The translations under genes and the position numbers were made by a program. The notes beneath the pieces were generated by a model, which was not told the DNA's origin, ran no database searches, and was given only the letters and a program-made list of their open reading frames with translations. Positions 1 to 54,978 of a DNA stretch of 54,978 bases are shown one piece after another; positions within the stretch are counted from its first letter, which is position 1; each line of letters begins with the position of its first letter. Origin of the DNA: a virus (Duplodnaviria; Caudoviricetes); the IMG/VR virus record IMGVR_UViG_3300012930_000006, positions 1 to 54,978 of that record. One strand, given 5' to 3'.

Positions 1-123
1 GCGCCGCTTGGGAATTTCGGATGCGGCCGTGTTTCGCTGGCGCCGCCTAGGCCGCGTGCCGGCCGGCCGTGTGCTGGCCGTTGAACGGGCGACCGGCGTT
101 TCTCGCCATTGGCAGCGCCCGGA
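1..123. repeat. Terminal direct repeat, copy 1 (circular assembly overlap)
   Basis: Bases 1-123 are identical to 54856-54978, and an ORF reads through the junction. Confidence 0.95.
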
Positions 124-160
124 CATCTATCCTGTGGAAAAGAGGGAAGCAGCAGAATGA
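1..160 (+). CDS. 3' part of Cro-like (YdaS-family) regulator spanning the circular junction
   Basis: Continues the ORF from ATG 54782 and ends ...VSRHWQRPDIYPVEKREAAE*, TGA at 158-160. Confidence 0.8.
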   Translation, partial: RRLGISDAAVFRWRRLGRVPAGRVLAVERATGVSRHWQRPDIYPVEKREAAE

Positions 161-178
161 CCGTCATTCCCTTTCCTG

Positions 179-253
179 TGCGGCATGGAGCAGTGGCAGC
201 TCGCCGGGCCCATAACCCGGAGGTCGTCGGTTCGACTCCGACTGCCGCGACCA
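179..253 (+). tRNA. tRNA-Met(CAT), initiator-type
   Basis: Cloverleaf with acceptor TGCGGCA/TGCCGCG (weak 1:72 pair), A11:U24, anticodon stem CCGGG/CCCGG with three consecutive G:C pairs, CAT anticodon, TTCGACT T-loop and encoded CCA. Confidence 0.92.
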
Positions 254-256
254 ATT

Positions 257-331
257 CAGGGCGTAGCTCAGTGGTAGAGCTCTGCGCTTGGGACGCAGAG
301 GTCGGGGGTTTGAGTCCCTCCGCCTTGACCA
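257..331 (+). tRNA. tRNA-Pro(TGG)
   Basis: Acceptor CAGGGCG/CGCCTTG, D-arm GCTC/GAGC, anticodon arm CTGCG-CTTGGGA-CGCAG, T-loop TTTGAGT, A73 and encoded CCA. Confidence 0.9.
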
Positions 332-618
332 ATTACGCTGCGGTGCTCTATCCGCCGGTCGGTTTTATCATCTTCGCCGTCGCGTTCTGGTCGTTCGCCG
401 GCGCTTCACTCGCCATCATCCTGAAATAAGATTTTCCCGCCGTAAGGCGTTCCTCAACCCAGGAGGTATCATGACCAGCTAACAAACACACGCCTCACTC
501 AAAATCCCTTGTACTGATGAAAATGAAGCATGAGATGATCGAAAGCGTAATCCGGTGAGCGCAATAGCTCACTGGGTTACGCCGATCCAACCATAATTTC
601 TCAGAAAACGAGTAGGCC

Positions 619-861
619 ATGCATCTTCCGAAGCTCACGAAATGGCAACGCGGCCTGCTGGCTTATGCGAGTGCGATGGGCATCGACGGTGCGCATTTGG
701 AATTTGGTGGTCGACATCCTCACATCGTGGGCACCTATCGCGGCTCTCAGTTTCGTCGCGCTATCGCGAGTTCTCCGAGCGATGCTGCGCGTGCGCAGAT
801 CAAAGCGGAATGTGATCTTCGAAGGGAATGTCGACGCCTCGAATTCTGTGAGAAGCCCTGA
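619..861 (+). CDS. Small phage protein, possibly HicA-like fold
   Basis: 80 aa with the pattern GGRHPHI...IASSPSD; TGATG coupling to a following small membrane ORF. Confidence 0.45.
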   Translation: MHLPKLTKWQRGLLAYASAMGIDGAHLEFGGRHPHIVGTYRGSQFRRAIASSPSDAARAQIKAECDLRRECRRLEFCEKP

Positions 862-1112
862 TGCCACTTTGGCTCTTCATGACGATCGCATTCGCGCTGG
901 CGCTGTGCATCTTGGTCATAGCGCTCGTCGCTGTGGTCTTCCGCCCGAGGCGCCCATGACCGCAACCGTCGTCGTCATGCCGCTCGATCCCCATCCTCAT
1001 CCGTTGGATCCGGATTGGAAAGCTCAGGTTTCGGCGGAAAACCGCACGTTTCACATCGTCACCCGCATGGGCCATGCGCCGCCGCGCTCGCGGCCGGAAT
1101 TGGTTGTGGACA

Positions 1113-1316
1113 ATGAGCACCCCAATCGCTGAACAGCGCTCCTGCATCGTGCGAATCGCGCTCACGCCCGCGCGCCGACGATCGCTCGGCCGGATGGCGC
1201 GCGAGAACAGCCAGACGGCGGACGCGCTCGCATCGCAGCTTCTTTCCGAGGTGATCGACAAGGACGAGCCGGCGACTGAGAGCGTATCGCAGACCGCGAG
1301 CGAATCGCGTCCATGA
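1113..1316 (+). CDS. Small DNA-binding protein, possibly ribbon-helix-helix
   Basis: VRIALTPARRRSLGRMARENSQTADALASQLL has a strand-helix-helix pattern; ATGA overlap downstream. Confidence 0.45.
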   Translation: MSTPIAEQRSCIVRIALTPARRRSLGRMARENSQTADALASQLLSEVIDKDEPATESVSQTASESRP

Positions 1317-1396
1317 CCTCCCTTCTCCGCTACGACGCCGCGCGCGCCGCTCTGGCGGAGGCAAAGTCATTCGACAAAACATACGGAGATTCATAA
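1313..1396 (+). pseudogene. Truncated N-terminal fragment related to a helical segment of the 1772 MTase
   Basis: MTSLLRYDAARAALAEAKSFD resembles PTSLLARYDAACVALAAAVKAD inside ORF 1772-3112; it stops at TAA 1394-1396. Confidence 0.55.
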
Positions 1397-1397
1397 A

Positions 1398-1775
1398 GTG
1401 GCCGTATACTTTATTCAGGATGTCGATAGCGGATATGTAAAGATTGGTCATGCCGCAGACCCGTCAGCGCGTTTTGTAGATTTGCAATGCGCCACACCTC
1501 ATTGTCTGCAGTTCATCAGAATTGTTGATGGCGGGCAAAAAGTTGAAACATGGTTTCATCGGAAGTTTGCCAAATACAGAATTCGTGGTGAGTGGTTTAA
1601 TTTTGCCGAAGACATGCTGACAATTGCGGCGCCGGATGAAATACCTAAAAGAAACGATGAGCCTATCATGCAATACAGGTCGCTCGGCGCGCGCTTGCGG
1701 GCGGCTAATGCGCTCGGGTTGCTTTCGGAGCAGATGAAGCGTGACTATGCTCCTCTGCTGAATAGCAACGCATGA
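1398..1775 (+). CDS. GIY-YIG superfamily (T5orf172/MUG113-like) protein
   Basis: VYFIQ...YVKIGH...R..DLQ...E...HRKF...RIRGEWF; AT-richer than flanking DNA. Confidence 0.85.
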   Translation: MAVYFIQDVDSGYVKIGHAADPSARFVDLQCATPHCLQFIRIVDGGQKVETWFHRKFAKYRIRGEWFNFAEDMLTIAAPDEIPKRNDEPIMQYRSLGARLRAANALGLLSEQMKRDYAPLLNSNA

Positions 1776-3112
1776 CTGCACATCCTGCCAAACTCGACGA
1801 AACCCGACTGCTGATCCAGCAGGGTCATGGCGACCGTTTCATCGCCGGCCATTTCAAGATCACGCGCCACGCCGCGCGCAGCCTGATCAACGAGGCAAAG
1901 CTCGCGAATGCCGGCGCCATCGCGATCATTCCCGTTGGCCCGACCTCGCTGCTCGCCCGCTACGATGCCGCTTGTGTGGCGCTCGCCGCCGCCGTCAAGG
2001 CCGACGAGGTGATGACGATCCGCCTCGAAGCCAAGGCGATCGAAGCCGTGGCGCGCGTTGCCAAAAACTTCGATCTCGAAATCGACGCCATCAAGCTTCG
2101 TACCAAAGCTGAAACCCGCTTGGGCGCGATGCTCGAAGAAGGCGAACGTACCGGCATCGTCGCCGCGCGCGGGCGCCCCCGCAAGGTGGAAAAAGATTCC
2201 GCCTCGGAATGTTTTTCACCCGCCACCCTCAAAGAAATCGGCGTCGATCCTAAGCTCTCGGCTCATGCCCGTCGGCTCAACGGCATCGGCGCGCGCGCCG
2301 TCGACATCATGCTCACGCGATTCGGCGAGGAAAGCCGCACCCGCCGCCGTCCCGCGCTCGACGTCATCCACGACGCTACGGCCCAGCGCAGCGCAGAAAG
2401 CCGTCGCAACCTTGCCCGCGAGCTTTCGGACTGTGCCGCGCTGCATCCGACGGGCCGAAAATTCCCGATCCTCTATGCCGATCCGGCTTGGCGCCGAAAA
2501 GCCGGCATCGGCAATCGAGCCTATGAAAACACCTACACGACGATGGATTGGAACGCGATCATTGCAATGCCGGTCGCACAACGCCTCCTTCCCGACGCAT
2601 GGGGCTTTATCTGGGTTCCGCGCGCCCACATGCTCGCGCTGCACGCAGTCGAGATCGACACACCGCTTGGCCGCACGACCGTCAAGCTGCCGCTGATCTG
2701 GGCCGTCGCGCAAGCCTGGGGCTTTGACGCCTATTCGACGTGCTTCGTATGGACAAAGACGGACGAAGATCGCCCCGAAGATCACGGCACCGGTCTCCTC
2801 GTATGGGATCAAGACGAGATTTTGTGCATGTTTAAGCGTGGTCGCGGCTTGCCAAAGCCTGATACGGCCGAGAAAGCCGGATCGAATCACCGTGAACGCT
2901 CGGCTGGGCACTCGGCAAAGCCCATATATTACCGCAACATGATTAACGCCATGACCGGAGGATTGCCTGTGCTTGAACTATTTGCGCGAGAGGATGAGTC
3001 ACACCAATTGCCTCCTAACTTTTTTACTTGGGGTAATCAGTCTCGAAATAGTGCAGAGATCATCGACGCTCAAACCGGCGAAATACTCGAAAAATCCACT
3101 GAGGCCGCATGA
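1772..3112 (+). CDS. MT-A70-family adenine methyltransferase with N-terminal helical domain
   Basis: ILYADPAW (DPPW-like), WGF..STCFVWTK, HSAKP, LELFARE and WGNQ motifs. Confidence 0.85.
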   Translation: MTAHPAKLDETRLLIQQGHGDRFIAGHFKITRHAARSLINEAKLANAGAIAIIPVGPTSLLARYDAACVALAAAVKADEVMTIRLEAKAIEAVARVAKNFDLEIDAIKLRTKAETRLGAMLEEGERTGIVAARGRPRKVEKDSASECFSPATLKEIGVDPKLSAHARRLNGIGARAVDIMLTRFGEESRTRRRPALDVIHDATAQRSAESRRNLARELSDCAALHPTGRKFPILYADPAWRRKAGIGNRAYENTYTTMDWNAIIAMPVAQRLLPDAWGFIWVPRAHMLALHAVEIDTPLGRTTVKLPLIWAVAQAWGFDAYSTCFVWTKTDEDRPEDHGTGLLVWDQDEILCMFKRGRGLPKPDTAEKAGSNHRERSAGHSAKPIYYRNMINAMTGGLPVLELFAREDESHQLPPNFFTWGNQSRNSAEIIDAQTGEILEKSTEAA

Positions 3113-3591
3113 AAGCACCAGCCCGCATCGTCACATGGCTCGCAGCTCGCATGCTCCGCTTGGAACGCGAGCGCCGTCCAGACTTCGTCATCGGAAAGCC
3201 CGGCAGCGATTACTTGCGACGCTGGTTTGTCATTCCCCGTAATAAGGTTTTCAACGTCTACCTGCATAGGTTTATCCGCTCGGACGACGATCGCGCCTTG
3301 CACGATCATCCGTGGCTGAATTGCTCGCTCCTTCTCGACGGCGAGTACACCGAGCACACCATCCCGCAGGGCGGCATCCACCAAAGAAAACGCTATGTGG
3401 CCGGCGACCTCAAGTTCCGCGGTCCGCGCTATGCGCACCGTGTTGAGCTGACCGCCGGCCCATGTCTCTCGCTATTCATCACCGGCCCGCGCGTGCGCGA
3501 CTGGGGCTTTCATTGCCCGGCCGGCTGGCGCCGATGGCAGGATTTCACGGCGCCGCACAACAGCGGCGAGATCGGGCCGGGGTGCGATTAG
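3109..3591 (+). CDS. Conserved phage protein, cupin-like
   Basis: YLRRW...NVYLHRF..SDDDRALHDHPW...GEYTEH...HRVEL...LFITGPRVRDWGF; ATGA coupling. Confidence 0.7.
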   Translation: MKAPARIVTWLAARMLRLERERRPDFVIGKPGSDYLRRWFVIPRNKVFNVYLHRFIRSDDDRALHDHPWLNCSLLLDGEYTEHTIPQGGIHQRKRYVAGDLKFRGPRYAHRVELTAGPCLSLFITGPRVRDWGFHCPAGWRRWQDFTAPHNSGEIGPGCD

Positions 3592-3594
3592 CTC

Positions 3595-4005
3595 ATGACA
3601 AGTTGGCGCGAAATAGATCGCATCCGCAAGGACGCGACGGCTTTCCGCGAGATAGCCGCTCGACTTCTCGCAACAGAGAGCAGCGACCTTACTGAATGGG
3701 AAGAGGCATTCCTCGAAAATTTCAAGCGCGATACTGACAAGCGAGAATTTTCGACACGTCAAGCCGAGAAACTCTTGCAGATTCGGGACGACGCCGAGAT
3801 AGTCCGGGATTGGCGCGGGTTCAGCGTGGCCACGCTGCTTCGCAAGGCGTGGGAAATGCGATCGGACCTATCCGAGGCCGACGAGGAATGGCTTTCGACG
3901 CTTCGAACACAATGGTCCGACAGCGTCAAGCGACGTGCTCTGTGGCGTCTCGTGCGTATCGGAAAAGAACTAGACCTGATTGAGAGGGGAGACGAGACAC
4001 CGTGA
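3595..4005 (+). CDS. Hypothetical protein with two internal helical repeats
   Basis: LTEWEEAFLEN...STRQAEKLLQI and LSEADEEWLST...KRRALWRLVRI; coupled to the next gene. Confidence 0.6.
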   Translation: MTSWREIDRIRKDATAFREIAARLLATESSDLTEWEEAFLENFKRDTDKREFSTRQAEKLLQIRDDAEIVRDWRGFSVATLLRKAWEMRSDLSEADEEWLSTLRTQWSDSVKRRALWRLVRIGKELDLIERGDETP

Positions 4006-4784
4006 GCATTCAAGCCGTCGGGTGGGTTCTTGATCAGCGAGACCTACCACCCAAACCCAAGATGGTGCTGATCGCCATAGCCAACCATGCCGATCATACC
4101 GATGGTCACTGTTTTCCTCGACTGACCACACTGGCGCGTGAGGCATCAATCAAGGAACGGAGCCTATACCGCTATATCGGGGCGCTCATACGCAACGGCT
4201 ATCTCCGCAAGCAAGAGCGTCGCGGAGACGACGGTCGACGGCGCGCGACGGACTATTGGATTCTGTTCGAGCGCATTTCCGCGCCGTGGGATTGGGGCGC
4301 GATTGTGCCAGATGAAGATGATACCGACCCACAAGATGTGGTGTCTCCACCTGCCAAATTGGCAGGTGGTCTCGACCCCCCGACCGATCGGTCCACCTGC
4401 CATTATTTGGCAGGTGGACCACCTGACATAGTTGGCAGGTCATTAGATGAACCATCAGAGTCTAATCCATCACAGGAAGAGGAGTCCGAAGACGAACGTT
4501 TCGCCCAACCGCCAAGGACTTACACGCCACCACCCATAGAGCCTATGGGTGCGGTCATCGATCAGAAGGCGAAGCAGATTTTCGTGATCGAGGGAACTCG
4601 AGCATGGAAGGCGTGGCTGGTTTTCAAAAAACGAGAGAAGGGGCGTTCGTGGAACTTGGTCACGAGCGCGAAGATTGGGAAGGTATACAAACGCGGCTGG
4701 TATTTTCCGAGCCTGTTCCCTCCCGGCCAGCAACCCCAAGAAGGGCTGACCGACGAAGATGTCAACGCATTCGCCAATGGCTAA
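4002..4784 (+). CDS. Replication initiator with N-terminal winged HTH (lambda O-like position)
   Basis: KMVLIAIANHAD...CFPRLTTLAREASIKERSLYRYIGALIRNGYL (HTH_36-like), with internal palindromic repeats. Confidence 0.8.
   Translation: MSIQAVGWVLDQRDLPPKPKMVLIAIANHADHTDGHCFPRLTTLAREASIKERSLYRYIGALIRNGYLRKQERRGDDGRRRATDYWILFERISAPWDWGAIVPDEDDTDPQDVVSPPAKLAGGLDPPTDRSTCHYLAGGPPDIVGRSLDEPSESNPSQEEESEDERFAQPPRTYTPPPIEPMGAVIDQKAKQIFVIEGTRAWKAWLVFKKREKGRSWNLVTSAKIGKVYKRGWYFPSLFPPGQQPQEGLTDEDVNAFANG
4347..4441. repeat. Three palindromic iteron-like repeats (putative origin)
   Basis: CCACCTGCCA-aat-TGGCAGGTGG at 4347-4369, GGTCCACCTGCCA-ttatt-TGGCAGGTGGACC at 4390-4420 and a degenerate copy at 4419-4441. 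Confidence 0.75.
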
Positions 4785-4799
4785 TCCCCAGGAGCCCGC

Positions 4800-5405
4800 A
4801 TGACCCATCCCGGAAACATGGCCGATGTCTACGCCGCCTCCACGGCCGATTCGATGCGCCGCCGCGAACTCATCGGCCCGCTCGACGCTGACCTCGCCGC
4901 GCCCGCCGGCGCATGGCACGTCGCCGTGACCGAGCCCGCGCGCGAGCGCACCGCGGCCGCGCATCTCGTCGGCCATCGGTTCGGGATCTACCTGCCTGAG
5001 GCGGTCGAGACCACGATCAGCCGAGGCCGGAAAATCACCGCCGCGCGGCCGCTGCTGCCCGGCTATCTGTTCGTGTTCACCTGGGGCATCGCGCAGCACT
5101 GGCGCCGCATCTGGGCGACGCCAGGCATCGTCGGCATCCTCGTGAACGACGGCCGACCAGTCGTGGTTCCGGATGCCGCGATCGACGAGGTGCGCGCCGA
5201 GGAGAATCGCCAACGCCCGCTGGTGATCGACGATTGGGGCTGGCGCCGCCGCGGCCGCCGCCGGCAGTGCCGCAAGGAAAATCACCAGCTCGACGCCCAC
5301 GAAATTGTGGCTGTCCACGCCTATTCGGCATGGCGGGAGCTTTTCGTGCTTGACGAACCCAATCGGAATCAGCAATTCTTGCGGGCGATGGGACTCGCCT
5401 CGTAG
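4800..5405 (+). CDS. NusG-like (NGN domain) antiterminator in the Q position
   Basis: WHVAVTEPARERTAAAHL...GIYLP...PLLPGYLFV...IWATPGIVGIL...PVVVPDAAIDEVR; last gene before the late region. Confidence 0.85.
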   Translation: MTHPGNMADVYAASTADSMRRRELIGPLDADLAAPAGAWHVAVTEPARERTAAAHLVGHRFGIYLPEAVETTISRGRKITAARPLLPGYLFVFTWGIAQHWRRIWATPGIVGILVNDGRPVVVPDAAIDEVRAEENRQRPLVIDDWGWRRRGRRRQCRKENHQLDAHEIVAVHAYSAWRELFVLDEPNRNQQFLRAMGLAS

Positions 5406-5519
5406 CCGCCTGCAAGGGTGGGGCTCGGCGGTGTCGGCTAGAGCCCGCAGAACGGTTCATAAACCGGTGGGCGCGCTGGCAGCGCATACAGCAACGGATC
5501 AGTATCGCGTGAACGCTGC

Positions 5520-5549
5520 AGAGCCTCGGTGCCCCCTCACCGAGGCTCT
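5520..5549 (+). terminator. 12-bp hairpin after the NusG-like gene
   Basis: AGAGCCTCGGTG-ccccct-CACCGAGGCTCT with a weak U-tract. Confidence 0.5.
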
Positions 5550-5627
5550 TGCCTATTTATAGGAGGGCGATTCCAGGATCTCGGATCGACCTCTTGCTTT
5601 CTTGGCTACAATCCCCTCTTGATGACT

Positions 5628-5657
5628 GGGCGGCGGATCACACCCGCCGCCCCTTTT
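5628..5657 (+). terminator. Intrinsic terminator upstream of terS
   Basis: GGGCGGCGG-atcacac-CCGCCGCCC followed by CTTTT. Confidence 0.65.
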
Positions 5658-5728
5658 CCTCGCAATGGAAATGTGGTAGTTTGCGAGCACTATGGAACTT
5701 GACGAAATCGAGTCGGATATGATTCCGA

Positions 5729-6337
5729 ATGATTCCCATGCCTGAGGTGGAACGCACCGCTTGCGGACGCATCCCAAATTCGCCGTTGCGAAATCCGCGG
5801 CATGAGTTGGCGGCGCACGCCTACGTGCAGGGCAAGACCGGCCGGGAAGCCGGGTTGGCGGCCGGCTACAAGGACGGGCCCGGCCTCAAGGGCAACATGG
5901 CTCGACTGCGCCAGACGGCGGAAATGTGCGAGCGAATCGGCGAGGTCGCGCAGCGGTCAGCCGGACTTGCCGAGATCCATGACGGATGGCTACTCGCCGA
6001 CGTCGCGATGTTCGCGCGCGCTTCGATCGCGCCGTTCTGCAAGCGCGATGCGGAAGGAAAAATCGAGCTTCAAAACGGCCTGCCGGTCCTCGACTTCGCG
6101 CATGCGACCGAGGAAAACTACCGGCTGATCGAGGAGCTTAGCCATACCAAGTTCGGTCCCAAGCTCAAGGTGCATAAACCGATCGAGGCGCTCGACAAGC
6201 TCATGCGCCATCGCGGCCTGATGCGAGACAAGGTGGCCCTGACAGATCCGAGCGGCGAGAGGCCGGCGCACTACGTGATTTCGGATCGGCCTTTGTCTGA
6301 CGAGGAATGGGAGCGGGATCGAACAGGTGCGGCGTGA
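5729..6337 (+). CDS. terS: Terminase small subunit (start possibly 5738)
   Basis: LRNPRHELAAHAYVQGKTGREAGLAAGY HTH and KVHKPIEALDKLMRHRGL; directly upstream of terL. Confidence 0.85.
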   Translation: MIPMPEVERTACGRIPNSPLRNPRHELAAHAYVQGKTGREAGLAAGYKDGPGLKGNMARLRQTAEMCERIGEVAQRSAGLAEIHDGWLLADVAMFARASIAPFCKRDAEGKIELQNGLPVLDFAHATEENYRLIEELSHTKFGPKLKVHKPIEALDKLMRHRGLMRDKVALTDPSGERPAHYVISDRPLSDEEWERDRTGAA

Positions 6338-7830
6338 CGCCGGCGTTGAAAGTCACGCATCAACGCCTGTGGTCGCCGCAGCCTGGTCCTCAAGACGATT
6401 ATTGTTGTTGTCCGTGCCCCGAGGTCTTTCTTGGTGGCGCGCGCGGGGGCGGGAAGACTGACGGCGTTCTCGGCAAGTGGGCGATCAAGGAACGCCGCTA
6501 CGGACAGCACTTCAACGCGATCATGTTCCGACGCACCTCGGTTTCGGCCGAAGACGCGATCGAGCGGTCGAAGGAAATCTACGGGCCGTTGGGTGGAAAG
6601 TTCGATAGCTCGAGGTTGCGTTGGCGTATGCCAAACGGCGGACGCACGAGCTTTGCTTATCTTGAATCGGACGAGGACGCGAACGAATACCAGGGCCGAA
6701 ATGTCACGGACGCGTGGGTCGAAGAGGCCGGCCAATATCCGACACCGAAGCCGATCGACAAGCTATTCGGTGTGCTCCGATCTGCGCATGGTGTTCCTAT
6801 CCAGCTCACGTTGACGGCCAACCCGGGCGGCTCTGGACAGCACTGGATACGCGATCGTTACAAGTTGCATCCGTTCCCACTCAAGCCGCAGCTACTTCGC
6901 CGCACCTTGCCTGACGGCACGATCCACCACACCGCGGTCATCCCGTCGCGGATCACGAACAATCGGATCTTGCTCGAAAACGATCCTGGCTACGTGTCGC
7001 GGCTTCACCTCGTCGGGTCTGAGCAACTCGTCAAAGCCTGGCTTGAGGGCGACTGGACCGCGATCGAGGGCGCGTTCTTCTCGGAGTGGTCGGAGAGAAA
7101 GCACGTCGTTTCGCCGTTTTCCATTCCAGGTTCATGGCTTCGGTTCCGTAGTGGAGACTGGGGTTCGTATTCGCCGTTCTCGATCGGCTGGTGGTCGGTC
7201 GTCGGAGACGACATGCAGATCGTGCAGGGCGATCGTAAGATGACGCTGCCGCGTGGCGCGCTGGTTCGTTATCGCGAGTGGTACGGCGCCGTCGGCGGCA
7301 AGCTGACAGCAGAACAGGTCGGTCAAGGGATCGTCGATCGGGAGAGCGATGATCGCGCCAAGCTCACCTACGGCGTCCTCGATCCGTCGGCCTTCAAGGA
7401 AGACGGAGGCCCGTCGATCGCCGAGCGCATCAACAACGTTCTTTTGCGTGAGAAGCTTGCGGCGTTCACGGGTGCCGACAATGCCCGCGTCGCACGCGCA
7501 GCCGGAGATCCGCAGAAGGGCGGCCCGATGGGCGGTTGGGACCAGATGCGGGCTCGGCTCAGGGGCAACGGCAAGGAGCCGAACAACGTGCCGATGCTGT
7601 ATTTCTTCTCGACGTGTCGTGATTCGATCCGAACCATTCCAGTCCTGCAACACGATCCCAAGCGAGCCGAGGATCTCGACACGGACGCAGAGGACCACGC
7701 CGCCGACGATTGCCGGTATGCCTGCATGTCGCGCCCGTGGGTCAAACAACCGCCGGCCGACAAGGATCTCAAGAAAGACCCCTACCGCGAGTCCACCGAC
7801 GACCGGATGGAATCGTTCGTGACAATTTGA
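6307..7830 (+). CDS. terL: Terminase large subunit (start probably GTG 6334)
   Basis: Walker A GGARGGGKT, Walker B WVEEAGQ, LTANPGG, AWLEGDW and nuclease motif EDHAADDCRYA. Confidence 0.95.
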   Translation: MGAGSNRCGVTPALKVTHQRLWSPQPGPQDDYCCCPCPEVFLGGARGGGKTDGVLGKWAIKERRYGQHFNAIMFRRTSVSAEDAIERSKEIYGPLGGKFDSSRLRWRMPNGGRTSFAYLESDEDANEYQGRNVTDAWVEEAGQYPTPKPIDKLFGVLRSAHGVPIQLTLTANPGGSGQHWIRDRYKLHPFPLKPQLLRRTLPDGTIHHTAVIPSRITNNRILLENDPGYVSRLHLVGSEQLVKAWLEGDWTAIEGAFFSEWSERKHVVSPFSIPGSWLRFRSGDWGSYSPFSIGWWSVVGDDMQIVQGDRKMTLPRGALVRYREWYGAVGGKLTAEQVGQGIVDRESDDRAKLTYGVLDPSAFKEDGGPSIAERINNVLLREKLAAFTGADNARVARAAGDPQKGGPMGGWDQMRARLRGNGKEPNNVPMLYFFSTCRDSIRTIPVLQHDPKRAEDLDTDAEDHAADDCRYACMSRPWVKQPPADKDLKKDPYRESTDDRMESFVTI

Positions 7831-7847
7831 ACGAGAGGAGGAAGACC

Positions 7848-8021
7848 ATGACCGACGAGACCAAGCCTGCCGCAGCAGCGGAAGCCCCGGCCGAACCTAC
7901 CCGCGCCGAGCGAATCGAGAAGGTGCTTGCGGACTATGCTCACGCCCTCGAGCATGCCGCCCCGCGCAGCACGGCCGAGCTCGCCGAGATCAAGTCGCTT
8001 CTCAGTGCCGACGCTTCGTGA
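7848..8021 (+). CDS. Small hypothetical protein
   Basis: Strong RBS (GAGGAGG) before ATG; MTDETKPAAAAEAPAEPTRAERIEKVL... Confidence 0.6.
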   Translation: MTDETKPAAAAEAPAEPTRAERIEKVLADYAHALEHAAPRSTAELAEIKSLLSADAS

Positions 8022-9321
8022 TCTGCCATCGGCGGTTCTCGGCTTTGCGCTGATGGTCGCGTTCGTCCCGGGTTGGGGCGGGCTTGCGACGACGCCACGT
8101 TGGGATCTCGGCGTCATCATGGCGCTGGCGCTGTTTGTCGCGCCGGCCCGCCGGCTGACCGCGGTCGATGGTCTTGGCCTCGCGCTGATCGCATGGCTCT
8201 GCTTGTCGATCGTGTGGAGTTCGTCGCCGCTCGACGGGATCGATACGGCGCTCAAGTTGTGCTTAATCGTCGTCGCCTTCGGCCTTGGCGCCTCGATCGA
8301 CAATCCGCGTCCGCTGATCGCCGGCGCCGCGATCGGCATGGCGATCTCGAGCGTTCTGGCGGTTGCGCAGTGGTACGGTTGGGACGGCGTCATCACCATC
8401 CCGGGAGTTTCATCTGATCTTCTCGACGGATGGGACAGAGTCGTCGCAAGAAACGGCGCGCCGTCGGGCTTGTTCTTCGGCCGCGACCGTCTCGGTGAGA
8501 CTGCGGCGCTGGTGCTGGCCGGCGTGATCGGACTGCGGATGTGGTGGTCGATCGGCCTCGTGCTGCCGGCGCTGGTGCTGGCGCAGGAGCGCAACGCGTG
8601 GCTCGCGGCCGCGGTGATCGTTCTGATCGCGATATGGCAACGCGGCCGGACGTTCGAACGGTTTGTGATTGTGGCGATCATGATCCATGGCGCGTTGTTC
8701 ACCTTGATCGTCTCGACTGGTGTCGATGTGCCGTGGAAAATGGCATCTCTGGTCGAGCGCGTCGTGATCTGGAAATTTACAATCGCAAACCTGACATGGC
8801 TTGGTCATGGGCTCGGATCGTTCATCGTAGACGGTCCAGTCATGGCTTGGTCGGTCTCTCCTGGTTCCGATCTCGTTAACATGACGCGCGTGGAGCATCC
8901 GCACAATGAATGGCTCTGGCTTGCTTATGAGGGGGGAGTGGCCGCCGTCGGATTGGGCGCGGCAATTGCTCTGGCAATCGGCCGATGCGTATCACGGTGT
9001 TCCGGTCACCTTGGTCTCGTCCTTGTCGCACTCTTCGTCGTCTCGCTCTTCGCGATGCCATTTCATGATCCGGCTGCGGTCCTTCTGTCGGCTCTTGTCG
9101 CGGGGCATCTTGTTGGCGATCGTGTGCGGCTTCGCGCTGCGGCTGTCTCTGGCCGAGGTGCACTATACGCGGGGGTGGTCGCAGGACGATACGGTCGAAG
9201 CCAACCTTACGGAACTCACCCGGGCGGCGGAATTGTACCCATTCCTGCGTCGGTTTCGCGAAGGGCCGGCCGTGCGGTTGAGGTCGAGGCAGGCGGCGCC
9301 GAAGGGGCGATGACCGTCTGA
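8005..9321 (+). CDS. O-antigen ligase / Wzy_C-domain (WaaL/PglL-like) polytopic membrane protein
   Basis: Many hydrophobic segments; ERVVIWKFTI...WLGHGLGSF...HPHNEWLWLAYEGG matches the Wzy_C periplasmic-loop pattern. Confidence 0.8.
   Translation: MPTLRDLPSAVLGFALMVAFVPGWGGLATTPRWDLGVIMALALFVAPARRLTAVDGLGLALIAWLCLSIVWSSSPLDGIDTALKLCLIVVAFGLGASIDNPRPLIAGAAIGMAISSVLAVAQWYGWDGVITIPGVSSDLLDGWDRVVARNGAPSGLFFGRDRLGETAALVLAGVIGLRMWWSIGLVLPALVLAQERNAWLAAAVIVLIAIWQRGRTFERFVIVAIMIHGALFTLIVSTGVDVPWKMASLVERVVIWKFTIANLTWLGHGLGSFIVDGPVMAWSVSPGSDLVNMTRVEHPHNEWLWLAYEGGVAAVGLGAAIALAIGRCVSRCSGHLGLVLVALFVVSLFAMPFHDPAAVLLSALVAGHLVGDRVRLRAAAVSGRGALYAGVVAGRYGRSQPYGTHPGGGIVPIPASVSRRAGRAVEVEAGGAEGAMTV
9065..9313 (+). 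CDS. Overlapping alternative-frame ORF: TM helix plus TPR-like tail (possible true C-terminus of the ligase)
   Basis: GILLAIVCGFALRLSLAEVHYTRGW...LTRAAELYPFLRRFREG looks protein-like, while the in-frame ligase tail over the same DNA does not. Confidence 0.5.
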   Translation: MIRLRSFCRLLSRGILLAIVCGFALRLSLAEVHYTRGWSQDDTVEANLTELTRAAELYPFLRRFREGPAVRLRSRQAAPKGR

Positions 9322-9638
9322 TGGCCTCTACCTCAACAAGCCCCAACAACGCCACGGTGAAATTCCGCGGCAATACGGAGCGCGAGATGCCGCCCTTTCC
9401 TAAGCCCGTATCGAAAACGCAGAACGCGGCCATGCACGCGGCTGCGGCAGGCAAGTCGACGATCGGGATTCCGAAGAAAGTCGGTGCCGAGTTCGCCAAA
9501 GGCGCGGCCGGCAAGACGCTCAAGGGATTGCCCGAGCACAAGCCGTCCCGGCGCGCCCGAAAGCATGCGCGCAAGATGGCGAAGCGCGGCATGATCTCTG
9601 AGAAGGCGATGAAGGATCACATGGGCGGGGATTACTGA
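9321..9638 (+). CDS. Small basic protein with C-terminal shared motif (copy A)
   Basis: Ends ARKMAKRGMISEKAMKDHMGGDY; TGATG coupling at both ends. Confidence 0.8.
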   Translation: MASTSTSPNNATVKFRGNTEREMPPFPKPVSKTQNAAMHAAAAGKSTIGIPKKVGAEFAKGAAGKTLKGLPEHKPSRRARKHARKMAKRGMISEKAMKDHMGGDY

Positions 9639-9742
9639 TGCCGATCGAAGAATGGGAAGACTACGACGACAATCCGTAAGACGATCCTGACGCGTGGCGC
9701 GACGTGTGTAACGATCCGGCGAGGGAAGATTGTTCGGCATGA
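9638..9742 (+). pseudogene. Acidic peptide gene with one in-frame TAA
   Basis: MPIEEWEDYDDNP*DDPDAWRDVCNDPAREDCSA*; TAA at 9677-9679; TGATG overlap at the start and ATGA at the end. Confidence 0.45.
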
Positions 9743-9960
9743 CTGTTAAATCGACTACAACTGTTCGATGCTCTTCGACGATTGCCCAAAGGATAGGCGC
9801 GACAGTTTGTGCGGAAAAAGAACTATCGGAACGTGGAAATTCTGGACTTACATTCAAGAACTTTAGAGTCGATCCATTAGATGGTCCGAATGTTTTTGTG
9901 TTTTGGAAATGGCCGGTAATACATCCGGATGATGGTAAAGAATATTGGGATCCGCATTGA
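9739..9960 (+). CDS. Hypothetical protein, AT-richer
   Basis: MTVKSTTT...WKWPVIHPDDGKEYWDPH; ATGA overlap. Confidence 0.45.
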   Translation: MTVKSTTTVRCSSTIAQRIGATVCAEKELSERGNSGLTFKNFRVDPLDGPNVFVFWKWPVIHPDDGKEYWDPH

Positions 9961-9967
9961 GGTCGGT

Positions 9968-11296
9968 ATGAACTATCGATCCAAAACAGTATTGGTCTAC
10001 GACCACGGCCTCTTCGTCGAGATCGCGCGCACGCTGTCGAAGTCCTTCGGCCGCGTACTTTACTACTCCCCATGGGAGACGTCCGCGCCGAAGTCGAATG
10101 TCCGCTGCGTCGGTGAAGGTATCGACGAGATCGAACGGGTGGCGAGCATCTGGCCGCATGTCGACGAGGTTGACTTGTTCGTGTTTCCCGACGTGTTCGA
10201 AGGTGCACTGCAGGAATATCTCGTCAAGATCGGTAAGCGCGTATGGGGCTGCCGCATGGGCGAGGAGCTTGAGCTTGACCGCACCGCATGCAAGGAGCAC
10301 TGCGCCGGTCTCGGCATTGATATCGGTCCGTACACGACACTGAAGGGACTCGACGCGCTGCGCTCGCATCTCAAACGCCACAAAGACCAGTTTGTGAAGA
10401 TCCCGTATCTCCGCGGCGACATGGAAACCTTCAAGGCCGACAACTACGAGCTGATTGAGCCGCGGTTGAACGAACTCGCCGACAACTTTGCCAGCAAGAC
10501 CATGGAGTTCATCTGCGAAGAGGAAATTCCTGACGCGATCGAGGTCGGTTACGACGGGTACACGGTCGACGGTAGGTTTCCGAAAGAGGGTATCGTTGGT
10601 GTGGAATGCAAGGACCAAGCGTATGTGTGTGCGGCGATGCCGTACCGCGACATGCCGGCGTCGGTGCGAAGCGTCAACTCAAAGCTCGCAAGCACGCTCA
10701 AGGATTACAGCTATCGCGGCTTCATCTCGACCGAGATACGTGTTTCTCCGGACGGAAAGGCATACTTGATCGACCCGTGCGCGCGTTGCGGATCGCCGCC
10801 GTCGGAGCTCTATCAGATGATGATCGGTAATCTCGCCGATGTTCTGTGGGAGGGCGCCGAGGGAATCCTGATCGATCCGGAACTGATCAAGCCGTTCGGC
10901 GCCGAGTTGCTGCTGATCTCCGAATGGGCCGACAAGAACTGGCAGCAAGTCGACTTTCCGGCCTCGATCCGCGAGCACGTCAAGCTGCGAAACTTGATGA
11001 TGATCGACGGCGAATACTACGTGGCGCCGCAATCGAACGGAACGACGGCGATCGGCGCCGTGGTCGCGATGGGCGACACGCAAGAGGAGGCGATCGAGGA
11101 GTGCAAGCGCTTGGCCGAGATGGTCGAGGGCTACTCAATCGAGAAGCCGATCCAGGCACTCGACAAGGCGGGCGAGCAATTGACGGAAATCCTTGCCGAC
11201 CAGAAACCCAAGTCGAAGGCCGAACGCAAGGTCGAGAGCCTGTCGCGCCGCGGCATAATCTCCGACAAGGCACTTCGCAAGCATGTGACGGTCTGA
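9968..11296 (+). CDS. PurD/GAR-synthetase-like ATP-grasp ligase with C-terminal shared motif (copy B)
   Basis: ELELDR..CK, FVKI, FICEEEI..AIEVG, YRGFISTEIR, YLIDPCARCGSP and VVAMGDTQEEA parallel the PurD motifs. A helical extension ends LSRRGIISDKALRKH. Confidence 0.8.
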   Translation: MNYRSKTVLVYDHGLFVEIARTLSKSFGRVLYYSPWETSAPKSNVRCVGEGIDEIERVASIWPHVDEVDLFVFPDVFEGALQEYLVKIGKRVWGCRMGEELELDRTACKEHCAGLGIDIGPYTTLKGLDALRSHLKRHKDQFVKIPYLRGDMETFKADNYELIEPRLNELADNFASKTMEFICEEEIPDAIEVGYDGYTVDGRFPKEGIVGVECKDQAYVCAAMPYRDMPASVRSVNSKLASTLKDYSYRGFISTEIRVSPDGKAYLIDPCARCGSPPSELYQMMIGNLADVLWEGAEGILIDPELIKPFGAELLLISEWADKNWQQVDFPASIREHVKLRNLMMIDGEYYVAPQSNGTTAIGAVVAMGDTQEEAIEECKRLAEMVEGYSIEKPIQALDKAGEQLTEILADQKPKSKAERKVESLSRRGIISDKALRKHVTV

Positions 11297-11297
11297 C

Positions 11298-11513
11298 ATG
11301 AACGACGTGTCAAACGATATGCCTCCGTCGAATATGACCCGGGCAAACATCACCGGGAAGGTCACACAGACCGAGATCCATCGTGGCCGTCGCGGTAAGG
11401 TCAAGCGCGTCAAACTCGAGCAGCACCAGAAAAGCCACGTCAGGCAGTTGCAAAAGCGCGGACAGATTTCGCCGAAAGCGGCGGCCAGCCACGGACTGCA
11501 GGGGAAAAAGTGA
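11298..11513 (+). CDS. Small basic protein with shared motif (copy C)
   Basis: Ends VRQLQKRGQISPKAAASHGLQGKK. Confidence 0.75.
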   Translation: MNDVSNDMPPSNMTRANITGKVTQTEIHRGRRGKVKRVKLEQHQKSHVRQLQKRGQISPKAAASHGLQGKK

Positions 11514-11674
11514 TGCCCAGCGTTGATATCGAGACCAGCACGCAAGCGCCACCAAAGAATCCGCCGCGCGGCGTCAACACGAAGAAAAACTTTGCCATGC
11601 GGAAGGCGAGGAAACTCGCCAAGCGCGGCATCATCTCGCCGAAGGCGCTGGCGAAGATGGGCACGGAGGATTGA
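11513..11674 (+). CDS. 53-aa basic protein with shared motif (copy D; absent from the ORF track)
   Basis: MPSVDIETSTQAPPKNPPRGVNTKKNFAMRKARKLAKRGIISPKALAKMGTED*; TGATG coupling. Confidence 0.8.
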   Translation: MPSVDIETSTQAPPKNPPRGVNTKKNFAMRKARKLAKRGIISPKALAKMGTED

Positions 11675-11679
11675 CAGCG

Positions 11680-11793
11680 GTGCGACTGAAACAGGGCTAT
11701 CGTCTAAAGCTATAAGACGCCCGAAAGGGAAATCCGGGTAGCGACAAAACCCGGTAGTCCGACCCTCTCCGGATGGGGACAGAGCAGTCGCAC
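11680..11793 (+). ncRNA. Structured RNA containing an anticodon-less tRNA-like cloverleaf
   Basis: Closing helix GTGCGACTG/CAGTCGCAC. Inside are GGGCTA/TAGTCC, GTCT/AGAC, CCC-GAAA-GGG, CCGGG/CCCGG and TCTCC/GGGGA. Confidence 0.7.
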
Positions 11794-11824
11794 GGGGCGA
11801 GTCATGTTTTTGAGGAAAACCACC

Positions 11825-12094
11825 ATGGCCTATGATTCTCCGACCGCAACAATCGGTGGCAGCAAGCGAAAGTCGAAGTCCTACAGCCATCCCGATCGGG
11901 AGTGGGAAGTCCGCGACGCAATGCACACGATGATGCGTGCAGCCGAGATCGTCGCTGACAAGAAGCTCATGGCGCAGGTCAAGAAACACGCTGCCGAACA
12001 CGCCGCCAAGATGAAAGACGTGTCGTACCAGGCTGCGATGCTCGCCAAGGCTGGGCGCATCTCGCCCAAGGCAATGGCGAAGATGAGGCACTGA
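11825..12094 (+). CDS. Small basic protein with shared motif (copy E)
   Basis: RBS GAGGA; ends AAMLAKAGRISPKAMAKMRH; abuts the portal gene. Confidence 0.8.
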   Translation: MAYDSPTATIGGSKRKSKSYSHPDREWEVRDAMHTMMRAAEIVADKKLMAQVKKHAAEHAAKMKDVSYQAAMLAKAGRISPKAMAKMRH

Positions 12095-12095
12095 T

Positions 12096-14102
12096 TTGCC
12101 GCTGACCGAAGTCACATATGACCAATTGCAGCGTGCCGATTCGGCGCGACTGACGCCGCTTGTGTCGAGCGACGAGAAGGAGCCGGGAAACAAGCGCGAG
12201 GTGCCGACTGGAGACGAAGATGCCGCGCGGTATCTTTCTGTCCGAACGCTGCGCAACCAATTCCTCGACTACCTCACCAGCAAGGTAGACGAGATCGAGG
12301 AGCAGAAGGATGCGCGGCGATACTATCACGGCGCACACCTGACCGCCGATCAGTTGAGAATCCTCCGCGCGAGGCACCAGCCTCCGATCGTATGGAACCG
12401 GACCAACCGCAAGATCAACGGCATCGTCGGTCTGGTCGAGAAGATGCGATCGGATCCGAAGGCGTTGCCGCGCACACCGAAGAGCGAGCAGGGCGCCGAG
12501 ATCGCGACGCAGTCGATCCGCTACGTGCTCGACTGCAACGAGTGGAAGACGATCGATCCGTGGTGCATCCTGCAATCTGGCATAGACGGAATCGCCGGCA
12601 CGCAGCGGGTGCTCACGCACGACAAGAAGGGCAATTACAATCTCCGGCTTGATTGGGTGATCGGCGACGAATATTTTTATCAGCCGAAATCGTATCGTAT
12701 GGACTTTGCGGATTCCCGCTACGAGGGCCTCGCGAAGTGGCTTGATCTTGATGAAGCGATCGAACTGTTTCCCGAGCAAGAGGAGTTGCTCAATGGCCTA
12801 TTCGAGGGCGACAGTGATCTCACCACGAATCCCGATCGAGACATCAAATGGCTGATGACCTCGACTCGGCATCTTCGCCTCGTCGAGCATTGGTACAAGC
12901 ATCGCGGTCGATGGTGCTGGGCGTTCTATGTCGGCGCGGTGCTGATCGACCAGGGCGAGTCGCCATTCTTTGACGACGAAGGAAACTCGATCTCGTCGTT
13001 CGACATGTTCTCGGCCGCGGTCGATCAAGACGGAGACCGCTACGGTTTTGTGCGCAACCTTAAGGGCCCGCAGGACTCGCTCAACCAGGGCAAGTCCAAG
13101 ATGCTGCACCTCGCCAACACGAAGCTCCTCAAGGGCACAAAGGGCGTGGTCGACGACGTCGAGACCGCGAGGCGTGAGGCGTCCCGCCCGGACGGATATC
13201 TCGAGGTCAATCCTGGTGGCACGCTCGAGCTCGTACAAACGACGGCGGATCTCGCAGCGTTCTCGCAATTCACCGAGGACGCCAAGGCCGAACTTGATGC
13301 CTATGCGAATTCGAACATCGCAGCGATGACCGGCGCCGGCATGGCGAACATCTCGGGACGTGCGTTGGAAATCCTGCGCCAGCCCGGCATGGCAGAGCTC
13401 GGTCCATTCATCCTTGCGGTGCGCGGCTGGAAACTTCGTCTCTATCGCAACATCTGGAATACCGTGCAGCGCTACTGGACGGCCGAGCGATGGATACGCG
13501 TCAACAACAACGAAGGTCTGGGGCAGTTCATCCAATTGAACGGGCTCGGCCTCGACCAGAGCGGGTTGCCGTCGATCATCAATGCGGTCGGAGCGCTCGA
13601 CGTCGACATCATCCTCGAGGAGGGACGCGACATCGCGAGCATGATGGCGGACACCTCCGACGCGCTCAAGGGCTATCCGCCTGGAACGTTCCCGCCGCAA
13701 GTCCTCATCGAGATGTCGGATCTTCCGCGGTCGGAAAAGAACCGCATCATGCAGATGATGTCGCCGAAGCCGCCGCCGCCCGATCCCATGGGCGACCTCG
13801 CCAAGCGGCTGTCGCTCGAAAGCCTCGCCGGCAAGAACGCCAAGACGGCGGCCGAGACGGTCAAGACCCATGCGGGCGCGGAGGAATTACGGGCGAAGGC
13901 CGAGAAGGAGCGCGCGGAGGTCGGCACCGCGGCCGCGCGGGCGGGGCATCTCGCCAGTGCCGCCCACATCGATGCGGCCGAGTTTGCGCGTGACACATTG
14001 CTCGAGGCGCACAGGATCGCCAATCCGGAGCCGCCAGCCGGCGCGCCAAATGGTTCGCCGCAGAGATCGTCGATGCCGCAGCAATATCCGTTGCCGTTCT
14101 GA
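12096..14102 (+). CDS. Portal protein (P22-like)
   Basis: 668 aa; RRYYHGAHLT..QLRIL..RHQPPIVWNR, YGFVRNLKGPQDSLN, YWTAERWIRV, DVDIILEEG and a C-terminal coiled coil. Confidence 0.9.
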   Translation: MPLTEVTYDQLQRADSARLTPLVSSDEKEPGNKREVPTGDEDAARYLSVRTLRNQFLDYLTSKVDEIEEQKDARRYYHGAHLTADQLRILRARHQPPIVWNRTNRKINGIVGLVEKMRSDPKALPRTPKSEQGAEIATQSIRYVLDCNEWKTIDPWCILQSGIDGIAGTQRVLTHDKKGNYNLRLDWVIGDEYFYQPKSYRMDFADSRYEGLAKWLDLDEAIELFPEQEELLNGLFEGDSDLTTNPDRDIKWLMTSTRHLRLVEHWYKHRGRWCWAFYVGAVLIDQGESPFFDDEGNSISSFDMFSAAVDQDGDRYGFVRNLKGPQDSLNQGKSKMLHLANTKLLKGTKGVVDDVETARREASRPDGYLEVNPGGTLELVQTTADLAAFSQFTEDAKAELDAYANSNIAAMTGAGMANISGRALEILRQPGMAELGPFILAVRGWKLRLYRNIWNTVQRYWTAERWIRVNNNEGLGQFIQLNGLGLDQSGLPSIINAVGALDVDIILEEGRDIASMMADTSDALKGYPPGTFPPQVLIEMSDLPRSEKNRIMQMMSPKPPPPDPMGDLAKRLSLESLAGKNAKTAAETVKTHAGAEELRAKAEKERAEVGTAAARAGHLASAAHIDAAEFARDTLLEAHRIANPEPPAGAPNGSPQRSSMPQQYPLPF

Positions 14103-14111
14103 TCATAGAGG

Positions 14112-14870
14112 ATGGATGTCATGACCCGCATGATCTGGCGTGTGGTCGCGGCGGTAGGTATGATGATTGTCTCGGTTATGCCTATTCTGGCACAAAATAG
14201 TTGGGAAACGCCCGGAGGTTCGCGTGCCCCTGGTGGCGTAATGATGTGTTTGAATTCGCAGGGACAGGCGGTTCCGGTCGATCAATCTGGTGCATGCCCA
14301 AGTGGAGGCGGTGGGGGTGGTGGTGTCACGATCGCGGACGGTGCGGATGCAACAAAGGGCGCAAAGGCTGATAGTGCATGTGCGAGCGACATCGCAACGT
14401 GTACGTTGATATCGCTCGTCAAGCGTCTCAACCAAAGCATCACGACACTGATCGCTGCAGTGACGTCGTCGATTCCCGCCGGAACGTTTCGCATCGGGTA
14501 CACCAGCGACGATCCGTGCGCCAACCTGATTAAAATCCCGATCCCGATCAGCCAGGCGACCAGCACGCAGATCATTTCCGGGACCTCGGCGCAGAAAATC
14601 TATGTCTGTTCATTCGCGCTGATCTCTAGCCCGGGTGAAAACGTAAACCTTATCGAAGGAACTGGAAGCGTGTGCGCGACGGGATCGACCGCGATGCTGG
14701 GATCGACAACTGCAGCGAACGGATTGAGTATTCCGGCAAACGGCGGTCTCACACATGGAAGCGGTGCCGGAACGGTTGCTGGCGCGGTCGCAACGCCAGC
14801 CGACAATGTGTGCCTGACGCAGAGCGGAACGGCTCGGGTGTCGGGAGTCCTCAGCTATGTCAAGCAATAA
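14112..14870 (+). CDS. Putative virion accessory protein with signal peptide, 8 Cys
   Basis: N-terminus RMIWRVVAAVGMMIVSVMPILA|Q; Gly/Ser/Thr-rich beta-strand C-domain; lies in the head operon. Confidence 0.65.
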   Translation: MDVMTRMIWRVVAAVGMMIVSVMPILAQNSWETPGGSRAPGGVMMCLNSQGQAVPVDQSGACPSGGGGGGGVTIADGADATKGAKADSACASDIATCTLISLVKRLNQSITTLIAAVTSSIPAGTFRIGYTSDDPCANLIKIPIPISQATSTQIISGTSAQKIYVCSFALISSPGENVNLIEGTGSVCATGSTAMLGSTTAANGLSIPANGGLTHGSGAGTVAGAVATPADNVCLTQSGTARVSGVLSYVKQ

Positions 14871-14888
14871 CCAGTCCTCAGTGAACCC

Positions 14889-15629
14889 ATGCGCCGCTTG
14901 CTGACCATCTTTGCGCTGTTGCTGAGTGTTGTTGCGGCATATGCGCAGATCCCGCTGACCGGAGCAGGGCGGGGAACTCCGGGAGGAGGGGCAGCGGTCT
15001 TTGCCACCTATACACAGACCGACAACCCAGCGGCACAAGCGACGCCTGGAACTTCTACTGTTACATTTACAGCGGTCAATATTGGTACGGCGGTCTCCAA
15101 TCGGGTTGTCGTAATTACCTTCACGAATGCTGGTGTTATCGCGACCGCAATGACAATTGGTGGCGTGAACGCTACCAAGGCGGTCGAGGAGTCCAGTAGA
15201 GTATCATCGCTTCAAATTTGGTATGCGACGGTTCCGTCTGGGACGACGGCAAATGTCGTTATTTCATTTCCAAGCAACCCGACGAATTGCATTCTTGTTG
15301 CTGGAAATTTCAACAGCGGTGCATCGACAACACCAGCTAATACCCAAACTGGGCAGAGTGCATTATCAAATACGCAGGTATTAAATACGACTATACCAAC
15401 TAGTGGATTTGGTGTCATGGGAATCGTGACACTGAATGGAGTTGAAACACCAACATGGATTAATATGACGAATGTCGGCGGGGATACTACTACCAGCTCA
15501 AATGACGGGTCATCGCAAATTACATTATATACCGCTCATTCCATCACCGCTGGATCTCCTACTACCCTGACCGGAACATTGACAACCCCAACCCAGATTC
15601 ATTCGGTATCAGTGTCATGGGGTCCGTGA
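14889..15629 (+). CDS. Putative virion accessory protein with signal peptide, Thr-rich
   Basis: MRRLLTIFALLLSVVAAYA|Q; beta-rich and AT-richer DNA. Confidence 0.65.
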   Translation: MRRLLTIFALLLSVVAAYAQIPLTGAGRGTPGGGAAVFATYTQTDNPAAQATPGTSTVTFTAVNIGTAVSNRVVVITFTNAGVIATAMTIGGVNATKAVEESSRVSSLQIWYATVPSGTTANVVISFPSNPTNCILVAGNFNSGASTTPANTQTGQSALSNTQVLNTTIPTSGFGVMGIVTLNGVETPTWINMTNVGGDTTTSSNDGSSQITLYTAHSITAGSPTTLTGTLTTPTQIHSVSVSWGP

Positions 15630-17155
15630 TCCGCGCACTAGTTGTTGCTGCGGTCGCTCTCCTTTATTTCTCAAGCGAGCCTGCGACGACGTGGATACAT
15701 GGAGGTTTTACTTTCGATTCCACGTGGACGTGCTGGCGCACGCAGGCGTCTGGAGCCTGCCCGTTCACGGCTGGTCAATATTTTAATGCGACTGGCGACG
15801 GATCAACTAATGATGATACGGCCCTGGCCGCCATGATCGCTTATGGTGCTGCGCATAATCCGTCTCAGTTAAAGCTGTATTGGGGAAATGGTACAAACAG
15901 CGTCTTGGGCGGCACCAACATCATCAATTGGAGCCAAGCCAATAACAACGGTGTGCAGAATCTTTTGATCTGGGCGTACGGAGGAAAGGTCGACTACATA
16001 AACGTAGGGTTTCAGGCATTTCAGCAAAACAACTCCACGAGTGCGGCCATCAATACCGTGTCTGCTGGAGCGACCGCGCTTGTGGTTAATGATGGGAACG
16101 AAGGGCTATTTTCGTCCGGAGACATGATCGCCCTCACAGCCGATTGCCTGGACTTTGCGACCGGCGGATATCCGCCGACGTTTCAATTTCATCAGATCGC
16201 AAGAGTGACTAGTCGATCTAGCACAACAGTTAACATCGATGTTTCGACGATTGCCGGATACAAATCAACATATCCTGTCTGCGCCTTGGGTGGCAGCATG
16301 GGTTCAGGCGGTCCAGCGCGCATTTTCAAACTCGATCCGAGTTATGATTCAAACGTGGAAATTCGCGGCCTCACGTTACTCAATCCTGGCGCTTCTCAAT
16401 GGAACATTAATAGTCGTGTCGCGACGCTTTACGATGTAACGTTTCTCAACAGCTCGATCGGACCGAGCGCCAATCAGAACTTCACCTCATTTAATGGTAA
16501 CTTCCCTGTCGGCGCCGAGATCGACAAGGATGCTGATACGATGACGATCTCTGGCGGCACGATTGGGCAAATAGCGGTCCAAAGTGCGAGCCCTACCACG
16601 CTTAATCTGTTGAATTTGGCCATCAGTTGTTCAGTGAACGGCACGGCAATCAATACTACCATCAGAAACTCGACTGTCACCGCCGGCAGTTGCGACGGCC
16701 GAATCGCGCCAGGGCCAACGGGCTACGGTGGCGCTCAATCCTTGGTGGTCGACACTGTCACGTTTCCGGTAGCTACTGCGGACGCATGCGAGGTCGAAAC
16801 CGCAAACGTGTCATTTAGCAGTGGCGTATTTTCGATGTTGAAGTCAAAAAGCAACGCGATCAAAGACACGTTCTTTCGCTGTTTCGTTCCTGGCTTCAAA
16901 TACAAATTTGCATGGCATAATGCGGTGACGTCCAACTGCACCCCGCTGGCCGAGTTCACGGTGTCGGATATCAGCGAGGATGGCAGCAACTACAATGCGA
17001 CGATCTCAAATTGCAGTTGGGGTTCGTGCTCTGGAGCACTTCCGACACCAAGCTGCTCGGGCTCGCCGACGACCTACAGCCTCTACAACTCTCTGGCAAT
17101 CACGCAGACGAATATGGGCGGCTCGCCGAGCCTGCTTGGCTTCGCGGCGCCCTGA
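15617..17155 (+). CDS. Beta-helix/pectate-lyase-like spike protein with signal peptide, 12 Cys (start possibly GTG 15626)
   Basis: IRALVVAAVALLYFSSEPATT leader and the tailspike start motif FNATGDGSTNDDTAL. Confidence 0.65.
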   Translation: MGSVIRALVVAAVALLYFSSEPATTWIHGGFTFDSTWTCWRTQASGACPFTAGQYFNATGDGSTNDDTALAAMIAYGAAHNPSQLKLYWGNGTNSVLGGTNIINWSQANNNGVQNLLIWAYGGKVDYINVGFQAFQQNNSTSAAINTVSAGATALVVNDGNEGLFSSGDMIALTADCLDFATGGYPPTFQFHQIARVTSRSSTTVNIDVSTIAGYKSTYPVCALGGSMGSGGPARIFKLDPSYDSNVEIRGLTLLNPGASQWNINSRVATLYDVTFLNSSIGPSANQNFTSFNGNFPVGAEIDKDADTMTISGGTIGQIAVQSASPTTLNLLNLAISCSVNGTAINTTIRNSTVTAGSCDGRIAPGPTGYGGAQSLVVDTVTFPVATADACEVETANVSFSSGVFSMLKSKSNAIKDTFFRCFVPGFKYKFAWHNAVTSNCTPLAEFTVSDISEDGSNYNATISNCSWGSCSGALPTPSCSGSPTTYSLYNSLAITQTNMGGSPSLLGFAAP

Positions 17156-17211
17156 GCGCAATGACGGAACATGCATGGACTCGATGTCCGTGCTACACTC
17201 CGGCATGACAT

Positions 17212-17360
17212 AGATTCGTCCGCACCACGAAACGGTGCACGGCATTTCGGACCCGCCGACCATAGGGCCCGTCGCAGGCGACCGCGATATGGCGCAGCGC
17301 TCCATCACAGACCGGGCGCATAAATGCGGTCTGCCGTCATCACGACGATACCGTGAATCT
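17212..17360 (+). promoter_or_regulatory. Structured leader of the scaffolding gene with repeated loop motif
   Basis: Enclosing AGATTC/GAATCT and ACGGCA/TGCCGT pairings; hairpin loops ACGAAAC, GCGATAT and ACGATAC. Confidence 0.5.
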
Positions 17361-17377
17361 GAAAGAGGTTTTCCATC

Positions 17378-18481
17378 ATGGCCATTCGTGAAGTGGATGC
17401 CGAGGCGATCGGCAATGCGATCATCGCAACCGAGAAGGAAATCGCGGGAGATCCGTGGGGAATCGAAGAGGCTACTCTCGACGAGACGGGTGACCGTACC
17501 GTCGAGATGATGGGCGAGGGCCTCGAGGGCCAGCACGAGCCGGATGACGACGATGACGAAGGCGACGAGGATGACGAGTCCTCGGAGGCATCGGAATCGG
17601 AGGAAGGCGAGGGCGAAGCCGGAGAGGCTGCGGACAAGAGCGCCGATGGCGAGGCCAAGCCGGAACCCAAAGAGGGTGACGGCAAGGAAAAGCCACTGGC
17701 CGAGGTCGCGCCAGATTCGCGCGACCGTGTGCCCGCACGGCGTCTGCGCGAGCAGACCGATCGGACCAAGGCTGTGGAGGCCGAGCGTGATGCGCTCCGG
17801 CAGCAGCTCGAGGCCGAGCGGTCCGATTCAAGGAAGCAATTCGACACGCTCAACTCGCGTTTCGATGCGGTCCTGACTCAGCTCAAGCCACCCGCTCAGC
17901 AGCAGAACGGCGAAGCCAAGCCATCTGCGGTTCCGGATTTCTTCGAAGATCCCAACGCGTTCATTGCGCACCAGACCAAGCCGCTGCTCGACACCGTCTC
18001 GCAACTCCGCAACGACCTTGCGGCGCAGCGGGTCGAGACCAGCATGGCGATGGCTCACAGCAAGCATGGCGACAAGTTCGCCAAGGCTTACGAGGCTGTC
18101 ACCAAGCTTGATCCGCGCAATCCCGACGACAGGGCAACGGTGCAGCGGATTTACAGTTCCGCCAGTCCGGGCGAGGCACTTGTCTCCTGGCACGGCCGTA
18201 ACGAAACCCTGCGTCAGGTCGGAGATGATCCCGATGCGTATGCCGCGCGCTTGCGTAAGGAAGAGCGTGAGGCATTGATGAAAGACCCCGAGTTCCGCAA
18301 GCAGCTTGTCGAGTCGCTGCAAGCGGAGGCATCCACGGGCGATAATGGCAGAGCACGCACCACAGTCCGACTCCCGAAATCGTTGAACGGCGCGGCCGGC
18401 GGAAATGCCGGACGCAATGTGGCTCAGTTCGAGCACGACGATTCGGACAAGTCGGTCGCTGACTCAGCTTGGCGCACGTAA
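17378..18481 (+). CDS. Scaffolding protein
   Basis: Very acidic N-terminus, RVPARRLREQ coiled coil, PDFFEDPNAF; directly before the capsid gene. Confidence 0.85.
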   Translation: MAIREVDAEAIGNAIIATEKEIAGDPWGIEEATLDETGDRTVEMMGEGLEGQHEPDDDDDEGDEDDESSEASESEEGEGEAGEAADKSADGEAKPEPKEGDGKEKPLAEVAPDSRDRVPARRLREQTDRTKAVEAERDALRQQLEAERSDSRKQFDTLNSRFDAVLTQLKPPAQQQNGEAKPSAVPDFFEDPNAFIAHQTKPLLDTVSQLRNDLAAQRVETSMAMAHSKHGDKFAKAYEAVTKLDPRNPDDRATVQRIYSSASPGEALVSWHGRNETLRQVGDDPDAYAARLRKEEREALMKDPEFRKQLVESLQAEASTGDNGRARTTVRLPKSLNGAAGGNAGRNVAQFEHDDSDKSVADSAWRT

Positions 18482-18590
18482 CCGCTTTTCGATCGATACG
18501 AAACAGGCTGCCGTGCGTCCACGGGCGCGCGTGAAAGCACAAGTTTCTCGGGAATAGCGGCAACGGCGCGGAACAGAAAGGACCGCGGCT

Positions 18591-19754
18591 ATGGCCGTAA
18601 CGAATACGCAAGCCAATAATGTCCTGATCAAATTCCGGAAGGACATCTATCGCGAGTATGTTCGCGAGAACCTGTTCTCGCCCTACATGGGGCAGGACCA
18701 GACGGCAATCATCCGGGTCATCACCGACCTCGACAAGGGCGGTAAGCAAGGTGGCGAACAGATCAACATTCCGTTGATCGCGCGCCTCAATGCGGCCGGC
18801 GTCGGCAAGGGCGTGTTGCGCGGAAATGAAGAGTCGATCGACAACTACGGACAGCGCATGTGGATCGACTGGTCGCGCAACGCGATCGTCATGGACAACG
18901 CCGAGGAGCAGCGTTCGTCCGTCGATCTCTTCGCCGAGGCCAAACCGATGCTTTCGGATTGGGGCAAGGAGAAGCAGCGCGACGAAATCTGTGACGGGCT
19001 CTATGCGCTGCCCTCGACCGCGGCACCGGCTGGCCTCGGTTCGCCGGCGGGGCAGCGGGTCAACGGTCTGCTGTTCGATGCTGCAACGGCGGCCCAGCGC
19101 AACACCTGGATCACCGACAACGCGGATCGCATCCTCGTCGGCAACTCCAACACCGCGAACCTCAGCGCCGGAAACTTTGCGGCGTCGATGCTCAACGTGA
19201 CGCCCGCGATGGTGATCTCGGGTGCTCTCGTCAACCGCATGAAGCGCTCGGCGAAGAAGGCCGATCCGCGCATCCGTCCCTTCAAGCTCAAGGAAAACGG
19301 AACGGAATGGTTCGTGCTCTTCCTCGGTCAGGAACAGTTCCGTGATGCGCAGAACGACGCCTCGATCCTCGCCGCCAACCAGAACTCGCGCGCCCGCGAA
19401 AATCAGGGTTATCTCAAGAACCCGATCTTCGTCGACGGCGATCTGCTCTACAACGGCGTGATCATCCGCGAGATCCCGGAACTCTCGACCAGGGCGCCGG
19501 TATTCTATACGACCGCCGGTCTCGGCGGAACGCGGATCGCGCCGGCTTTCATGTGTGGTCAGACCGCGATGGCGTGGTGCTGGGGCAAGATGCCGACGCC
19601 GACCTTCCTCAAGGAGGATGACTACCAGTTCCTCCGCGGGGCAGGCATCAAGATGGCATATGGTATCGGCAAGGTCGCGAAGCTCAGCCCCGCCAACCTG
19701 TTCAAGGAGTGGGGCGTGTTCACGGGCTTCTTCTCGGCTACCGCCGACGCGTAA
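18591..19754 (+). CDS. Major capsid protein (DUF4043/N4-gp56-like)
   Basis: 387 aa; YVRENLFSPYMG, DLDKGG..GEQINIPLIARL, LRGNEESID, NPIFVDGDLLYNGVIIRE and EDDYQF. Confidence 0.9.
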   Translation: MAVTNTQANNVLIKFRKDIYREYVRENLFSPYMGQDQTAIIRVITDLDKGGKQGGEQINIPLIARLNAAGVGKGVLRGNEESIDNYGQRMWIDWSRNAIVMDNAEEQRSSVDLFAEAKPMLSDWGKEKQRDEICDGLYALPSTAAPAGLGSPAGQRVNGLLFDAATAAQRNTWITDNADRILVGNSNTANLSAGNFAASMLNVTPAMVISGALVNRMKRSAKKADPRIRPFKLKENGTEWFVLFLGQEQFRDAQNDASILAANQNSRARENQGYLKNPIFVDGDLLYNGVIIREIPELSTRAPVFYTTAGLGGTRIAPAFMCGQTAMAWCWGKMPTPTFLKEDDYQFLRGAGIKMAYGIGKVAKLSPANLFKEWGVFTGFFSATADA

Positions 19755-19838
19755 TCCCGATCGGTCGAAACCGCGGCGCGCCGATGCTGGCGCGTCGCCT
19801 TACCTCATCATCATCTTCGGCCGAAGGAGGCCATCACA

Positions 19839-20351
19839 ATGATCCGCAACAAGTTGATCCGCGGCGCGCTGGCGTGTGCCATCGTCGCAGCCTCGGCGTG
19901 GGGCGCCATCGCGCTCAATGTCGATCAGAACCGCGTCATGCCGGCGCGGCAGAACGTGACCCAGCAGACGAACTACTATCGTCTGAAAATCAACTTCAAC
20001 GATCCGAACATCTCGCAGCCGCAAAAGTTCGGAAAGTTCCTGCAGAACACGTTCATCTCGAGCGTGTCGTGTCACGTCACCACGGCTTTCAACGCCGCGA
20101 CGACGAATATCCTCACGATCGGCACGAACCCGACGACCACGGGCGAGATCGTCGCGGTTGGCGGTGCCAACAAGACGATCAACCTCTCGTCGGCAACCTA
20201 CCAGTCGGTCACGGCCGCGGGATCTCTCGGCCTGTCGACGACAAGCGATGCCGACCATACGCTATATGCCGCTTACAGCCAGACCGGCACCGCGGCGACG
20301 GCTGGTGCGGCGACGTGCATCATCGAGTTCGTGCCGAACAACGACATGTGA
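19839..20351 (+). CDS. Capsid decoration/cement-like protein with signal peptide
   Basis: Directly follows the capsid gene; HVTTAFNAATTNILTIGT motif; leader MIRNKLIRGALACAIVAASAWGAIA|L. Confidence 0.7.
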   Translation: MIRNKLIRGALACAIVAASAWGAIALNVDQNRVMPARQNVTQQTNYYRLKINFNDPNISQPQKFGKFLQNTFISSVSCHVTTAFNAATTNILTIGTNPTTTGEIVAVGGANKTINLSSATYQSVTAAGSLGLSTTSDADHTLYAAYSQTGTAATAGAATCIIEFVPNNDM

Positions 20352-20373
20352 GATGGGTGCAAACCAGAGACGA

Positions 20374-20401
20374 CCCGGCGACTACGGCCGCCGGGGTTTT
20401 T
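20374..20401 (+). terminator. Intrinsic terminator after the capsid/decoration genes
   Basis: CCCGGCG-actacggc-CGCCGGG followed by GTTTTT. Confidence 0.65.
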
Positions 20402-20431
20402 CCCGATCTGTTTTCGATAAGAGGCTTTCAC

Positions 20432-20944
20432 ATGGCGACTGCGCCAAGAACTTCGTCTGATATCAGGAACGAACCCGCGTCATTGCTGCCGCCGGCCACG
20501 ACCGCGCCTAAAGAGGTGGGGTCGCCCGCAGCCGACAAAAAAGGGGAATCCGAACACGTCACATACCTTCCCTCGGAAGGAGACCCGATCAAGACGACGT
20601 GGATGGGCATTACGTTTCATGCGAATGTGCCGAAAGAGGTGACCAATCAAGCCTTGATCGCCAAGGCCAAGCAGAACCGGTTTTTCAAGGTCGGTGATTT
20701 CAACCCGGCGCGGGACCGCGTATCAGTCGAGAATACGCCGTTGCCAAAGACGTCGGAGCAGTACCGCGCGCACGCCGTCGCTTGGATCAAGACGGTCGAG
20801 AGCGTCGACGATCTCGACACCCGATGGCAGTCCGAAGAGACGCTGCGCATGCACTGCGGCGTCGGCACCGACGACATCGAATGGCTGCAGGATTTCCTCG
20901 GTCCGAAGCGTCACGAGCTCAAGAGACGTGGATTGCCGGGGTAA
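20432..20944 (+). CDS. Hypothetical head-associated protein
   Basis: RBS GAGG; VTYLP..GDP..TTWMGITFHANVPKEV..ALIAKAKQNRFFKV. Confidence 0.65.
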   Translation: MATAPRTSSDIRNEPASLLPPATTAPKEVGSPAADKKGESEHVTYLPSEGDPIKTTWMGITFHANVPKEVTNQALIAKAKQNRFFKVGDFNPARDRVSVENTPLPKTSEQYRAHAVAWIKTVESVDDLDTRWQSEETLRMHCGVGTDDIEWLQDFLGPKRHELKRRGLPG

Positions 20945-20950
20945 TCCGCG

Positions 20951-21346
20951 ATGGTCAGCGCATATCGTACGCAAAACGACCTCATCACCCAGACACTCAA
21001 GAACCTCGGGGTGATGTCGGCGGGCAATGCCGCCGACCCGGAGGATTTTGCGTATGTCAAAGAAAACGTCGACCCGACGATCCGGATGCTGGCGTCGCTC
21101 GACATCTGCTACATCGGCGACGTCGAAACCATTCCCGGAGAATTGTTCTCGGCGCTCGCCAATGTTCTCGCGGGCGAATGTGCGGACAAGTTCGGGTCGA
21201 CGACAGAGGATCGGATTTCGCTCAAGAACAACGGTCTAGGCGGCGCTGGAAACGTGCCTGTTGGTGCCGGGTCCGGCGCACAAATCCTCCGCCAGATCAA
21301 CCGCGGGCGCCCGACTTACGAGACGCTACGGACGATGTCGTTCTGA
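20951..21346 (+). CDS. Head-tail adaptor (P22 gp4-like)
   Basis: TQNDLITQTLKNLGVMSAGNAADPED helical pattern; position before the gp10-like gene. Confidence 0.7.
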   Translation: MVSAYRTQNDLITQTLKNLGVMSAGNAADPEDFAYVKENVDPTIRMLASLDICYIGDVETIPGELFSALANVLAGECADKFGSTTEDRISLKNNGLGGAGNVPVGAGSGAQILRQINRGRPTYETLRTMSF

Positions 21347-23082
21347 TGGCAACCGGAAGGCCGATCGACATTCCATGGCCGCTGTCGTCGTTTCCTGGCG
21401 CTATGCCGCAGGAATCGGCCGGTCGGCTCATCAACTGCTATGCCGAGCCGCTTGGACAAACTCAGGCCGGCACCGGCGGCCGAGCGACGAAAGAACCACA
21501 AGTCGTCTGGCGCGGATGTCCCGGGTTCACGCCGTTCGCGCTCACGGGACAGACCGGTTATCGCGGCGGGCTGATCGTCAATAACCTTTCGTATGAGTGC
21601 TATAAGGACAATGCTTCTACGGTAGATGCGGCCGGCGCCATTGCATCTCTTGGCAATTTTCCTGGAACCAAAAAGGTCTCGATCGCGCGCAATCAGGCGG
21701 CATCTCCGGACGTCGTTGCGGTCGACATCGACAATGGCGCGTTCACACTGTCCGGCGGCGGTGCGCCGACGGCGTATAACGGCGGCGGAAATCTGCCACA
21801 GCCCAATGGGGTGTGCTATCACCATGGGTATTTTCACTTCTCGATCGGTGACAATCGGATCTTTGCGTCTGGCATCAATGCGCTGACGCAGAACGCCAAC
21901 ACATTCACGACATGCAATGCAGTTGCGTCCGCCGCGTTGCTGCGACCGATTGCCTATGCCGACCTGGTGCTCGCGTTCACGACGGGCTCGATCGAAATCT
22001 ACCAGGACACGGCGCAGCCGACACCGGACTATCCCTACACGCGACTGCAGGTTCTTAATGTCGGCCTGCTGGAAGCAAATGCGATTGCGGGATTCGAGGA
22101 CACCTTTGCCGATCTGCTATGGGTGGCGCAAGACTTCGGTGTCTACCGCATGCCGCCCAACTCGATCGGTTACGACAAGGTGTCGCCTCCGGATCTCGAT
22201 CGCCTGATCGAAGCGCAGCACAAGCTCGGCAACACGCTCGAGGCATATTGCTACATCGTCCAGGGTAAGAAGTTCTGGGGCCTGTCGTGTCCCGACTGGA
22301 CGTGGGAGGTAAACCTAAGCACCCTCGGGAAAGGTGTGGGGTGGCACGAGCGATCATCAATCAACGCCGCTGGAAACTTCAAACGCTGGCGCGCATCGGG
22401 TGGTCACCCGGCGTTCGGCAAGTGGCTCATGGGCGACACGATGAGCGAGTATCTCCACTTCGTCGATGACACGATGAACGATGAGAACGGCGCGGTGTTG
22501 TTGATGCGGATGGAATCCGGATCGGTGTCGGATTTCCCGAATCGTCTAAGGGTGCCGAGAGCGGATTTCAATTTTGTGACCGGTGTTGGACAGCCGACGC
22601 GCACTCTGACGATGAACGTGATCGACGCGGTATCGGGAACGGGGAATCAAATCCGCCTTATGGTGCTGAGCACCGCGCGCCTTGTGAGCGGCGACAATGC
22701 GACGATCGCGAGCATTCTTGGCACTGTCGAGGCCAACGGGACGTGGCCACTACAGGTCATCAACGGGCAGAATGTCGAGCTTGTCGGCTCCGCCTTCGTC
22801 CATGCCTACGTCTCGGGCGGGACGCTGACCGATCTCACGACGCCGCCCAACGTCAAGGCGCCGACGGTCGAACTCACCTGGTCGGATGACGACGGCGTGC
22901 TCTGGCGTAACCCGCGTCAACAGCCGCTCGGCGAGATCGCCAAGGCCAGGACGACTCGCATCTCGGTCAAGCACACCGGTATGTCCGGACCTCAGGCGCG
23001 GCGGTGGAGACTTTCGATCTCCGATCCGGTATACCGTGGATTTCTGGGAGCGACGCAGTCAACCGATCCGAAGGATTTTTGA
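21346..23082 (+). CDS. Tail hub / packaged-DNA stabilization protein (P22 gp10-like)
   Basis: GRLINCYAE..., FTTGSIEIY, WHERSS, VELTWSDDDG..W..PR..PLG, RRWRLSISDPV. Confidence 0.85.
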   Translation: MATGRPIDIPWPLSSFPGAMPQESAGRLINCYAEPLGQTQAGTGGRATKEPQVVWRGCPGFTPFALTGQTGYRGGLIVNNLSYECYKDNASTVDAAGAIASLGNFPGTKKVSIARNQAASPDVVAVDIDNGAFTLSGGGAPTAYNGGGNLPQPNGVCYHHGYFHFSIGDNRIFASGINALTQNANTFTTCNAVASAALLRPIAYADLVLAFTTGSIEIYQDTAQPTPDYPYTRLQVLNVGLLEANAIAGFEDTFADLLWVAQDFGVYRMPPNSIGYDKVSPPDLDRLIEAQHKLGNTLEAYCYIVQGKKFWGLSCPDWTWEVNLSTLGKGVGWHERSSINAAGNFKRWRASGGHPAFGKWLMGDTMSEYLHFVDDTMNDENGAVLLMRMESGSVSDFPNRLRVPRADFNFVTGVGQPTRTLTMNVIDAVSGTGNQIRLMVLSTARLVSGDNATIASILGTVEANGTWPLQVINGQNVELVGSAFVHAYVSGGTLTDLTTPPNVKAPTVELTWSDDDGVLWRNPRQQPLGEIAKARTTRISVKHTGMSGPQARRWRLSISDPVYRGFLGATQSTDPKDF

Positions 23083-23084
23083 GC

Positions 23085-23366
23085 ATGGCAGATCAGGGTC
23101 TAGACGGTTCGATTCAACCGTTCAATGCGGACGAGAAGTTCACCGACTACGACGAATCGAGAACGAAAGTCGTACGAATCGCGCCGGCAAAAACCGATGC
23201 AGAAAATGCGGCAAAAATTCGGGGCGAGATCACTTTCGAGCTCGAAAAGATGTGCAAGATGATCGACTCCGCAAAGGCGTCGGGATTCGATGTTGCGTTC
23301 CAATTGGCGAAGGATGGCCTTGGTCGCCAGTTCATCAACAGCCTGTTGATATCGAAGCCGTTCTGA
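23085..23366 (+). CDS. Hypothetical protein
   Basis: ATG 2 nt after the previous stop; tightly packed. Confidence 0.55.
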   Translation: MADQGLDGSIQPFNADEKFTDYDESRTKVVRIAPAKTDAENAAKIRGEITFELEKMCKMIDSAKASGFDVAFQLAKDGLGRQFINSLLISKPF

Positions 23367-23367
23367 C

Positions 23368-23613
23368 ATGGCGCAGACCGCAACCACAACGCTGCCGCCG
23401 CTTCCGCCTCCGGCGCTTCCGTGGTTCGATCCGCGGACCGGCCTGCCAAATGACGTGTTTCGGAATTGGTGCGCGTCGGTCGATCGGATCTTTCGCGCCG
23501 GTCAACTCGGTACGTTGGTCAATGCGGTGAACGACGCGGCGGCCGCGGCGGCTGGCGTGCCGGTAAGTGGCTTGTATCGAAATGGATCGACCGTCCTCAT
23601 CAGGGTAATTTGA
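23368..23613 (+). CDS. Small tail protein (gp26-like position)
   Basis: PWFDPRTGLPNDVFRNW and NDAAAAAAGVPVSGLYRNGS motifs. Confidence 0.6.
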   Translation: MAQTATTTLPPLPPPALPWFDPRTGLPNDVFRNWCASVDRIFRAGQLGTLVNAVNDAAAAAAGVPVSGLYRNGSTVLIRVI

Positions 23614-23623
23614 GGATCAAATT

Positions 23624-24544
23624 ATGCCTAATGGTGCGGGTTACGCGGATGCACTTCAACCGTTTGTGACGGGACGTTCTGACGTACAGGACACACCCAG
23701 ACCTTATGTTGGAGCAATACAACCATTCATTGGTTATTCTGACGGAATTACAACGCTTGGAAATGTTCAAGGAAATATTAACGAGCAACTTGGTTCCATT
23801 TGGGGTGGAATAAAAAATATAGGTAGAAATTTAGGGCAGGGTTTAGCGGATACTGGTCAAGCCCTCACAAGCCCCCCGATTCGGCCGCCGGCCGGTTCTA
23901 TCACCAACGACGCTGGGTTTATCTCTCAGGGGGGCGCGCGACCAGAGGAATGGCAGGCATTTGTGCGAGACCAAAAGTTGAGAAATGATCTAGGTCCGAG
24001 TATTGCATTGGGAATGATCGGTAGTGGAAGCCCATTTTCTGCTCGAGGTTCCCTTGGAGTGGCTGGCGGAAAGCTTACACGCTCTGAAATGGATACAATT
24101 CGAGATGCGCGTTTTGAAAACAAGATCAAAGAAGAGCCAACCCAGATATTTAAAGATTTTATGACGGGCGATACGCCGGTGAGATCGATCGAAGAGTCAG
24201 GGGCTTCGGCTGAGCGCCTGGCCGCGACTCATCGTCAATTGAACGCTGAAACTGCGGGACGTATTGATGAAATCAAGATGGATAATATCGCTAAGTCCGA
24301 TCAAATTGGTGGAATTGTCGGACGACATCTCAAGAATCTCTACGAGGCTGGAGTAAATAGAGAAAAGTTCGAGAATGTGCTTCAGGGGATACGAGAAGAT
24401 AAATCAATTTCTGCGGCAGATTTACGGACCATCTCGCAGACTTACGGGAATCATGTTTACAAAGGCTCAAAAGAAGCCATGCTAGACCAGATTGAGAAAT
24501 CGTTCATCCGAGATGCGCGTTTCATGAACAAGATAGGCCAATGA
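23624..24544 (+). CDS. Hypothetical protein, AT-richer, internal repeat
   Basis: 306-aa ORF with IRDARFENKI / IRDARFMNKI repeat. Confidence 0.6.
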   Translation: MPNGAGYADALQPFVTGRSDVQDTPRPYVGAIQPFIGYSDGITTLGNVQGNINEQLGSIWGGIKNIGRNLGQGLADTGQALTSPPIRPPAGSITNDAGFISQGGARPEEWQAFVRDQKLRNDLGPSIALGMIGSGSPFSARGSLGVAGGKLTRSEMDTIRDARFENKIKEEPTQIFKDFMTGDTPVRSIEESGASAERLAATHRQLNAETAGRIDEIKMDNIAKSDQIGGIVGRHLKNLYEAGVNREKFENVLQGIREDKSISAADLRTISQTYGNHVYKGSKEAMLDQIEKSFIRDARFMNKIGQ

Positions 24545-24553
24545 GGTTCTAAC

Positions 24554-25435
24554 ATGGGCATCTTCGACATCTTCTCGAACAAAAACGCGCAGGATGCCGC
24601 GAACGCGCAGATCGCCGGTATCAACAAGGGATACGGCGATCTCTCGACGCAGTTCGGTCAGGGGCGCGATGCGCTCACTACCAACTACACCGCGGGACTG
24701 CAGCCCTATTTGCAGAACTATCAGACCGCAACGGCTGGCACGACCGCGCTGGGAAATGCGCTCGGTCTGAATGGCCCACAGGGAAACCAAGCCGCGACGG
24801 CCGCATTCTGGGCAAACCCGGCGATTCAATCGCAACTCGACATCGGCTCGCAAAACGTGCTGCGCAATCAGGCGGCAACGGGGCAGCTTAATTCGGGAAA
24901 GACTAATGTCGACTTGCAGAATTATGGCCAGCAAGTCGCATCGCAGGGCTGGAACAACTACATCTCGCAACTGCAGCCGTTCCTCGGTGCGGGCAATGCT
25001 GCGGCCGGCGGTATAGCGGGCGTCGACACCGGTCTTGGTGCTGGCCTCAATCAGTCGTTCATGAACCAGGGCAATGCGGCTTATGGGGCGCAGACCGGCA
25101 TCGGCAACGCGAACGCAAATGCGGACTTGGCGAAGAACGCCGCAAGCGGAAACGCCGTCAATGCCCTGATGCAGGGCGCCAATCTTGCGGCCTTCGCATT
25201 CTCGGACGAACGGCTCAAGGAGGACATCGAACCTGTCGGCGAGCTCTACGACGGCAGCAACGTCTACCGCTACCGCTATCGGGGCGATCCGACCCCGCAT
25301 ATTGGCCTGATCGCGCAAGAGGTCGAGGTGCGCACGCCTGAGGCGGTCATCGAGGTTGGTGGCTTCAAGGCGGTCGACTATCGCAGGGCCACACAATACG
25401 CGTCAAAACTGGCACAGTTCGTCGAGGCGGCTTGA
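24554..25435 (+). CDS. DNA ejection protein (gp7-like) fused to a peptidase S74 chaperone domain
   Basis: Gly/Ala/Asn/Gln-rich body, then FSDERLKEDI...YRYRY...GLIAQEVE...VDY. Confidence 0.8.
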   Translation: MGIFDIFSNKNAQDAANAQIAGINKGYGDLSTQFGQGRDALTTNYTAGLQPYLQNYQTATAGTTALGNALGLNGPQGNQAATAAFWANPAIQSQLDIGSQNVLRNQAATGQLNSGKTNVDLQNYGQQVASQGWNNYISQLQPFLGAGNAAAGGIAGVDTGLGAGLNQSFMNQGNAAYGAQTGIGNANANADLAKNAASGNAVNALMQGANLAAFAFSDERLKEDIEPVGELYDGSNVYRYRYRGDPTPHIGLIAQEVEVRTPEAVIEVGGFKAVDYRRATQYASKLAQFVEAA

Positions 25436-25438
25436 TCC

Positions 25439-27301
25439 ATGGCCGATTACTCCGTCGGTAACGCTCCCGGCGCGGTCAGCTACGCGGCGCCGCTGCTCGA
25501 CTTCTCGCCCTTGGGAAATCTGGGCGACAGCTACTATCGCGGTCAAAATGCCCAGCGGCAGGCTGCAGTCGCGGACGCCTTCAAGGGTCAGCAACTCCCG
25601 CTCGACCCGTCGACAGGGCTTCCGGACTATGGCAAAATCATGCAGGTATTGGCCTCGAAGGGCGGCATCGACGCGATCACCAAGCTCGCACCCTCGGCGG
25701 CCGAACAATCCCTGATCAGCCGCGCGGGGCAAATTAGCCCGCTTCTGTCTGGCGGCGGAGCCACCCCAGCCAGTGGAGGCGGGCCGGCGCCGACGCCCGG
25801 TTCCTTCCCCGCGATGGCTGTCGGGGGTGGGTCCGGTGTGTCGGCGCCTCAATCTCTTCCGGCCCCTCCTGGCGCACAAGCCTCACCATCCTATGTCCAA
25901 GGCGGTGATAAGCCCGGAAGCGTGGTCGATCTGGTATCTAGCCGGCTACCGCAGGATTCACCGACAACCGGTGCGGTGATCTCCAACATCGCAAAATCGG
26001 TCGGCGTCGATCCAAACTCGACTCTGACGCCAGAGCAAAGCGCGCTGGTGACGCGGCGGCTGGACGGCTATGTGGCGCGCACCGGCGCCAGAGGTGCACC
26101 AGCGGGCGGTGCGGCGTCGCCTGGGGGGCAGGCAGCAGCGCTGACGCCGGAGCGGCTAGTGGCGGCTGGCTTCACCCCGGAGCGGTTGGCAAATCTGGGC
26201 GTCCAGGATCGCGCGGTAGGCGCCACGGTTGAGGATCGGTTCGGGCCGGCTGGTCCGGCAGCGCAACCGGCCGCAGCGGCTCCGGCTGCTGCGACTGCGC
26301 CGGGGGCAGCGGCGCAGAGCATCTCCGGCGGACAGCGGATCGTGCCCGAGGTGCCGTTGCCCCCCGGATACACGGACCCGCAGAAGGCAATCATGGCTTT
26401 GCGGTCGGAAGCCGCGCGGCGATCGGCCAATCCCTACGACAAGCAGGGGCTGATGCTAACTCAGTGGGCGGACAAAATCGAGGCGTCGCTGCAGCCGATC
26501 AAGATCGGCCAGGCCGAGACGATCTACAGCCCGACGGGGCAAGTTCTCGCGCAAGGGCCACTGGCGGCGGCTTATGGCGCGCGCGGCGGCTCGCCATCTC
26601 CGACGATCGATGCGGACGCGGAACGCTATCGGCAGACTGGGACGCTACCACCCAACATGGGGCGGGGCATCCAAGGGCAGCAGGAAGCACAGGCGATCCG
26701 CATGCGTGCGACCGAGCTCGAGATTGCGTCCGGCGGAAATCCGGCCGATTTGCCGAAACGGTGGCAGGAGTTTCGGGCGCAGGGGATTGGAATGAATACT
26801 GGCGAGCGCGTGCGCGCAAGCCGTGAAGAAAACCTGAATCTCATTCTCAAGGTCACCGACGCGGCGATACCGGCGGCGCTCGAGCAGTCCGAGAAGGTGT
26901 GGAGAACCGGGTTCGTGCCGCTCAACAGGATCATCCAGGGCGGCGAGATCATGACGTCGGATCCGGAATTGCGCGCCTTCGGCATGGCCAACCTGCAATT
27001 GGCGGAAGGCTGGGCTCGTGCGATGAACCCGACCGGAGTGATGCGCAACGACGATCGCGAGAAAGCGCTGTCGTTCTTGTCGACCGCGGACAGCGCGGCG
27101 ACTTACAAGCGTCTTGTCATGCAATTGAAGACGCAGATAACGCGCGAGCGAGATTCGATTAAAAGCGGCTCTCCGATGCGACAGGGCGATAGCGCACCGG
27201 CGCCGGGCGTCAGCACAAAAGCTGAAGGGTCATCGTCCGGAGATTGGGTGCCGATCAAGACAAAATCAGGTGTGTCCGTCGAAGTCCAAGAGATCAAATA
27301 G
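25439..27301 (+). CDS. DNA ejection protein (gp20-like position)
   Basis: 620 aa; Pro/Ala/Gly-rich with a helical C-terminus. Confidence 0.65.
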   Translation: MADYSVGNAPGAVSYAAPLLDFSPLGNLGDSYYRGQNAQRQAAVADAFKGQQLPLDPSTGLPDYGKIMQVLASKGGIDAITKLAPSAAEQSLISRAGQISPLLSGGGATPASGGGPAPTPGSFPAMAVGGGSGVSAPQSLPAPPGAQASPSYVQGGDKPGSVVDLVSSRLPQDSPTTGAVISNIAKSVGVDPNSTLTPEQSALVTRRLDGYVARTGARGAPAGGAASPGGQAAALTPERLVAAGFTPERLANLGVQDRAVGATVEDRFGPAGPAAQPAAAAPAAATAPGAAAQSISGGQRIVPEVPLPPGYTDPQKAIMALRSEAARRSANPYDKQGLMLTQWADKIEASLQPIKIGQAETIYSPTGQVLAQGPLAAAYGARGGSPSPTIDADAERYRQTGTLPPNMGRGIQGQQEAQAIRMRATELEIASGGNPADLPKRWQEFRAQGIGMNTGERVRASREENLNLILKVTDAAIPAALEQSEKVWRTGFVPLNRIIQGGEIMTSDPELRAFGMANLQLAEGWARAMNPTGVMRNDDREKALSFLSTADSAATYKRLVMQLKTQITRERDSIKSGSPMRQGDSAPAPGVSTKAEGSSSGDWVPIKTKSGVSVEVQEIK

Positions 27302-29806
27302 ATGCCGACTTTCGAAATCAAACATGCGGACGGTCGTACTTTTCGGGTTAAGGCGCCCGATCAACAGGCGGCCGCGGATGCGATTGACGAGATTCCCCAT
27401 GGCCAGCCAATCTCTCAACTCGGCGCTTTCACTGAAGGCGTGAGATCCGGCGTTACGGCTGGCTTTTCCGATGAACTCGCGGGCCTCAAGGCTGCATCTG
27501 GAGTGCCGAAGGGCATCAGGGATCTCACGGATCTATCACCGATGACGTTGCCAGCATCGGCCGCAACCGCGCTCATTGGTGGCGCGAGGCTCGGCTACGA
27601 GAAATTGACCGGACAGCCCGGCGAAGCCACCAAAGGATATGAGGAAAGCCGAGATGAAGTGCGCGAGCGGCAGAATGCCGCGCGCGAGCAGTTTCCAAAA
27701 ACCAACATCGCTGGGCAGGTTTTGGGCTCGGTTGCATTGCCAGTCGGCGGCGCGGCTGGGGCTGCAACACTACCGATGCGGATCGCGCGCGGCGCTGGCG
27801 TTGGTGCGGGCGTTGGAGCTCTAAGTGGTGCCGGTGAGGGCGAGGGGGCGGCCGATACCGCATTGCGGGCTGGCATCGGAACCGTAGCGGGTGCGGCGCT
27901 CGGTGCGGCTGGTCCTCCGATTGCGGAAGGCGTCGGCCGGCTGGTATCGAAGGTCGCAACTCCGGCGGTCAATATGGCGCGTAGCATATTCTCGCCACGG
28001 GAAGAGGCCGCGCGGCAGGTTGTCACCGGGGTCGAGCGAGACATTGTGGCGGATCCCGCGGCTACGCGGCGGCTGACTCCAGAGGAATGGGCGCGCGCTC
28101 GCGAACAAGGTCAGCCCGTGACCGTCGCGGATATGGGTGGCGATCTTACCCGCCGGCTTGCCGATGTTTCGAGCATCGTCTCTCCGGAAGGTGGAACGGC
28201 GTTGCGCACAGCGATTGATCAGCGTCTCGAAAGTCAATCTCCTCGGCTTGCCGATTGGATGCGCGGTTTGGTGACACGGACGGGTACCGAAGTGGCCGAG
28301 CCGCAGCCGGCGCGCTTTGGCCAGATCATCCGGGATGTGGCGGGCGGCGCCAACGCAACGCGCGATCTTGAGCAGTTGCAGCAGGGTGCGCGTCAAGCTA
28401 ATCGTCCTGCGTATCAACGAGCCTATGAATCCGGTGATCGGGAAATCTGGTCGCCAGAGCTCGAGCGGCTCACCAGCGCCCCGTCAATTCGCCAGGCGAT
28501 GCAGGCGGCGGTCAATAAGTGGAAGGATTGGCAGGTCGTCGACGGGTTCGGCGGCGCCAATCCAGGCGCAATGGTCGAGCGTGGGATGCTCCGATTCAAC
28601 GCGGGCCGCACAGGGGTTCCGACGTTTCCGAATCTGCAATTTTGGGACTACACCGCTCGCAATATCGCGGACAAGGCGGAAGCTGCGCGACGTAGCGGTC
28701 GCACGCAACTTGCGGCACAATTGGGTGGGCTTGAACGTCAGATCAAAACCGAACTCGATCGCATCGTTCCACAATATCAGGCGGCGCGACAGGGTGCTGC
28801 AGCATTCTTCGGCGCGAACGATGCGCTTGAGGCAGGGCGGATGTTCGTCCGATCAAATTCCAATATCGGTGAGGCCCGGCAAGCGTTGGCGAGGATGTCG
28901 GCGCCGGAGCGTGAATTGTTCTCTCGCGGCTATGCCTCGGAAATGGCCGATCAGGTCGAGCGCGCTGGCGACCACGGAAACCTGCTCGGTTCGTCGATGT
29001 TTTCCAGCGAGGCGGCGCGGCAAAAGAATCAACTCGCGATGGGCGCTCAGCGCGCGGAACGATTCGAAAGAGAGATCGCACCCGACCGGATGTTTCATAC
29101 GTTTGAGGGTGCGACAAGCCCGTTTGAGGCGGGGCAAAATTTCGTCGGGGCGAGCCAGCGCTATGGTATTCCGGCGGCGCGGCGGGCGATGTCACAAATG
29201 ACTCCGGAGCAGCGCGAGGCGTTCCAAAACGGCTATGTGTTTCGGCTGGTCGAAAAACTTGGGGCGACGGGTGATCGGCGGAGTATCGTCAATCAAATTG
29301 CGCAGTCGCCAGCGGCACGCGCCGAGATCCGCATGGCGATCGGACCACAGCGTGCCGATGAATTGGAGTCTCGCTTGCGCGTCGAGGGAATCATGGATCT
29401 CCTACGTAATGCGGTCTCGGGGAATTCGTGGACTGCCAGGAGGCTCTATGACGTCGGTTTGGCGGGTGGGGCCGGCTTGGGTCTTGAGGGCGGCGTTCAC
29501 AGCGATCCGAAAGACATTGCGATCGGCGGTGTGATTGCGGCGCTTTCGAGTGGAGGAAAGCGGGTGAACGCGAATGTCATGCGCCATGTGGCCGAACTAC
29601 TCGTCTCGAATGATGCTGGCCAACTTGCGAAAGGCGTACAGATCGTCGCGCGCACGCCGCGCCTGCTCGAGGCCCTGCGGGCGACAGATCGCCGGCTCGC
29701 GGCCATTGCGGGCGAGCAAACGCCAAATCTGCCGGCGGTGCAGGCCGGCGGCATAAGCCGCGCCGAAGGCGATGAGAAACAGGTTCCACGGCCACCAGCC
29801 CAATAG
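27302..29806 (+). CDS. Large DNA ejection protein (gp16-like position)
   Basis: 834 aa; glycine-zipper segments, AGFSDELAG, and an internal duplicated helical unit. Confidence 0.7.
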   Translation: MPTFEIKHADGRTFRVKAPDQQAAADAIDEIPHGQPISQLGAFTEGVRSGVTAGFSDELAGLKAASGVPKGIRDLTDLSPMTLPASAATALIGGARLGYEKLTGQPGEATKGYEESRDEVRERQNAAREQFPKTNIAGQVLGSVALPVGGAAGAATLPMRIARGAGVGAGVGALSGAGEGEGAADTALRAGIGTVAGAALGAAGPPIAEGVGRLVSKVATPAVNMARSIFSPREEAARQVVTGVERDIVADPAATRRLTPEEWARAREQGQPVTVADMGGDLTRRLADVSSIVSPEGGTALRTAIDQRLESQSPRLADWMRGLVTRTGTEVAEPQPARFGQIIRDVAGGANATRDLEQLQQGARQANRPAYQRAYESGDREIWSPELERLTSAPSIRQAMQAAVNKWKDWQVVDGFGGANPGAMVERGMLRFNAGRTGVPTFPNLQFWDYTARNIADKAEAARRSGRTQLAAQLGGLERQIKTELDRIVPQYQAARQGAAAFFGANDALEAGRMFVRSNSNIGEARQALARMSAPERELFSRGYASEMADQVERAGDHGNLLGSSMFSSEAARQKNQLAMGAQRAERFEREIAPDRMFHTFEGATSPFEAGQNFVGASQRYGIPAARRAMSQMTPEQREAFQNGYVFRLVEKLGATGDRRSIVNQIAQSPAARAEIRMAIGPQRADELESRLRVEGIMDLLRNAVSGNSWTARRLYDVGLAGGAGLGLEGGVHSDPKDIAIGGVIAALSSGGKRVNANVMRHVAELLVSNDAGQLAKGVQIVARTPRLLEALRATDRRLAAIAGEQTPNLPAVQAGGISRAEGDEKQVPRPPAQ

Positions 29807-29834
29807 GGCAGCGGTCACCAGATAGGCGAAAAAC

Positions 29835-30875
29835 ATGCCTCTCCCTACCATATCCACCCTCCGACGGATAGTCTTGACAATTGCCATTTTACTTGCTCCG
29901 GGCGCAAGCCACGGGGCGGGCTCGCTTCCTGTTGCCCTGGCGCAACAGGTCGATGTCAACGGGCGGCCACTGGTCGGGGCATTGCTCTACCTCTACGTCG
30001 TCGGGACTGTTGCCCAACCGCAACTAGCGTTTCAGGATACGGGCCTCACCGTGCCATTGCCGTGGCCCGTGCAGGCCGATGCGAACGGCCGGCTGCCGAT
30101 GTTCTATCTGGCGGACGGGGCGATCCATGCCCGCCTGACGGACGCCAACGGGTCGGTACAATTCGACTATCCTTCGATGCTGGTAATCGGCCCTTCGGGT
30201 GGCGGTTCCGCCGGTGCCGGTGTCGATCCGACCACGATATTCTCGACCGGAGACATAAAATTCAGACCAACTGGAGAGACCCTTTCGGGATGGGTAAAGC
30301 TTAACGGACTGACGATCGGATCTTCGCTCTCGGGCGCAACTGGGCGCGCCAATGCCGACACGCAAGCGTTGTTCATTTATTTGTGGACAAACTGCCCGGA
30401 TGCGCATTGCCCAGTGCTCAGCGGGCGGGGGGCGACTGGCCTCGCGGACTTCAATGCCAACAAGCAGATCACGTTGCCTGACTGGAGAGCTCGCGTCATG
30501 GTTGGTCTCGACGACATGGGCACGAGCGCGGCAGGTCGGTTCACCGGCGTGCCATTCTCTGGTTCAGATACGGCAACGACGCCGGGTGGCACTGGGGGAG
30601 AGAACACACATACGCTCTCGGCTGCGGAAATCCCGGCGCACAATCATGGTATAACGGAGCCGAACGGAGGCTTGGGACATTTTCATTTCAACCCGGACAC
30701 GGTGACGGTTCAATCCGGTGTGGGTGCCAACGTGCTTGGAATCGCCGGAGGTGGAGTTACAAACGGAACGTCGAAATCCGTGACAGGAATTACCATCAAT
30801 AATAGCACGGGCGGTGGAGGCGCACATAACGTGATGCAGAACTTTCAACTTGGCACTTGGTATATGCGGCTCTGA
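29835..30875 (+). CDS. Tail fibre: head-binding-like N-domain plus tail-collar domain, with signal-peptide-like leader
   Basis: DVNGRPLVGALLYLYVVGT..PVQADANGR; GDIKF..GWVKLNG..LPDWRAR..GGENTHTL..EIPAHNH; leader RRIVLTIAILLAPGASHG. Confidence 0.8.
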   Translation: MPLPTISTLRRIVLTIAILLAPGASHGAGSLPVALAQQVDVNGRPLVGALLYLYVVGTVAQPQLAFQDTGLTVPLPWPVQADANGRLPMFYLADGAIHARLTDANGSVQFDYPSMLVIGPSGGGSAGAGVDPTTIFSTGDIKFRPTGETLSGWVKLNGLTIGSSLSGATGRANADTQALFIYLWTNCPDAHCPVLSGRGATGLADFNANKQITLPDWRARVMVGLDDMGTSAAGRFTGVPFSGSDTATTPGGTGGENTHTLSAAEIPAHNHGITEPNGGLGHFHFNPDTVTVQSGVGANVLGIAGGGVTNGTSKSVTGITINNSTGGGGAHNVMQNFQLGTWYMRL

Positions 30876-30877
30876 CG

Positions 30878-31294
30878 ATGAACCGAAATCCGAAAACTTT
30901 GGTGCTACCGGAGTTCTCTAATCGGGAGGATCTATATCTGCCGTTCGGCGTATTCGACGACGACACGGGCGACCCGGTTGATATGACCGCGCTGGGTTGG
31001 ACATTCCAATTCGAGATTCGCCGCCTTCCGCCGCATTGGGCCGGAAATATCATCGCGGGCCCGTGGTACGACGACGATTTTCCGACGCCAATCATAATTC
31101 TTGCGCTCGGCACGGGGCCAAACTTCGTCAACGTGGTCGACGTTGGACAAGGGCTGATCTGGGTGAGCGAATCGAACATGGTCAAGCTGCGGCACCGCAC
31201 CTATTCAGCGGCGCTGGTGGGCAATGACGGGACGCGTCAGTTCCAACTGTTCAAGGCGACGCTGCCGATGCAATATGGGGGGGTTACGAACTAA
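30878..31294 (+). CDS. Tail accessory protein
   Basis: DDDTGDPVDMT..WTFQFEIRR pattern; lies in the fibre cluster. Confidence 0.55.
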   Translation: MNRNPKTLVLPEFSNREDLYLPFGVFDDDTGDPVDMTALGWTFQFEIRRLPPHWAGNIIAGPWYDDDFPTPIIILALGTGPNFVNVVDVGQGLIWVSESNMVKLRHRTYSAALVGNDGTRQFQLFKATLPMQYGGVTN

Positions 31295-31836
31295 TGGCTA
31301 GCCCGGTCAACCTTCGCATCTCGGCGCCAATCCCGTTTCCCGCGCTCGTTCGTGGTGCCGCGCCTATCGCGCTCACGAAGGCAAACGGGGTTTGGACGGT
31401 CTCGCTCGACGTCCAGAATCTCGGCGCGGTCGTTCCGCTGATCGCGCAATATGCCAGCGACTATGTTGTGGTTTGGGATTCGGTCGGCCTGACATTCGTC
31501 AAAGTGTCGCTAACCGGTCTAGGACTCGGCGGCGCGCGGCTGCAGCGTTCGGTGCTCGCGAGTCCGATCGTGATTGCGGCGAATGATCAAATCATAAACT
31601 TCAACATCAACGCAGGAGCTCCAACCTGCACGCTGCCATCGTCGATATCCCGAAACGGAGTTCCGTTGACGTTCCAGGATGTCGGCGGTCATGCCGCCGC
31701 GCACAATCTCACATTCGCGTTCACCGGAGGTGAACTCGCGGACGGTCTCGCCGCTCCGGCCATTACAGTGAACTACGGAAAGATGACTTTCACCCCGATG
31801 AATGATGGCGTCAATACGGGATACTCTATCTCATGA
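31294..31836 (+). CDS. Tail fibre-related protein
   Basis: TCTLPSS..NGVPLTFQDVGG..NLTF..GELADG pattern; coupled on both sides. Confidence 0.6.
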   Translation: MASPVNLRISAPIPFPALVRGAAPIALTKANGVWTVSLDVQNLGAVVPLIAQYASDYVVVWDSVGLTFVKVSLTGLGLGGARLQRSVLASPIVIAANDQIINFNINAGAPTCTLPSSISRNGVPLTFQDVGGHAAAHNLTFAFTGGELADGLAAPAITVNYGKMTFTPMNDGVNTGYSIS

Positions 31837-33848
31837 AACGGATGTTTTTCGGTTTTGCAATCTCTGTTGCGATTGCTCTCTCTTCTGGTGGAGTCTACGC
31901 ACAACAGCCTGCCGCAGGAAGGATCCAGATCGGGCAAGGTGCGGCGTTGCCCGCGTGGCTGGCGATGACGGGGGACTGCTCGCTTGCAAGCACGGGCGCG
32001 ATCATATGCTTGAAATCAAACGGTACGGCGTTTGGCACCGCCGCATTCCAGAACACCGGAACGTCTGGTGCGACGATTCCATTTCTCAACGGCGCGAATA
32101 CATGGTCCGGCACCAACATCTGGAGCGCTGACGGATATTTCAAATCTGGTCGGCCATGGGCCGACGTGCGCGCTTACGGCGCGGTCGGAGATGGTGTGAC
32201 CGACGACAGTGCCGCGTTTGCAAACGCTGCCGCCGCGGTCATTGCGCTGGCTGGTCAAGGTGGTGTCGTCTACGTCCCTCCGGGAACCTATTGTCTGTTT
32301 TCCGGATTCACCGTCAATAGCGCCGTCTCAGTCAATCTGATCGGGGCTGGATGGCAGAATGAGATTCTGAGTGTTTGCGGGCATAACGTCGCGCTCGTTA
32401 CGCTCGGAGGTGGCCGTCATTCGGCGCGTGACCTGTTTCTGCTCGGCTATAATGGATCGAATGCTTCCGCCACATCGGCGACGATTCATACGACATCGAC
32501 CTGCGTCGACTGTCTCATTTATCACGACTATATTGGCCTTGGTTATTTCGGCATTTGGAATGAGGGTGTCGATACCGAGATATGGACCTCGAATGTCATC
32601 AATACCTATAACACCGCGGTCTATGATTCAGCCAACGCGATGTGGCTCGTTCGATCTAAGATCGACAATCCATGGTCGGTCAGCGTTCCTGCAATCGGTG
32701 CCAGTTTTTCATCTTGGACTAATGCGCACGCTTATGTCGTTGGGGATGTCGTATCGTCTGGCGGATTTTATTTTCAGTGTTCGCAAAGCGGTACATCCGG
32801 AGGGTCGTTTCCCGCTGGACCGTATGTTTACGGAATAACGATCGTCGACAATGGGGCGCGCTGGCTGCTCGCGACCGCGACGAATGCTCATGGTCTTGAC
32901 ATCACGACAGGCGCGTCCGAGACGCACGTCCTGCAAAGCGATTTCTCCGGTGCCTACGGCGGGTCGTCGATCAGGATCGACAACGACGGTGCGGGGACTG
33001 CGCCGTTCCTGACCGCGATAACCGACAGTGTCGTGAGCCAATCTGTCAACAACTCGCTCAACGCGGTTGCTGGCTCTGGACTCATGCTAAAAGGCAATGA
33101 GATGGCCGGCGGTCTAGCTGCTGGCGGCTCGACGCTTGCGTTCCAGCTCGCGTGGGTTGGGGATGCAACGGTCGTTGGAAATAGCTTTATCAGCGCGCCA
33201 AACTCCATATTTCTGGGGGCTGGAGTTAATACATCGATCGTCGGCAATACGCTCGGATCGACTGCCGGCATTACGGTCGCCGCTGGTGTCACGGATTTCA
33301 CGATCTCCGCGAACCAGCCGTCGGCGAAGTATGGAGGGTCGTGCAGCATTACGGTCGCGGCCGGCGCGAGTACTCGCTATTCGATCGTCAACAACAATCC
33401 GGGTTGCACGATCACGAATGCGGGCACTGGCGCCAGTCAATGCGTGTCGGCAAATGGGACTTGCACGCATCAGATCATTGCGCTGACCTCGGGGTCTGGC
33501 ACTCTAGCGCAGAACTCGACTTCATTCATGCTTGGCTTTCTCCCAGCCGGCGGCTCGGCAGAGGCCGTCGCTTCGGCGCTCTGTCCGTTGGCCGGAACCT
33601 TCAAGAACCTCTATCTTCAATCCAATGCGCCGGCGGCTGGCCAGACGCTCACCGCTACATGGCGCGTGAACGCGGGAGACACGACCATCACCTGCGCGAT
33701 CACCGGAACCGGGACGACGTGCAACGACACGACGCACACGGCTGCCTGCACGGCGGGGCAATCCTACACGTTGAAGCTTGTCACGTCGGCGACATCGGGA
33801 ACAATTACCTCCGTCAACGGTGGGATCGAGTTTGACAACAGCCCTTGA
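31833..33848 (+). CDS. Tailspike (pectate-lyase-like beta-helix) with signal peptide and CBM-like insert
   Basis: DVRAYGAVGDGVTDDSAAF..VVYVPPGTY; leader MKRMFFGFAISVAIALSSGGVYA|Q; 15 Cys. Confidence 0.85.
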   Translation: MKRMFFGFAISVAIALSSGGVYAQQPAAGRIQIGQGAALPAWLAMTGDCSLASTGAIICLKSNGTAFGTAAFQNTGTSGATIPFLNGANTWSGTNIWSADGYFKSGRPWADVRAYGAVGDGVTDDSAAFANAAAAVIALAGQGGVVYVPPGTYCLFSGFTVNSAVSVNLIGAGWQNEILSVCGHNVALVTLGGGRHSARDLFLLGYNGSNASATSATIHTTSTCVDCLIYHDYIGLGYFGIWNEGVDTEIWTSNVINTYNTAVYDSANAMWLVRSKIDNPWSVSVPAIGASFSSWTNAHAYVVGDVVSSGGFYFQCSQSGTSGGSFPAGPYVYGITIVDNGARWLLATATNAHGLDITTGASETHVLQSDFSGAYGGSSIRIDNDGAGTAPFLTAITDSVVSQSVNNSLNAVAGSGLMLKGNEMAGGLAAGGSTLAFQLAWVGDATVVGNSFISAPNSIFLGAGVNTSIVGNTLGSTAGITVAAGVTDFTISANQPSAKYGGSCSITVAAGASTRYSIVNNNPGCTITNAGTGASQCVSANGTCTHQIIALTSGSGTLAQNSTSFMLGFLPAGGSAEAVASALCPLAGTFKNLYLQSNAPAAGQTLTATWRVNAGDTTITCAITGTGTTCNDTTHTAACTAGQSYTLKLVTSATSGTITSVNGGIEFDNSP

Positions 33849-33881
33849 GGCATAGCTAGGCGTGACACTGAGATAAAACAT

Positions 33882-33913
33882 AAAAGCGCCCGGCGGGGCA
33901 TCCGCCGGGCGCT
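33882..33913 (-). terminator. Terminator between convergent genes
   Basis: AGCGCCCGGCGG/CCGCCGGGCGCT stem with an A-run on the left, i.e. a U-tract on the minus strand. Confidence 0.7.
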
Positions 33914-33956
33914 CTCGACCGTGACAGGGAGGAGGATTAACCCTGTGCGGTCTTTG

Positions 33957-34379
33957 TCAAGAACAGAATACGTCGCGGTAGATCGAACGCAAGACCTTAG
34001 CTCGATCGCGCAAGGCGCCTTGATTGTTGTCTACCGCGCAAGCATGGATCGATGCCGCGAGGAGGGTGGTAACGAACTGGACCTCCCCGTCGGCGACCGT
34101 TTCCGATGTTGCATTCGATGCCGCGGACGGCATCGGCGCGCTCGGCTGCGTTGCCGCCGGCTCGGCCTTGATGGCGGTCCGGTAGGTCTGCCCCTCCCAT
34201 GCGCGCTCTGTATATTCGATCCGATAGCGCCGGCCGGGTTGAAACCGGCCGAGATCCTTTGGCCAGACGAAGAAAGTCTGATCATCCGTCGTGCGGATGG
34301 TGGCTTGTTTCTTACCCGGCGGTGCGGGCTTTGTCAGCTTGACGTCGATGACTGCGGTATAGATGGCCGACGCGTTCAT
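33957..34379 (-). CDS. Hypothetical protein, possible OB-fold ssDNA-binding
   Basis: Beta-rich N-half (FQPGRRYRIEYTERAWEGQTYR); coupled to the nuclease gene. Confidence 0.5.
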   Translation of the reverse strand: MNASAIYTAVIDVKLTKPAPPGKKQATIRTTDDQTFFVWPKDLGRFQPGRRYRIEYTERAWEGQTYRTAIKAEPAATQPSAPMPSAASNATSETVADGEVQFVTTLLAASIHACAVDNNQGALRDRAKVLRSIYRDVFCS

Positions 34380-35248
34380 GCCGCGACTCCTTCACGGACG
34401 TGGCCATAAGCCCGGAGCGTCTCGGCCATGGTCAGCGGTCGTTGTGGCGAGTCGGCGATAATCTTCTCGCGGGTCGTCTTGGTGCGCTTGGCCGCGACGG
34501 CGGCCTTCGGCGAGACCGTTTCCGGCTTGGCATCCGGCTTGGGCGACGGCGCGACCGCAACGCCGTTGAGTGTCGCTGGATCGGTGCAGATGGCATCGAG
34601 ATCGAACGCCTTGCGATAGAGCCAAAACTTCTGACGGTACGGGTGCAACTGCTCGTGCGTGAATTCCCGATGGATAGGCTTCGATCCATCCTTCGGCAGC
34701 AGGATCAAGTGATAGCCTTCGGTGAGCGGCTCGTCGGGGTGTGTCTCGGCCCACAAGATGCCGTAGGCGGCAAGCTGCAGCAGGAAGTCCTCGTAGACTT
34801 CGCCGGTGTTGGTCGTCTTGAAGTCGACGAGACCGAGGCCGCCGCGGATGATCGCGACGGTGTCGAGCGTGCCGCCATACTGGAGCTTCTCGGAGACGAG
34901 AGAAATCTCTTGCATGTAGGCGCGCACGTGGAATGCCTCGCGCCATTGCCGAAAGGCCGCGAAGGCGGCGCTGGCTTTGGTTTTCTGCTCGGCATCGCTG
35001 AGCGTCGCATTGAGATAAAAATCGATATCCCGCTGCGGCTGGCCCTTCATGTCGAGTTCGGCCATCGTGTGCACGGCGGTACCAATGTCGAGCGCGGCGT
35101 TGTCGTAGAGCTTGGCGTGGCCCTGCTTGCCGCGGGCAAACGCCCAGAACAATAGGCGCGAGCGGTCCATGAAGCGACCGTTGATGTCGCCGGTGCCAGG
35201 GATCGACTGACCGGCATGGTTTTTGTATCCGTCCTTTGGGCGAGGCAT
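34376..35248 (-). CDS. PD-(D/E)XK exonuclease-like protein
   Basis: GTAVH, QEISLVS, YGGTLD, LVDFKT and LQLAAY motifs. Confidence 0.85.
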   Translation of the reverse strand: MPRPKDGYKNHAGQSIPGTGDINGRFMDRSRLLFWAFARGKQGHAKLYDNAALDIGTAVHTMAELDMKGQPQRDIDFYLNATLSDAEQKTKASAAFAAFRQWREAFHVRAYMQEISLVSEKLQYGGTLDTVAIIRGGLGLVDFKTTNTGEVYEDFLLQLAAYGILWAETHPDEPLTEGYHLILLPKDGSKPIHREFTHEQLHPYRQKFWLYRKAFDLDAICTDPATLNGVAVAPSPKPDAKPETVSPKAAVAAKRTKTTREKIIADSPQRPLTMAETLRAYGHVREGVAA

Positions 35249-35282
35249 GTGCGTGGTTTCCTGTGGATGAAAGGATGAATGA

Positions 35283-35663
35283 TCATGCGGCGCGGTCGCG
35301 GCGATAGCCGAGATCGTCGGCAATCTCTTCCTCGCGAGCATCGGCGGCGGCGCAGATCGTGTGTGTCGCATTGCCCTCGAGCGCGCCGAGAAGCTGATCG
35401 GCGAATAGCGTGAGATCGACATCCGAGCCGAAATGCATCCGCGCCTCGTGACCGATCGCCAGCAGCGCGTCATCGATGATTTTGGCGATGTCGAGAAGGT
35501 CGCGGGTGAGCGATTGCGCATCGCTCTTGGTACATTCGCCGAACAGCCGGGTCATCTGCAGCGCGCAAAGCTTGCGGCCGGCGGCGTGAATGGCGGTGTC
35601 GAGCGGATTGAAGCTTTCCGCGCGGGGTGGAATCGTGGTAACGACGGAATTGATCTGAGCCAT
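35283..35663 (-). CDS. Hypothetical protein
   Basis: RBS AGGAGG upstream; first gene of the inverted module. Confidence 0.65.
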   Translation of the reverse strand: MAQINSVVTTIPPRAESFNPLDTAIHAAGRKLCALQMTRLFGECTKSDAQSLTRDLLDIAKIIDDALLAIGHEARMHFGSDVDLTLFADQLLGALEGNATHTICAAADAREEEIADDLGYRRDRAA

Positions 35664-35687
35664 AGGTCCCTCCTTGGCTTGGGTTGA

Positions 35688-35772
35688 GAGCCGGGCGGGT
35701 GTGTCAGCACTTGCTCGGCTCGTGATTTTGTGTTAGCACGCGATTATGAAACCGTCAACCCACGAAATCACG
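35688..35772. promoter_or_regulatory. Divergent control region: leader hairpin, leftward promoter and inverted operator pair
   Basis: Hairpin GAGCCGGGCGGGTG/CACTTGCTCGGCTC. CGTGATTTTGTG (35721-35732) and CACGAAATCACG (35761-35772) are inverted and flank a minus-strand TTGACG-N17-TAACAC. Confidence 0.55.
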
Positions 35773-35943
35773 AAATCAGAGAAAAAGAGCAGGGCGGCCG
35801 AAACCGGCACCCCGGTCATGGTTCGGCTGCAGTCTGAATTATTGGCACTTGTCGATGGCTATAGGCGTCGACAGGTCGATTTGCCGAACCGGCCGGAGGC
35901 TATCCGACGGATGGTCGAGATCGCGGCGCGGGGTGGCAGATGA
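35746..35943 (+). CDS. Ribbon-helix-helix (CopG/Arc-like) regulator
   Basis: PVMVRLQSELLALVDGYRRRQVDLPNRPEAIRRMVE. Confidence 0.8.
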   Translation: MKPSTHEITKSEKKSRAAETGTPVMVRLQSELLALVDGYRRRQVDLPNRPEAIRRMVEIAARGGR

Positions 35944-36320
35944 CCCTAAAATACGCACTGATTTTTGCGATGATGACCGGACCTGCCCTTGCCGAAGAAA
36001 CCCGGACATGGACGCTGTTTACTCAGTCTGTCGGCGGTACCGTATCGATGAGTCACGGCCTGACTAAACGCGAATGTGACTTCGCATTGGCGCGTGCAAC
36101 TGGACAACCAACGACTCAAGAAGGCAGAGAGCAGAAACGCGCCGCGATCGAAGGAATTGTCGAGCGTGGGAAAAACTGGTGCCGAAAGCATCCTGACGGG
36201 GCTATCTCCGAAGGCTCCGAGTCCTACAACTGCAACAAAGACGGCACTCTCAACAATGTTGGGTGGCCCGGCCCGCCCGTCATGAGTGGGGATATGAAGC
36301 ACGCGGAGTGCTTCCAGTGA
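35940..36320 (+). CDS. Exported small protein
   Basis: Signal peptide ending PALA|E; 4 Cys; ATGA coupling. Confidence 0.6.
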   Translation: MTLKYALIFAMMTGPALAEETRTWTLFTQSVGGTVSMSHGLTKRECDFALARATGQPTTQEGREQKRAAIEGIVERGKNWCRKHPDGAISEGSESYNCNKDGTLNNVGWPGPPVMSGDMKHAECFQ

Positions 36321-36655
36321 CCGACAAACCCCGCTTCACCCTGACCCTCACACTTCGCGACGGCGTGGGCTTCGAACAACCAATCTCGTGGGCAATAGGC
36401 GTAGACCACGCTTTGCGGATTTCTAGCCGCGCGGTCGATGAGTTGAAGATGGGCGCCGATCTCGGCGTGATGTCGGTGCCAATGGATGCCGTCGTCGAAA
36501 TCGTGCGAACGAAGGAAATTCGCCGGGATATTTTTAAGAATGTGGCCATCCAACTTGCGGAGCAGATGGCCGATCGCATGGAAGATGGCGAAGGATGGCA
36601 CGATCCAGATCGGATCGAACCGGCGCGCAAGCAGCTTGGAGGGCGATGGAAATGA
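36317..36655 (+). CDS. Hypothetical protein
   Basis: GTGA/ATGA overlaps at both ends. Confidence 0.55.
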   Translation: MTDKPRFTLTLTLRDGVGFEQPISWAIGVDHALRISSRAVDELKMGADLGVMSVPMDAVVEIVRTKEIRRDIFKNVAIQLAEQMADRMEDGEGWHDPDRIEPARKQLGGRWK

Positions 36656-37365
36656 CCGAATGGGTTGTCATCGGGGCATGTCTGATCGAGGGGCTCTGCA
36701 CCCTGACCGACAACAGTGCCTTTACTTCGAAGCGCGCATGTGAGGTTCACCGCGCTCAATACGAGTCGGAGCGGCCCGGCAACATCTACGACTGCGAGCA
36801 GCAAGGGCGCGTCACTTCTGACCGTCTCCGCGAGTTGCTGTATCGAGGATGTCGCGAGCGCGGCTGCAACACGGCGTGGTAGTGGGAAAGTGACCGATCA
36901 ACAAATCCTCGACGTCCTCTATGTCGCCGGCCCTCAATGGGGTGATCGGTCGCCGGAAGATATCGTCGCGGCATTGGACGCGGCAGGCTTTATGATCGTG
37001 GCGAAGCCCAAGCCGGATCCAGCAAGCGACCTTCGCACCGATGCTCGCAAACGCTGGCTCGAATCCCTCATGAGTCGCTTGCGCTCATGCGGCGTTGGAA
37101 AAACCTATCCGCTGGATCCGGTCGAGCGCGATCTTGTGCTCGAAGAAAGCGACCGATTGACCAGACTCGCTCCGCGACAACTCACCGTGACCGGGGCTCC
37201 TTTCACTTGCTCCGCTCCAGCTCACCGTGAGAGCCCATCGGCTTGAATCTCCGCTGCTAGTCCACAGAAATTAATTATCCATTCCAAATTCTTATGTCTA
37301 AAACGGTAAATTCAGCGTAGCCAGAATCACGCCGATGTGCATAGGTTCCATACACAGGAGATTGG

Positions 37366-37785
37366 ATGAACGTCTGCGCCATCGCCTTGGTCAAGCTCGC
37401 GGCCGCGGCAAGCTGCCTGATATCCGGCGACAGTATTGCGCTCGGGCTCGCCCAGGCGATGCCAGAATGCGCGGTCGATGCGCAGAACTGCATCCCGTCC
37501 GGCGCCGTTGTGGCCCGCGTTCACGCTTCGCCCATCCTGATCGTCTCCGCCGGATCCAATGATCCGCACTCGGCGAATCTCGCCGCCAACCTGCGGGCGA
37601 TCCGGGCCCGCGCGACCGGCCGCGTGATCTGGATCGAGCCGACCGACTGGCACGCTGCCGCCGTGATGCGCGGCATTGCGGCCAGCGCGGGCGATTCGAC
37701 CGTCGCATTCAAGGCTGGCCCGGACCATATTCACCCGAGCAGCAACCGCGCGCTGGCGGCCGCCGTCCGTCGCGCCATGAGATGA
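37366..37785 (+). CDS. Minimal SGNH/GDSL hydrolase
   Basis: ISGDSIA (block I), VSAGSND (block III) and DHIHP (block V). Confidence 0.75.
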   Translation: MNVCAIALVKLAAAASCLISGDSIALGLAQAMPECAVDAQNCIPSGAVVARVHASPILIVSAGSNDPHSANLAANLRAIRARATGRVIWIEPTDWHAAAVMRGIAASAGDSTVAFKAGPDHIHPSSNRALAAAVRRAMR

Positions 37786-37792
37786 GGACCGC

Positions 37793-38440
37793 ATGCCCAA
37801 TGTCGAGCTCCTGAAAGCCAACAACGCGCATCGCTGGGCGGTGATGCATCTGCGTGCCGCGCGCCTGGGCGACTTCACGGCGACCGCCAAGCGGCTGAGC
37901 GCGCCGGATGCGCGGGCACGCTACGAGGGTGTGACCGAACGTCTCATGGTTGCCGGCTATCAGCCGGTTCCGTGGTGGTTCATCGCGATCATCAGCGAGC
38001 GCGAGTATGGCGGCCCGCCGTGCTGGGACCGCCAGCTCGGCCAAGGCGACCCGCTCGCGCATGTCTCGATTCACGATCCGGCCGGCCGCGGGCCATTCCT
38101 TGATCATGAAGGCGACACCACGCCGGGCAACGACGCATGGACCCGCTGCTGCCTCGATGCGCTGGTCGACTGTGCGCCGCATGCCGCCAAATGGCTGGAC
38201 TGGACCGCCGGCGGCACGCTCACGCTATTCGAGGAATACAACGGCCTCGGCTACGCTGCGCGCGGCGTGCCTTCCGCCTACGTTTGGAGCGGAACCGATC
38301 AATACGTCAGCGGCAAGTATGTCGCCGATCATGTCTACCGGGACAATGTGATCGACGTTCAAGAAGGCTGTGCGCCGATTTTGTCCTGTATGATGGCGCT
38401 CGACCCGTCGATCCAGTTCGCACCGGCGCTCGTCGCATGA
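37793..38440 (+). CDS. Endolysin, lysozyme-like family
   Basis: PWWFIAIISERE..LGQGDPL..GRGPF..EEYNGLGY..GVPSAYVWSGTDQYVSGKYVADH..Q.GCA. Confidence 0.85.
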   Translation: MPNVELLKANNAHRWAVMHLRAARLGDFTATAKRLSAPDARARYEGVTERLMVAGYQPVPWWFIAIISEREYGGPPCWDRQLGQGDPLAHVSIHDPAGRGPFLDHEGDTTPGNDAWTRCCLDALVDCAPHAAKWLDWTAGGTLTLFEEYNGLGYAARGVPSAYVWSGTDQYVSGKYVADHVYRDNVIDVQEGCAPILSCMMALDPSIQFAPALVA

Positions 38441-39153
38441 CCCTCACACACCACCATCTCGCAAAACTCGTCGCATGGCTCTACGGTGCGACCTCGAATG
38501 AGCCCGAGAAGGTCGTCGAAGCTGCCGCAGTCATGACGGCGCTTCGCGGCGAGTTTCCGACGCTGGAGGTTCTCTATACCAGCAACCCGGATGCGGTCGC
38601 GGTCTTTTCCCTCATTCGGATCGATGGGTATTTGATCGTCATCTATCGCGGCTCTTACACAGGTCGCGATTGGCTGCTGGATATCTTGGTCAAGGAAATG
38701 GACCCAGCCGGACGGCCTTCGATCAAGCAGGTTCACAGCGGATTCTACAGCGGCACCGTCGAAGCGTCCGACATCATCATGATGTTCTATCGCGATGACG
38801 ACAAAATCATCATCGCGGCACATTCTCTCGGCGCCGCGCGTGGCGAGATCGAGTGTGAGCACCTTGAAGCAATCGGAATCACGCCGCATCTTCTCGTCAC
38901 ATGGGGCCATCCGGCACCGTTCAAACCATCGACGATGCCTGCGCCAAAATATCCGATCGTCAAATACCGCAACGACGCGGAAAACGGCGAGGAAGATCCG
39001 GTCACCTATTCGACCGACATAGCCGGCTATCGACACCGGACACCTTTCATCGACGTGAGCGCAGTGCCCGTTGACCTGCATTGGTTTGATCCCTTCGCTT
39101 TGCATCACTTCGCACTCTACGAGAGCGTCACACCCGCGACGGAGGTTCCATGA
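38437..39153 (+). CDS. Class 3 lipase-like alpha/beta hydrolase
   Basis: IYRGSYT..DWLLD, VHSGF, nucleophile elbow AHSLGAA, TWGHP, DPV and LHHFALY. Confidence 0.85.
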   Translation: MTLTHHHLAKLVAWLYGATSNEPEKVVEAAAVMTALRGEFPTLEVLYTSNPDAVAVFSLIRIDGYLIVIYRGSYTGRDWLLDILVKEMDPAGRPSIKQVHSGFYSGTVEASDIIMMFYRDDDKIIIAAHSLGAARGEIECEHLEAIGITPHLLVTWGHPAPFKPSTMPAPKYPIVKYRNDAENGEEDPVTYSTDIAGYRHRTPFIDVSAVPVDLHWFDPFALHHFALYESVTPATEVP

Positions 39154-39353
39154 GAGTCGGTCAGATCCTGCTGCTCACCGGTGCGTTCTGCAGCCTCGCG
39201 TTGTTCGCCTCGCTTGAGGTGTTCGCGCCCGCCGAAGTGTGGCACCTCAATGGGCCCGTTGCGTATCTCGGTCGCGGTTTCATCGCCATGGCCGTGCTCG
39301 GTGTGTTTGTCATGGCGTCCGCGCGCCTGGTGCGCGGTTTCGATTTTTCCTGA
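39150..39353 (+). CDS. Small two-TM membrane protein
   Basis: Two hydrophobic helices; ATGA coupling. Confidence 0.55.
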   Translation: MRVGQILLLTGAFCSLALFASLEVFAPAEVWHLNGPVAYLGRGFIAMAVLGVFVMASARLVRGFDFS

Positions 39354-39375
39354 CTGGGCTTAAAGGAGCCAAATA

Positions 39376-39783
39376 ATGGATATGCCAACTCCATCGCAGG
39401 TCAAGGCAGCCGGCCGCCATGCTCTCACGGCGGGGGCGGCGATCGTCGGAACTCTGGCGGCTATGCATCTCATCACGGCGGACGAGGCCGGAAAAATCAC
39501 CGACGCGTTCTCTCAGATCGGCTCAGGTCTCGCCAGCCTTGCGACCGGCTTGAGCACGATCGCAATCGTTCTTTCCGGCTTTTATGCGAGCTGGACCGCA
39601 AGCAAGAAATCGCAAATCGCTGCCGTTGGTGCTCTTGCGCAGGTCCCGGGATCCGGTGTTGCCGGCGTCATCACAACGCCGACGCCCGAAGGTCGCGAGC
39701 TCGCGACGTCTATTCCGGTACCAACTGTCGTCACTGCCGGGACCCAGGATGCGAAGGTGATAGCGAAGGCGGTGACACCATGA
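39376..39783 (+). CDS. Holin-like membrane protein
   Basis: GRHALTAGAAIVGTL.. plus a second TM ending YASWTAS; lies in the lysis cluster. Confidence 0.6.
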   Translation: MDMPTPSQVKAAGRHALTAGAAIVGTLAAMHLITADEAGKITDAFSQIGSGLASLATGLSTIAIVLSGFYASWTASKKSQIAAVGALAQVPGSGVAGVITTPTPEGRELATSIPVPTVVTAGTQDAKVIAKAVTP

Positions 39784-40445
39784 AACGCAACAGCATCATG
39801 ACCGGTGTGCTCGTGCTATCGGCCGCTGTCGCCGTGGCTATCATCATGTTTGCGATGCCTGCGCATGCACAGGCGCCCCAGCCACGTCCGCGTCCGCCGT
39901 TGACCGGCGACGCTGTGAAAGACATCAAGAACGCGATCGGTGGCCAAAATCAGGGCAGCGACGATGCTGCGCAAACCTCAAGCGGCGGGACACGGGCCAG
40001 CGACAAGCTCGCCTCGATCCTCGCGAAGCCGTTCAACGACTTGGCCGACTTCATCAATACGGACGCCGCCGACGCGGCTACCCTGGCAACCGCGATCCCT
40101 GGTCTGCAGGACGGCCATGGGCAGCAATGCTGGATGGCGATGGGGCAGTTCACCGCGGTCCTCAAGGCCCACCCGATCCCAATAACGCTACACGCCGCGA
40201 CCGACCTCGAGGCGTTTCGGCTCGCCAACATGGCGGCTAACAATCTGTGCTCCAACGTGCACTGTACGCAGGTTTTTTCCGACCTCTCGAATGCGGTTCA
40301 GCAGGTTGCCGGCCAGATTGGCGGCGCCATCGTGAGCGGCGGGCTGCAGATCCCGAGCCTCAATAGCCTGTGTTCCAAGGTTCCCCAGGTCATCGTCGCA
40401 GCCCCGGTCGATGTGCCGGCACCTGCCATTCCCACCAAGCCGTAG
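39780..40445 (+). CDS. Exported protein in the lysis module
   Basis: Signal peptide ending PAHA|Q; 4 Cys. Confidence 0.6.
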   Translation: MKRNSIMTGVLVLSAAVAVAIIMFAMPAHAQAPQPRPRPPLTGDAVKDIKNAIGGQNQGSDDAAQTSSGGTRASDKLASILAKPFNDLADFINTDAADAATLATAIPGLQDGHGQQCWMAMGQFTAVLKAHPIPITLHAATDLEAFRLANMAANNLCSNVHCTQVFSDLSNAVQQVAGQIGGAIVSGGLQIPSLNSLCSKVPQVIVAAPVDVPAPAIPTKP

Positions 40446-40457
40446 AGGAGATCCTCA

Positions 40458-40631
40458 ATGTCAGACCGATACACGATCGCGGCCGACGCCGCAGAGAAGG
40501 TCGTCAAGGCCGACATCGCCGCTCATGTGCCGGCCATGTTCCAGGGTCGCATCCCGGCCGACGCGGTGCGCAAGATGGCCGAGGAAATCGCCAAGGCTGT
40601 TGTCGACGCGCTGGACGCTCCGAAATCCTGA
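40458..40631 (+). CDS. 57-aa helical protein (absent from the ORF track)
   Basis: RBS GAGGAG; MSDRYTIAADAAEKVVKADIAAHVPAMFQGRIPADAVRKMAEEIAKAVVDALDAPKS. Confidence 0.6.
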   Translation: MSDRYTIAADAAEKVVKADIAAHVPAMFQGRIPADAVRKMAEEIAKAVVDALDAPKS

Positions 40632-40720
40632 TAGGCCGTGTGTGAAGTACTTCACACCTAGGTATCGCGAGGCGGGGTGACGGACCGGCCTCGATTCTGA
40701 TCTAAAGGAACCCGGAAACC

Positions 40721-40945
40721 ATGGAAGTGATTTCCTGGGTATGGACCCAAGCAGAGCACGCCAGCCCACTCTTCGCGGTCTGCGCCATTATCGTCTGTGT
40801 GTCCCAGTGGAAAGACAACAAGGACCTCCGAAAAACAATCATCGGAATGGGCCAGGCCCAAAATCGGGCAAACATGATGCTCGCAAAAAATCTGGGAAAG
40901 CTGACGGCCACGATCGGCGGCAGCCGGGGACGAGGGGCAGCATGA
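40721..40945 (+). CDS. Small single-TM protein
   Basis: TM segment followed by an amphipathic helix; coupled to 40942-41142. Confidence 0.55.
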   Translation: MEVISWVWTQAEHASPLFAVCAIIVCVSQWKDNKDLRKTIIGMGQAQNRANMMLAKNLGKLTATIGGSRGRGAA

Positions 40946-41138
40946 TGCAGGCCATCGTCGCATTCTTCCGAGAGGCGCTAGTTGCTCATCCCCACCCGAT
41001 CGTGCTCGAGGCGGAGCGCTCGGCCGAGCTCGTGGCCGAGCAAAGCGAGAAGCTCGGCCGGCGCGGTACTGAGTTCGGAAATATGGTAAGGGGTATGCGA
41101 GGAGAATCGCCAGCGCGGCGAGGCCAAAAGAAACCGAA

Positions 41139-41591
41139 ATGAGATCGCTACCCCAACCGCTCCTGCTCGCGCTCAATGGAATATTGCTGATCCTGCTGGC
41201 GGCATGTCTCTACTCAGCCGCGCAATATTTTGTTCAACAACTTCGCTACGCGAGTGCTGACGACGTCGAGGATGTGAACCTCCCTGCAAGGCTGCGCCGC
41301 GTCTACGTCGAGAGCAAGGCCTCGTTTGCCGCAGCGATTCTGTTCTTCGGTCTGTTTCTTCGTATCGGATCAATCTGGGGATTGGAATGGTGCGATCTGC
41401 ATCGCCCGCGCGATCACTGGCTTATTCCGGTGCTCGCGGGCGTGCTCGTGTTCTCGGAAATCCCGACGATCTGGGGTGCGGTTTGTTGGATGCGCGCGGT
41501 GTTGCCGCTCCGATGCGGCATCTGGGCGTGGCCGCTGATGGTTGCCGGCGCGCTGGTCTTCGGTGTCGGGATGGCGCTCTGGCCGAGCTGA
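41139..41591 (+). CDS. Four-TM membrane protein
   Basis: Four hydrophobic segments; last gene of the rightward arm. Confidence 0.6.
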   Translation: MRSLPQPLLLALNGILLILLAACLYSAAQYFVQQLRYASADDVEDVNLPARLRRVYVESKASFAAAILFFGLFLRIGSIWGLEWCDLHRPRDHWLIPVLAGVLVFSEIPTIWGAVCWMRAVLPLRCGIWAWPLMVAGALVFGVGMALWPS

Positions 41592-41598
41592 GGGGAAG

Positions 41599-42678
41599 TC
41601 ACTGGACTTCTGCAAACATGCCGGCATCGCCGCGGATGCGACGCTCGGCCATTGCCGCATATTCGGGATTGAGCTCGATCAGGATGGCGTTGCGGCCGAG
41701 ACGATCCGCCACCAGGCCAGTGGTGCCGGCGCCGCCGAAGGGGTCGAGGACGGTCCCGCCGACTGGGCAGCCAGCCTTGATGCAAGGCTCGATCAGAGCG
41801 GGCGGGAAGGTGGCGAAGTGGGCTTCGGAGAAAGGCTGTGTTGCGACTTCCCAAACAGTGCGACGGTTTCGCAGCGCCCATTCCTTGTCCGCTACCGCCA
41901 AAATTCCATGTTTGGTTTCGTGGCCCGGTAAGCCATCATATTTATAGGTTTTATTTCCGCATGATCTTCCCGATGCTTCTTCCGCAATCGCATCCGCATC
42001 GTAATGATACCGCTCATTCTTGCTCAGCAGAAACAAATACTCATGTGCCTTGGTGCAGCGGTCGCGCACGCTCTCCGGCATCGGATTGGGCTTTGACCAG
42101 ATGATGTCTTGGCGGAGATACCAGCCGTCGGCCTGTAGCGCGAAGGCGACGCGCCATGGCATGCCAATCAAGTCTTTCTGTTTGAAACCCGCCGCCGGAG
42201 GCACCCATGCGCGGCCGATCGCGCCTTCCTGCCGCGCAACTTCATGGAAGCCGGCCGGCAATTGGCTGCCCCTTGTGGCTTGACGCCCAAGATTGGTCAC
42301 GGCCGCATCGCGTGCAGTGGCGCCGATCTCCTCGCGTCCGCGCGTGCGGCGAATCATCGATGCTTCCTGGCTCGCGAGCGAGCCTTGCAGTGTCGAACTA
42401 TCGGCCGTCGGATTGCCGCCGCGGCCGGAACCGGCATAACTGTCACCGAGATTGAGCCACAGCGTTCCGTCTGGCCGCAGCGCACGCCAGACCTCGCGGA
42501 ACACGACGACCATTTCATCGACATAGGCAAAGGGCGATTTCTCCAGGCCGATCTGCCCTGCATGGCCGTAGTCCCGCAGACCCCAATACGGCGGACTCGT
42601 CACCACACAATGCACGCTCTCCGCCGGCAGGGTGCGAAGGATCTCGCGGCAGTCGCCTCTGAGAATTTGGACGGTCAT
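41599..42678 (-). CDS. DNA methyltransferase, N6-A/N4-C beta class
   Basis: VVTSPPYWGLRDY, WLNLGDSY, IIWSKPNPMPESV.DR, HFATFP and VLDPFGGAGTT. Confidence 0.93.
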   Translation of the reverse strand: MTVQILRGDCREILRTLPAESVHCVVTSPPYWGLRDYGHAGQIGLEKSPFAYVDEMVVVFREVWRALRPDGTLWLNLGDSYAGSGRGGNPTADSSTLQGSLASQEASMIRRTRGREEIGATARDAAVTNLGRQATRGSQLPAGFHEVARQEGAIGRAWVPPAAGFKQKDLIGMPWRVAFALQADGWYLRQDIIWSKPNPMPESVRDRCTKAHEYLFLLSKNERYHYDADAIAEEASGRSCGNKTYKYDGLPGHETKHGILAVADKEWALRNRRTVWEVATQPFSEAHFATFPPALIEPCIKAGCPVGGTVLDPFGGAGTTGLVADRLGRNAILIELNPEYAAMAERRIRGDAGMFAEVQ

Positions 42679-42761
42679 TTCCCCTCGCAAATAAGACAGC
42701 CCCGCGCCGTCACGTGTAGTCAAGACGCGCAGCGCGGGGCCGATTCGGGCTGGCGGTGATC

Positions 42762-43619
42762 TCAGCCCGAATTAGTTGCATTGGTGCGCAAGTCGCCTTC
42801 CCGGCTGATCCTGGCCAACCTCGCCAAGGCATGCCGAGTGTCGCGCGGATCAACATCGATTTCCCGAGGTTCGTGCAAGAATGCCGGGCTCGGCTCGCCA
42901 TCGTCGGGCGGAAACATCGGGATCCTGGTGCTGGAGGCGAGTCGTGCGGCGGTGCCTTGCCGAGGCGAGGATCGGACGATGATCGGTGCCTCGACCTCAA
43001 GATGTTCCATGGTGATGATCGGCTCCGCCAGTGGCTCAGCCGTGACCGCTGCTGCGGGTTCCGGCGCCGGGGCCTGAGGGGCCGGCGCAAAGGCGTAGCG
43101 CCTGTGGATGTCCTCGATCTCGTGGATATGGCCTTCGGCGCGGGCCGCTCGAGCTTGGGCTTCGGCGAGCTTGGCTTGGAGTTCCGAGACATAGAGGTTG
43201 ACCCCGGAGAGACTGCGCCGTACGGCCGCATTGTGCTCAAGTGCGGCATGGAAGAATCGCTTGCCCTCTTCGATATCCGCCGCCATCGCTTCCATGTCGT
43301 CGGCGAGCTCGGACGGCAGGACCGACATGATTCGTTCCGGCGCGGGAGCTTGGCGCCAACCCTTCACGATCATCTCGTGCTTGGCGGCCGCATAGCCCTT
43401 GTTGACGAGATCGGCCGCAGCCTCACGGCCAAGCACCTTCTCGCGCAGCGCCAGCGCGCCGGCGCCTGCTGCTCCGGCCGCAATGGCGCCGACGACCAGC
43501 CAGGCGCTCGCCTCGCCAGCCTTGAACATGATCCCGCACAGGATCCCGAACAGCGCCAGCGCGACAATCGTCGCGAGCTGGTAGAGAGAGCTGAGATTTT
43601 TGTCAGAAAGCACGATCAT
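42762..43619 (-). CDS. Membrane-anchored coiled-coil protein
   Basis: Two N-terminal TMs, a coiled coil and a Pro-rich tail. Confidence 0.55.
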   Translation of the reverse strand: MIVLSDKNLSSLYQLATIVALALFGILCGIMFKAGEASAWLVVGAIAAGAAGAGALALREKVLGREAAADLVNKGYAAAKHEMIVKGWRQAPAPERIMSVLPSELADDMEAMAADIEEGKRFFHAALEHNAAVRRSLSGVNLYVSELQAKLAEAQARAARAEGHIHEIEDIHRRYAFAPAPQAPAPEPAAAVTAEPLAEPIITMEHLEVEAPIIVRSSPRQGTAARLASSTRIPMFPPDDGEPSPAFLHEPREIDVDPRDTRHALARLARISREGDLRTNATNSG

Positions 43620-44134
43620 TCTCCTTTTGGGTTTGTGGATCCAGCATCGTTGGATTCGCGCAGCATCCATTCCCGGCCTTTGTAGGCTTTGGCAAAGCCG
43701 TTCTGGATTCGCGGATCATCCGAGATTTTCGGAATCGTGTTTATTGGTCGCGGCTTCGGCTGATCTATTCGAACGCCATTTAGGCGAAAGTTGAAATACC
43801 TCATCTTGATCCACCAGCCAGGATTGGCCAGCATGAATGCCTGCCAAACTTCTGGCATCATGTCGCCCTTGAGATTGTTGCATAGCCAGCAGCACCACAC
43901 GGTTCTGCGACCACCTTTCGAGCGCGGAACGATGTGATCCCGCGTCGGGTGGGAGGAGGTCCACGCAAGAAGTTCACGGCAGCAATAGGCGCAGTATTCT
44001 CCATCGCCTTTCGGAAGGGGTCGAATCGGGGAACGACGCATTCTCTTTCTCATAATAATAGGTACGATAGTCGGTCGTTTATCAAATGCGCCCGCGCGCA
44101 GCAACTCGACCCATTGGCGACTCCCGAGAATCAT
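43616..44134 (-). CDS. HNH endonuclease (true start probably downstream)
   Basis: CAYC...TRDHIVPRSKGG...CWLCNNLKGD. Confidence 0.85.
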   Translation of the reverse strand: MILGSRQWVELLRAGAFDKRPTIVPIIMRKRMRRSPIRPLPKGDGEYCAYCCRELLAWTSSHPTRDHIVPRSKGGRRTVWCCWLCNNLKGDMMPEVWQAFMLANPGWWIKMRYFNFRLNGVRIDQPKPRPINTIPKISDDPRIQNGFAKAYKGREWMLRESNDAGSTNPKGE

Positions 44135-44853
44135 TTGTCTGCCGACCTCTTGAAATTAGACTTGACAAATTTGTAACCGGCACATCGCCGATCCGAGAAT
44201 TCCATACGCGCCCACGTCTCACCTGCGAAGGTCACGATCTCTCCCTGTGACCGAATCCACATCGGGCTGCGGCCTAGCCGCATCGACAAGCCAACTTGAG
44301 ACATGGTCTCACCTGGCTTTGAAGCGAGGTATGGACTATTTGGGAGAGGTTCAGACATCATCTATCCGTGGCCTATTTGCCCTGCGGTTTGGTACTCGAT
44401 CCGCAACTTCAAAAGGCGAAGCTGGGTGTCACGAAGCTTAGGCAGAAATATCTCGGGGAAGTGCTGACAGAGCCTTCGCTGTCCGAGTGCGAGATTCAGC
44501 CGCCTGCGCCGTATAAACTCGTAATGTTGTCGCCGTGTCATGCGGGCGATCATCTCGTTATGCTGGTTGCACAGCGATTCCCAAAGCCTATCGACCTCGG
44601 CATCCGACATTTCGAGGTAGTCCTCGAACAGCATGAAGTTGTCTTCGTCATCATCCATCTGACGATTGCCCATCATTGCGACGCTTAAGAACCTCGCCGG
44701 CCCATTTGAGAGCATCACTTGTTGGCGGCGTGATCACACCTAATCCGGATGCGGCATAGAAGAACGTCAGTCCGGCTGCGGCCTCTGGATATCGCCGCAT
44801 GGCCTCTACCAGAGCGCAGGAAACTAAGTCCTGTTCGACCAAGATTGATTTGC

Positions 44854-45099
44854 TCATAGCTTTGATTCGCCAAGCTTTTGCAGAATGAGATTGCCGAGCC
44901 GTTTCCAGAATCCATGTGGCTTCGGCTCCCATAGAGCCCCATTCTGACATTCTCCATTGCGTGCGTGATCAGCATATCTCCCGGTCGCACCGCAGCCACT
45001 AAGGACCTCAATTTAATAGTCGCGCCTATAAAAGCGGCATGTTGCGCATCCTCGGATAGGACGTCGCTCTTGTGAAAATGCGAGGCTAATGACGTTCAT
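44854..45099 (-). pseudogene. Cys-rich small gene with one in-frame TAA
   Basis: MNVISLAFSQERRPIRGCATCRFYRRDY*IEVLSGCGATGRYADHARNGECQNGALWEPKPHGFWKRLG...; TAA at 45013-45015; ATGA overlaps at both ends. Confidence 0.6.
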
Positions 45100-46916
45100 T
45101 TGTCTGCCGTTGGTTTATCGTCGCCGCTATCACGGTTAACTCGATCGCCATCATCCTCGTCAGGAGGCAATGACTGCTCAACCGTGGACAGCAATTCACG
45201 TGCGCGCCGAAAATCCGCAACGGACAATGCTGGCGCCGGCTTGTTGTCATCATAGGCCAGGAGTTGCACGTTCAGATCGGCCGTGTCGTGATCCCACGCC
45301 TCAGCACATTCGGCAAACGGCTTGAGCGCCGACCGCAGCCGCTCGATCTCGTTAGCGGCTTCATCGTATCGGCAGCCAGCCAAGCCAGGCTCTCCGAAAG
45401 CCGCCCTACGCATTGTCGTTTTATGACGCAGCCAGTCTATAAGGTCCATTTGCTTGCTCATCAGGTATCGGTGACCGCAGTTTGTTCGCCGGCAGCGTCC
45501 AACATCGACGACCAATATTCATCGTAGGTTCGCACTGGCCCATCCGCGATGTACACCATTCGCTCGCGCATGGCGTCAGTGAGTTTGGCCGGAACGACCG
45601 CGTATCCTTCAAAAATCAATTGCAGGAGCGCGTCATTCCCGATGATCTGCGCCGGCGTTCTCCGAATCATGGCTTGTCCACACCCTCACCGTCGTTGCAT
45701 CTTGGCAAGAGACTTTCGATGGCGATAAGTTTTGCCTCCTGTTCTTCGGTCAAGCCAATCTGGGCGTCTTGCCGTAACCCAGCCATGTATTCTCGATAGA
45801 GAGCATCAGGACTACATTGCTCGATCGGAACGCCATTGATTGTGTGCCGAGTCATCGTCAACAAACCTCTGTTATTTTGTAGGTCTTGCCATCGTTGCCG
45901 CGCCATCCGCCGTGTTTCGATGCCACCACCATATAGGCACCGCCACAGAACGCCCCTAAACAAAAGCAGGAAATTGCCAGCAAGAATTCAGCCACGGTCA
46001 ACCTCTTTGATATCGTTGGCCACGCGCATCTCGCGCCAGTCGCTTTCGGGGAAAACGATGGGCTCGCGAACACCGGCCCTGGCCATCATCCATCCCTCAG
46101 AGCTGGCGAGGTAGCGATAGACTCTGCCACCGAAAGAGACGCGGGTTGCGCAGAGGTCGTATACGTCGCGAAGAATGTCGGTCATTGATCAGCCTATGTG
46201 ATGACGTTGAACTTTATGGCAGAGAATTGATGACACGCTGTCGAAAATCGCATCTCTCTATTTGCGCCGCCGCCTGCGCCATCTTGATAGCTTCCTCTGC
46301 ATCCGCTCTTGTAGAAAATATAAAACGGCCAAAGCCGGCAACATACCAAGGCCGATCACTAAACACCGCACCATCGAACTCGGCTTTGAGAAGATTGAGA
46401 GCAGCCATGTTCAGTCCCTCAATGTTAGCGGATCGCTTCCACGCCGCCCTCAGTAAGATGCAGGGTCCAATCTTCAAGATTTCTGGTATAGCGGACACCC
46501 TTTGGTGATTCCCAAAAGACAAGCCCGTCACTCTGCATACGCGATGCCAGGGAGCGATCCGGCAGTGTGAGACGATGGCCCGGCAGCTTGCCGCCCGCCA
46601 GGCTGAGGTATTGTAAAAGTTTCTTCCGTGGCTCTGTAAGTGTTCGCATCTCAGTGTCTCGCCATCGTTGGATCAGTCGTAAGAAAGGTCTTCGTCAAAA
46701 GCTTGGCTAGGCGAATATCCATCCTCGAAAAACCCAAGCCAACATTCCGCACCCGTCGTTTGCCAAAGCGATCCGCTACCATACGGATAACCTCGGCTTG
46801 CGCTCTCGGTATCCAGGGCGTCCATGTATTTCTCGAATTCCGCTTTTGTCTCTGGCTCCATCTTGCTCAGAGCCTTGGCATCTGATAGGTACATGATCAT
46901 GTCTGCGGACCTGAGA

Positions 46917-47144
46917 TTATTGGGCGTACTCGCCGCCGAGATCCTCACGGAAGGTGAGCGGCTTTGGTCCGGTGAACGTTCCATCCGGCCTGACGATGGT
47001 CACCTCGTCGACCGGCACCATGCGAAACACTGGTCGCCCCTGGCTCGTGACCAGGAACGATTCGCCGTGCTTATAGACCAAATGCGCGTACTCGCCCGGC
47101 GAGGCGCGAAGCTGCATCATCGTGATCGTCTTCATGGTCCGCAC
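46917..47144 (-). CDS. Phd/YefM-family antitoxin-like protein
   Basis: MKTITMMQLRASPGEY..LV...GESFLVTSQGRPVFRMVPV. Confidence 0.75.
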   Translation of the reverse strand: MRTMKTITMMQLRASPGEYAHLVYKHGESFLVTSQGRPVFRMVPVDEVTIVRPDGTFTGPKPLTFREDLGGEYAQ

Positions 47145-47415
47145 CTCATGTCATGATACATCGCCACGTCGCCGCAGCGCGAGCACGTGGTGCTTGATCC
47201 GCAACCGTCGTCGCTCGTCCATTCCGGCCCGTTCCATACGTGCTGGCATGGGCCATCCGGGCAAGCGCAGTAGCATGGGCCAGAGTGCGAGGCGTGGGCA
47301 CCTACTTTAGCTGGGTCCCATCCCATCTTCTTGCACGTGGCCTCGACGACCGCGCGCAGCCCTTCATCGCGCTTGCGTTTGAGTTCGTCGAACTCGGCGT
47401 CAGTAGGGCGCGATT

Positions 47416-47778
47416 TCATTTTTTGTTCCATGGTTTGAATGCTTTGAGCATGTAGATCTCCGGCCACGTTCCATCGAACGTCAAGGCGCGATCGTCGATC
47501 GTGATCATTGCCGCCGGCTTTGCATCAGGCCAGCCGATCGCCTGGACGAGCTTGGCGTCGTCGCTGTGGGTCAGAAGCCAGTCCTGCATGGCATTGATGC
47601 CGCCGGCCTGTCCTGAGCGTGATGAGTAAATCTGGACGTCGAAGTGATCGAGTGCGCGCCGTAGGAAGTCGATTGCGCCCGGCACTGGCGGATCGGGGAT
47701 GATCTCGGCGCCTTTCCACCTGCTCGCGTAGCTGTGGATCACACCGTCAAAATCCATGCAGAGGATAGGCTTGCTCAT
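47416..47778 (-). CDS. HAD-superfamily phosphatase-like protein
   Basis: LCMDFDGVIH (motif I), IYSSR, KP and IDDRA. Confidence 0.8.
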   Translation of the reverse strand: MSKPILCMDFDGVIHSYASRWKGAEIIPDPPVPGAIDFLRRALDHFDVQIYSSRSGQAGGINAMQDWLLTHSDDAKLVQAIGWPDAKPAAMITIDDRALTFDGTWPEIYMLKAFKPWNKK

Positions 47779-48910
47779 TTCGCATTTCTCGCCTTGCGGG
47801 TCTGCGCCTTCGCCTGGCGGAGCTGAGCACGTAGTGGGTTGATGTGAGGTGGCACACGCTTCGCCCTCCGTGCCGGCTTCACCGGCTTGAGCTTGCGGCG
47901 CACGTAGGGCAGGCGTGGGCCGATGAAGTCGGGGCCGTAGATGAGGTTCATGGTATATTTCCTTCGGCTTTGGCGATGACGCTATTGGCTGCATCAAGTT
48001 TGTCGAGCATCACCTGATAGTTTGTATTGCTGATGCTCGCGCGAATTTCGTGCGCAAAAGCGCCCCAAACGCCAGTGATCTCGTTTCTCAGCGAACGGAG
48101 CGCAGCAAGCATATCAGGTGCGGCGGCAATCAGATGGCAGTTGGCGTCCCAAATATCGGAATCCTTAAATCCAATGCTAACATTGCATATAATTCCCTCG
48201 CGCTGGTTTAGACCTTCCGCGAAGATGCGTCCCAGATCGCCCTTGTCGGCTCTATGCCAGGGGCCTGGTGTATGTTCAATGTTGTTCACAGAGTGCCTCA
48301 CCAGAATTTGAGTGCGAAGTGCACTACGGTAAATCCGATTGTTCCCCAAAAGATGAGGACAGCGATGCTTGCGACTACTATCACGACGATAAACCCGGCC
48401 GGTAATTTGTCTACTGTGCTCACTGTGTGGGACCTCGCGAAAGTGGATTTAATCCGATGACCAAAGCCACGGTCCACAGGAGCACAGCGCACCCAATGCA
48501 GGCAGCCAATTGCCATGCTTCAGGCGGCGGACCAACAAAGAAGGCGATTGCGGCGGCGATGGCATAGCCGCTCGCCGCACCAACGATGAAGTTGATCCGA
48601 CCGTTGTGTAGTGAGTTCATGTGATTAAACCTCCGCCGGTCGCTTGAATGCCTCGTCCACGCGTTTGCTCCATTCCTCTTTTGGGAACGATCGCGCGTAG
48701 AGGAACGCGATCAGTTCACCAACGCCGAACCCTCCACGGCAATCCCGGCCGGCAAGATCGACCATCGCAGGCTGCGGCGCGTACACGTGGCAATAGACCT
48801 CGTAGGCCCGCAAGGTGACTTCAGATGGCATCACGGCGCGCGGTCGAACTCGCGTCAGCTCGTGGACCTGGATTGGATGGAACTCGGTCATAGTATCTCC
48901 CGATGTCACG

Positions 48911-49294
48911 TCAGCGGACGTCGATGCTTGGAATGATCGTCGCCGGATTGAACGTCACTTTGTAGTGGTAGACGCTGACCTTGGCCGGTTCGAGTTGCTC
49001 GGAAAAGAAGGTGACATTGTCGCTCAAGCCGAGGAAGTGCTTCTTGTAGTCGCTCGGCGCCGTCTTGCAGGTGACGGTAATCTCCTTCGGCACCGACTCG
49101 CCGCGACCGATCGAGCAAAGACCCTCGATCTCCAACATGTATTTGTCGGTGATGCCGTTGTAGAACACGATCCGGCGATTGATGCCGAAATTGTCGGCGG
49201 CTTGAGAAATGTTCTGAGAAGCCACGTCGGCCTCTTTAGCGCAGGCGCCGAGCGTTGCAGCTAAAGCGATGATCGAAAGAATTTGCGGTTTCAT
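48911..49294 (-). CDS. Phage lipoprotein
   Basis: Lipobox LGAC; ADVASQNIS..ADNF.INRRIVFYNGITD. Confidence 0.75.
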   Translation of the reverse strand: MKPQILSIIALAATLGACAKEADVASQNISQAADNFGINRRIVFYNGITDKYMLEIEGLCSIGRGESVPKEITVTCKTAPSDYKKHFLGLSDNVTFFSEQLEPAKVSVYHYKVTFNPATIIPSIDVR

Positions 49295-50065
49295 TTCTTG
49301 TCCTCGGTTGTCGTGTCACTGCGCTTCGTTGTAGGCGGCGATGGCAGCGGTCTTGTCACCGCCGAAATAGATCACCTCGTCATGATCGGTCACGCGGTAG
49401 GCTTCGCCATCTGTCTCAAACTTCTTTGCCGAGTCTCCGCCAAAACTTGCCGCAAATTGACGCCACGATTTATCGACAAGCCAGTAGTTCAGGGCGTCTT
49501 CCGTGAAGGTGTGACGTGCCATCTTCGTTTCCTCGGTTACCGTGTTACTGCGCTTGGAGTTCGCTGAAAGCATTCCGAACGATGTCCCATGCTTCGTTGA
49601 AACCGACGATTGAGTCGTCGTATCCTTTCTTCATCTCGCAAAGGACATTGTTGAGTCGATGGTCGGCGGTGCTTTTGACGTGGGCGAGCGCTTCACACCA
49701 GCCCTCGACATACTCACGAGCGCAGAGCATCTTTGCGCGCCTCTCGTCATCGCTCTTGTAGGACCATCCGCGGATCTCGTGGCCGTTGAGGCTCACGCTG
49801 ATCTCGCCTTGGTCATTATCAATCACGCGCGGTTGCATGGGTCTGCTCCTACTGTATATGCGGATCGGTTAGCCGGTGTGAGCCGGCTGCTTAAGAGCTT
49901 CCTCAATCGCTCTCAGGCATCCCTCCAGAGTGTCGCACGCTTGCGCTTTGGTGCGTCCAGTCTGAAGGTCGATTTTTGCGTTCATCACGCGCCCGCCCGC
50001 CGCCTTTAGCGCCTCCTTGAGGCGACCGTTTTCGGCCATGATGGTCGCAACTTCATCGTGATGGC

Positions 50066-50275
50066 TCATATTTTCCTCGTCCGTTTGTACGTCGTCGTTG
50101 CACCTTCGCTCTCAAGCCCGAGAGCTTCTAGGATCAGCGGTCCCGGCTTGCGGCGATCGTTGATGACGTCGCCGACGTAGCCGGGGGTCAGATCGTGCTT
50201 ACGAGCAAATGCCCGCTGACCCCCGGCCTTGGTGACGGCCGCCGTTAGCATAAGGCGGACTTCCAGCTCGGTCAT
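50066..50275 (-). CDS. Small HTH protein
   Basis: AGGQRAFARKHDLTPGYVGDVINDRRKPGPLILEALGL. Confidence 0.7.
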   Translation of the reverse strand: MTELEVRLMLTAAVTKAGGQRAFARKHDLTPGYVGDVINDRRKPGPLILEALGLESEGATTTYKRTRKI

Positions 50276-50706
50276 GTCAGGCCACGATGATCTCGTAGCC
50301 GACCTTCGGCAGGTTCGCCTTGAACCACTCGCGGTCCTCGGACGTGAGTGCCTTCATCTCGTGCATGAAGCCGGTCGGCGTCTGCTCTGGCCGGAGGCCG
50401 AAGTAATCCTTCATGGCCTGGACGAAAGTCATGCGCTTCATCTTCGATCTCCTGGTTGCCTTGTTTCAGTGACCGCACTGTACGCGGACAACGCGGGCAA
50501 TGTACAATCACGTTCTCGTGATCAATTGTTACAAGATCCAACCATAGGAAGTCACTGGCCGCGGCGCGTCCCGACGCCTTGCGGAGAGCCTAGATAGTAC
50601 ACCAGGGCCTTTCGGTGTTCCCAGTGTGCGCCGCTTTCTATCGCCGCGTAGTAACCGGGCCGGTTATCTCCCCAGAGCGACCGCGAGCGGGAACGGTCCA
50701 TGGCTC

Positions 50707-50889
50707 TCACCGCGATTCGTGATTTTCCTCCCATGCCTTGAGGGCATTAAGGGCATCAAGAATTGTTCCCATGACCCGATCCGGGTGTCTGCCGCTCAAA
50801 ATCAGGCCAGGGACATCATCGGAATATATCCGCAGACCTCCATCATCGCGGCGTTCAAGGGTGATTTCTATTTTCTGTTTATATTTCAT
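50707..50889 (-). CDS. HicB-like antitoxin N-domain protein
   Basis: IEITLERRDDGGLRIYSDDVPGLILSG; no DNA-binding C-domain. Confidence 0.6.
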   Translation of the reverse strand: MKYKQKIEITLERRDDGGLRIYSDDVPGLILSGRHPDRVMGTILDALNALKAWEENHESR

Positions 50890-51729
50890 GTTTGGTCATC
50901 CAGTGACGAGTTCTCAATGCACTGATCGACCACCATCGATGATAGTCGGCGTGAATGGAGAGCGCGGAGGCGGTCCCTCCTGGCTGGAATGTTCGATGGC
51001 TTGTTCAAGGTGATCGAACTGATCGCGCTTGCGCTGATAAAGGTCGCGATACCACATTGGCCGCTGTTGGTGCCAACGCACACCAATTCTGGCGATCTGA
51101 AATCCCCATTGCAGACAGCGGTCATTGTTGCGGTATCTATAGGCGTGAAGCCAGCGCCCTTCGCCGGATCGCGGAAGGCTGACTGACAAGATCCATGACC
51201 ACGTCATGGAGTGAGGCGAGTGCCAAGAAATGATATTCCACGTTCCGCGGCCACTAGTCCGGCCGATAAGTGCGAGACCTTTCATGGTGTTTCCTTATCC
51301 GTTGACGGGCCATGTGCAGATGCCGCTGCCTTGAGCGCGGCGAGCGCTCGCTCGATATAGGGCTCGCGGCTAAGCGGTTCGCAATCGTAGACCATCTCAT
51401 CCCACGAGATCGGTTCGCCAATTCCAGGCCACCAGTTTTTCTTTATAGGACGAACTTCGTAGATTGCCCGCGCCGCCGCCATCACTTGGGTTTCCGTTGG
51501 TTCGCTCATCGCTGATCCACTGACGCGCCCTTATTGCCGTCGAGTTCGTCGCAACGTTTCCAAAATCGCTCCATCGCGCGCTTGACCATGGGGCTGCATT
51601 GATCGCCAAGCCGGATTGAGTTTCGATGATCCTGGCACGGGCACGGGAGCTCGACCTTGGAGCCGCGGAAGTAGCTGCCCTCGATTGTGGTGACGCCCGA
51701 GCCGCCGCAAATCGTGCAGGTATCTGTCA

Positions 51730-51897
51730 TCAGGAAATCACCTTTTTCTCAGGTTGTAGTAACGAATACGCAATAAGGGTCGGCAGACTTTCTACATTGT
51801 TGTCGATAGCTGCTTCCATAAGTTATCGGATCTGGCGCGCACATGCTTTGCTGCATGTGATCTGCACCTCGATGTGCCATTTAACCTGCTTAGTCAT
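51730..51897 (-). pseudogene. Small gene with one in-frame TAA
   Basis: MTKQVKWHIEVQITCSKACARQIR*LMEAAIDNNVESLPTLIAYSLLQPEKKVIS*; TAA at 51823-51825; the final TGA overlaps the next ATG. Confidence 0.45.
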
Positions 51898-52082
51898 GAT
51901 CCAATCATCCCCTATGGTTGGCTTGTGTAAATCATTACACCGGCCGCAATAAGCATTTCTCCGGCATAAAACTTCCAAGAAAGTGTTTTTGTCGGCCACA
52001 CCTTGTCAAGCAGACGCAGCGCTGCCATACAGCAAACTCCAAATGCCAGTATATGAATTGATTGCATGTCTGCTGTTCTCCT

Positions 52083-52607
52083 CTATGCCAACACGATGCC
52101 GGTTGCGGCGTCAATCTTGAGCAGATGAAGCGGGCATGTGATCACGCCGTCGATCGGCTGAATACTACCGAGAGATGCCTTGCGATGCGGACAAATCCAT
52201 CCGGCTTTGCCGCGGACGCATTGATGACCAATATAATGTTTGTGCATCTCGGTAAGTGGTCGCGGGTCGGCGCGCTCCGGAACCCAAATTTCACTTTCGA
52301 CGGAAATGCATTTACGACGGCGCAGCGTTGGATCCGTTAGTGGGACAGCCGGACTTCCCCATCTTTCCAGATGAGCATGTAAGGGATGAGAAAGTGTTTC
52401 GCCTCTGTATTTCGCTTTGAGCGGCAGAAAACGAGAATCAACGTGATAGTGTTCCCGTTTGAAATTGAAAAACTCTTTATCATCGTGCTTTGGACCGATC
52501 ACCGGCCATGCACGGATGAGATTATTCCACTTCGCTGTCACCGTCCAAACAAGGTAGTGTTGTCCGGCGACAAGTGGCTCTGTCAATTTGTCGACGCGCT
52601 CGATCAT
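52083..52607 (-). CDS. Protein with C-terminal Rieske-type [2Fe-2S] motif
   Basis: WICPHRKASL...GVITCPLHLLKIDAATG (CxH...CxxH). Confidence 0.75.
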   Translation of the reverse strand: MIERVDKLTEPLVAGQHYLVWTVTAKWNNLIRAWPVIGPKHDDKEFFNFKREHYHVDSRFLPLKAKYRGETLSHPLHAHLERWGSPAVPLTDPTLRRRKCISVESEIWVPERADPRPLTEMHKHYIGHQCVRGKAGWICPHRKASLGSIQPIDGVITCPLHLLKIDAATGIVLA

Positions 52608-53028
52608 CGGTCTACTGTTTCCGTATGGTTGGCTTAAAGCCCCCACCAGTGATTAAGCGTTCCGACAAACCATGCGGTGTCCATCGTGAACCACGCGAGC
52701 GCGAAGCCGCCGGCAAATCGAAGTTCGTTCGGTGTGATCGGGGCGCCAATCACGATGCGGTGGATGAAGTCTATCATGACGCTACCGCCCGCATCCTGTC
52801 GAGAGCCGATCGGCCGTGGAGCGGATCCCCGCAGAACTCCTGGGTGGTTGAGCGGGGCGCCGCGAGGGCAAACGCGAGCTCCATCATGGTTTCCGGCTCC
52901 GGCTCTTCGGCCTTCATGGTGTGGCCGTGGGCTTGGCCCTTGTAGTTTTCGGCATAGCGGGCCTGCTTTACTCGCCTGGCGACCCGGCGCTGCTCGAGCG
53001 TGAAGTACTTCTTTGGAGTCGCCATACC

Positions 53029-53301
53029 TTATCCCTCCATCATCAACCAGGAAAGAGACACGGCGTGCACCGGCAAGGTGAAGTCGGCGCGCGCCAGCAG
53101 GTCGGCCAGCACGATTTGCCGGAGAGCCGAGGAAAGGTTTTGCGGCTGATAGCTGGCGACCTGGGCGATCAACGCACCGACTCCCAGATCCCGCTCGTCC
53201 GCGATACGCTTGATCTGGCCCCAATAGCATTTTTCGACGCTGATTGAGGTCTTGTGGCCGTCGACGACGACGGATCGCTTGTCGATCGATTGGAAAGTCA
53301 T
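53029..53301 (-). CDS. Ribbon-helix-helix protein (RHH_4-like)
   Basis: KRSVVVDGHKTSISVE..YW..IKRIA....GALIAQV....NLSSALR. Confidence 0.8.
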   Translation of the reverse strand: MTFQSIDKRSVVVDGHKTSISVEKCYWGQIKRIADERDLGVGALIAQVASYQPQNLSSALRQIVLADLLARADFTLPVHAVSLSWLMMEG

Positions 53302-53723
53302 TTTGGTGTCCTTGTTCCGTAGCGTTCGCCGGTGCGGCGGTCGACCACCTGGCCGCTCATGGTGCGCTTGCGTGTGTCTTGCCGACCGCCCGGAAGCGGG
53401 CAGCGTGACGAGACAACGATCCCCCGATCGGCATCGCCCAGGCGTTTGGCCTTGGCGATGGCTGGGATGTCGTAGAGGCTGGTCTTGAGCTTCCAGCAGG
53501 TGCGGGTAAGCACCGCGCCGTTATCCGGCGTGTCATCGCCGTCGAGCTCCTTGCAAACGATGTGTTCGTAGAAGATATTGCCGACGGGTCCGAGGCGGGT
53601 GTTGCAGGGATTGCCGTGTAGGATCGCCATGAGTTGGGGCACCCGGTGGCATTCGCAGATGCGGCCAGATCGGTCCCACATCTCGCGCTTGGCGCTCGCG
53701 CTGAATTCGCCTTGGCGGGACAT
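53298..53723 (-). CDS. Degenerate HNH-like protein
   Basis: EFSASAK..RSGRICEC..YEHI..LDGDDTPDNGAVL..C.KLKT..DIPAIAKAKR. Confidence 0.65.
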   Translation of the reverse strand: MSRQGEFSASAKREMWDRSGRICECHRVPQLMAILHGNPCNTRLGPVGNIFYEHIVCKELDGDDTPDNGAVLTRTCWKLKTSLYDIPAIAKAKRLGDADRGIVVSSRCPLPGGRQDTRKRTMSGQVVDRRTGERYGTRTPK

Positions 53724-54333
53724 CAGTTCCTCCCGTGCAGAGCTGCGTTGCGCCGCGCGATCACAGTCTCGATTTCGTCCAAGGCATTCGAATAAATGCG
53801 ATTATGGATTGGCTTGGTATCTTCGTAAGCGCGTATGAATGCCGCCATGAGATCGATCGCTCGCCACATTGTATCGTGATCGACCTCGTCGCCATCGTGG
53901 AGGTGGAGTTCCGCCATCACCTCCTCGAATACCCAGATTTTGCCGCCGCCGCGGCATTTCAGCGTGCAAACCCCGCCGCTCATGTGCGCGCTCCCTTTCG
54001 TTTGGCGCGCCGCGCCGGACGGCGTGACGTCTTGGCCTTGCTCGGCCGCCGCTGCGCGGGTCGGGATGGCGCTACGACTTTCGGGCGCGCTGGGTAGGTC
54101 AGAAACGGGTTGGGGAGGTGCTCGGTCATGTCGCTTTCTCTGTTGCTTGGCGCTCGCGGCGCGTGATTTCGGCGCGGCATTGGTCTCGGTATGCCATGAT
54201 GGTTGTGTGATGATCCCAACGCTCGCCATTAGCAGCGTCGAGCAGCCAATTCCATCTGCCGAGCTCCTGCCGGAGTGCGGCGAGCGGCGTACGCTCATAG
54301 GGCTGTAAAGGCGGATAGACGATGACGGACATA

Positions 54334-54642
54334 TCAGCCCTCCACCTTGGCGATGGTAGCAACGTTTGCACGCCGAGCGATTTCAGTCGCCTCGTCGCGA
54401 GCATATTGCTCGGCGACACGCTCAAATGTGGTTTCGGAATGCGGCCAGAATTTCATGCCGCCGATACGGGGCGACATTCCGGCGCTGAGTTTGGTCAACC
54501 AATCGATGCGCTCAATCTGCTGTACCGAGGCAAATCCGGCCCGATGCTGCGAGAAAGTAAAGGTACCGATTTTCTGGATTTCCCCGGTTGAGCGGAGCGT
54601 GCGGAGCGCTTTCGCGAAGTCTTGAGTGTTGGGTGTCGTCAC
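54334..54642 (-). CDS. First gene of the leftward arm, hypothetical
   Basis: GTG start with a GAGGGGG RBS on the minus strand. Confidence 0.6.
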   Translation of the reverse strand: MTTPNTQDFAKALRTLRSTGEIQKIGTFTFSQHRAGFASVQQIERIDWLTKLSAGMSPRIGGMKFWPHSETTFERVAEQYARDEATEIARRANVATIAKVEG

Positions 54643-54663
54643 GGTATCCCCCTCAGGATTTGG

Positions 54664-54679
54664 TGTTTCATGTGAAACA
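54664..54679. promoter_or_regulatory. parS-like site
   Basis: TGTTTCATGTGAAACA, one mismatch from the bacterial chromosomal parS consensus TGTTTCACGTGAAACA. Confidence 0.7.
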
Positions 54680-54683
54680 CATC

Positions 54684-54772
54684 CTAATCTTGGGTTATGC
54701 CGAATTCAAACCACAAGTTAGCATATCAGGTATGCAAAAATAGATGTTTGGAAAGAACGAACCTTAGATTAG
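54684..54772. promoter_or_regulatory. Divergent early promoter region with inverted operator-like pair
   Basis: AT-rich; CTAATCTTGGGTT (54684-54696) and AACCTTAGATTAG (54760-54772) are inverted with 2 mismatches. Confidence 0.5.
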
Positions 54773-54781
54773 TGTTTTGTG

Positions 54782-54978
54782 ATGGAATTGAGACAGCCCA
54801 CCCCCGAGGAGGCGCTCGAGCAGGCCATCGCCATGCATGGCGGGACCGAGCTCGGGCGCCGCTTGGGAATTTCGGATGCGGCCGTGTTTCGCTGGCGCCG
54901 CCTAGGCCGCGTGCCGGCCGGCCGTGTGCTGGCCGTTGAACGGGCGACCGGCGTTTCTCGCCATTGGCAGCGCCCGGA
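54782..54978 (+). CDS. Cro-like (YdaS-family) HTH regulator, 77 aa, continuing across the junction to 160
   Basis: MELRQPTPEEALEQAIAMHGGTELGRRLGISDAAVFRWRRLGRVPAGRVLAVERATGVSRHWQRPDIYP... Confidence 0.85.
   Translation, partial: MELRQPTPEEALEQAIAMHGGTELGRRLGISDAAVFRWRRLGRVPAGRVLAVERATGVSRHWQRP
54856..54978. repeat. Terminal direct repeat, copy 2
   Basis: Identical to 1-123. Confidence 0.95.

Follow-up and report, generated by a model that had tools for sequence, protein, structure and literature searches.

Predicted Sec-type leaders on outer virion-type proteins of a P22-like podophage and its Rhizobiales relatives

Why would a tailed phage that fills its icosahedral heads with DNA in the cytoplasm place export signals on proteins of its outer coat? 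The question is raised by the window analysed here, a stretch of 54,978 nucleotides that is the complete 55-kb genome of a P22-like podophage of a soil bacterium, with relatives among prophages of Bradyrhizobium and other Rhizobiales. A sequence-only reading had ascribed Sec-type leaders to six putative virion accessory proteins, most of them with paired cysteines. The six ORFs, named here by their first nucleotide, have the coordinates, N-termini and cysteine counts (8, 1, 12, 1+2, 2 and 15; for 19839, one in the leader and two mature) given in that reading; a slash marks the predicted cleavage site.

14112..14870, + strand: cargo protein 1, with leader (ILA/QNS), Gly-rich linker, helix and C-terminal beta-sandwich knob (family, model)
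14889..15629, + strand: cargo protein 2, with leader (AYA/QIP) followed by a Thr-rich beta protein (strict heuristic)
15617..17155, + strand: cargo protein 3, a depolymerase-like right-handed beta-helix with hydrophobic N-terminus (atlas and structure matches)
19839..20351, + strand: preprotein of a capsid cement (decoration) protein homologue (fold, position, family analysis)
nt 19839-19913, + strand: its leader, residues 1-25 (AIA/LNV site); residues 26-170 form the mature jellyroll, with Cys78 and Cys160
29835..30875, + strand: tail fibre with collar/T4-gp10-like C-terminal part (PHROG 8763, PF21939)
nt 29835-29915, + strand: its leader, residues 1-27 (SHG/AGS site, placed by comparison with relatives)
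31833..33848, + strand: pectate-lyase-fold spike or depolymerase (PF12708, E 8.9e-12)
nt 31833-31901, + strand: its leader, residues 1-23 (VYA/QQP site)

All six ORFs begin with a basic and then hydrophobic leader, and an AxA-type site closes it in five. The exception is 15617, whose hydrophobic N-terminus lacks such a site, fails our strict heuristic and looks more like a signal-anchor. The earlier observation is confirmed. Leaders were predicted with in-house heuristics and comparative evidence. The loose heuristic, which scores n, h and c regions of N-termini, flagged 14 of the 76 gene-list ORFs, including all six; most of the remaining eight are small ORFs at 37-41 kb that resemble membrane proteins or lipoproteins. 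The strict one (charged n-region, a core without charges no shorter than 12 aa, small residues at -1/-3) was applied to the 21 ORFs of 80 aa or more on the + strand from 11804 to 35155; it flagged 14112, 14889, 19839, 29835 and 31833, and none of the window's portal, scaffold, capsid, hub, needle or ejection proteins. A single heuristic was applied to 1535 ORFs from 118 related loci and the window. Across the 118 loci, leaders occur in 41/51 cement proteins, 15/24 fibres, 7/9 members of the 14112 family, and 11/11 and 6/7 members of two further cargo families. The core particle proteins are leaderless, as had been claimed, with 0-2% positive: hub 1/72, needle 0/46, ejection proteins 0/38 and 0/29, and the following three.

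12096..14102, + strand: P22-type portal, leaderless, left border of the cargo slot (PF16510, E 3.3e-81; 0/48 leader-positive)
17378..18481, + strand: scaffolding protein, right border of the slot (position; 0/65 leader-positive)
18591..19754, + strand: major capsid protein, presumed binding partner of the cement (PF13252, E 2.4e-37, PHROG 334; 1/72 leader-positive)

Because the leaders are family-specific across these 118 related loci, the pattern predicted for the six ORFs is not due to chance. An artefact of mis-called starts or chance hydrophobic N-termini is very improbable: the loose heuristic does also flag 9 of the 126 non-gene ORFs that reach 100 aa, and 14889, 29835 and 31833 have no clear Shine-Dalgarno (SD) sequence, but against this stand the contrast between families (0-2% versus 62-100% leader-positive) and a leader architecture repeated in 50 independent cement cluster representatives, counted among the best 150 of 1052. 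The cement starts argue in the same direction. AAGGAGG lies 8 nt upstream of the leader ATG of 19839 and an SD-like motif precedes the leader start in 34 of 40 homologues, so the true start does not lie downstream, where it would moreover remove residues conserved in the family.

The same family indicates where the leader would be cut. Forty-four of 50 distinct cement homologues carry one, about 24-39 aa long and variable in sequence, with Ala at -1 in 42/44 and Ala, Val or Ser at -3 in 43/44. Its A-x-A end directly abuts the conserved mature N-terminus, sequence conservation begins exactly there, and the six leaderless homologues have their initiator Met at the mature-start residue. Among 20 aligned fibres, 14 have a leader ending in AxA followed by (A/Q)GT.., and six are leaderless; four of these six begin M/L-AGT at the cleavage position and two have other N-termini. 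The mature N-terminus after the site is likewise conserved in the 14112 family (n=9, 7 leader-positive).

These observations bear on whether the segments might instead remain uncleaved, as signal-anchor or SAR-like tethers that keep the proteins attached to the inner membrane, on its periplasmic side, until depolarisation. The Sec- and SAR-exported endolysins fOg44 Lys44 and P1 Lyz are an established precedent for late tailed-phage proteins that use host Sec export before lysis and become active only once the holin acts; they are lysis enzymes, whereas the window proteins are virion-type (review PMC6116005). The N-terminus of 15617 would suit such a tether. For the set as a whole we consider it improbable, given the almost constant small residues at -1 and -3 of the cement, the AxA sites that fibre, spike and 14112 family have, leaderless homologues that begin precisely at +1, and the onset of conservation exactly at the site. 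Resemblance to cleavable Sec signals is supported by leaders that are family-specific, variable in sequence, constant in kind and end in AxA before a conserved start. The leaders appear to be of Sec type because a twin arginine is not conserved, and those of at least the cement, fibre, 14112, 14889 and spike are very probably real cleavable signals.

What, then, are the proteins that carry them? By fold and position, 19839 is a jellyroll capsid cement, and the fold confirms the earlier label of decoration protein. Its AF2 model (pLDDT 84.3) finds phage cement proteins as top Foldseek and VIA matches (8h89_J, 7dn2_1, 7eel_H, 7dou_4), with Foldseek E values of 3e-5 to 2e-4. The four top VIA matches are all capsid cements (Z 9.8, 9.7, 9.6 and 8.0), followed by a next match at 7.1. 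The fold is shared with the cements of cyanophage Pam1 (7EEL), Helicobacter phages KHP30/KHP40 (7DN2, 7DOU), Ralstonia phage GP4 (8H89) and Bordetella phage BPP-1 (3J4U), with VIA Z of 9.6-9.8 (Pam1, KHP30 and GP4), 8.0 and 5.3 within this set. The alignment to the GP4 chain begins at model residue 24, slightly ahead of the predicted mature start at 26, and the mature part equals known jellyroll cements in size. The gene lies directly 3' of the capsid gene, with the same GC3 (0.84); the window capsid protein is 32% identical to that of Pam1, in which the homologous capsid gene is likewise directly followed by a gene annotated as cement. This position is kept in 53 of 68 loci with room for it (tblastn), and blastp clustering adds a cement gene after the capsid in 10 of the remaining 15. 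Sequence similarity to the Pam1 cement was not detectable, and the predicted identity is one of fold and synteny only. One further feature follows the gene.

20374..20395, + strand: strong intrinsic-terminator-like hairpin (7 G-C pairs and a T run) that closes the capsid-cement unit

The terminator scan as a whole was not above shuffles, and we mention this hairpin as an anatomical remark.

Export would also expose the proteins to an oxidising compartment, and the cysteines of the cement family fit folding there. A profile of the mature domain found 1052 cluster representatives across the library at E <= 1e-3; 130 of the best 150 could be classified, 50 with and 80 without a leader. The wider family, in these best 150, is thus mostly leaderless, as are known jellyroll cements including that of Pam1, in contrast to 19839 and the 50 leader-bearing representatives with their Sec-type leaders and paired cysteines. 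Among cultured phages, none was found to have a cement with a leader. An even count of at least two cysteines occurs in 41/50 leader-bearing (2, 4 or 6 Cys) and 7/80 leaderless representatives (Fisher 7e-18, uncorrected for ancestry). Distinct cysteine column patterns divide into 17 even and 2 odd in leader-bearing proteins versus 7 even and 19 odd in leaderless ones (p = 5e-5). Among the close relatives, such even counts occur in 34/41 leader-bearing versus 1/6 leaderless proteins, and at least five different column pairs covary. A phylogenetically controlled test of leader against paired cysteines, in which only four independent pairs had support, did not reach significance (median p = 1), so the raw association is inflated by shared ancestry. 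Cysteine pairs appear almost confined to leader-bearing cements.

The fibre gives a weaker version of the same signal. Leader-bearing members have more cysteines (MWU p = 0.001), and the column pairs 95/102 and 109/141 were seen 5+5 and 7+7 times; parity alone was not significant (12/14 leader-bearing vs 3/6 leaderless, p = 0.13). Predicted export with disulfide bonding is therefore well supported for the cement and weaker for the fibre. The claim of paired cysteines holds for the cement and weakly for the fibre, and fails to discriminate in the tailspike family: cysteine density did not differ between leader-bearing and leaderless homologues (p = 0.068), and the mature part of 31833 has 15 cysteines, an odd count. 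Periplasmic glycosylation by the enzyme at 8005, also suggested earlier, found no support, as homologues of the following gene occur in 2 of 118 loci and at no fixed place.

7927..9321, + strand: Wzy_C (O-antigen ligase/polymerase-type) membrane protein, accessory (PF04932, 34.0 bits, cutoff 31.7)

In the tail module, 29835 matches the "tail protein" family PHROG 8763 over residues 27-345 (E 1.4e-48), and PF21939 at 21.2 bits, under the family cutoff. The order of the fibre and the two genes that follow it is kept in at least eight loci.

30857..31294, + strand: small leaderless tail-module protein that adjoins the fibre (synteny; 0/8 leader-positive)
31294..31836, + strand: leaderless candidate virion-anchor module directly 5' of the spike (0/9 leader-positive; fusion in a related locus, L098)

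In that fusion, the N-terminal 93 aa of 31294 are joined to a beta-helix-like protein of 792 aa that has no leader. In 31833 itself, a family-profile search recognised no head-binding domain; 13 of its 39 homologues have a leader, and others bear classic fibre N-terminal domains. Three leader-bearing homologues (P0018-P0020) combine a common N-terminal module with unrelated C-termini, as would be seen in receptor-binding proteins. A large, variable, leader-bearing protein occupies the spike position in four related loci (L096, L100, L101, L103), and the mature N-termini of such proteins are not conserved between genomes, so a docking motif is not evident.

The ORFs from 14112 to 17155 occupy a hypervariable slot between portal and scaffold. 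At least one ORF is present in 40 of 48 loci, with 91 distinct ORFs in 51 families, 24 of which include leader-bearing members, and leader-bearing fibre- or spike-like proteins lie there in 28 of 48 relatives. The window ORFs 14112, 14889 and 15617 are conserved in 4, 0 and 0 of 80 capsid-anchored loci, and their GC3 (0.46-0.61) is lower than that of capsid and cement, as in accessory genes. In 14112 the conserved cysteines lie in the C-terminal knob, modelled at pLDDT 80-88; its BFVD matches are caudoviral proteins of about 105-120 aa, some named virion structural protein, and its PDB matches to tail-needle knobs are weak. The only relative found for 14889 lies 3' of the spike gene in L100 and is also leader-bearing. 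Structure matches of 15617 fall in clusters related to Pect-lyase and GH28 (TM 0.57-0.67), and it has no relatives in the related loci. Given this hypervariable setting, the virion membership claimed for these three proteins is unsupported. That they and the spike also end up on virions we consider rather doubtful.

It is also possible, though we give it limited weight, that the exported proteins are not virion parts at all and serve an infected or lysogenic host as periplasmic or cell-surface depolymerases, lectin-like binders or receptor blockers; they could serve to exclude other phages, to loosen capsule or EPS ahead of release, or to convert the surface, with the cement-like protein possibly exapted. 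Such a reading would account for the slot, whose hypervariability is typical of accessory cargo, for the few or absent relatives and lower GC3 of the cargo ORFs, for the occurrence of a 14889 relative at a different cargo site, and for a spike in which no head-binding domain was recognised. Exported bacterial enzymes with a tailspike fold exist: WceF of Pantoea stewartii, with its right-handed beta-helix, cleavable N-terminal export signal and polysaccharide target outside the cytoplasm, resembles the beta-helix proteins of the window, and differs in having a Tat signal and a place in a chromosomal EPS cluster where the window has Sec-type leaders in a phage structural module (PMC7949094). The cement fits this reading poorly, as its gene retains its post-capsid position and capsid-like GC3. 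We know of no role for cement proteins away from the capsid. Leaderless cement and fibre members that start at the cleavage position would be useless in the periplasm, the needle would be the sole other evident receptor-binding protein in the window if fibre and spike were set aside, and scanning 13900-20500 for promoters and terminators did not point to separate transcription units.

Lambda Lom and Bor type morons are exported, encoded within the late structural operon and variable between relatives, and the portal-scaffold slot matches them in this. The window cargo differs in its fibre-knob and beta-helix folds, which are typical of virion receptor-binding proteins, and the cement and fibre genes, unlike Lom and Bor, are core rather than variable. 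Virion proteins with cleaved Sec leaders are known from filamentous Ff phages (pVIII and pIII, the latter requiring periplasmic disulfide formation), but these are non-tailed and extruded through the envelope. For late addition, a close parallel is the P22 tailspike gp9, which is added to tailless heads, also in vitro; its attachment completes assembly and requires nothing from the cytoplasm, so docking after lysis is plausible. Like gp9, 31833 is a beta-helix spike whose gene closes the tail module in a P22-type phage; unlike gp9, it has a Sec leader and no recognised head-binding domain, and may depend on the separate leaderless anchor 31294. The coexistence of leader-bearing and leaderless forms in one family also fits late-attaching virion parts, because the folding compartment need not matter for them. 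On balance we lean slightly towards the cement and fibre ending up on virions.

We regard as evenly poised the broader proposal that P22-like podophages of Bradyrhizobium-type hosts make their outermost virion-type proteins (cement 19839, fibre 29835, spike 31833, cargo 14112 and 14889, and perhaps 15617) as Sec preproteins and complete them late. SecYEG would export the preproteins, signal peptidase I would cleave after AxA, as the conserved sites and the leaderless homologues starting at +1 suggest, and the proteins would fold in the oxidising periplasm with disulfides, as the paired cysteines suggest strongly for the cement and weakly for the fibre. The cytoplasm would, as usual, assemble DNA-filled heads with portal, hub, needle and the leaderless anchor 31294. 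Contact between the two pools would have to wait for a holin to breach the inner membrane or for lysis of the cell; the window genome has no recognised endolysin or holin, so this lysis step is an assumption of the model. Cement would then bind the expanded capsid, fibre or spike would dock on the tail, and assembly would be completed in the dying cell. We think that joining of particles at lysis is the best inference for the cement and fibre. Export signals on outer-coat proteins, found also in many relatives, suggest that these phages complete their particles outside the cytoplasm.

At 54,978 bp, the window covers a whole viral record that is rated complete, and it begins and ends with the same 123 bp, as would a complete genome that is terminally redundant or was assembled as a circle. 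Adjacent genes for tRNA-Met (CAT) and tRNA-Pro (TGG) lie at 179-331, close to the left genome end. Besides the features listed here, there are genes for a PHROG 578 hub protein, for a needle that carries an S74 chaperone domain, for two large proteins of the ejection type, for a tail fibre and for a spike with a pectate-lyase fold.

Landmarks of the genome
1-123 and 54856-54978: exact direct terminal repeat, 123 bp
12096-14102: P22-type portal (PF16510, E 3e-81)
17378-18481: scaffold
18591-19754: capsid protein (PF13252 / PHROG-334)

The region 12096-20400 had no megablast match among cultured phages, and the closest capsid matches, cyanophage Pam1 included, show 26-32% identity to the window. 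Related viral contigs recovered by a capsid-based scan number 80 (62-82% identity). The scan also recovered seven loci in genomes or MAGs of bacteria, among them Bradyrhizobium sp. YR681, B. oligotrophicum S58, Pseudolabrys and Roseiarcus, and the lineage is therefore one of temperate podophages of Bradyrhizobium-type Alphaproteobacteria. Several other genes attracted our attention. Between terminase and portal, 9929-11296 encodes a conserved protein of 455 aa that has homologues in 25 loci (median identity 56%) and no match in Pfam, PHROG or NCBIfam. Methyltransferase-like genes for DNA are present at 1772-3112 (PHROG 359, E 1e-30) and, on the minus strand, at 41599-42723 (PHROG 67, E 7e-76). 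A 306-aa ORF of the tail module (23624-24544) combines a very low GC3 (0.41) with an absence of homologues from all 80 capsid-anchored loci, and is probably a recent acquisition.

The sequence-only reading had placed Sec-type signal peptides on six putative virion accessory proteins, here named by their start coordinates: the cargo ORFs 14112, 14889 and 15617 in the gap between portal and scaffold, the cement protein 19839, the fibre 29835 and the spike 31833. It described these ORFs correctly, both in their N-termini and in their numbers of cysteines. Leaders were predicted with two crude heuristics of our own, one loose and one strict, following the features of Sec/SPI signals: a positive n-region, then an uncharged hydrophobic core of ~8-15 residues, all within 15-40 residues of the start, with small residues at -1 and -3. 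All six ORFs were flagged by the loose heuristic, among 14 of the 76 ORFs in the gene list; so were 9 of the 126 non-gene ORFs with 100 aa or more. The strict heuristic retained five of the 21 plus-strand ORFs in 11804-35155, with predicted cleavage (slash) at ILA/Q in 14112, AYA/Q in 14889, AIA/L in 19839, SHG/A in 29835 and VYA/Q in 31833. The sixth, 15617, was rejected by the strict heuristic: its N-terminus is hydrophobic, but no AxA-type site follows.

Tat and lipoprotein signals, the other types of export signal considered, do not fit. Some leaders contain the RR of a Tat signal (14889 and 29835 in the window), but most cement and fibre homologues have K or a single R there. The lipobox of a signal peptidase II substrate ([LVI][ASTVI][GAS]C) was flagged in none of the six ORFs; the loose heuristic picked up motifs resembling it only in 37366, 41139 and the minus-strand ORF 48911. 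The latter (48911-49294, minus strand, 127 aa) has a lipobox-like leader and yet matches a recombination directionality factor (PHROG 478, E 7e-52), a mismatch between leader and annotation.

Chance and amino acid composition were weighed by comparing protein families. Plus-strand ORFs of 118 loci and the window (1535 in total) were clustered by blastp, and the strict heuristic was applied to distinct sequences.

Leader-positive distinct sequences per family
Capsid: 1 of 72
Hub: 1 of 72
Scaffold: 0 of 65
Portal: 0 of 48
Needle: 0 of 46
Ejection proteins, two families: 0 of 38 and 0 of 29
ORF 31294, candidate virion-anchor module between fibre and spike: 0 of 9
ORF 30857, small tail-module protein between fibre and spike: 0 of 8
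Cement: 41 of 51
Fibre: 15 of 24
ORF 14112: 7 of 9
Two cargo families not present in the window: 11 of 11 and 6 of 7

Portal, scaffold, capsid and ejection proteins, said in the earlier reading to lack leaders, are indeed positive in only 0-2% of sequences across relatives. Set against the high-scoring families, this shows the leader to be a trait of particular families and not of composition. The presence of leaders is thus confirmed beyond chance, and they very likely act as genuine export signals on virion-type proteins.

The cement protein provides the clearest case. Its gene lies directly 3' of the capsid gene (18591-19754) and is followed by a strong hairpin with a T run. By tblastn, homologues are present in 57 of the 80 capsid-anchored loci, and in 53 of the 68 with at least 900 nt 3' of the capsid gene; blastp clustering recovered a divergent member in 10 of the other 15 such loci. 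Also 3' of the cement gene, at 20351-20951, is a gene from a conserved family (~180 aa), of which the relatives have 76 members; in the window it is hidden, with an uncertain start, within a long alternative-frame ORF (19709-20944).

Leaders are found on 44 of 50 distinct cement sequences. They vary freely in sequence, end with Ala at -1 (42/44) and Ala, Val or Ser at -3 (43/44), and immediately abut the conserved mature start. The remaining six sequences begin with Met exactly at the mature-start position, which, like the pairing of cysteines in leader-bearing members described below, speaks indirectly for export and cleavage. The leaders would be artefacts if true starts lay downstream of them; a Shine-Dalgarno-like motif 5' of the leader start in 34 of 40 cement sequences argues against this.

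An AF2 model of the cement protein (40 sequences; pLDDT 84.3) shows an N-terminal helix and a beta sandwich, and fits the eight-stranded jellyroll (~125-155 aa) of solved cement proteins. The three significant Foldseek matches in the PDB are chains from the capsids of Pam1, KHP30 and GP4 (probability 1.00). With VIA-align, the four top matches are all cement chains (Z 9.8, 9.7, 9.6 and 8.0, the next match being at 7.1; rmsd 3.2-4.1 over 111-138 residues), and the alignment to the GP4 chain begins at model residue 24, the predicted mature start being residue 26. In Pam1 the cement gene likewise lies 3' of the capsid gene; the Pam1 protein differs from 19839 in having no leader, and the two share no sequence similarity. 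Profile comparison of the cement family with Pam1 cement, 14112 and 14889 detected no similarity, and the full cement profile had only insignificant matches among PDB sequences, the best being PmoB (E 0.055), aligned via the leader. Complex prediction for the capsid protein and mature cement scored 0.00, in runs without controls, and weighs neither way. Taking the modelled fold matches together with the position after the capsid gene, we regard 19839, with high confidence, as a cement-protein homologue that bears a Sec-type leader. Among cultured phages, tblastn with the mature cement and a leader-bearing representative gave no match, and a leaderless representative matched only Rhizobium phage RHph_Y1_10.

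Exported proteins are biased to even numbers of cysteines, and paired cysteines are as expected for proteins folded in the periplasm. Among close relatives, leaving out three rows cut by contig ends, an even number of at least two cysteines in the mature part characterizes 34 of 41 leader-bearing cement proteins vs 1 of 6 leaderless ones (Fisher p = 0.003), and these cysteines occupy at least five different covarying column pairs. A search of 1.84 billion cluster representatives with the mature-domain profile returned 1052 matches at E <= 1e-3 (353 at E <= 1e-10). We examined the best 150 of the 1052 and set aside 20 that were partial or ambiguous. A hydrophobic N-terminal extension is present in more than a third (50) of the 130 classified representatives and absent from 80. 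Even counts of at least two were found in 41 of the 50 leader-bearing and 7 of the 80 leaderless proteins (Fisher p = 7e-18). When each distinct cysteine column pattern is counted once, there are 17 even and 2 odd with leaders, and 7 even and 19 odd without (p = 5e-5). The tree of the 130 representatives implies at least 10 changes of leader state, and an independent-pairs sign test on it, with four pairs on supported branches, was not significant (median p = 1). The association of leaders with paired cysteines is strong in raw counts and is without support under phylogenetic control.

The fibre, too, exists with and without a leader. Its match to the PHROG 8763 'tail protein' (E 1.4e-48) runs over residues 27-345, beginning at the predicted mature start, with a further match to PHROG 8469 (E 2.1e-8); PF21939, at 21.2 bits, stays below its cutoff of 27. 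By its profile matches, 29835 is a predicted collar/T4-gp10-like tail fibre. Among 20 aligned members, 14 have leaders ending in AxA before (A/Q)GT.., and six are leaderless; four of these six begin M/L-AGT at the mature-start residue, and the two distant ones have other N-termini. Leader-bearing fibres contain 2-6 cysteines, in even number in 12 of 14, and leaderless ones 0-2, with 3 of 6 even and at least two. The difference in parity is not significant (p = 0.13), and the count is higher in leader-bearing members (MWU p = 0.001). Leader states of cement and fibre are uncoupled within genomes: L020, L045, L061 and L074, for example, have a leader on the cement protein and none on the fibre.

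Spike 31833 is a right-handed parallel beta-helix by PF12708 (E 8.9e-12), and its homologues match PF12708, PF13229 or PF05048; no Head_binding or other N-terminal domain was found in it with Pfam. A search of 5.8 billion proteins yielded 39 homologues, 13 of them leader-positive, and the leaderless ones have a classic fibre N-terminal domain at the place of the window spike's leader. Three homologues (P0018-P0020) share the module that follows the leader and have unrelated C-termini. Cysteine density in this family does not differ between leader-bearing and leaderless members (p = 0.068). In the viral-contig scans the spike was found in 3 loci, the window protein 27302 in 9 distant loci and P0010 in none.

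Around the spike, the order fibre, 30857, 31294 and a large variable protein recurs, the large protein being leader-bearing in the window and in four other loci (L096, L100, L101 and L103). At 9670-12048 of locus L098, an N-terminal module of the 31294 type (93 aa) is joined in a natural fusion to a leaderless protein of 792 aa, which carries two repeats at its C-terminus, has no Pfam match and looks beta-helical from its sequence. This fusion suggests that ORF 31294 is probably a virion-anchor module, and it may serve the spike as a separate anchor. Outside the lineage, an unrelated viral contig of 64 kb encodes the leader-bearing spike homologue P0017 where its structural module ends. The 58-kb contig L129, from an unrelated phage, encodes at least three large leader-bearing ORFs (306, 814 and 424 aa) in an apparent tail module, and export signals on fibre-like proteins may thus extend past this lineage.

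The main rival explanation is that the proteins are exported and are not virion parts, a reading that we find somewhat doubtful while giving it real weight. The cargo slot between portal and scaffold (14112-17155) is hypervariable. Of the 80 loci, 4, 0 and 0 have homologues of 14112, 14889 and 15617, the variable presence of morons; neither the cement gene (57 of 80) nor the fibre gene shows it. A scan of 13900-20500 found no promoter- or terminator-like site flanking the trio on the plus strand, and its totals of 2 promoter-like (sigma-70 consensus only) and 6 terminator-like sites compare with 2.7 and 6.6 in shuffled sequences. Among 48 loci with both portal and scaffold, which were not de-duplicated, 40 hold at least one ORF in the slot and 28 at least one leader-positive ORF. 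The slot contents amount to 91 distinct ORFs in 51 families, 24 of which have leader-bearing members.

The 14112 family has a conserved mature N-terminus after the cleavage site and four conserved cysteines in the C-terminal domain. In its AF2 model (overall pLDDT 63.9), the knob reaches 80-88 and matches small caudoviral proteins in BFVD, some named virion structural protein (E 1e-6 to 1e-4, target TM 0.65-0.78); its match to tail-needle knobs is weak (E 3e-3). Atlas features and structure identify 15617 as a right-handed beta helix, and the one relative found for 14889 is encoded 3' of the spike in locus L100. All three appear to be fibre- or spike-like putative exported proteins. Most relatives also encode a leaderless family of ~105 aa (28 members) between slot and scaffold, for instance at 8232-8597 of the Bradyrhizobium sp. 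YR681 prophage (L119); the window lacks it, having just 223 nt between 15617 and the scaffold gene.

In the textbook account, tailed phages are assembled entirely within the reducing cytoplasm. The present data directly support the leader architecture, its limitation to outer-virion-type families, the fold and position of the cement protein, the two forms per family and the cysteine pattern. As a mechanism, the Sec machinery would export the leader-bearing proteins, whose leaders would then be cleaved and in which disulfides would form. The resulting periplasmic pool would meet the cytoplasmic particles once holin action has breached the inner membrane. Finished heads can take up tailspikes and decoration proteins in vitro, as with the P22 tailspike and phage L Dec, and a last, post-holin attachment is therefore plausible. 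That members with and without leaders coexist points the same way: the compartment of folding would not be critical, as for parts that attach last. We consider virion completion at lysis the best explanation, with an even chance of being correct. The full claim, that a widespread uncultured tailed-phage lineage finishes its virions outside the cytoplasm with Sec-exported, disulfide-stapled cement, fibres, spikes and exchangeable receptor-binding cargo that dock on cytoplasmic particles only after holin action, is one that we put forward tentatively, at slightly under even probability.

Glycosylation of these proteins by the Wzy_C ORF (7927-9321; PF04932, 34.0 bits) was also proposed from the sequence. 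Homologues occur in only two loci (L069 and L073), at different places, in a set where most loci extend just 10 kb upstream of the capsid gene, and a dedicated glycosylation partner is thus unsupported. The earlier interpretation is partly supported: export signals on virion-type proteins are likely, and the link to glycosylation has no support. Searches of 35.9-43.7 kb with Pfam, PHROGs and NCBIfam recognised no endolysin, holin or spanin. The interval 35940-43670 contains several small ORFs for membrane or leader-bearing proteins (37366, 39150, 39780 and, with a lipobox-like motif, 41139), besides one that resembles esterases/lipases (38137-39153; PHROG 21992, E 1e-10), and may be an unusual lysis cassette.

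In the full-text literature searched, which includes few subscription journals, we found no tailed-phage cement, decoration or tail-fibre protein described with a Sec leader, and a precedent may lie elsewhere. The nearest that we found are Sec- and SAR-exported endolysins (PMC6116005) and WceF, a Tat-exported bacterial tailspike-like enzyme (PMC7949094).

The claim is directly testable because the relatives are prophages in culturable Bradyrhizobium strains. If the proteins are not virion parts, a periplasmic role would have been taken on by a capsid protein fold, which would likewise be new. If virions are completed at lysis, the annotation of signal-peptide ORFs in structural modules, now usually dismissed as morons, would change, and tailed-phage capsids would have a natural way to display disulfide-containing proteins. 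The portal-scaffold slot would be a cassette site for exchangeable host-range determinants attached after lysis. Part of virion assembly could then take place in the periplasm or wait until lysis, a route by which soil phages would obtain disulfide-stabilised shells.
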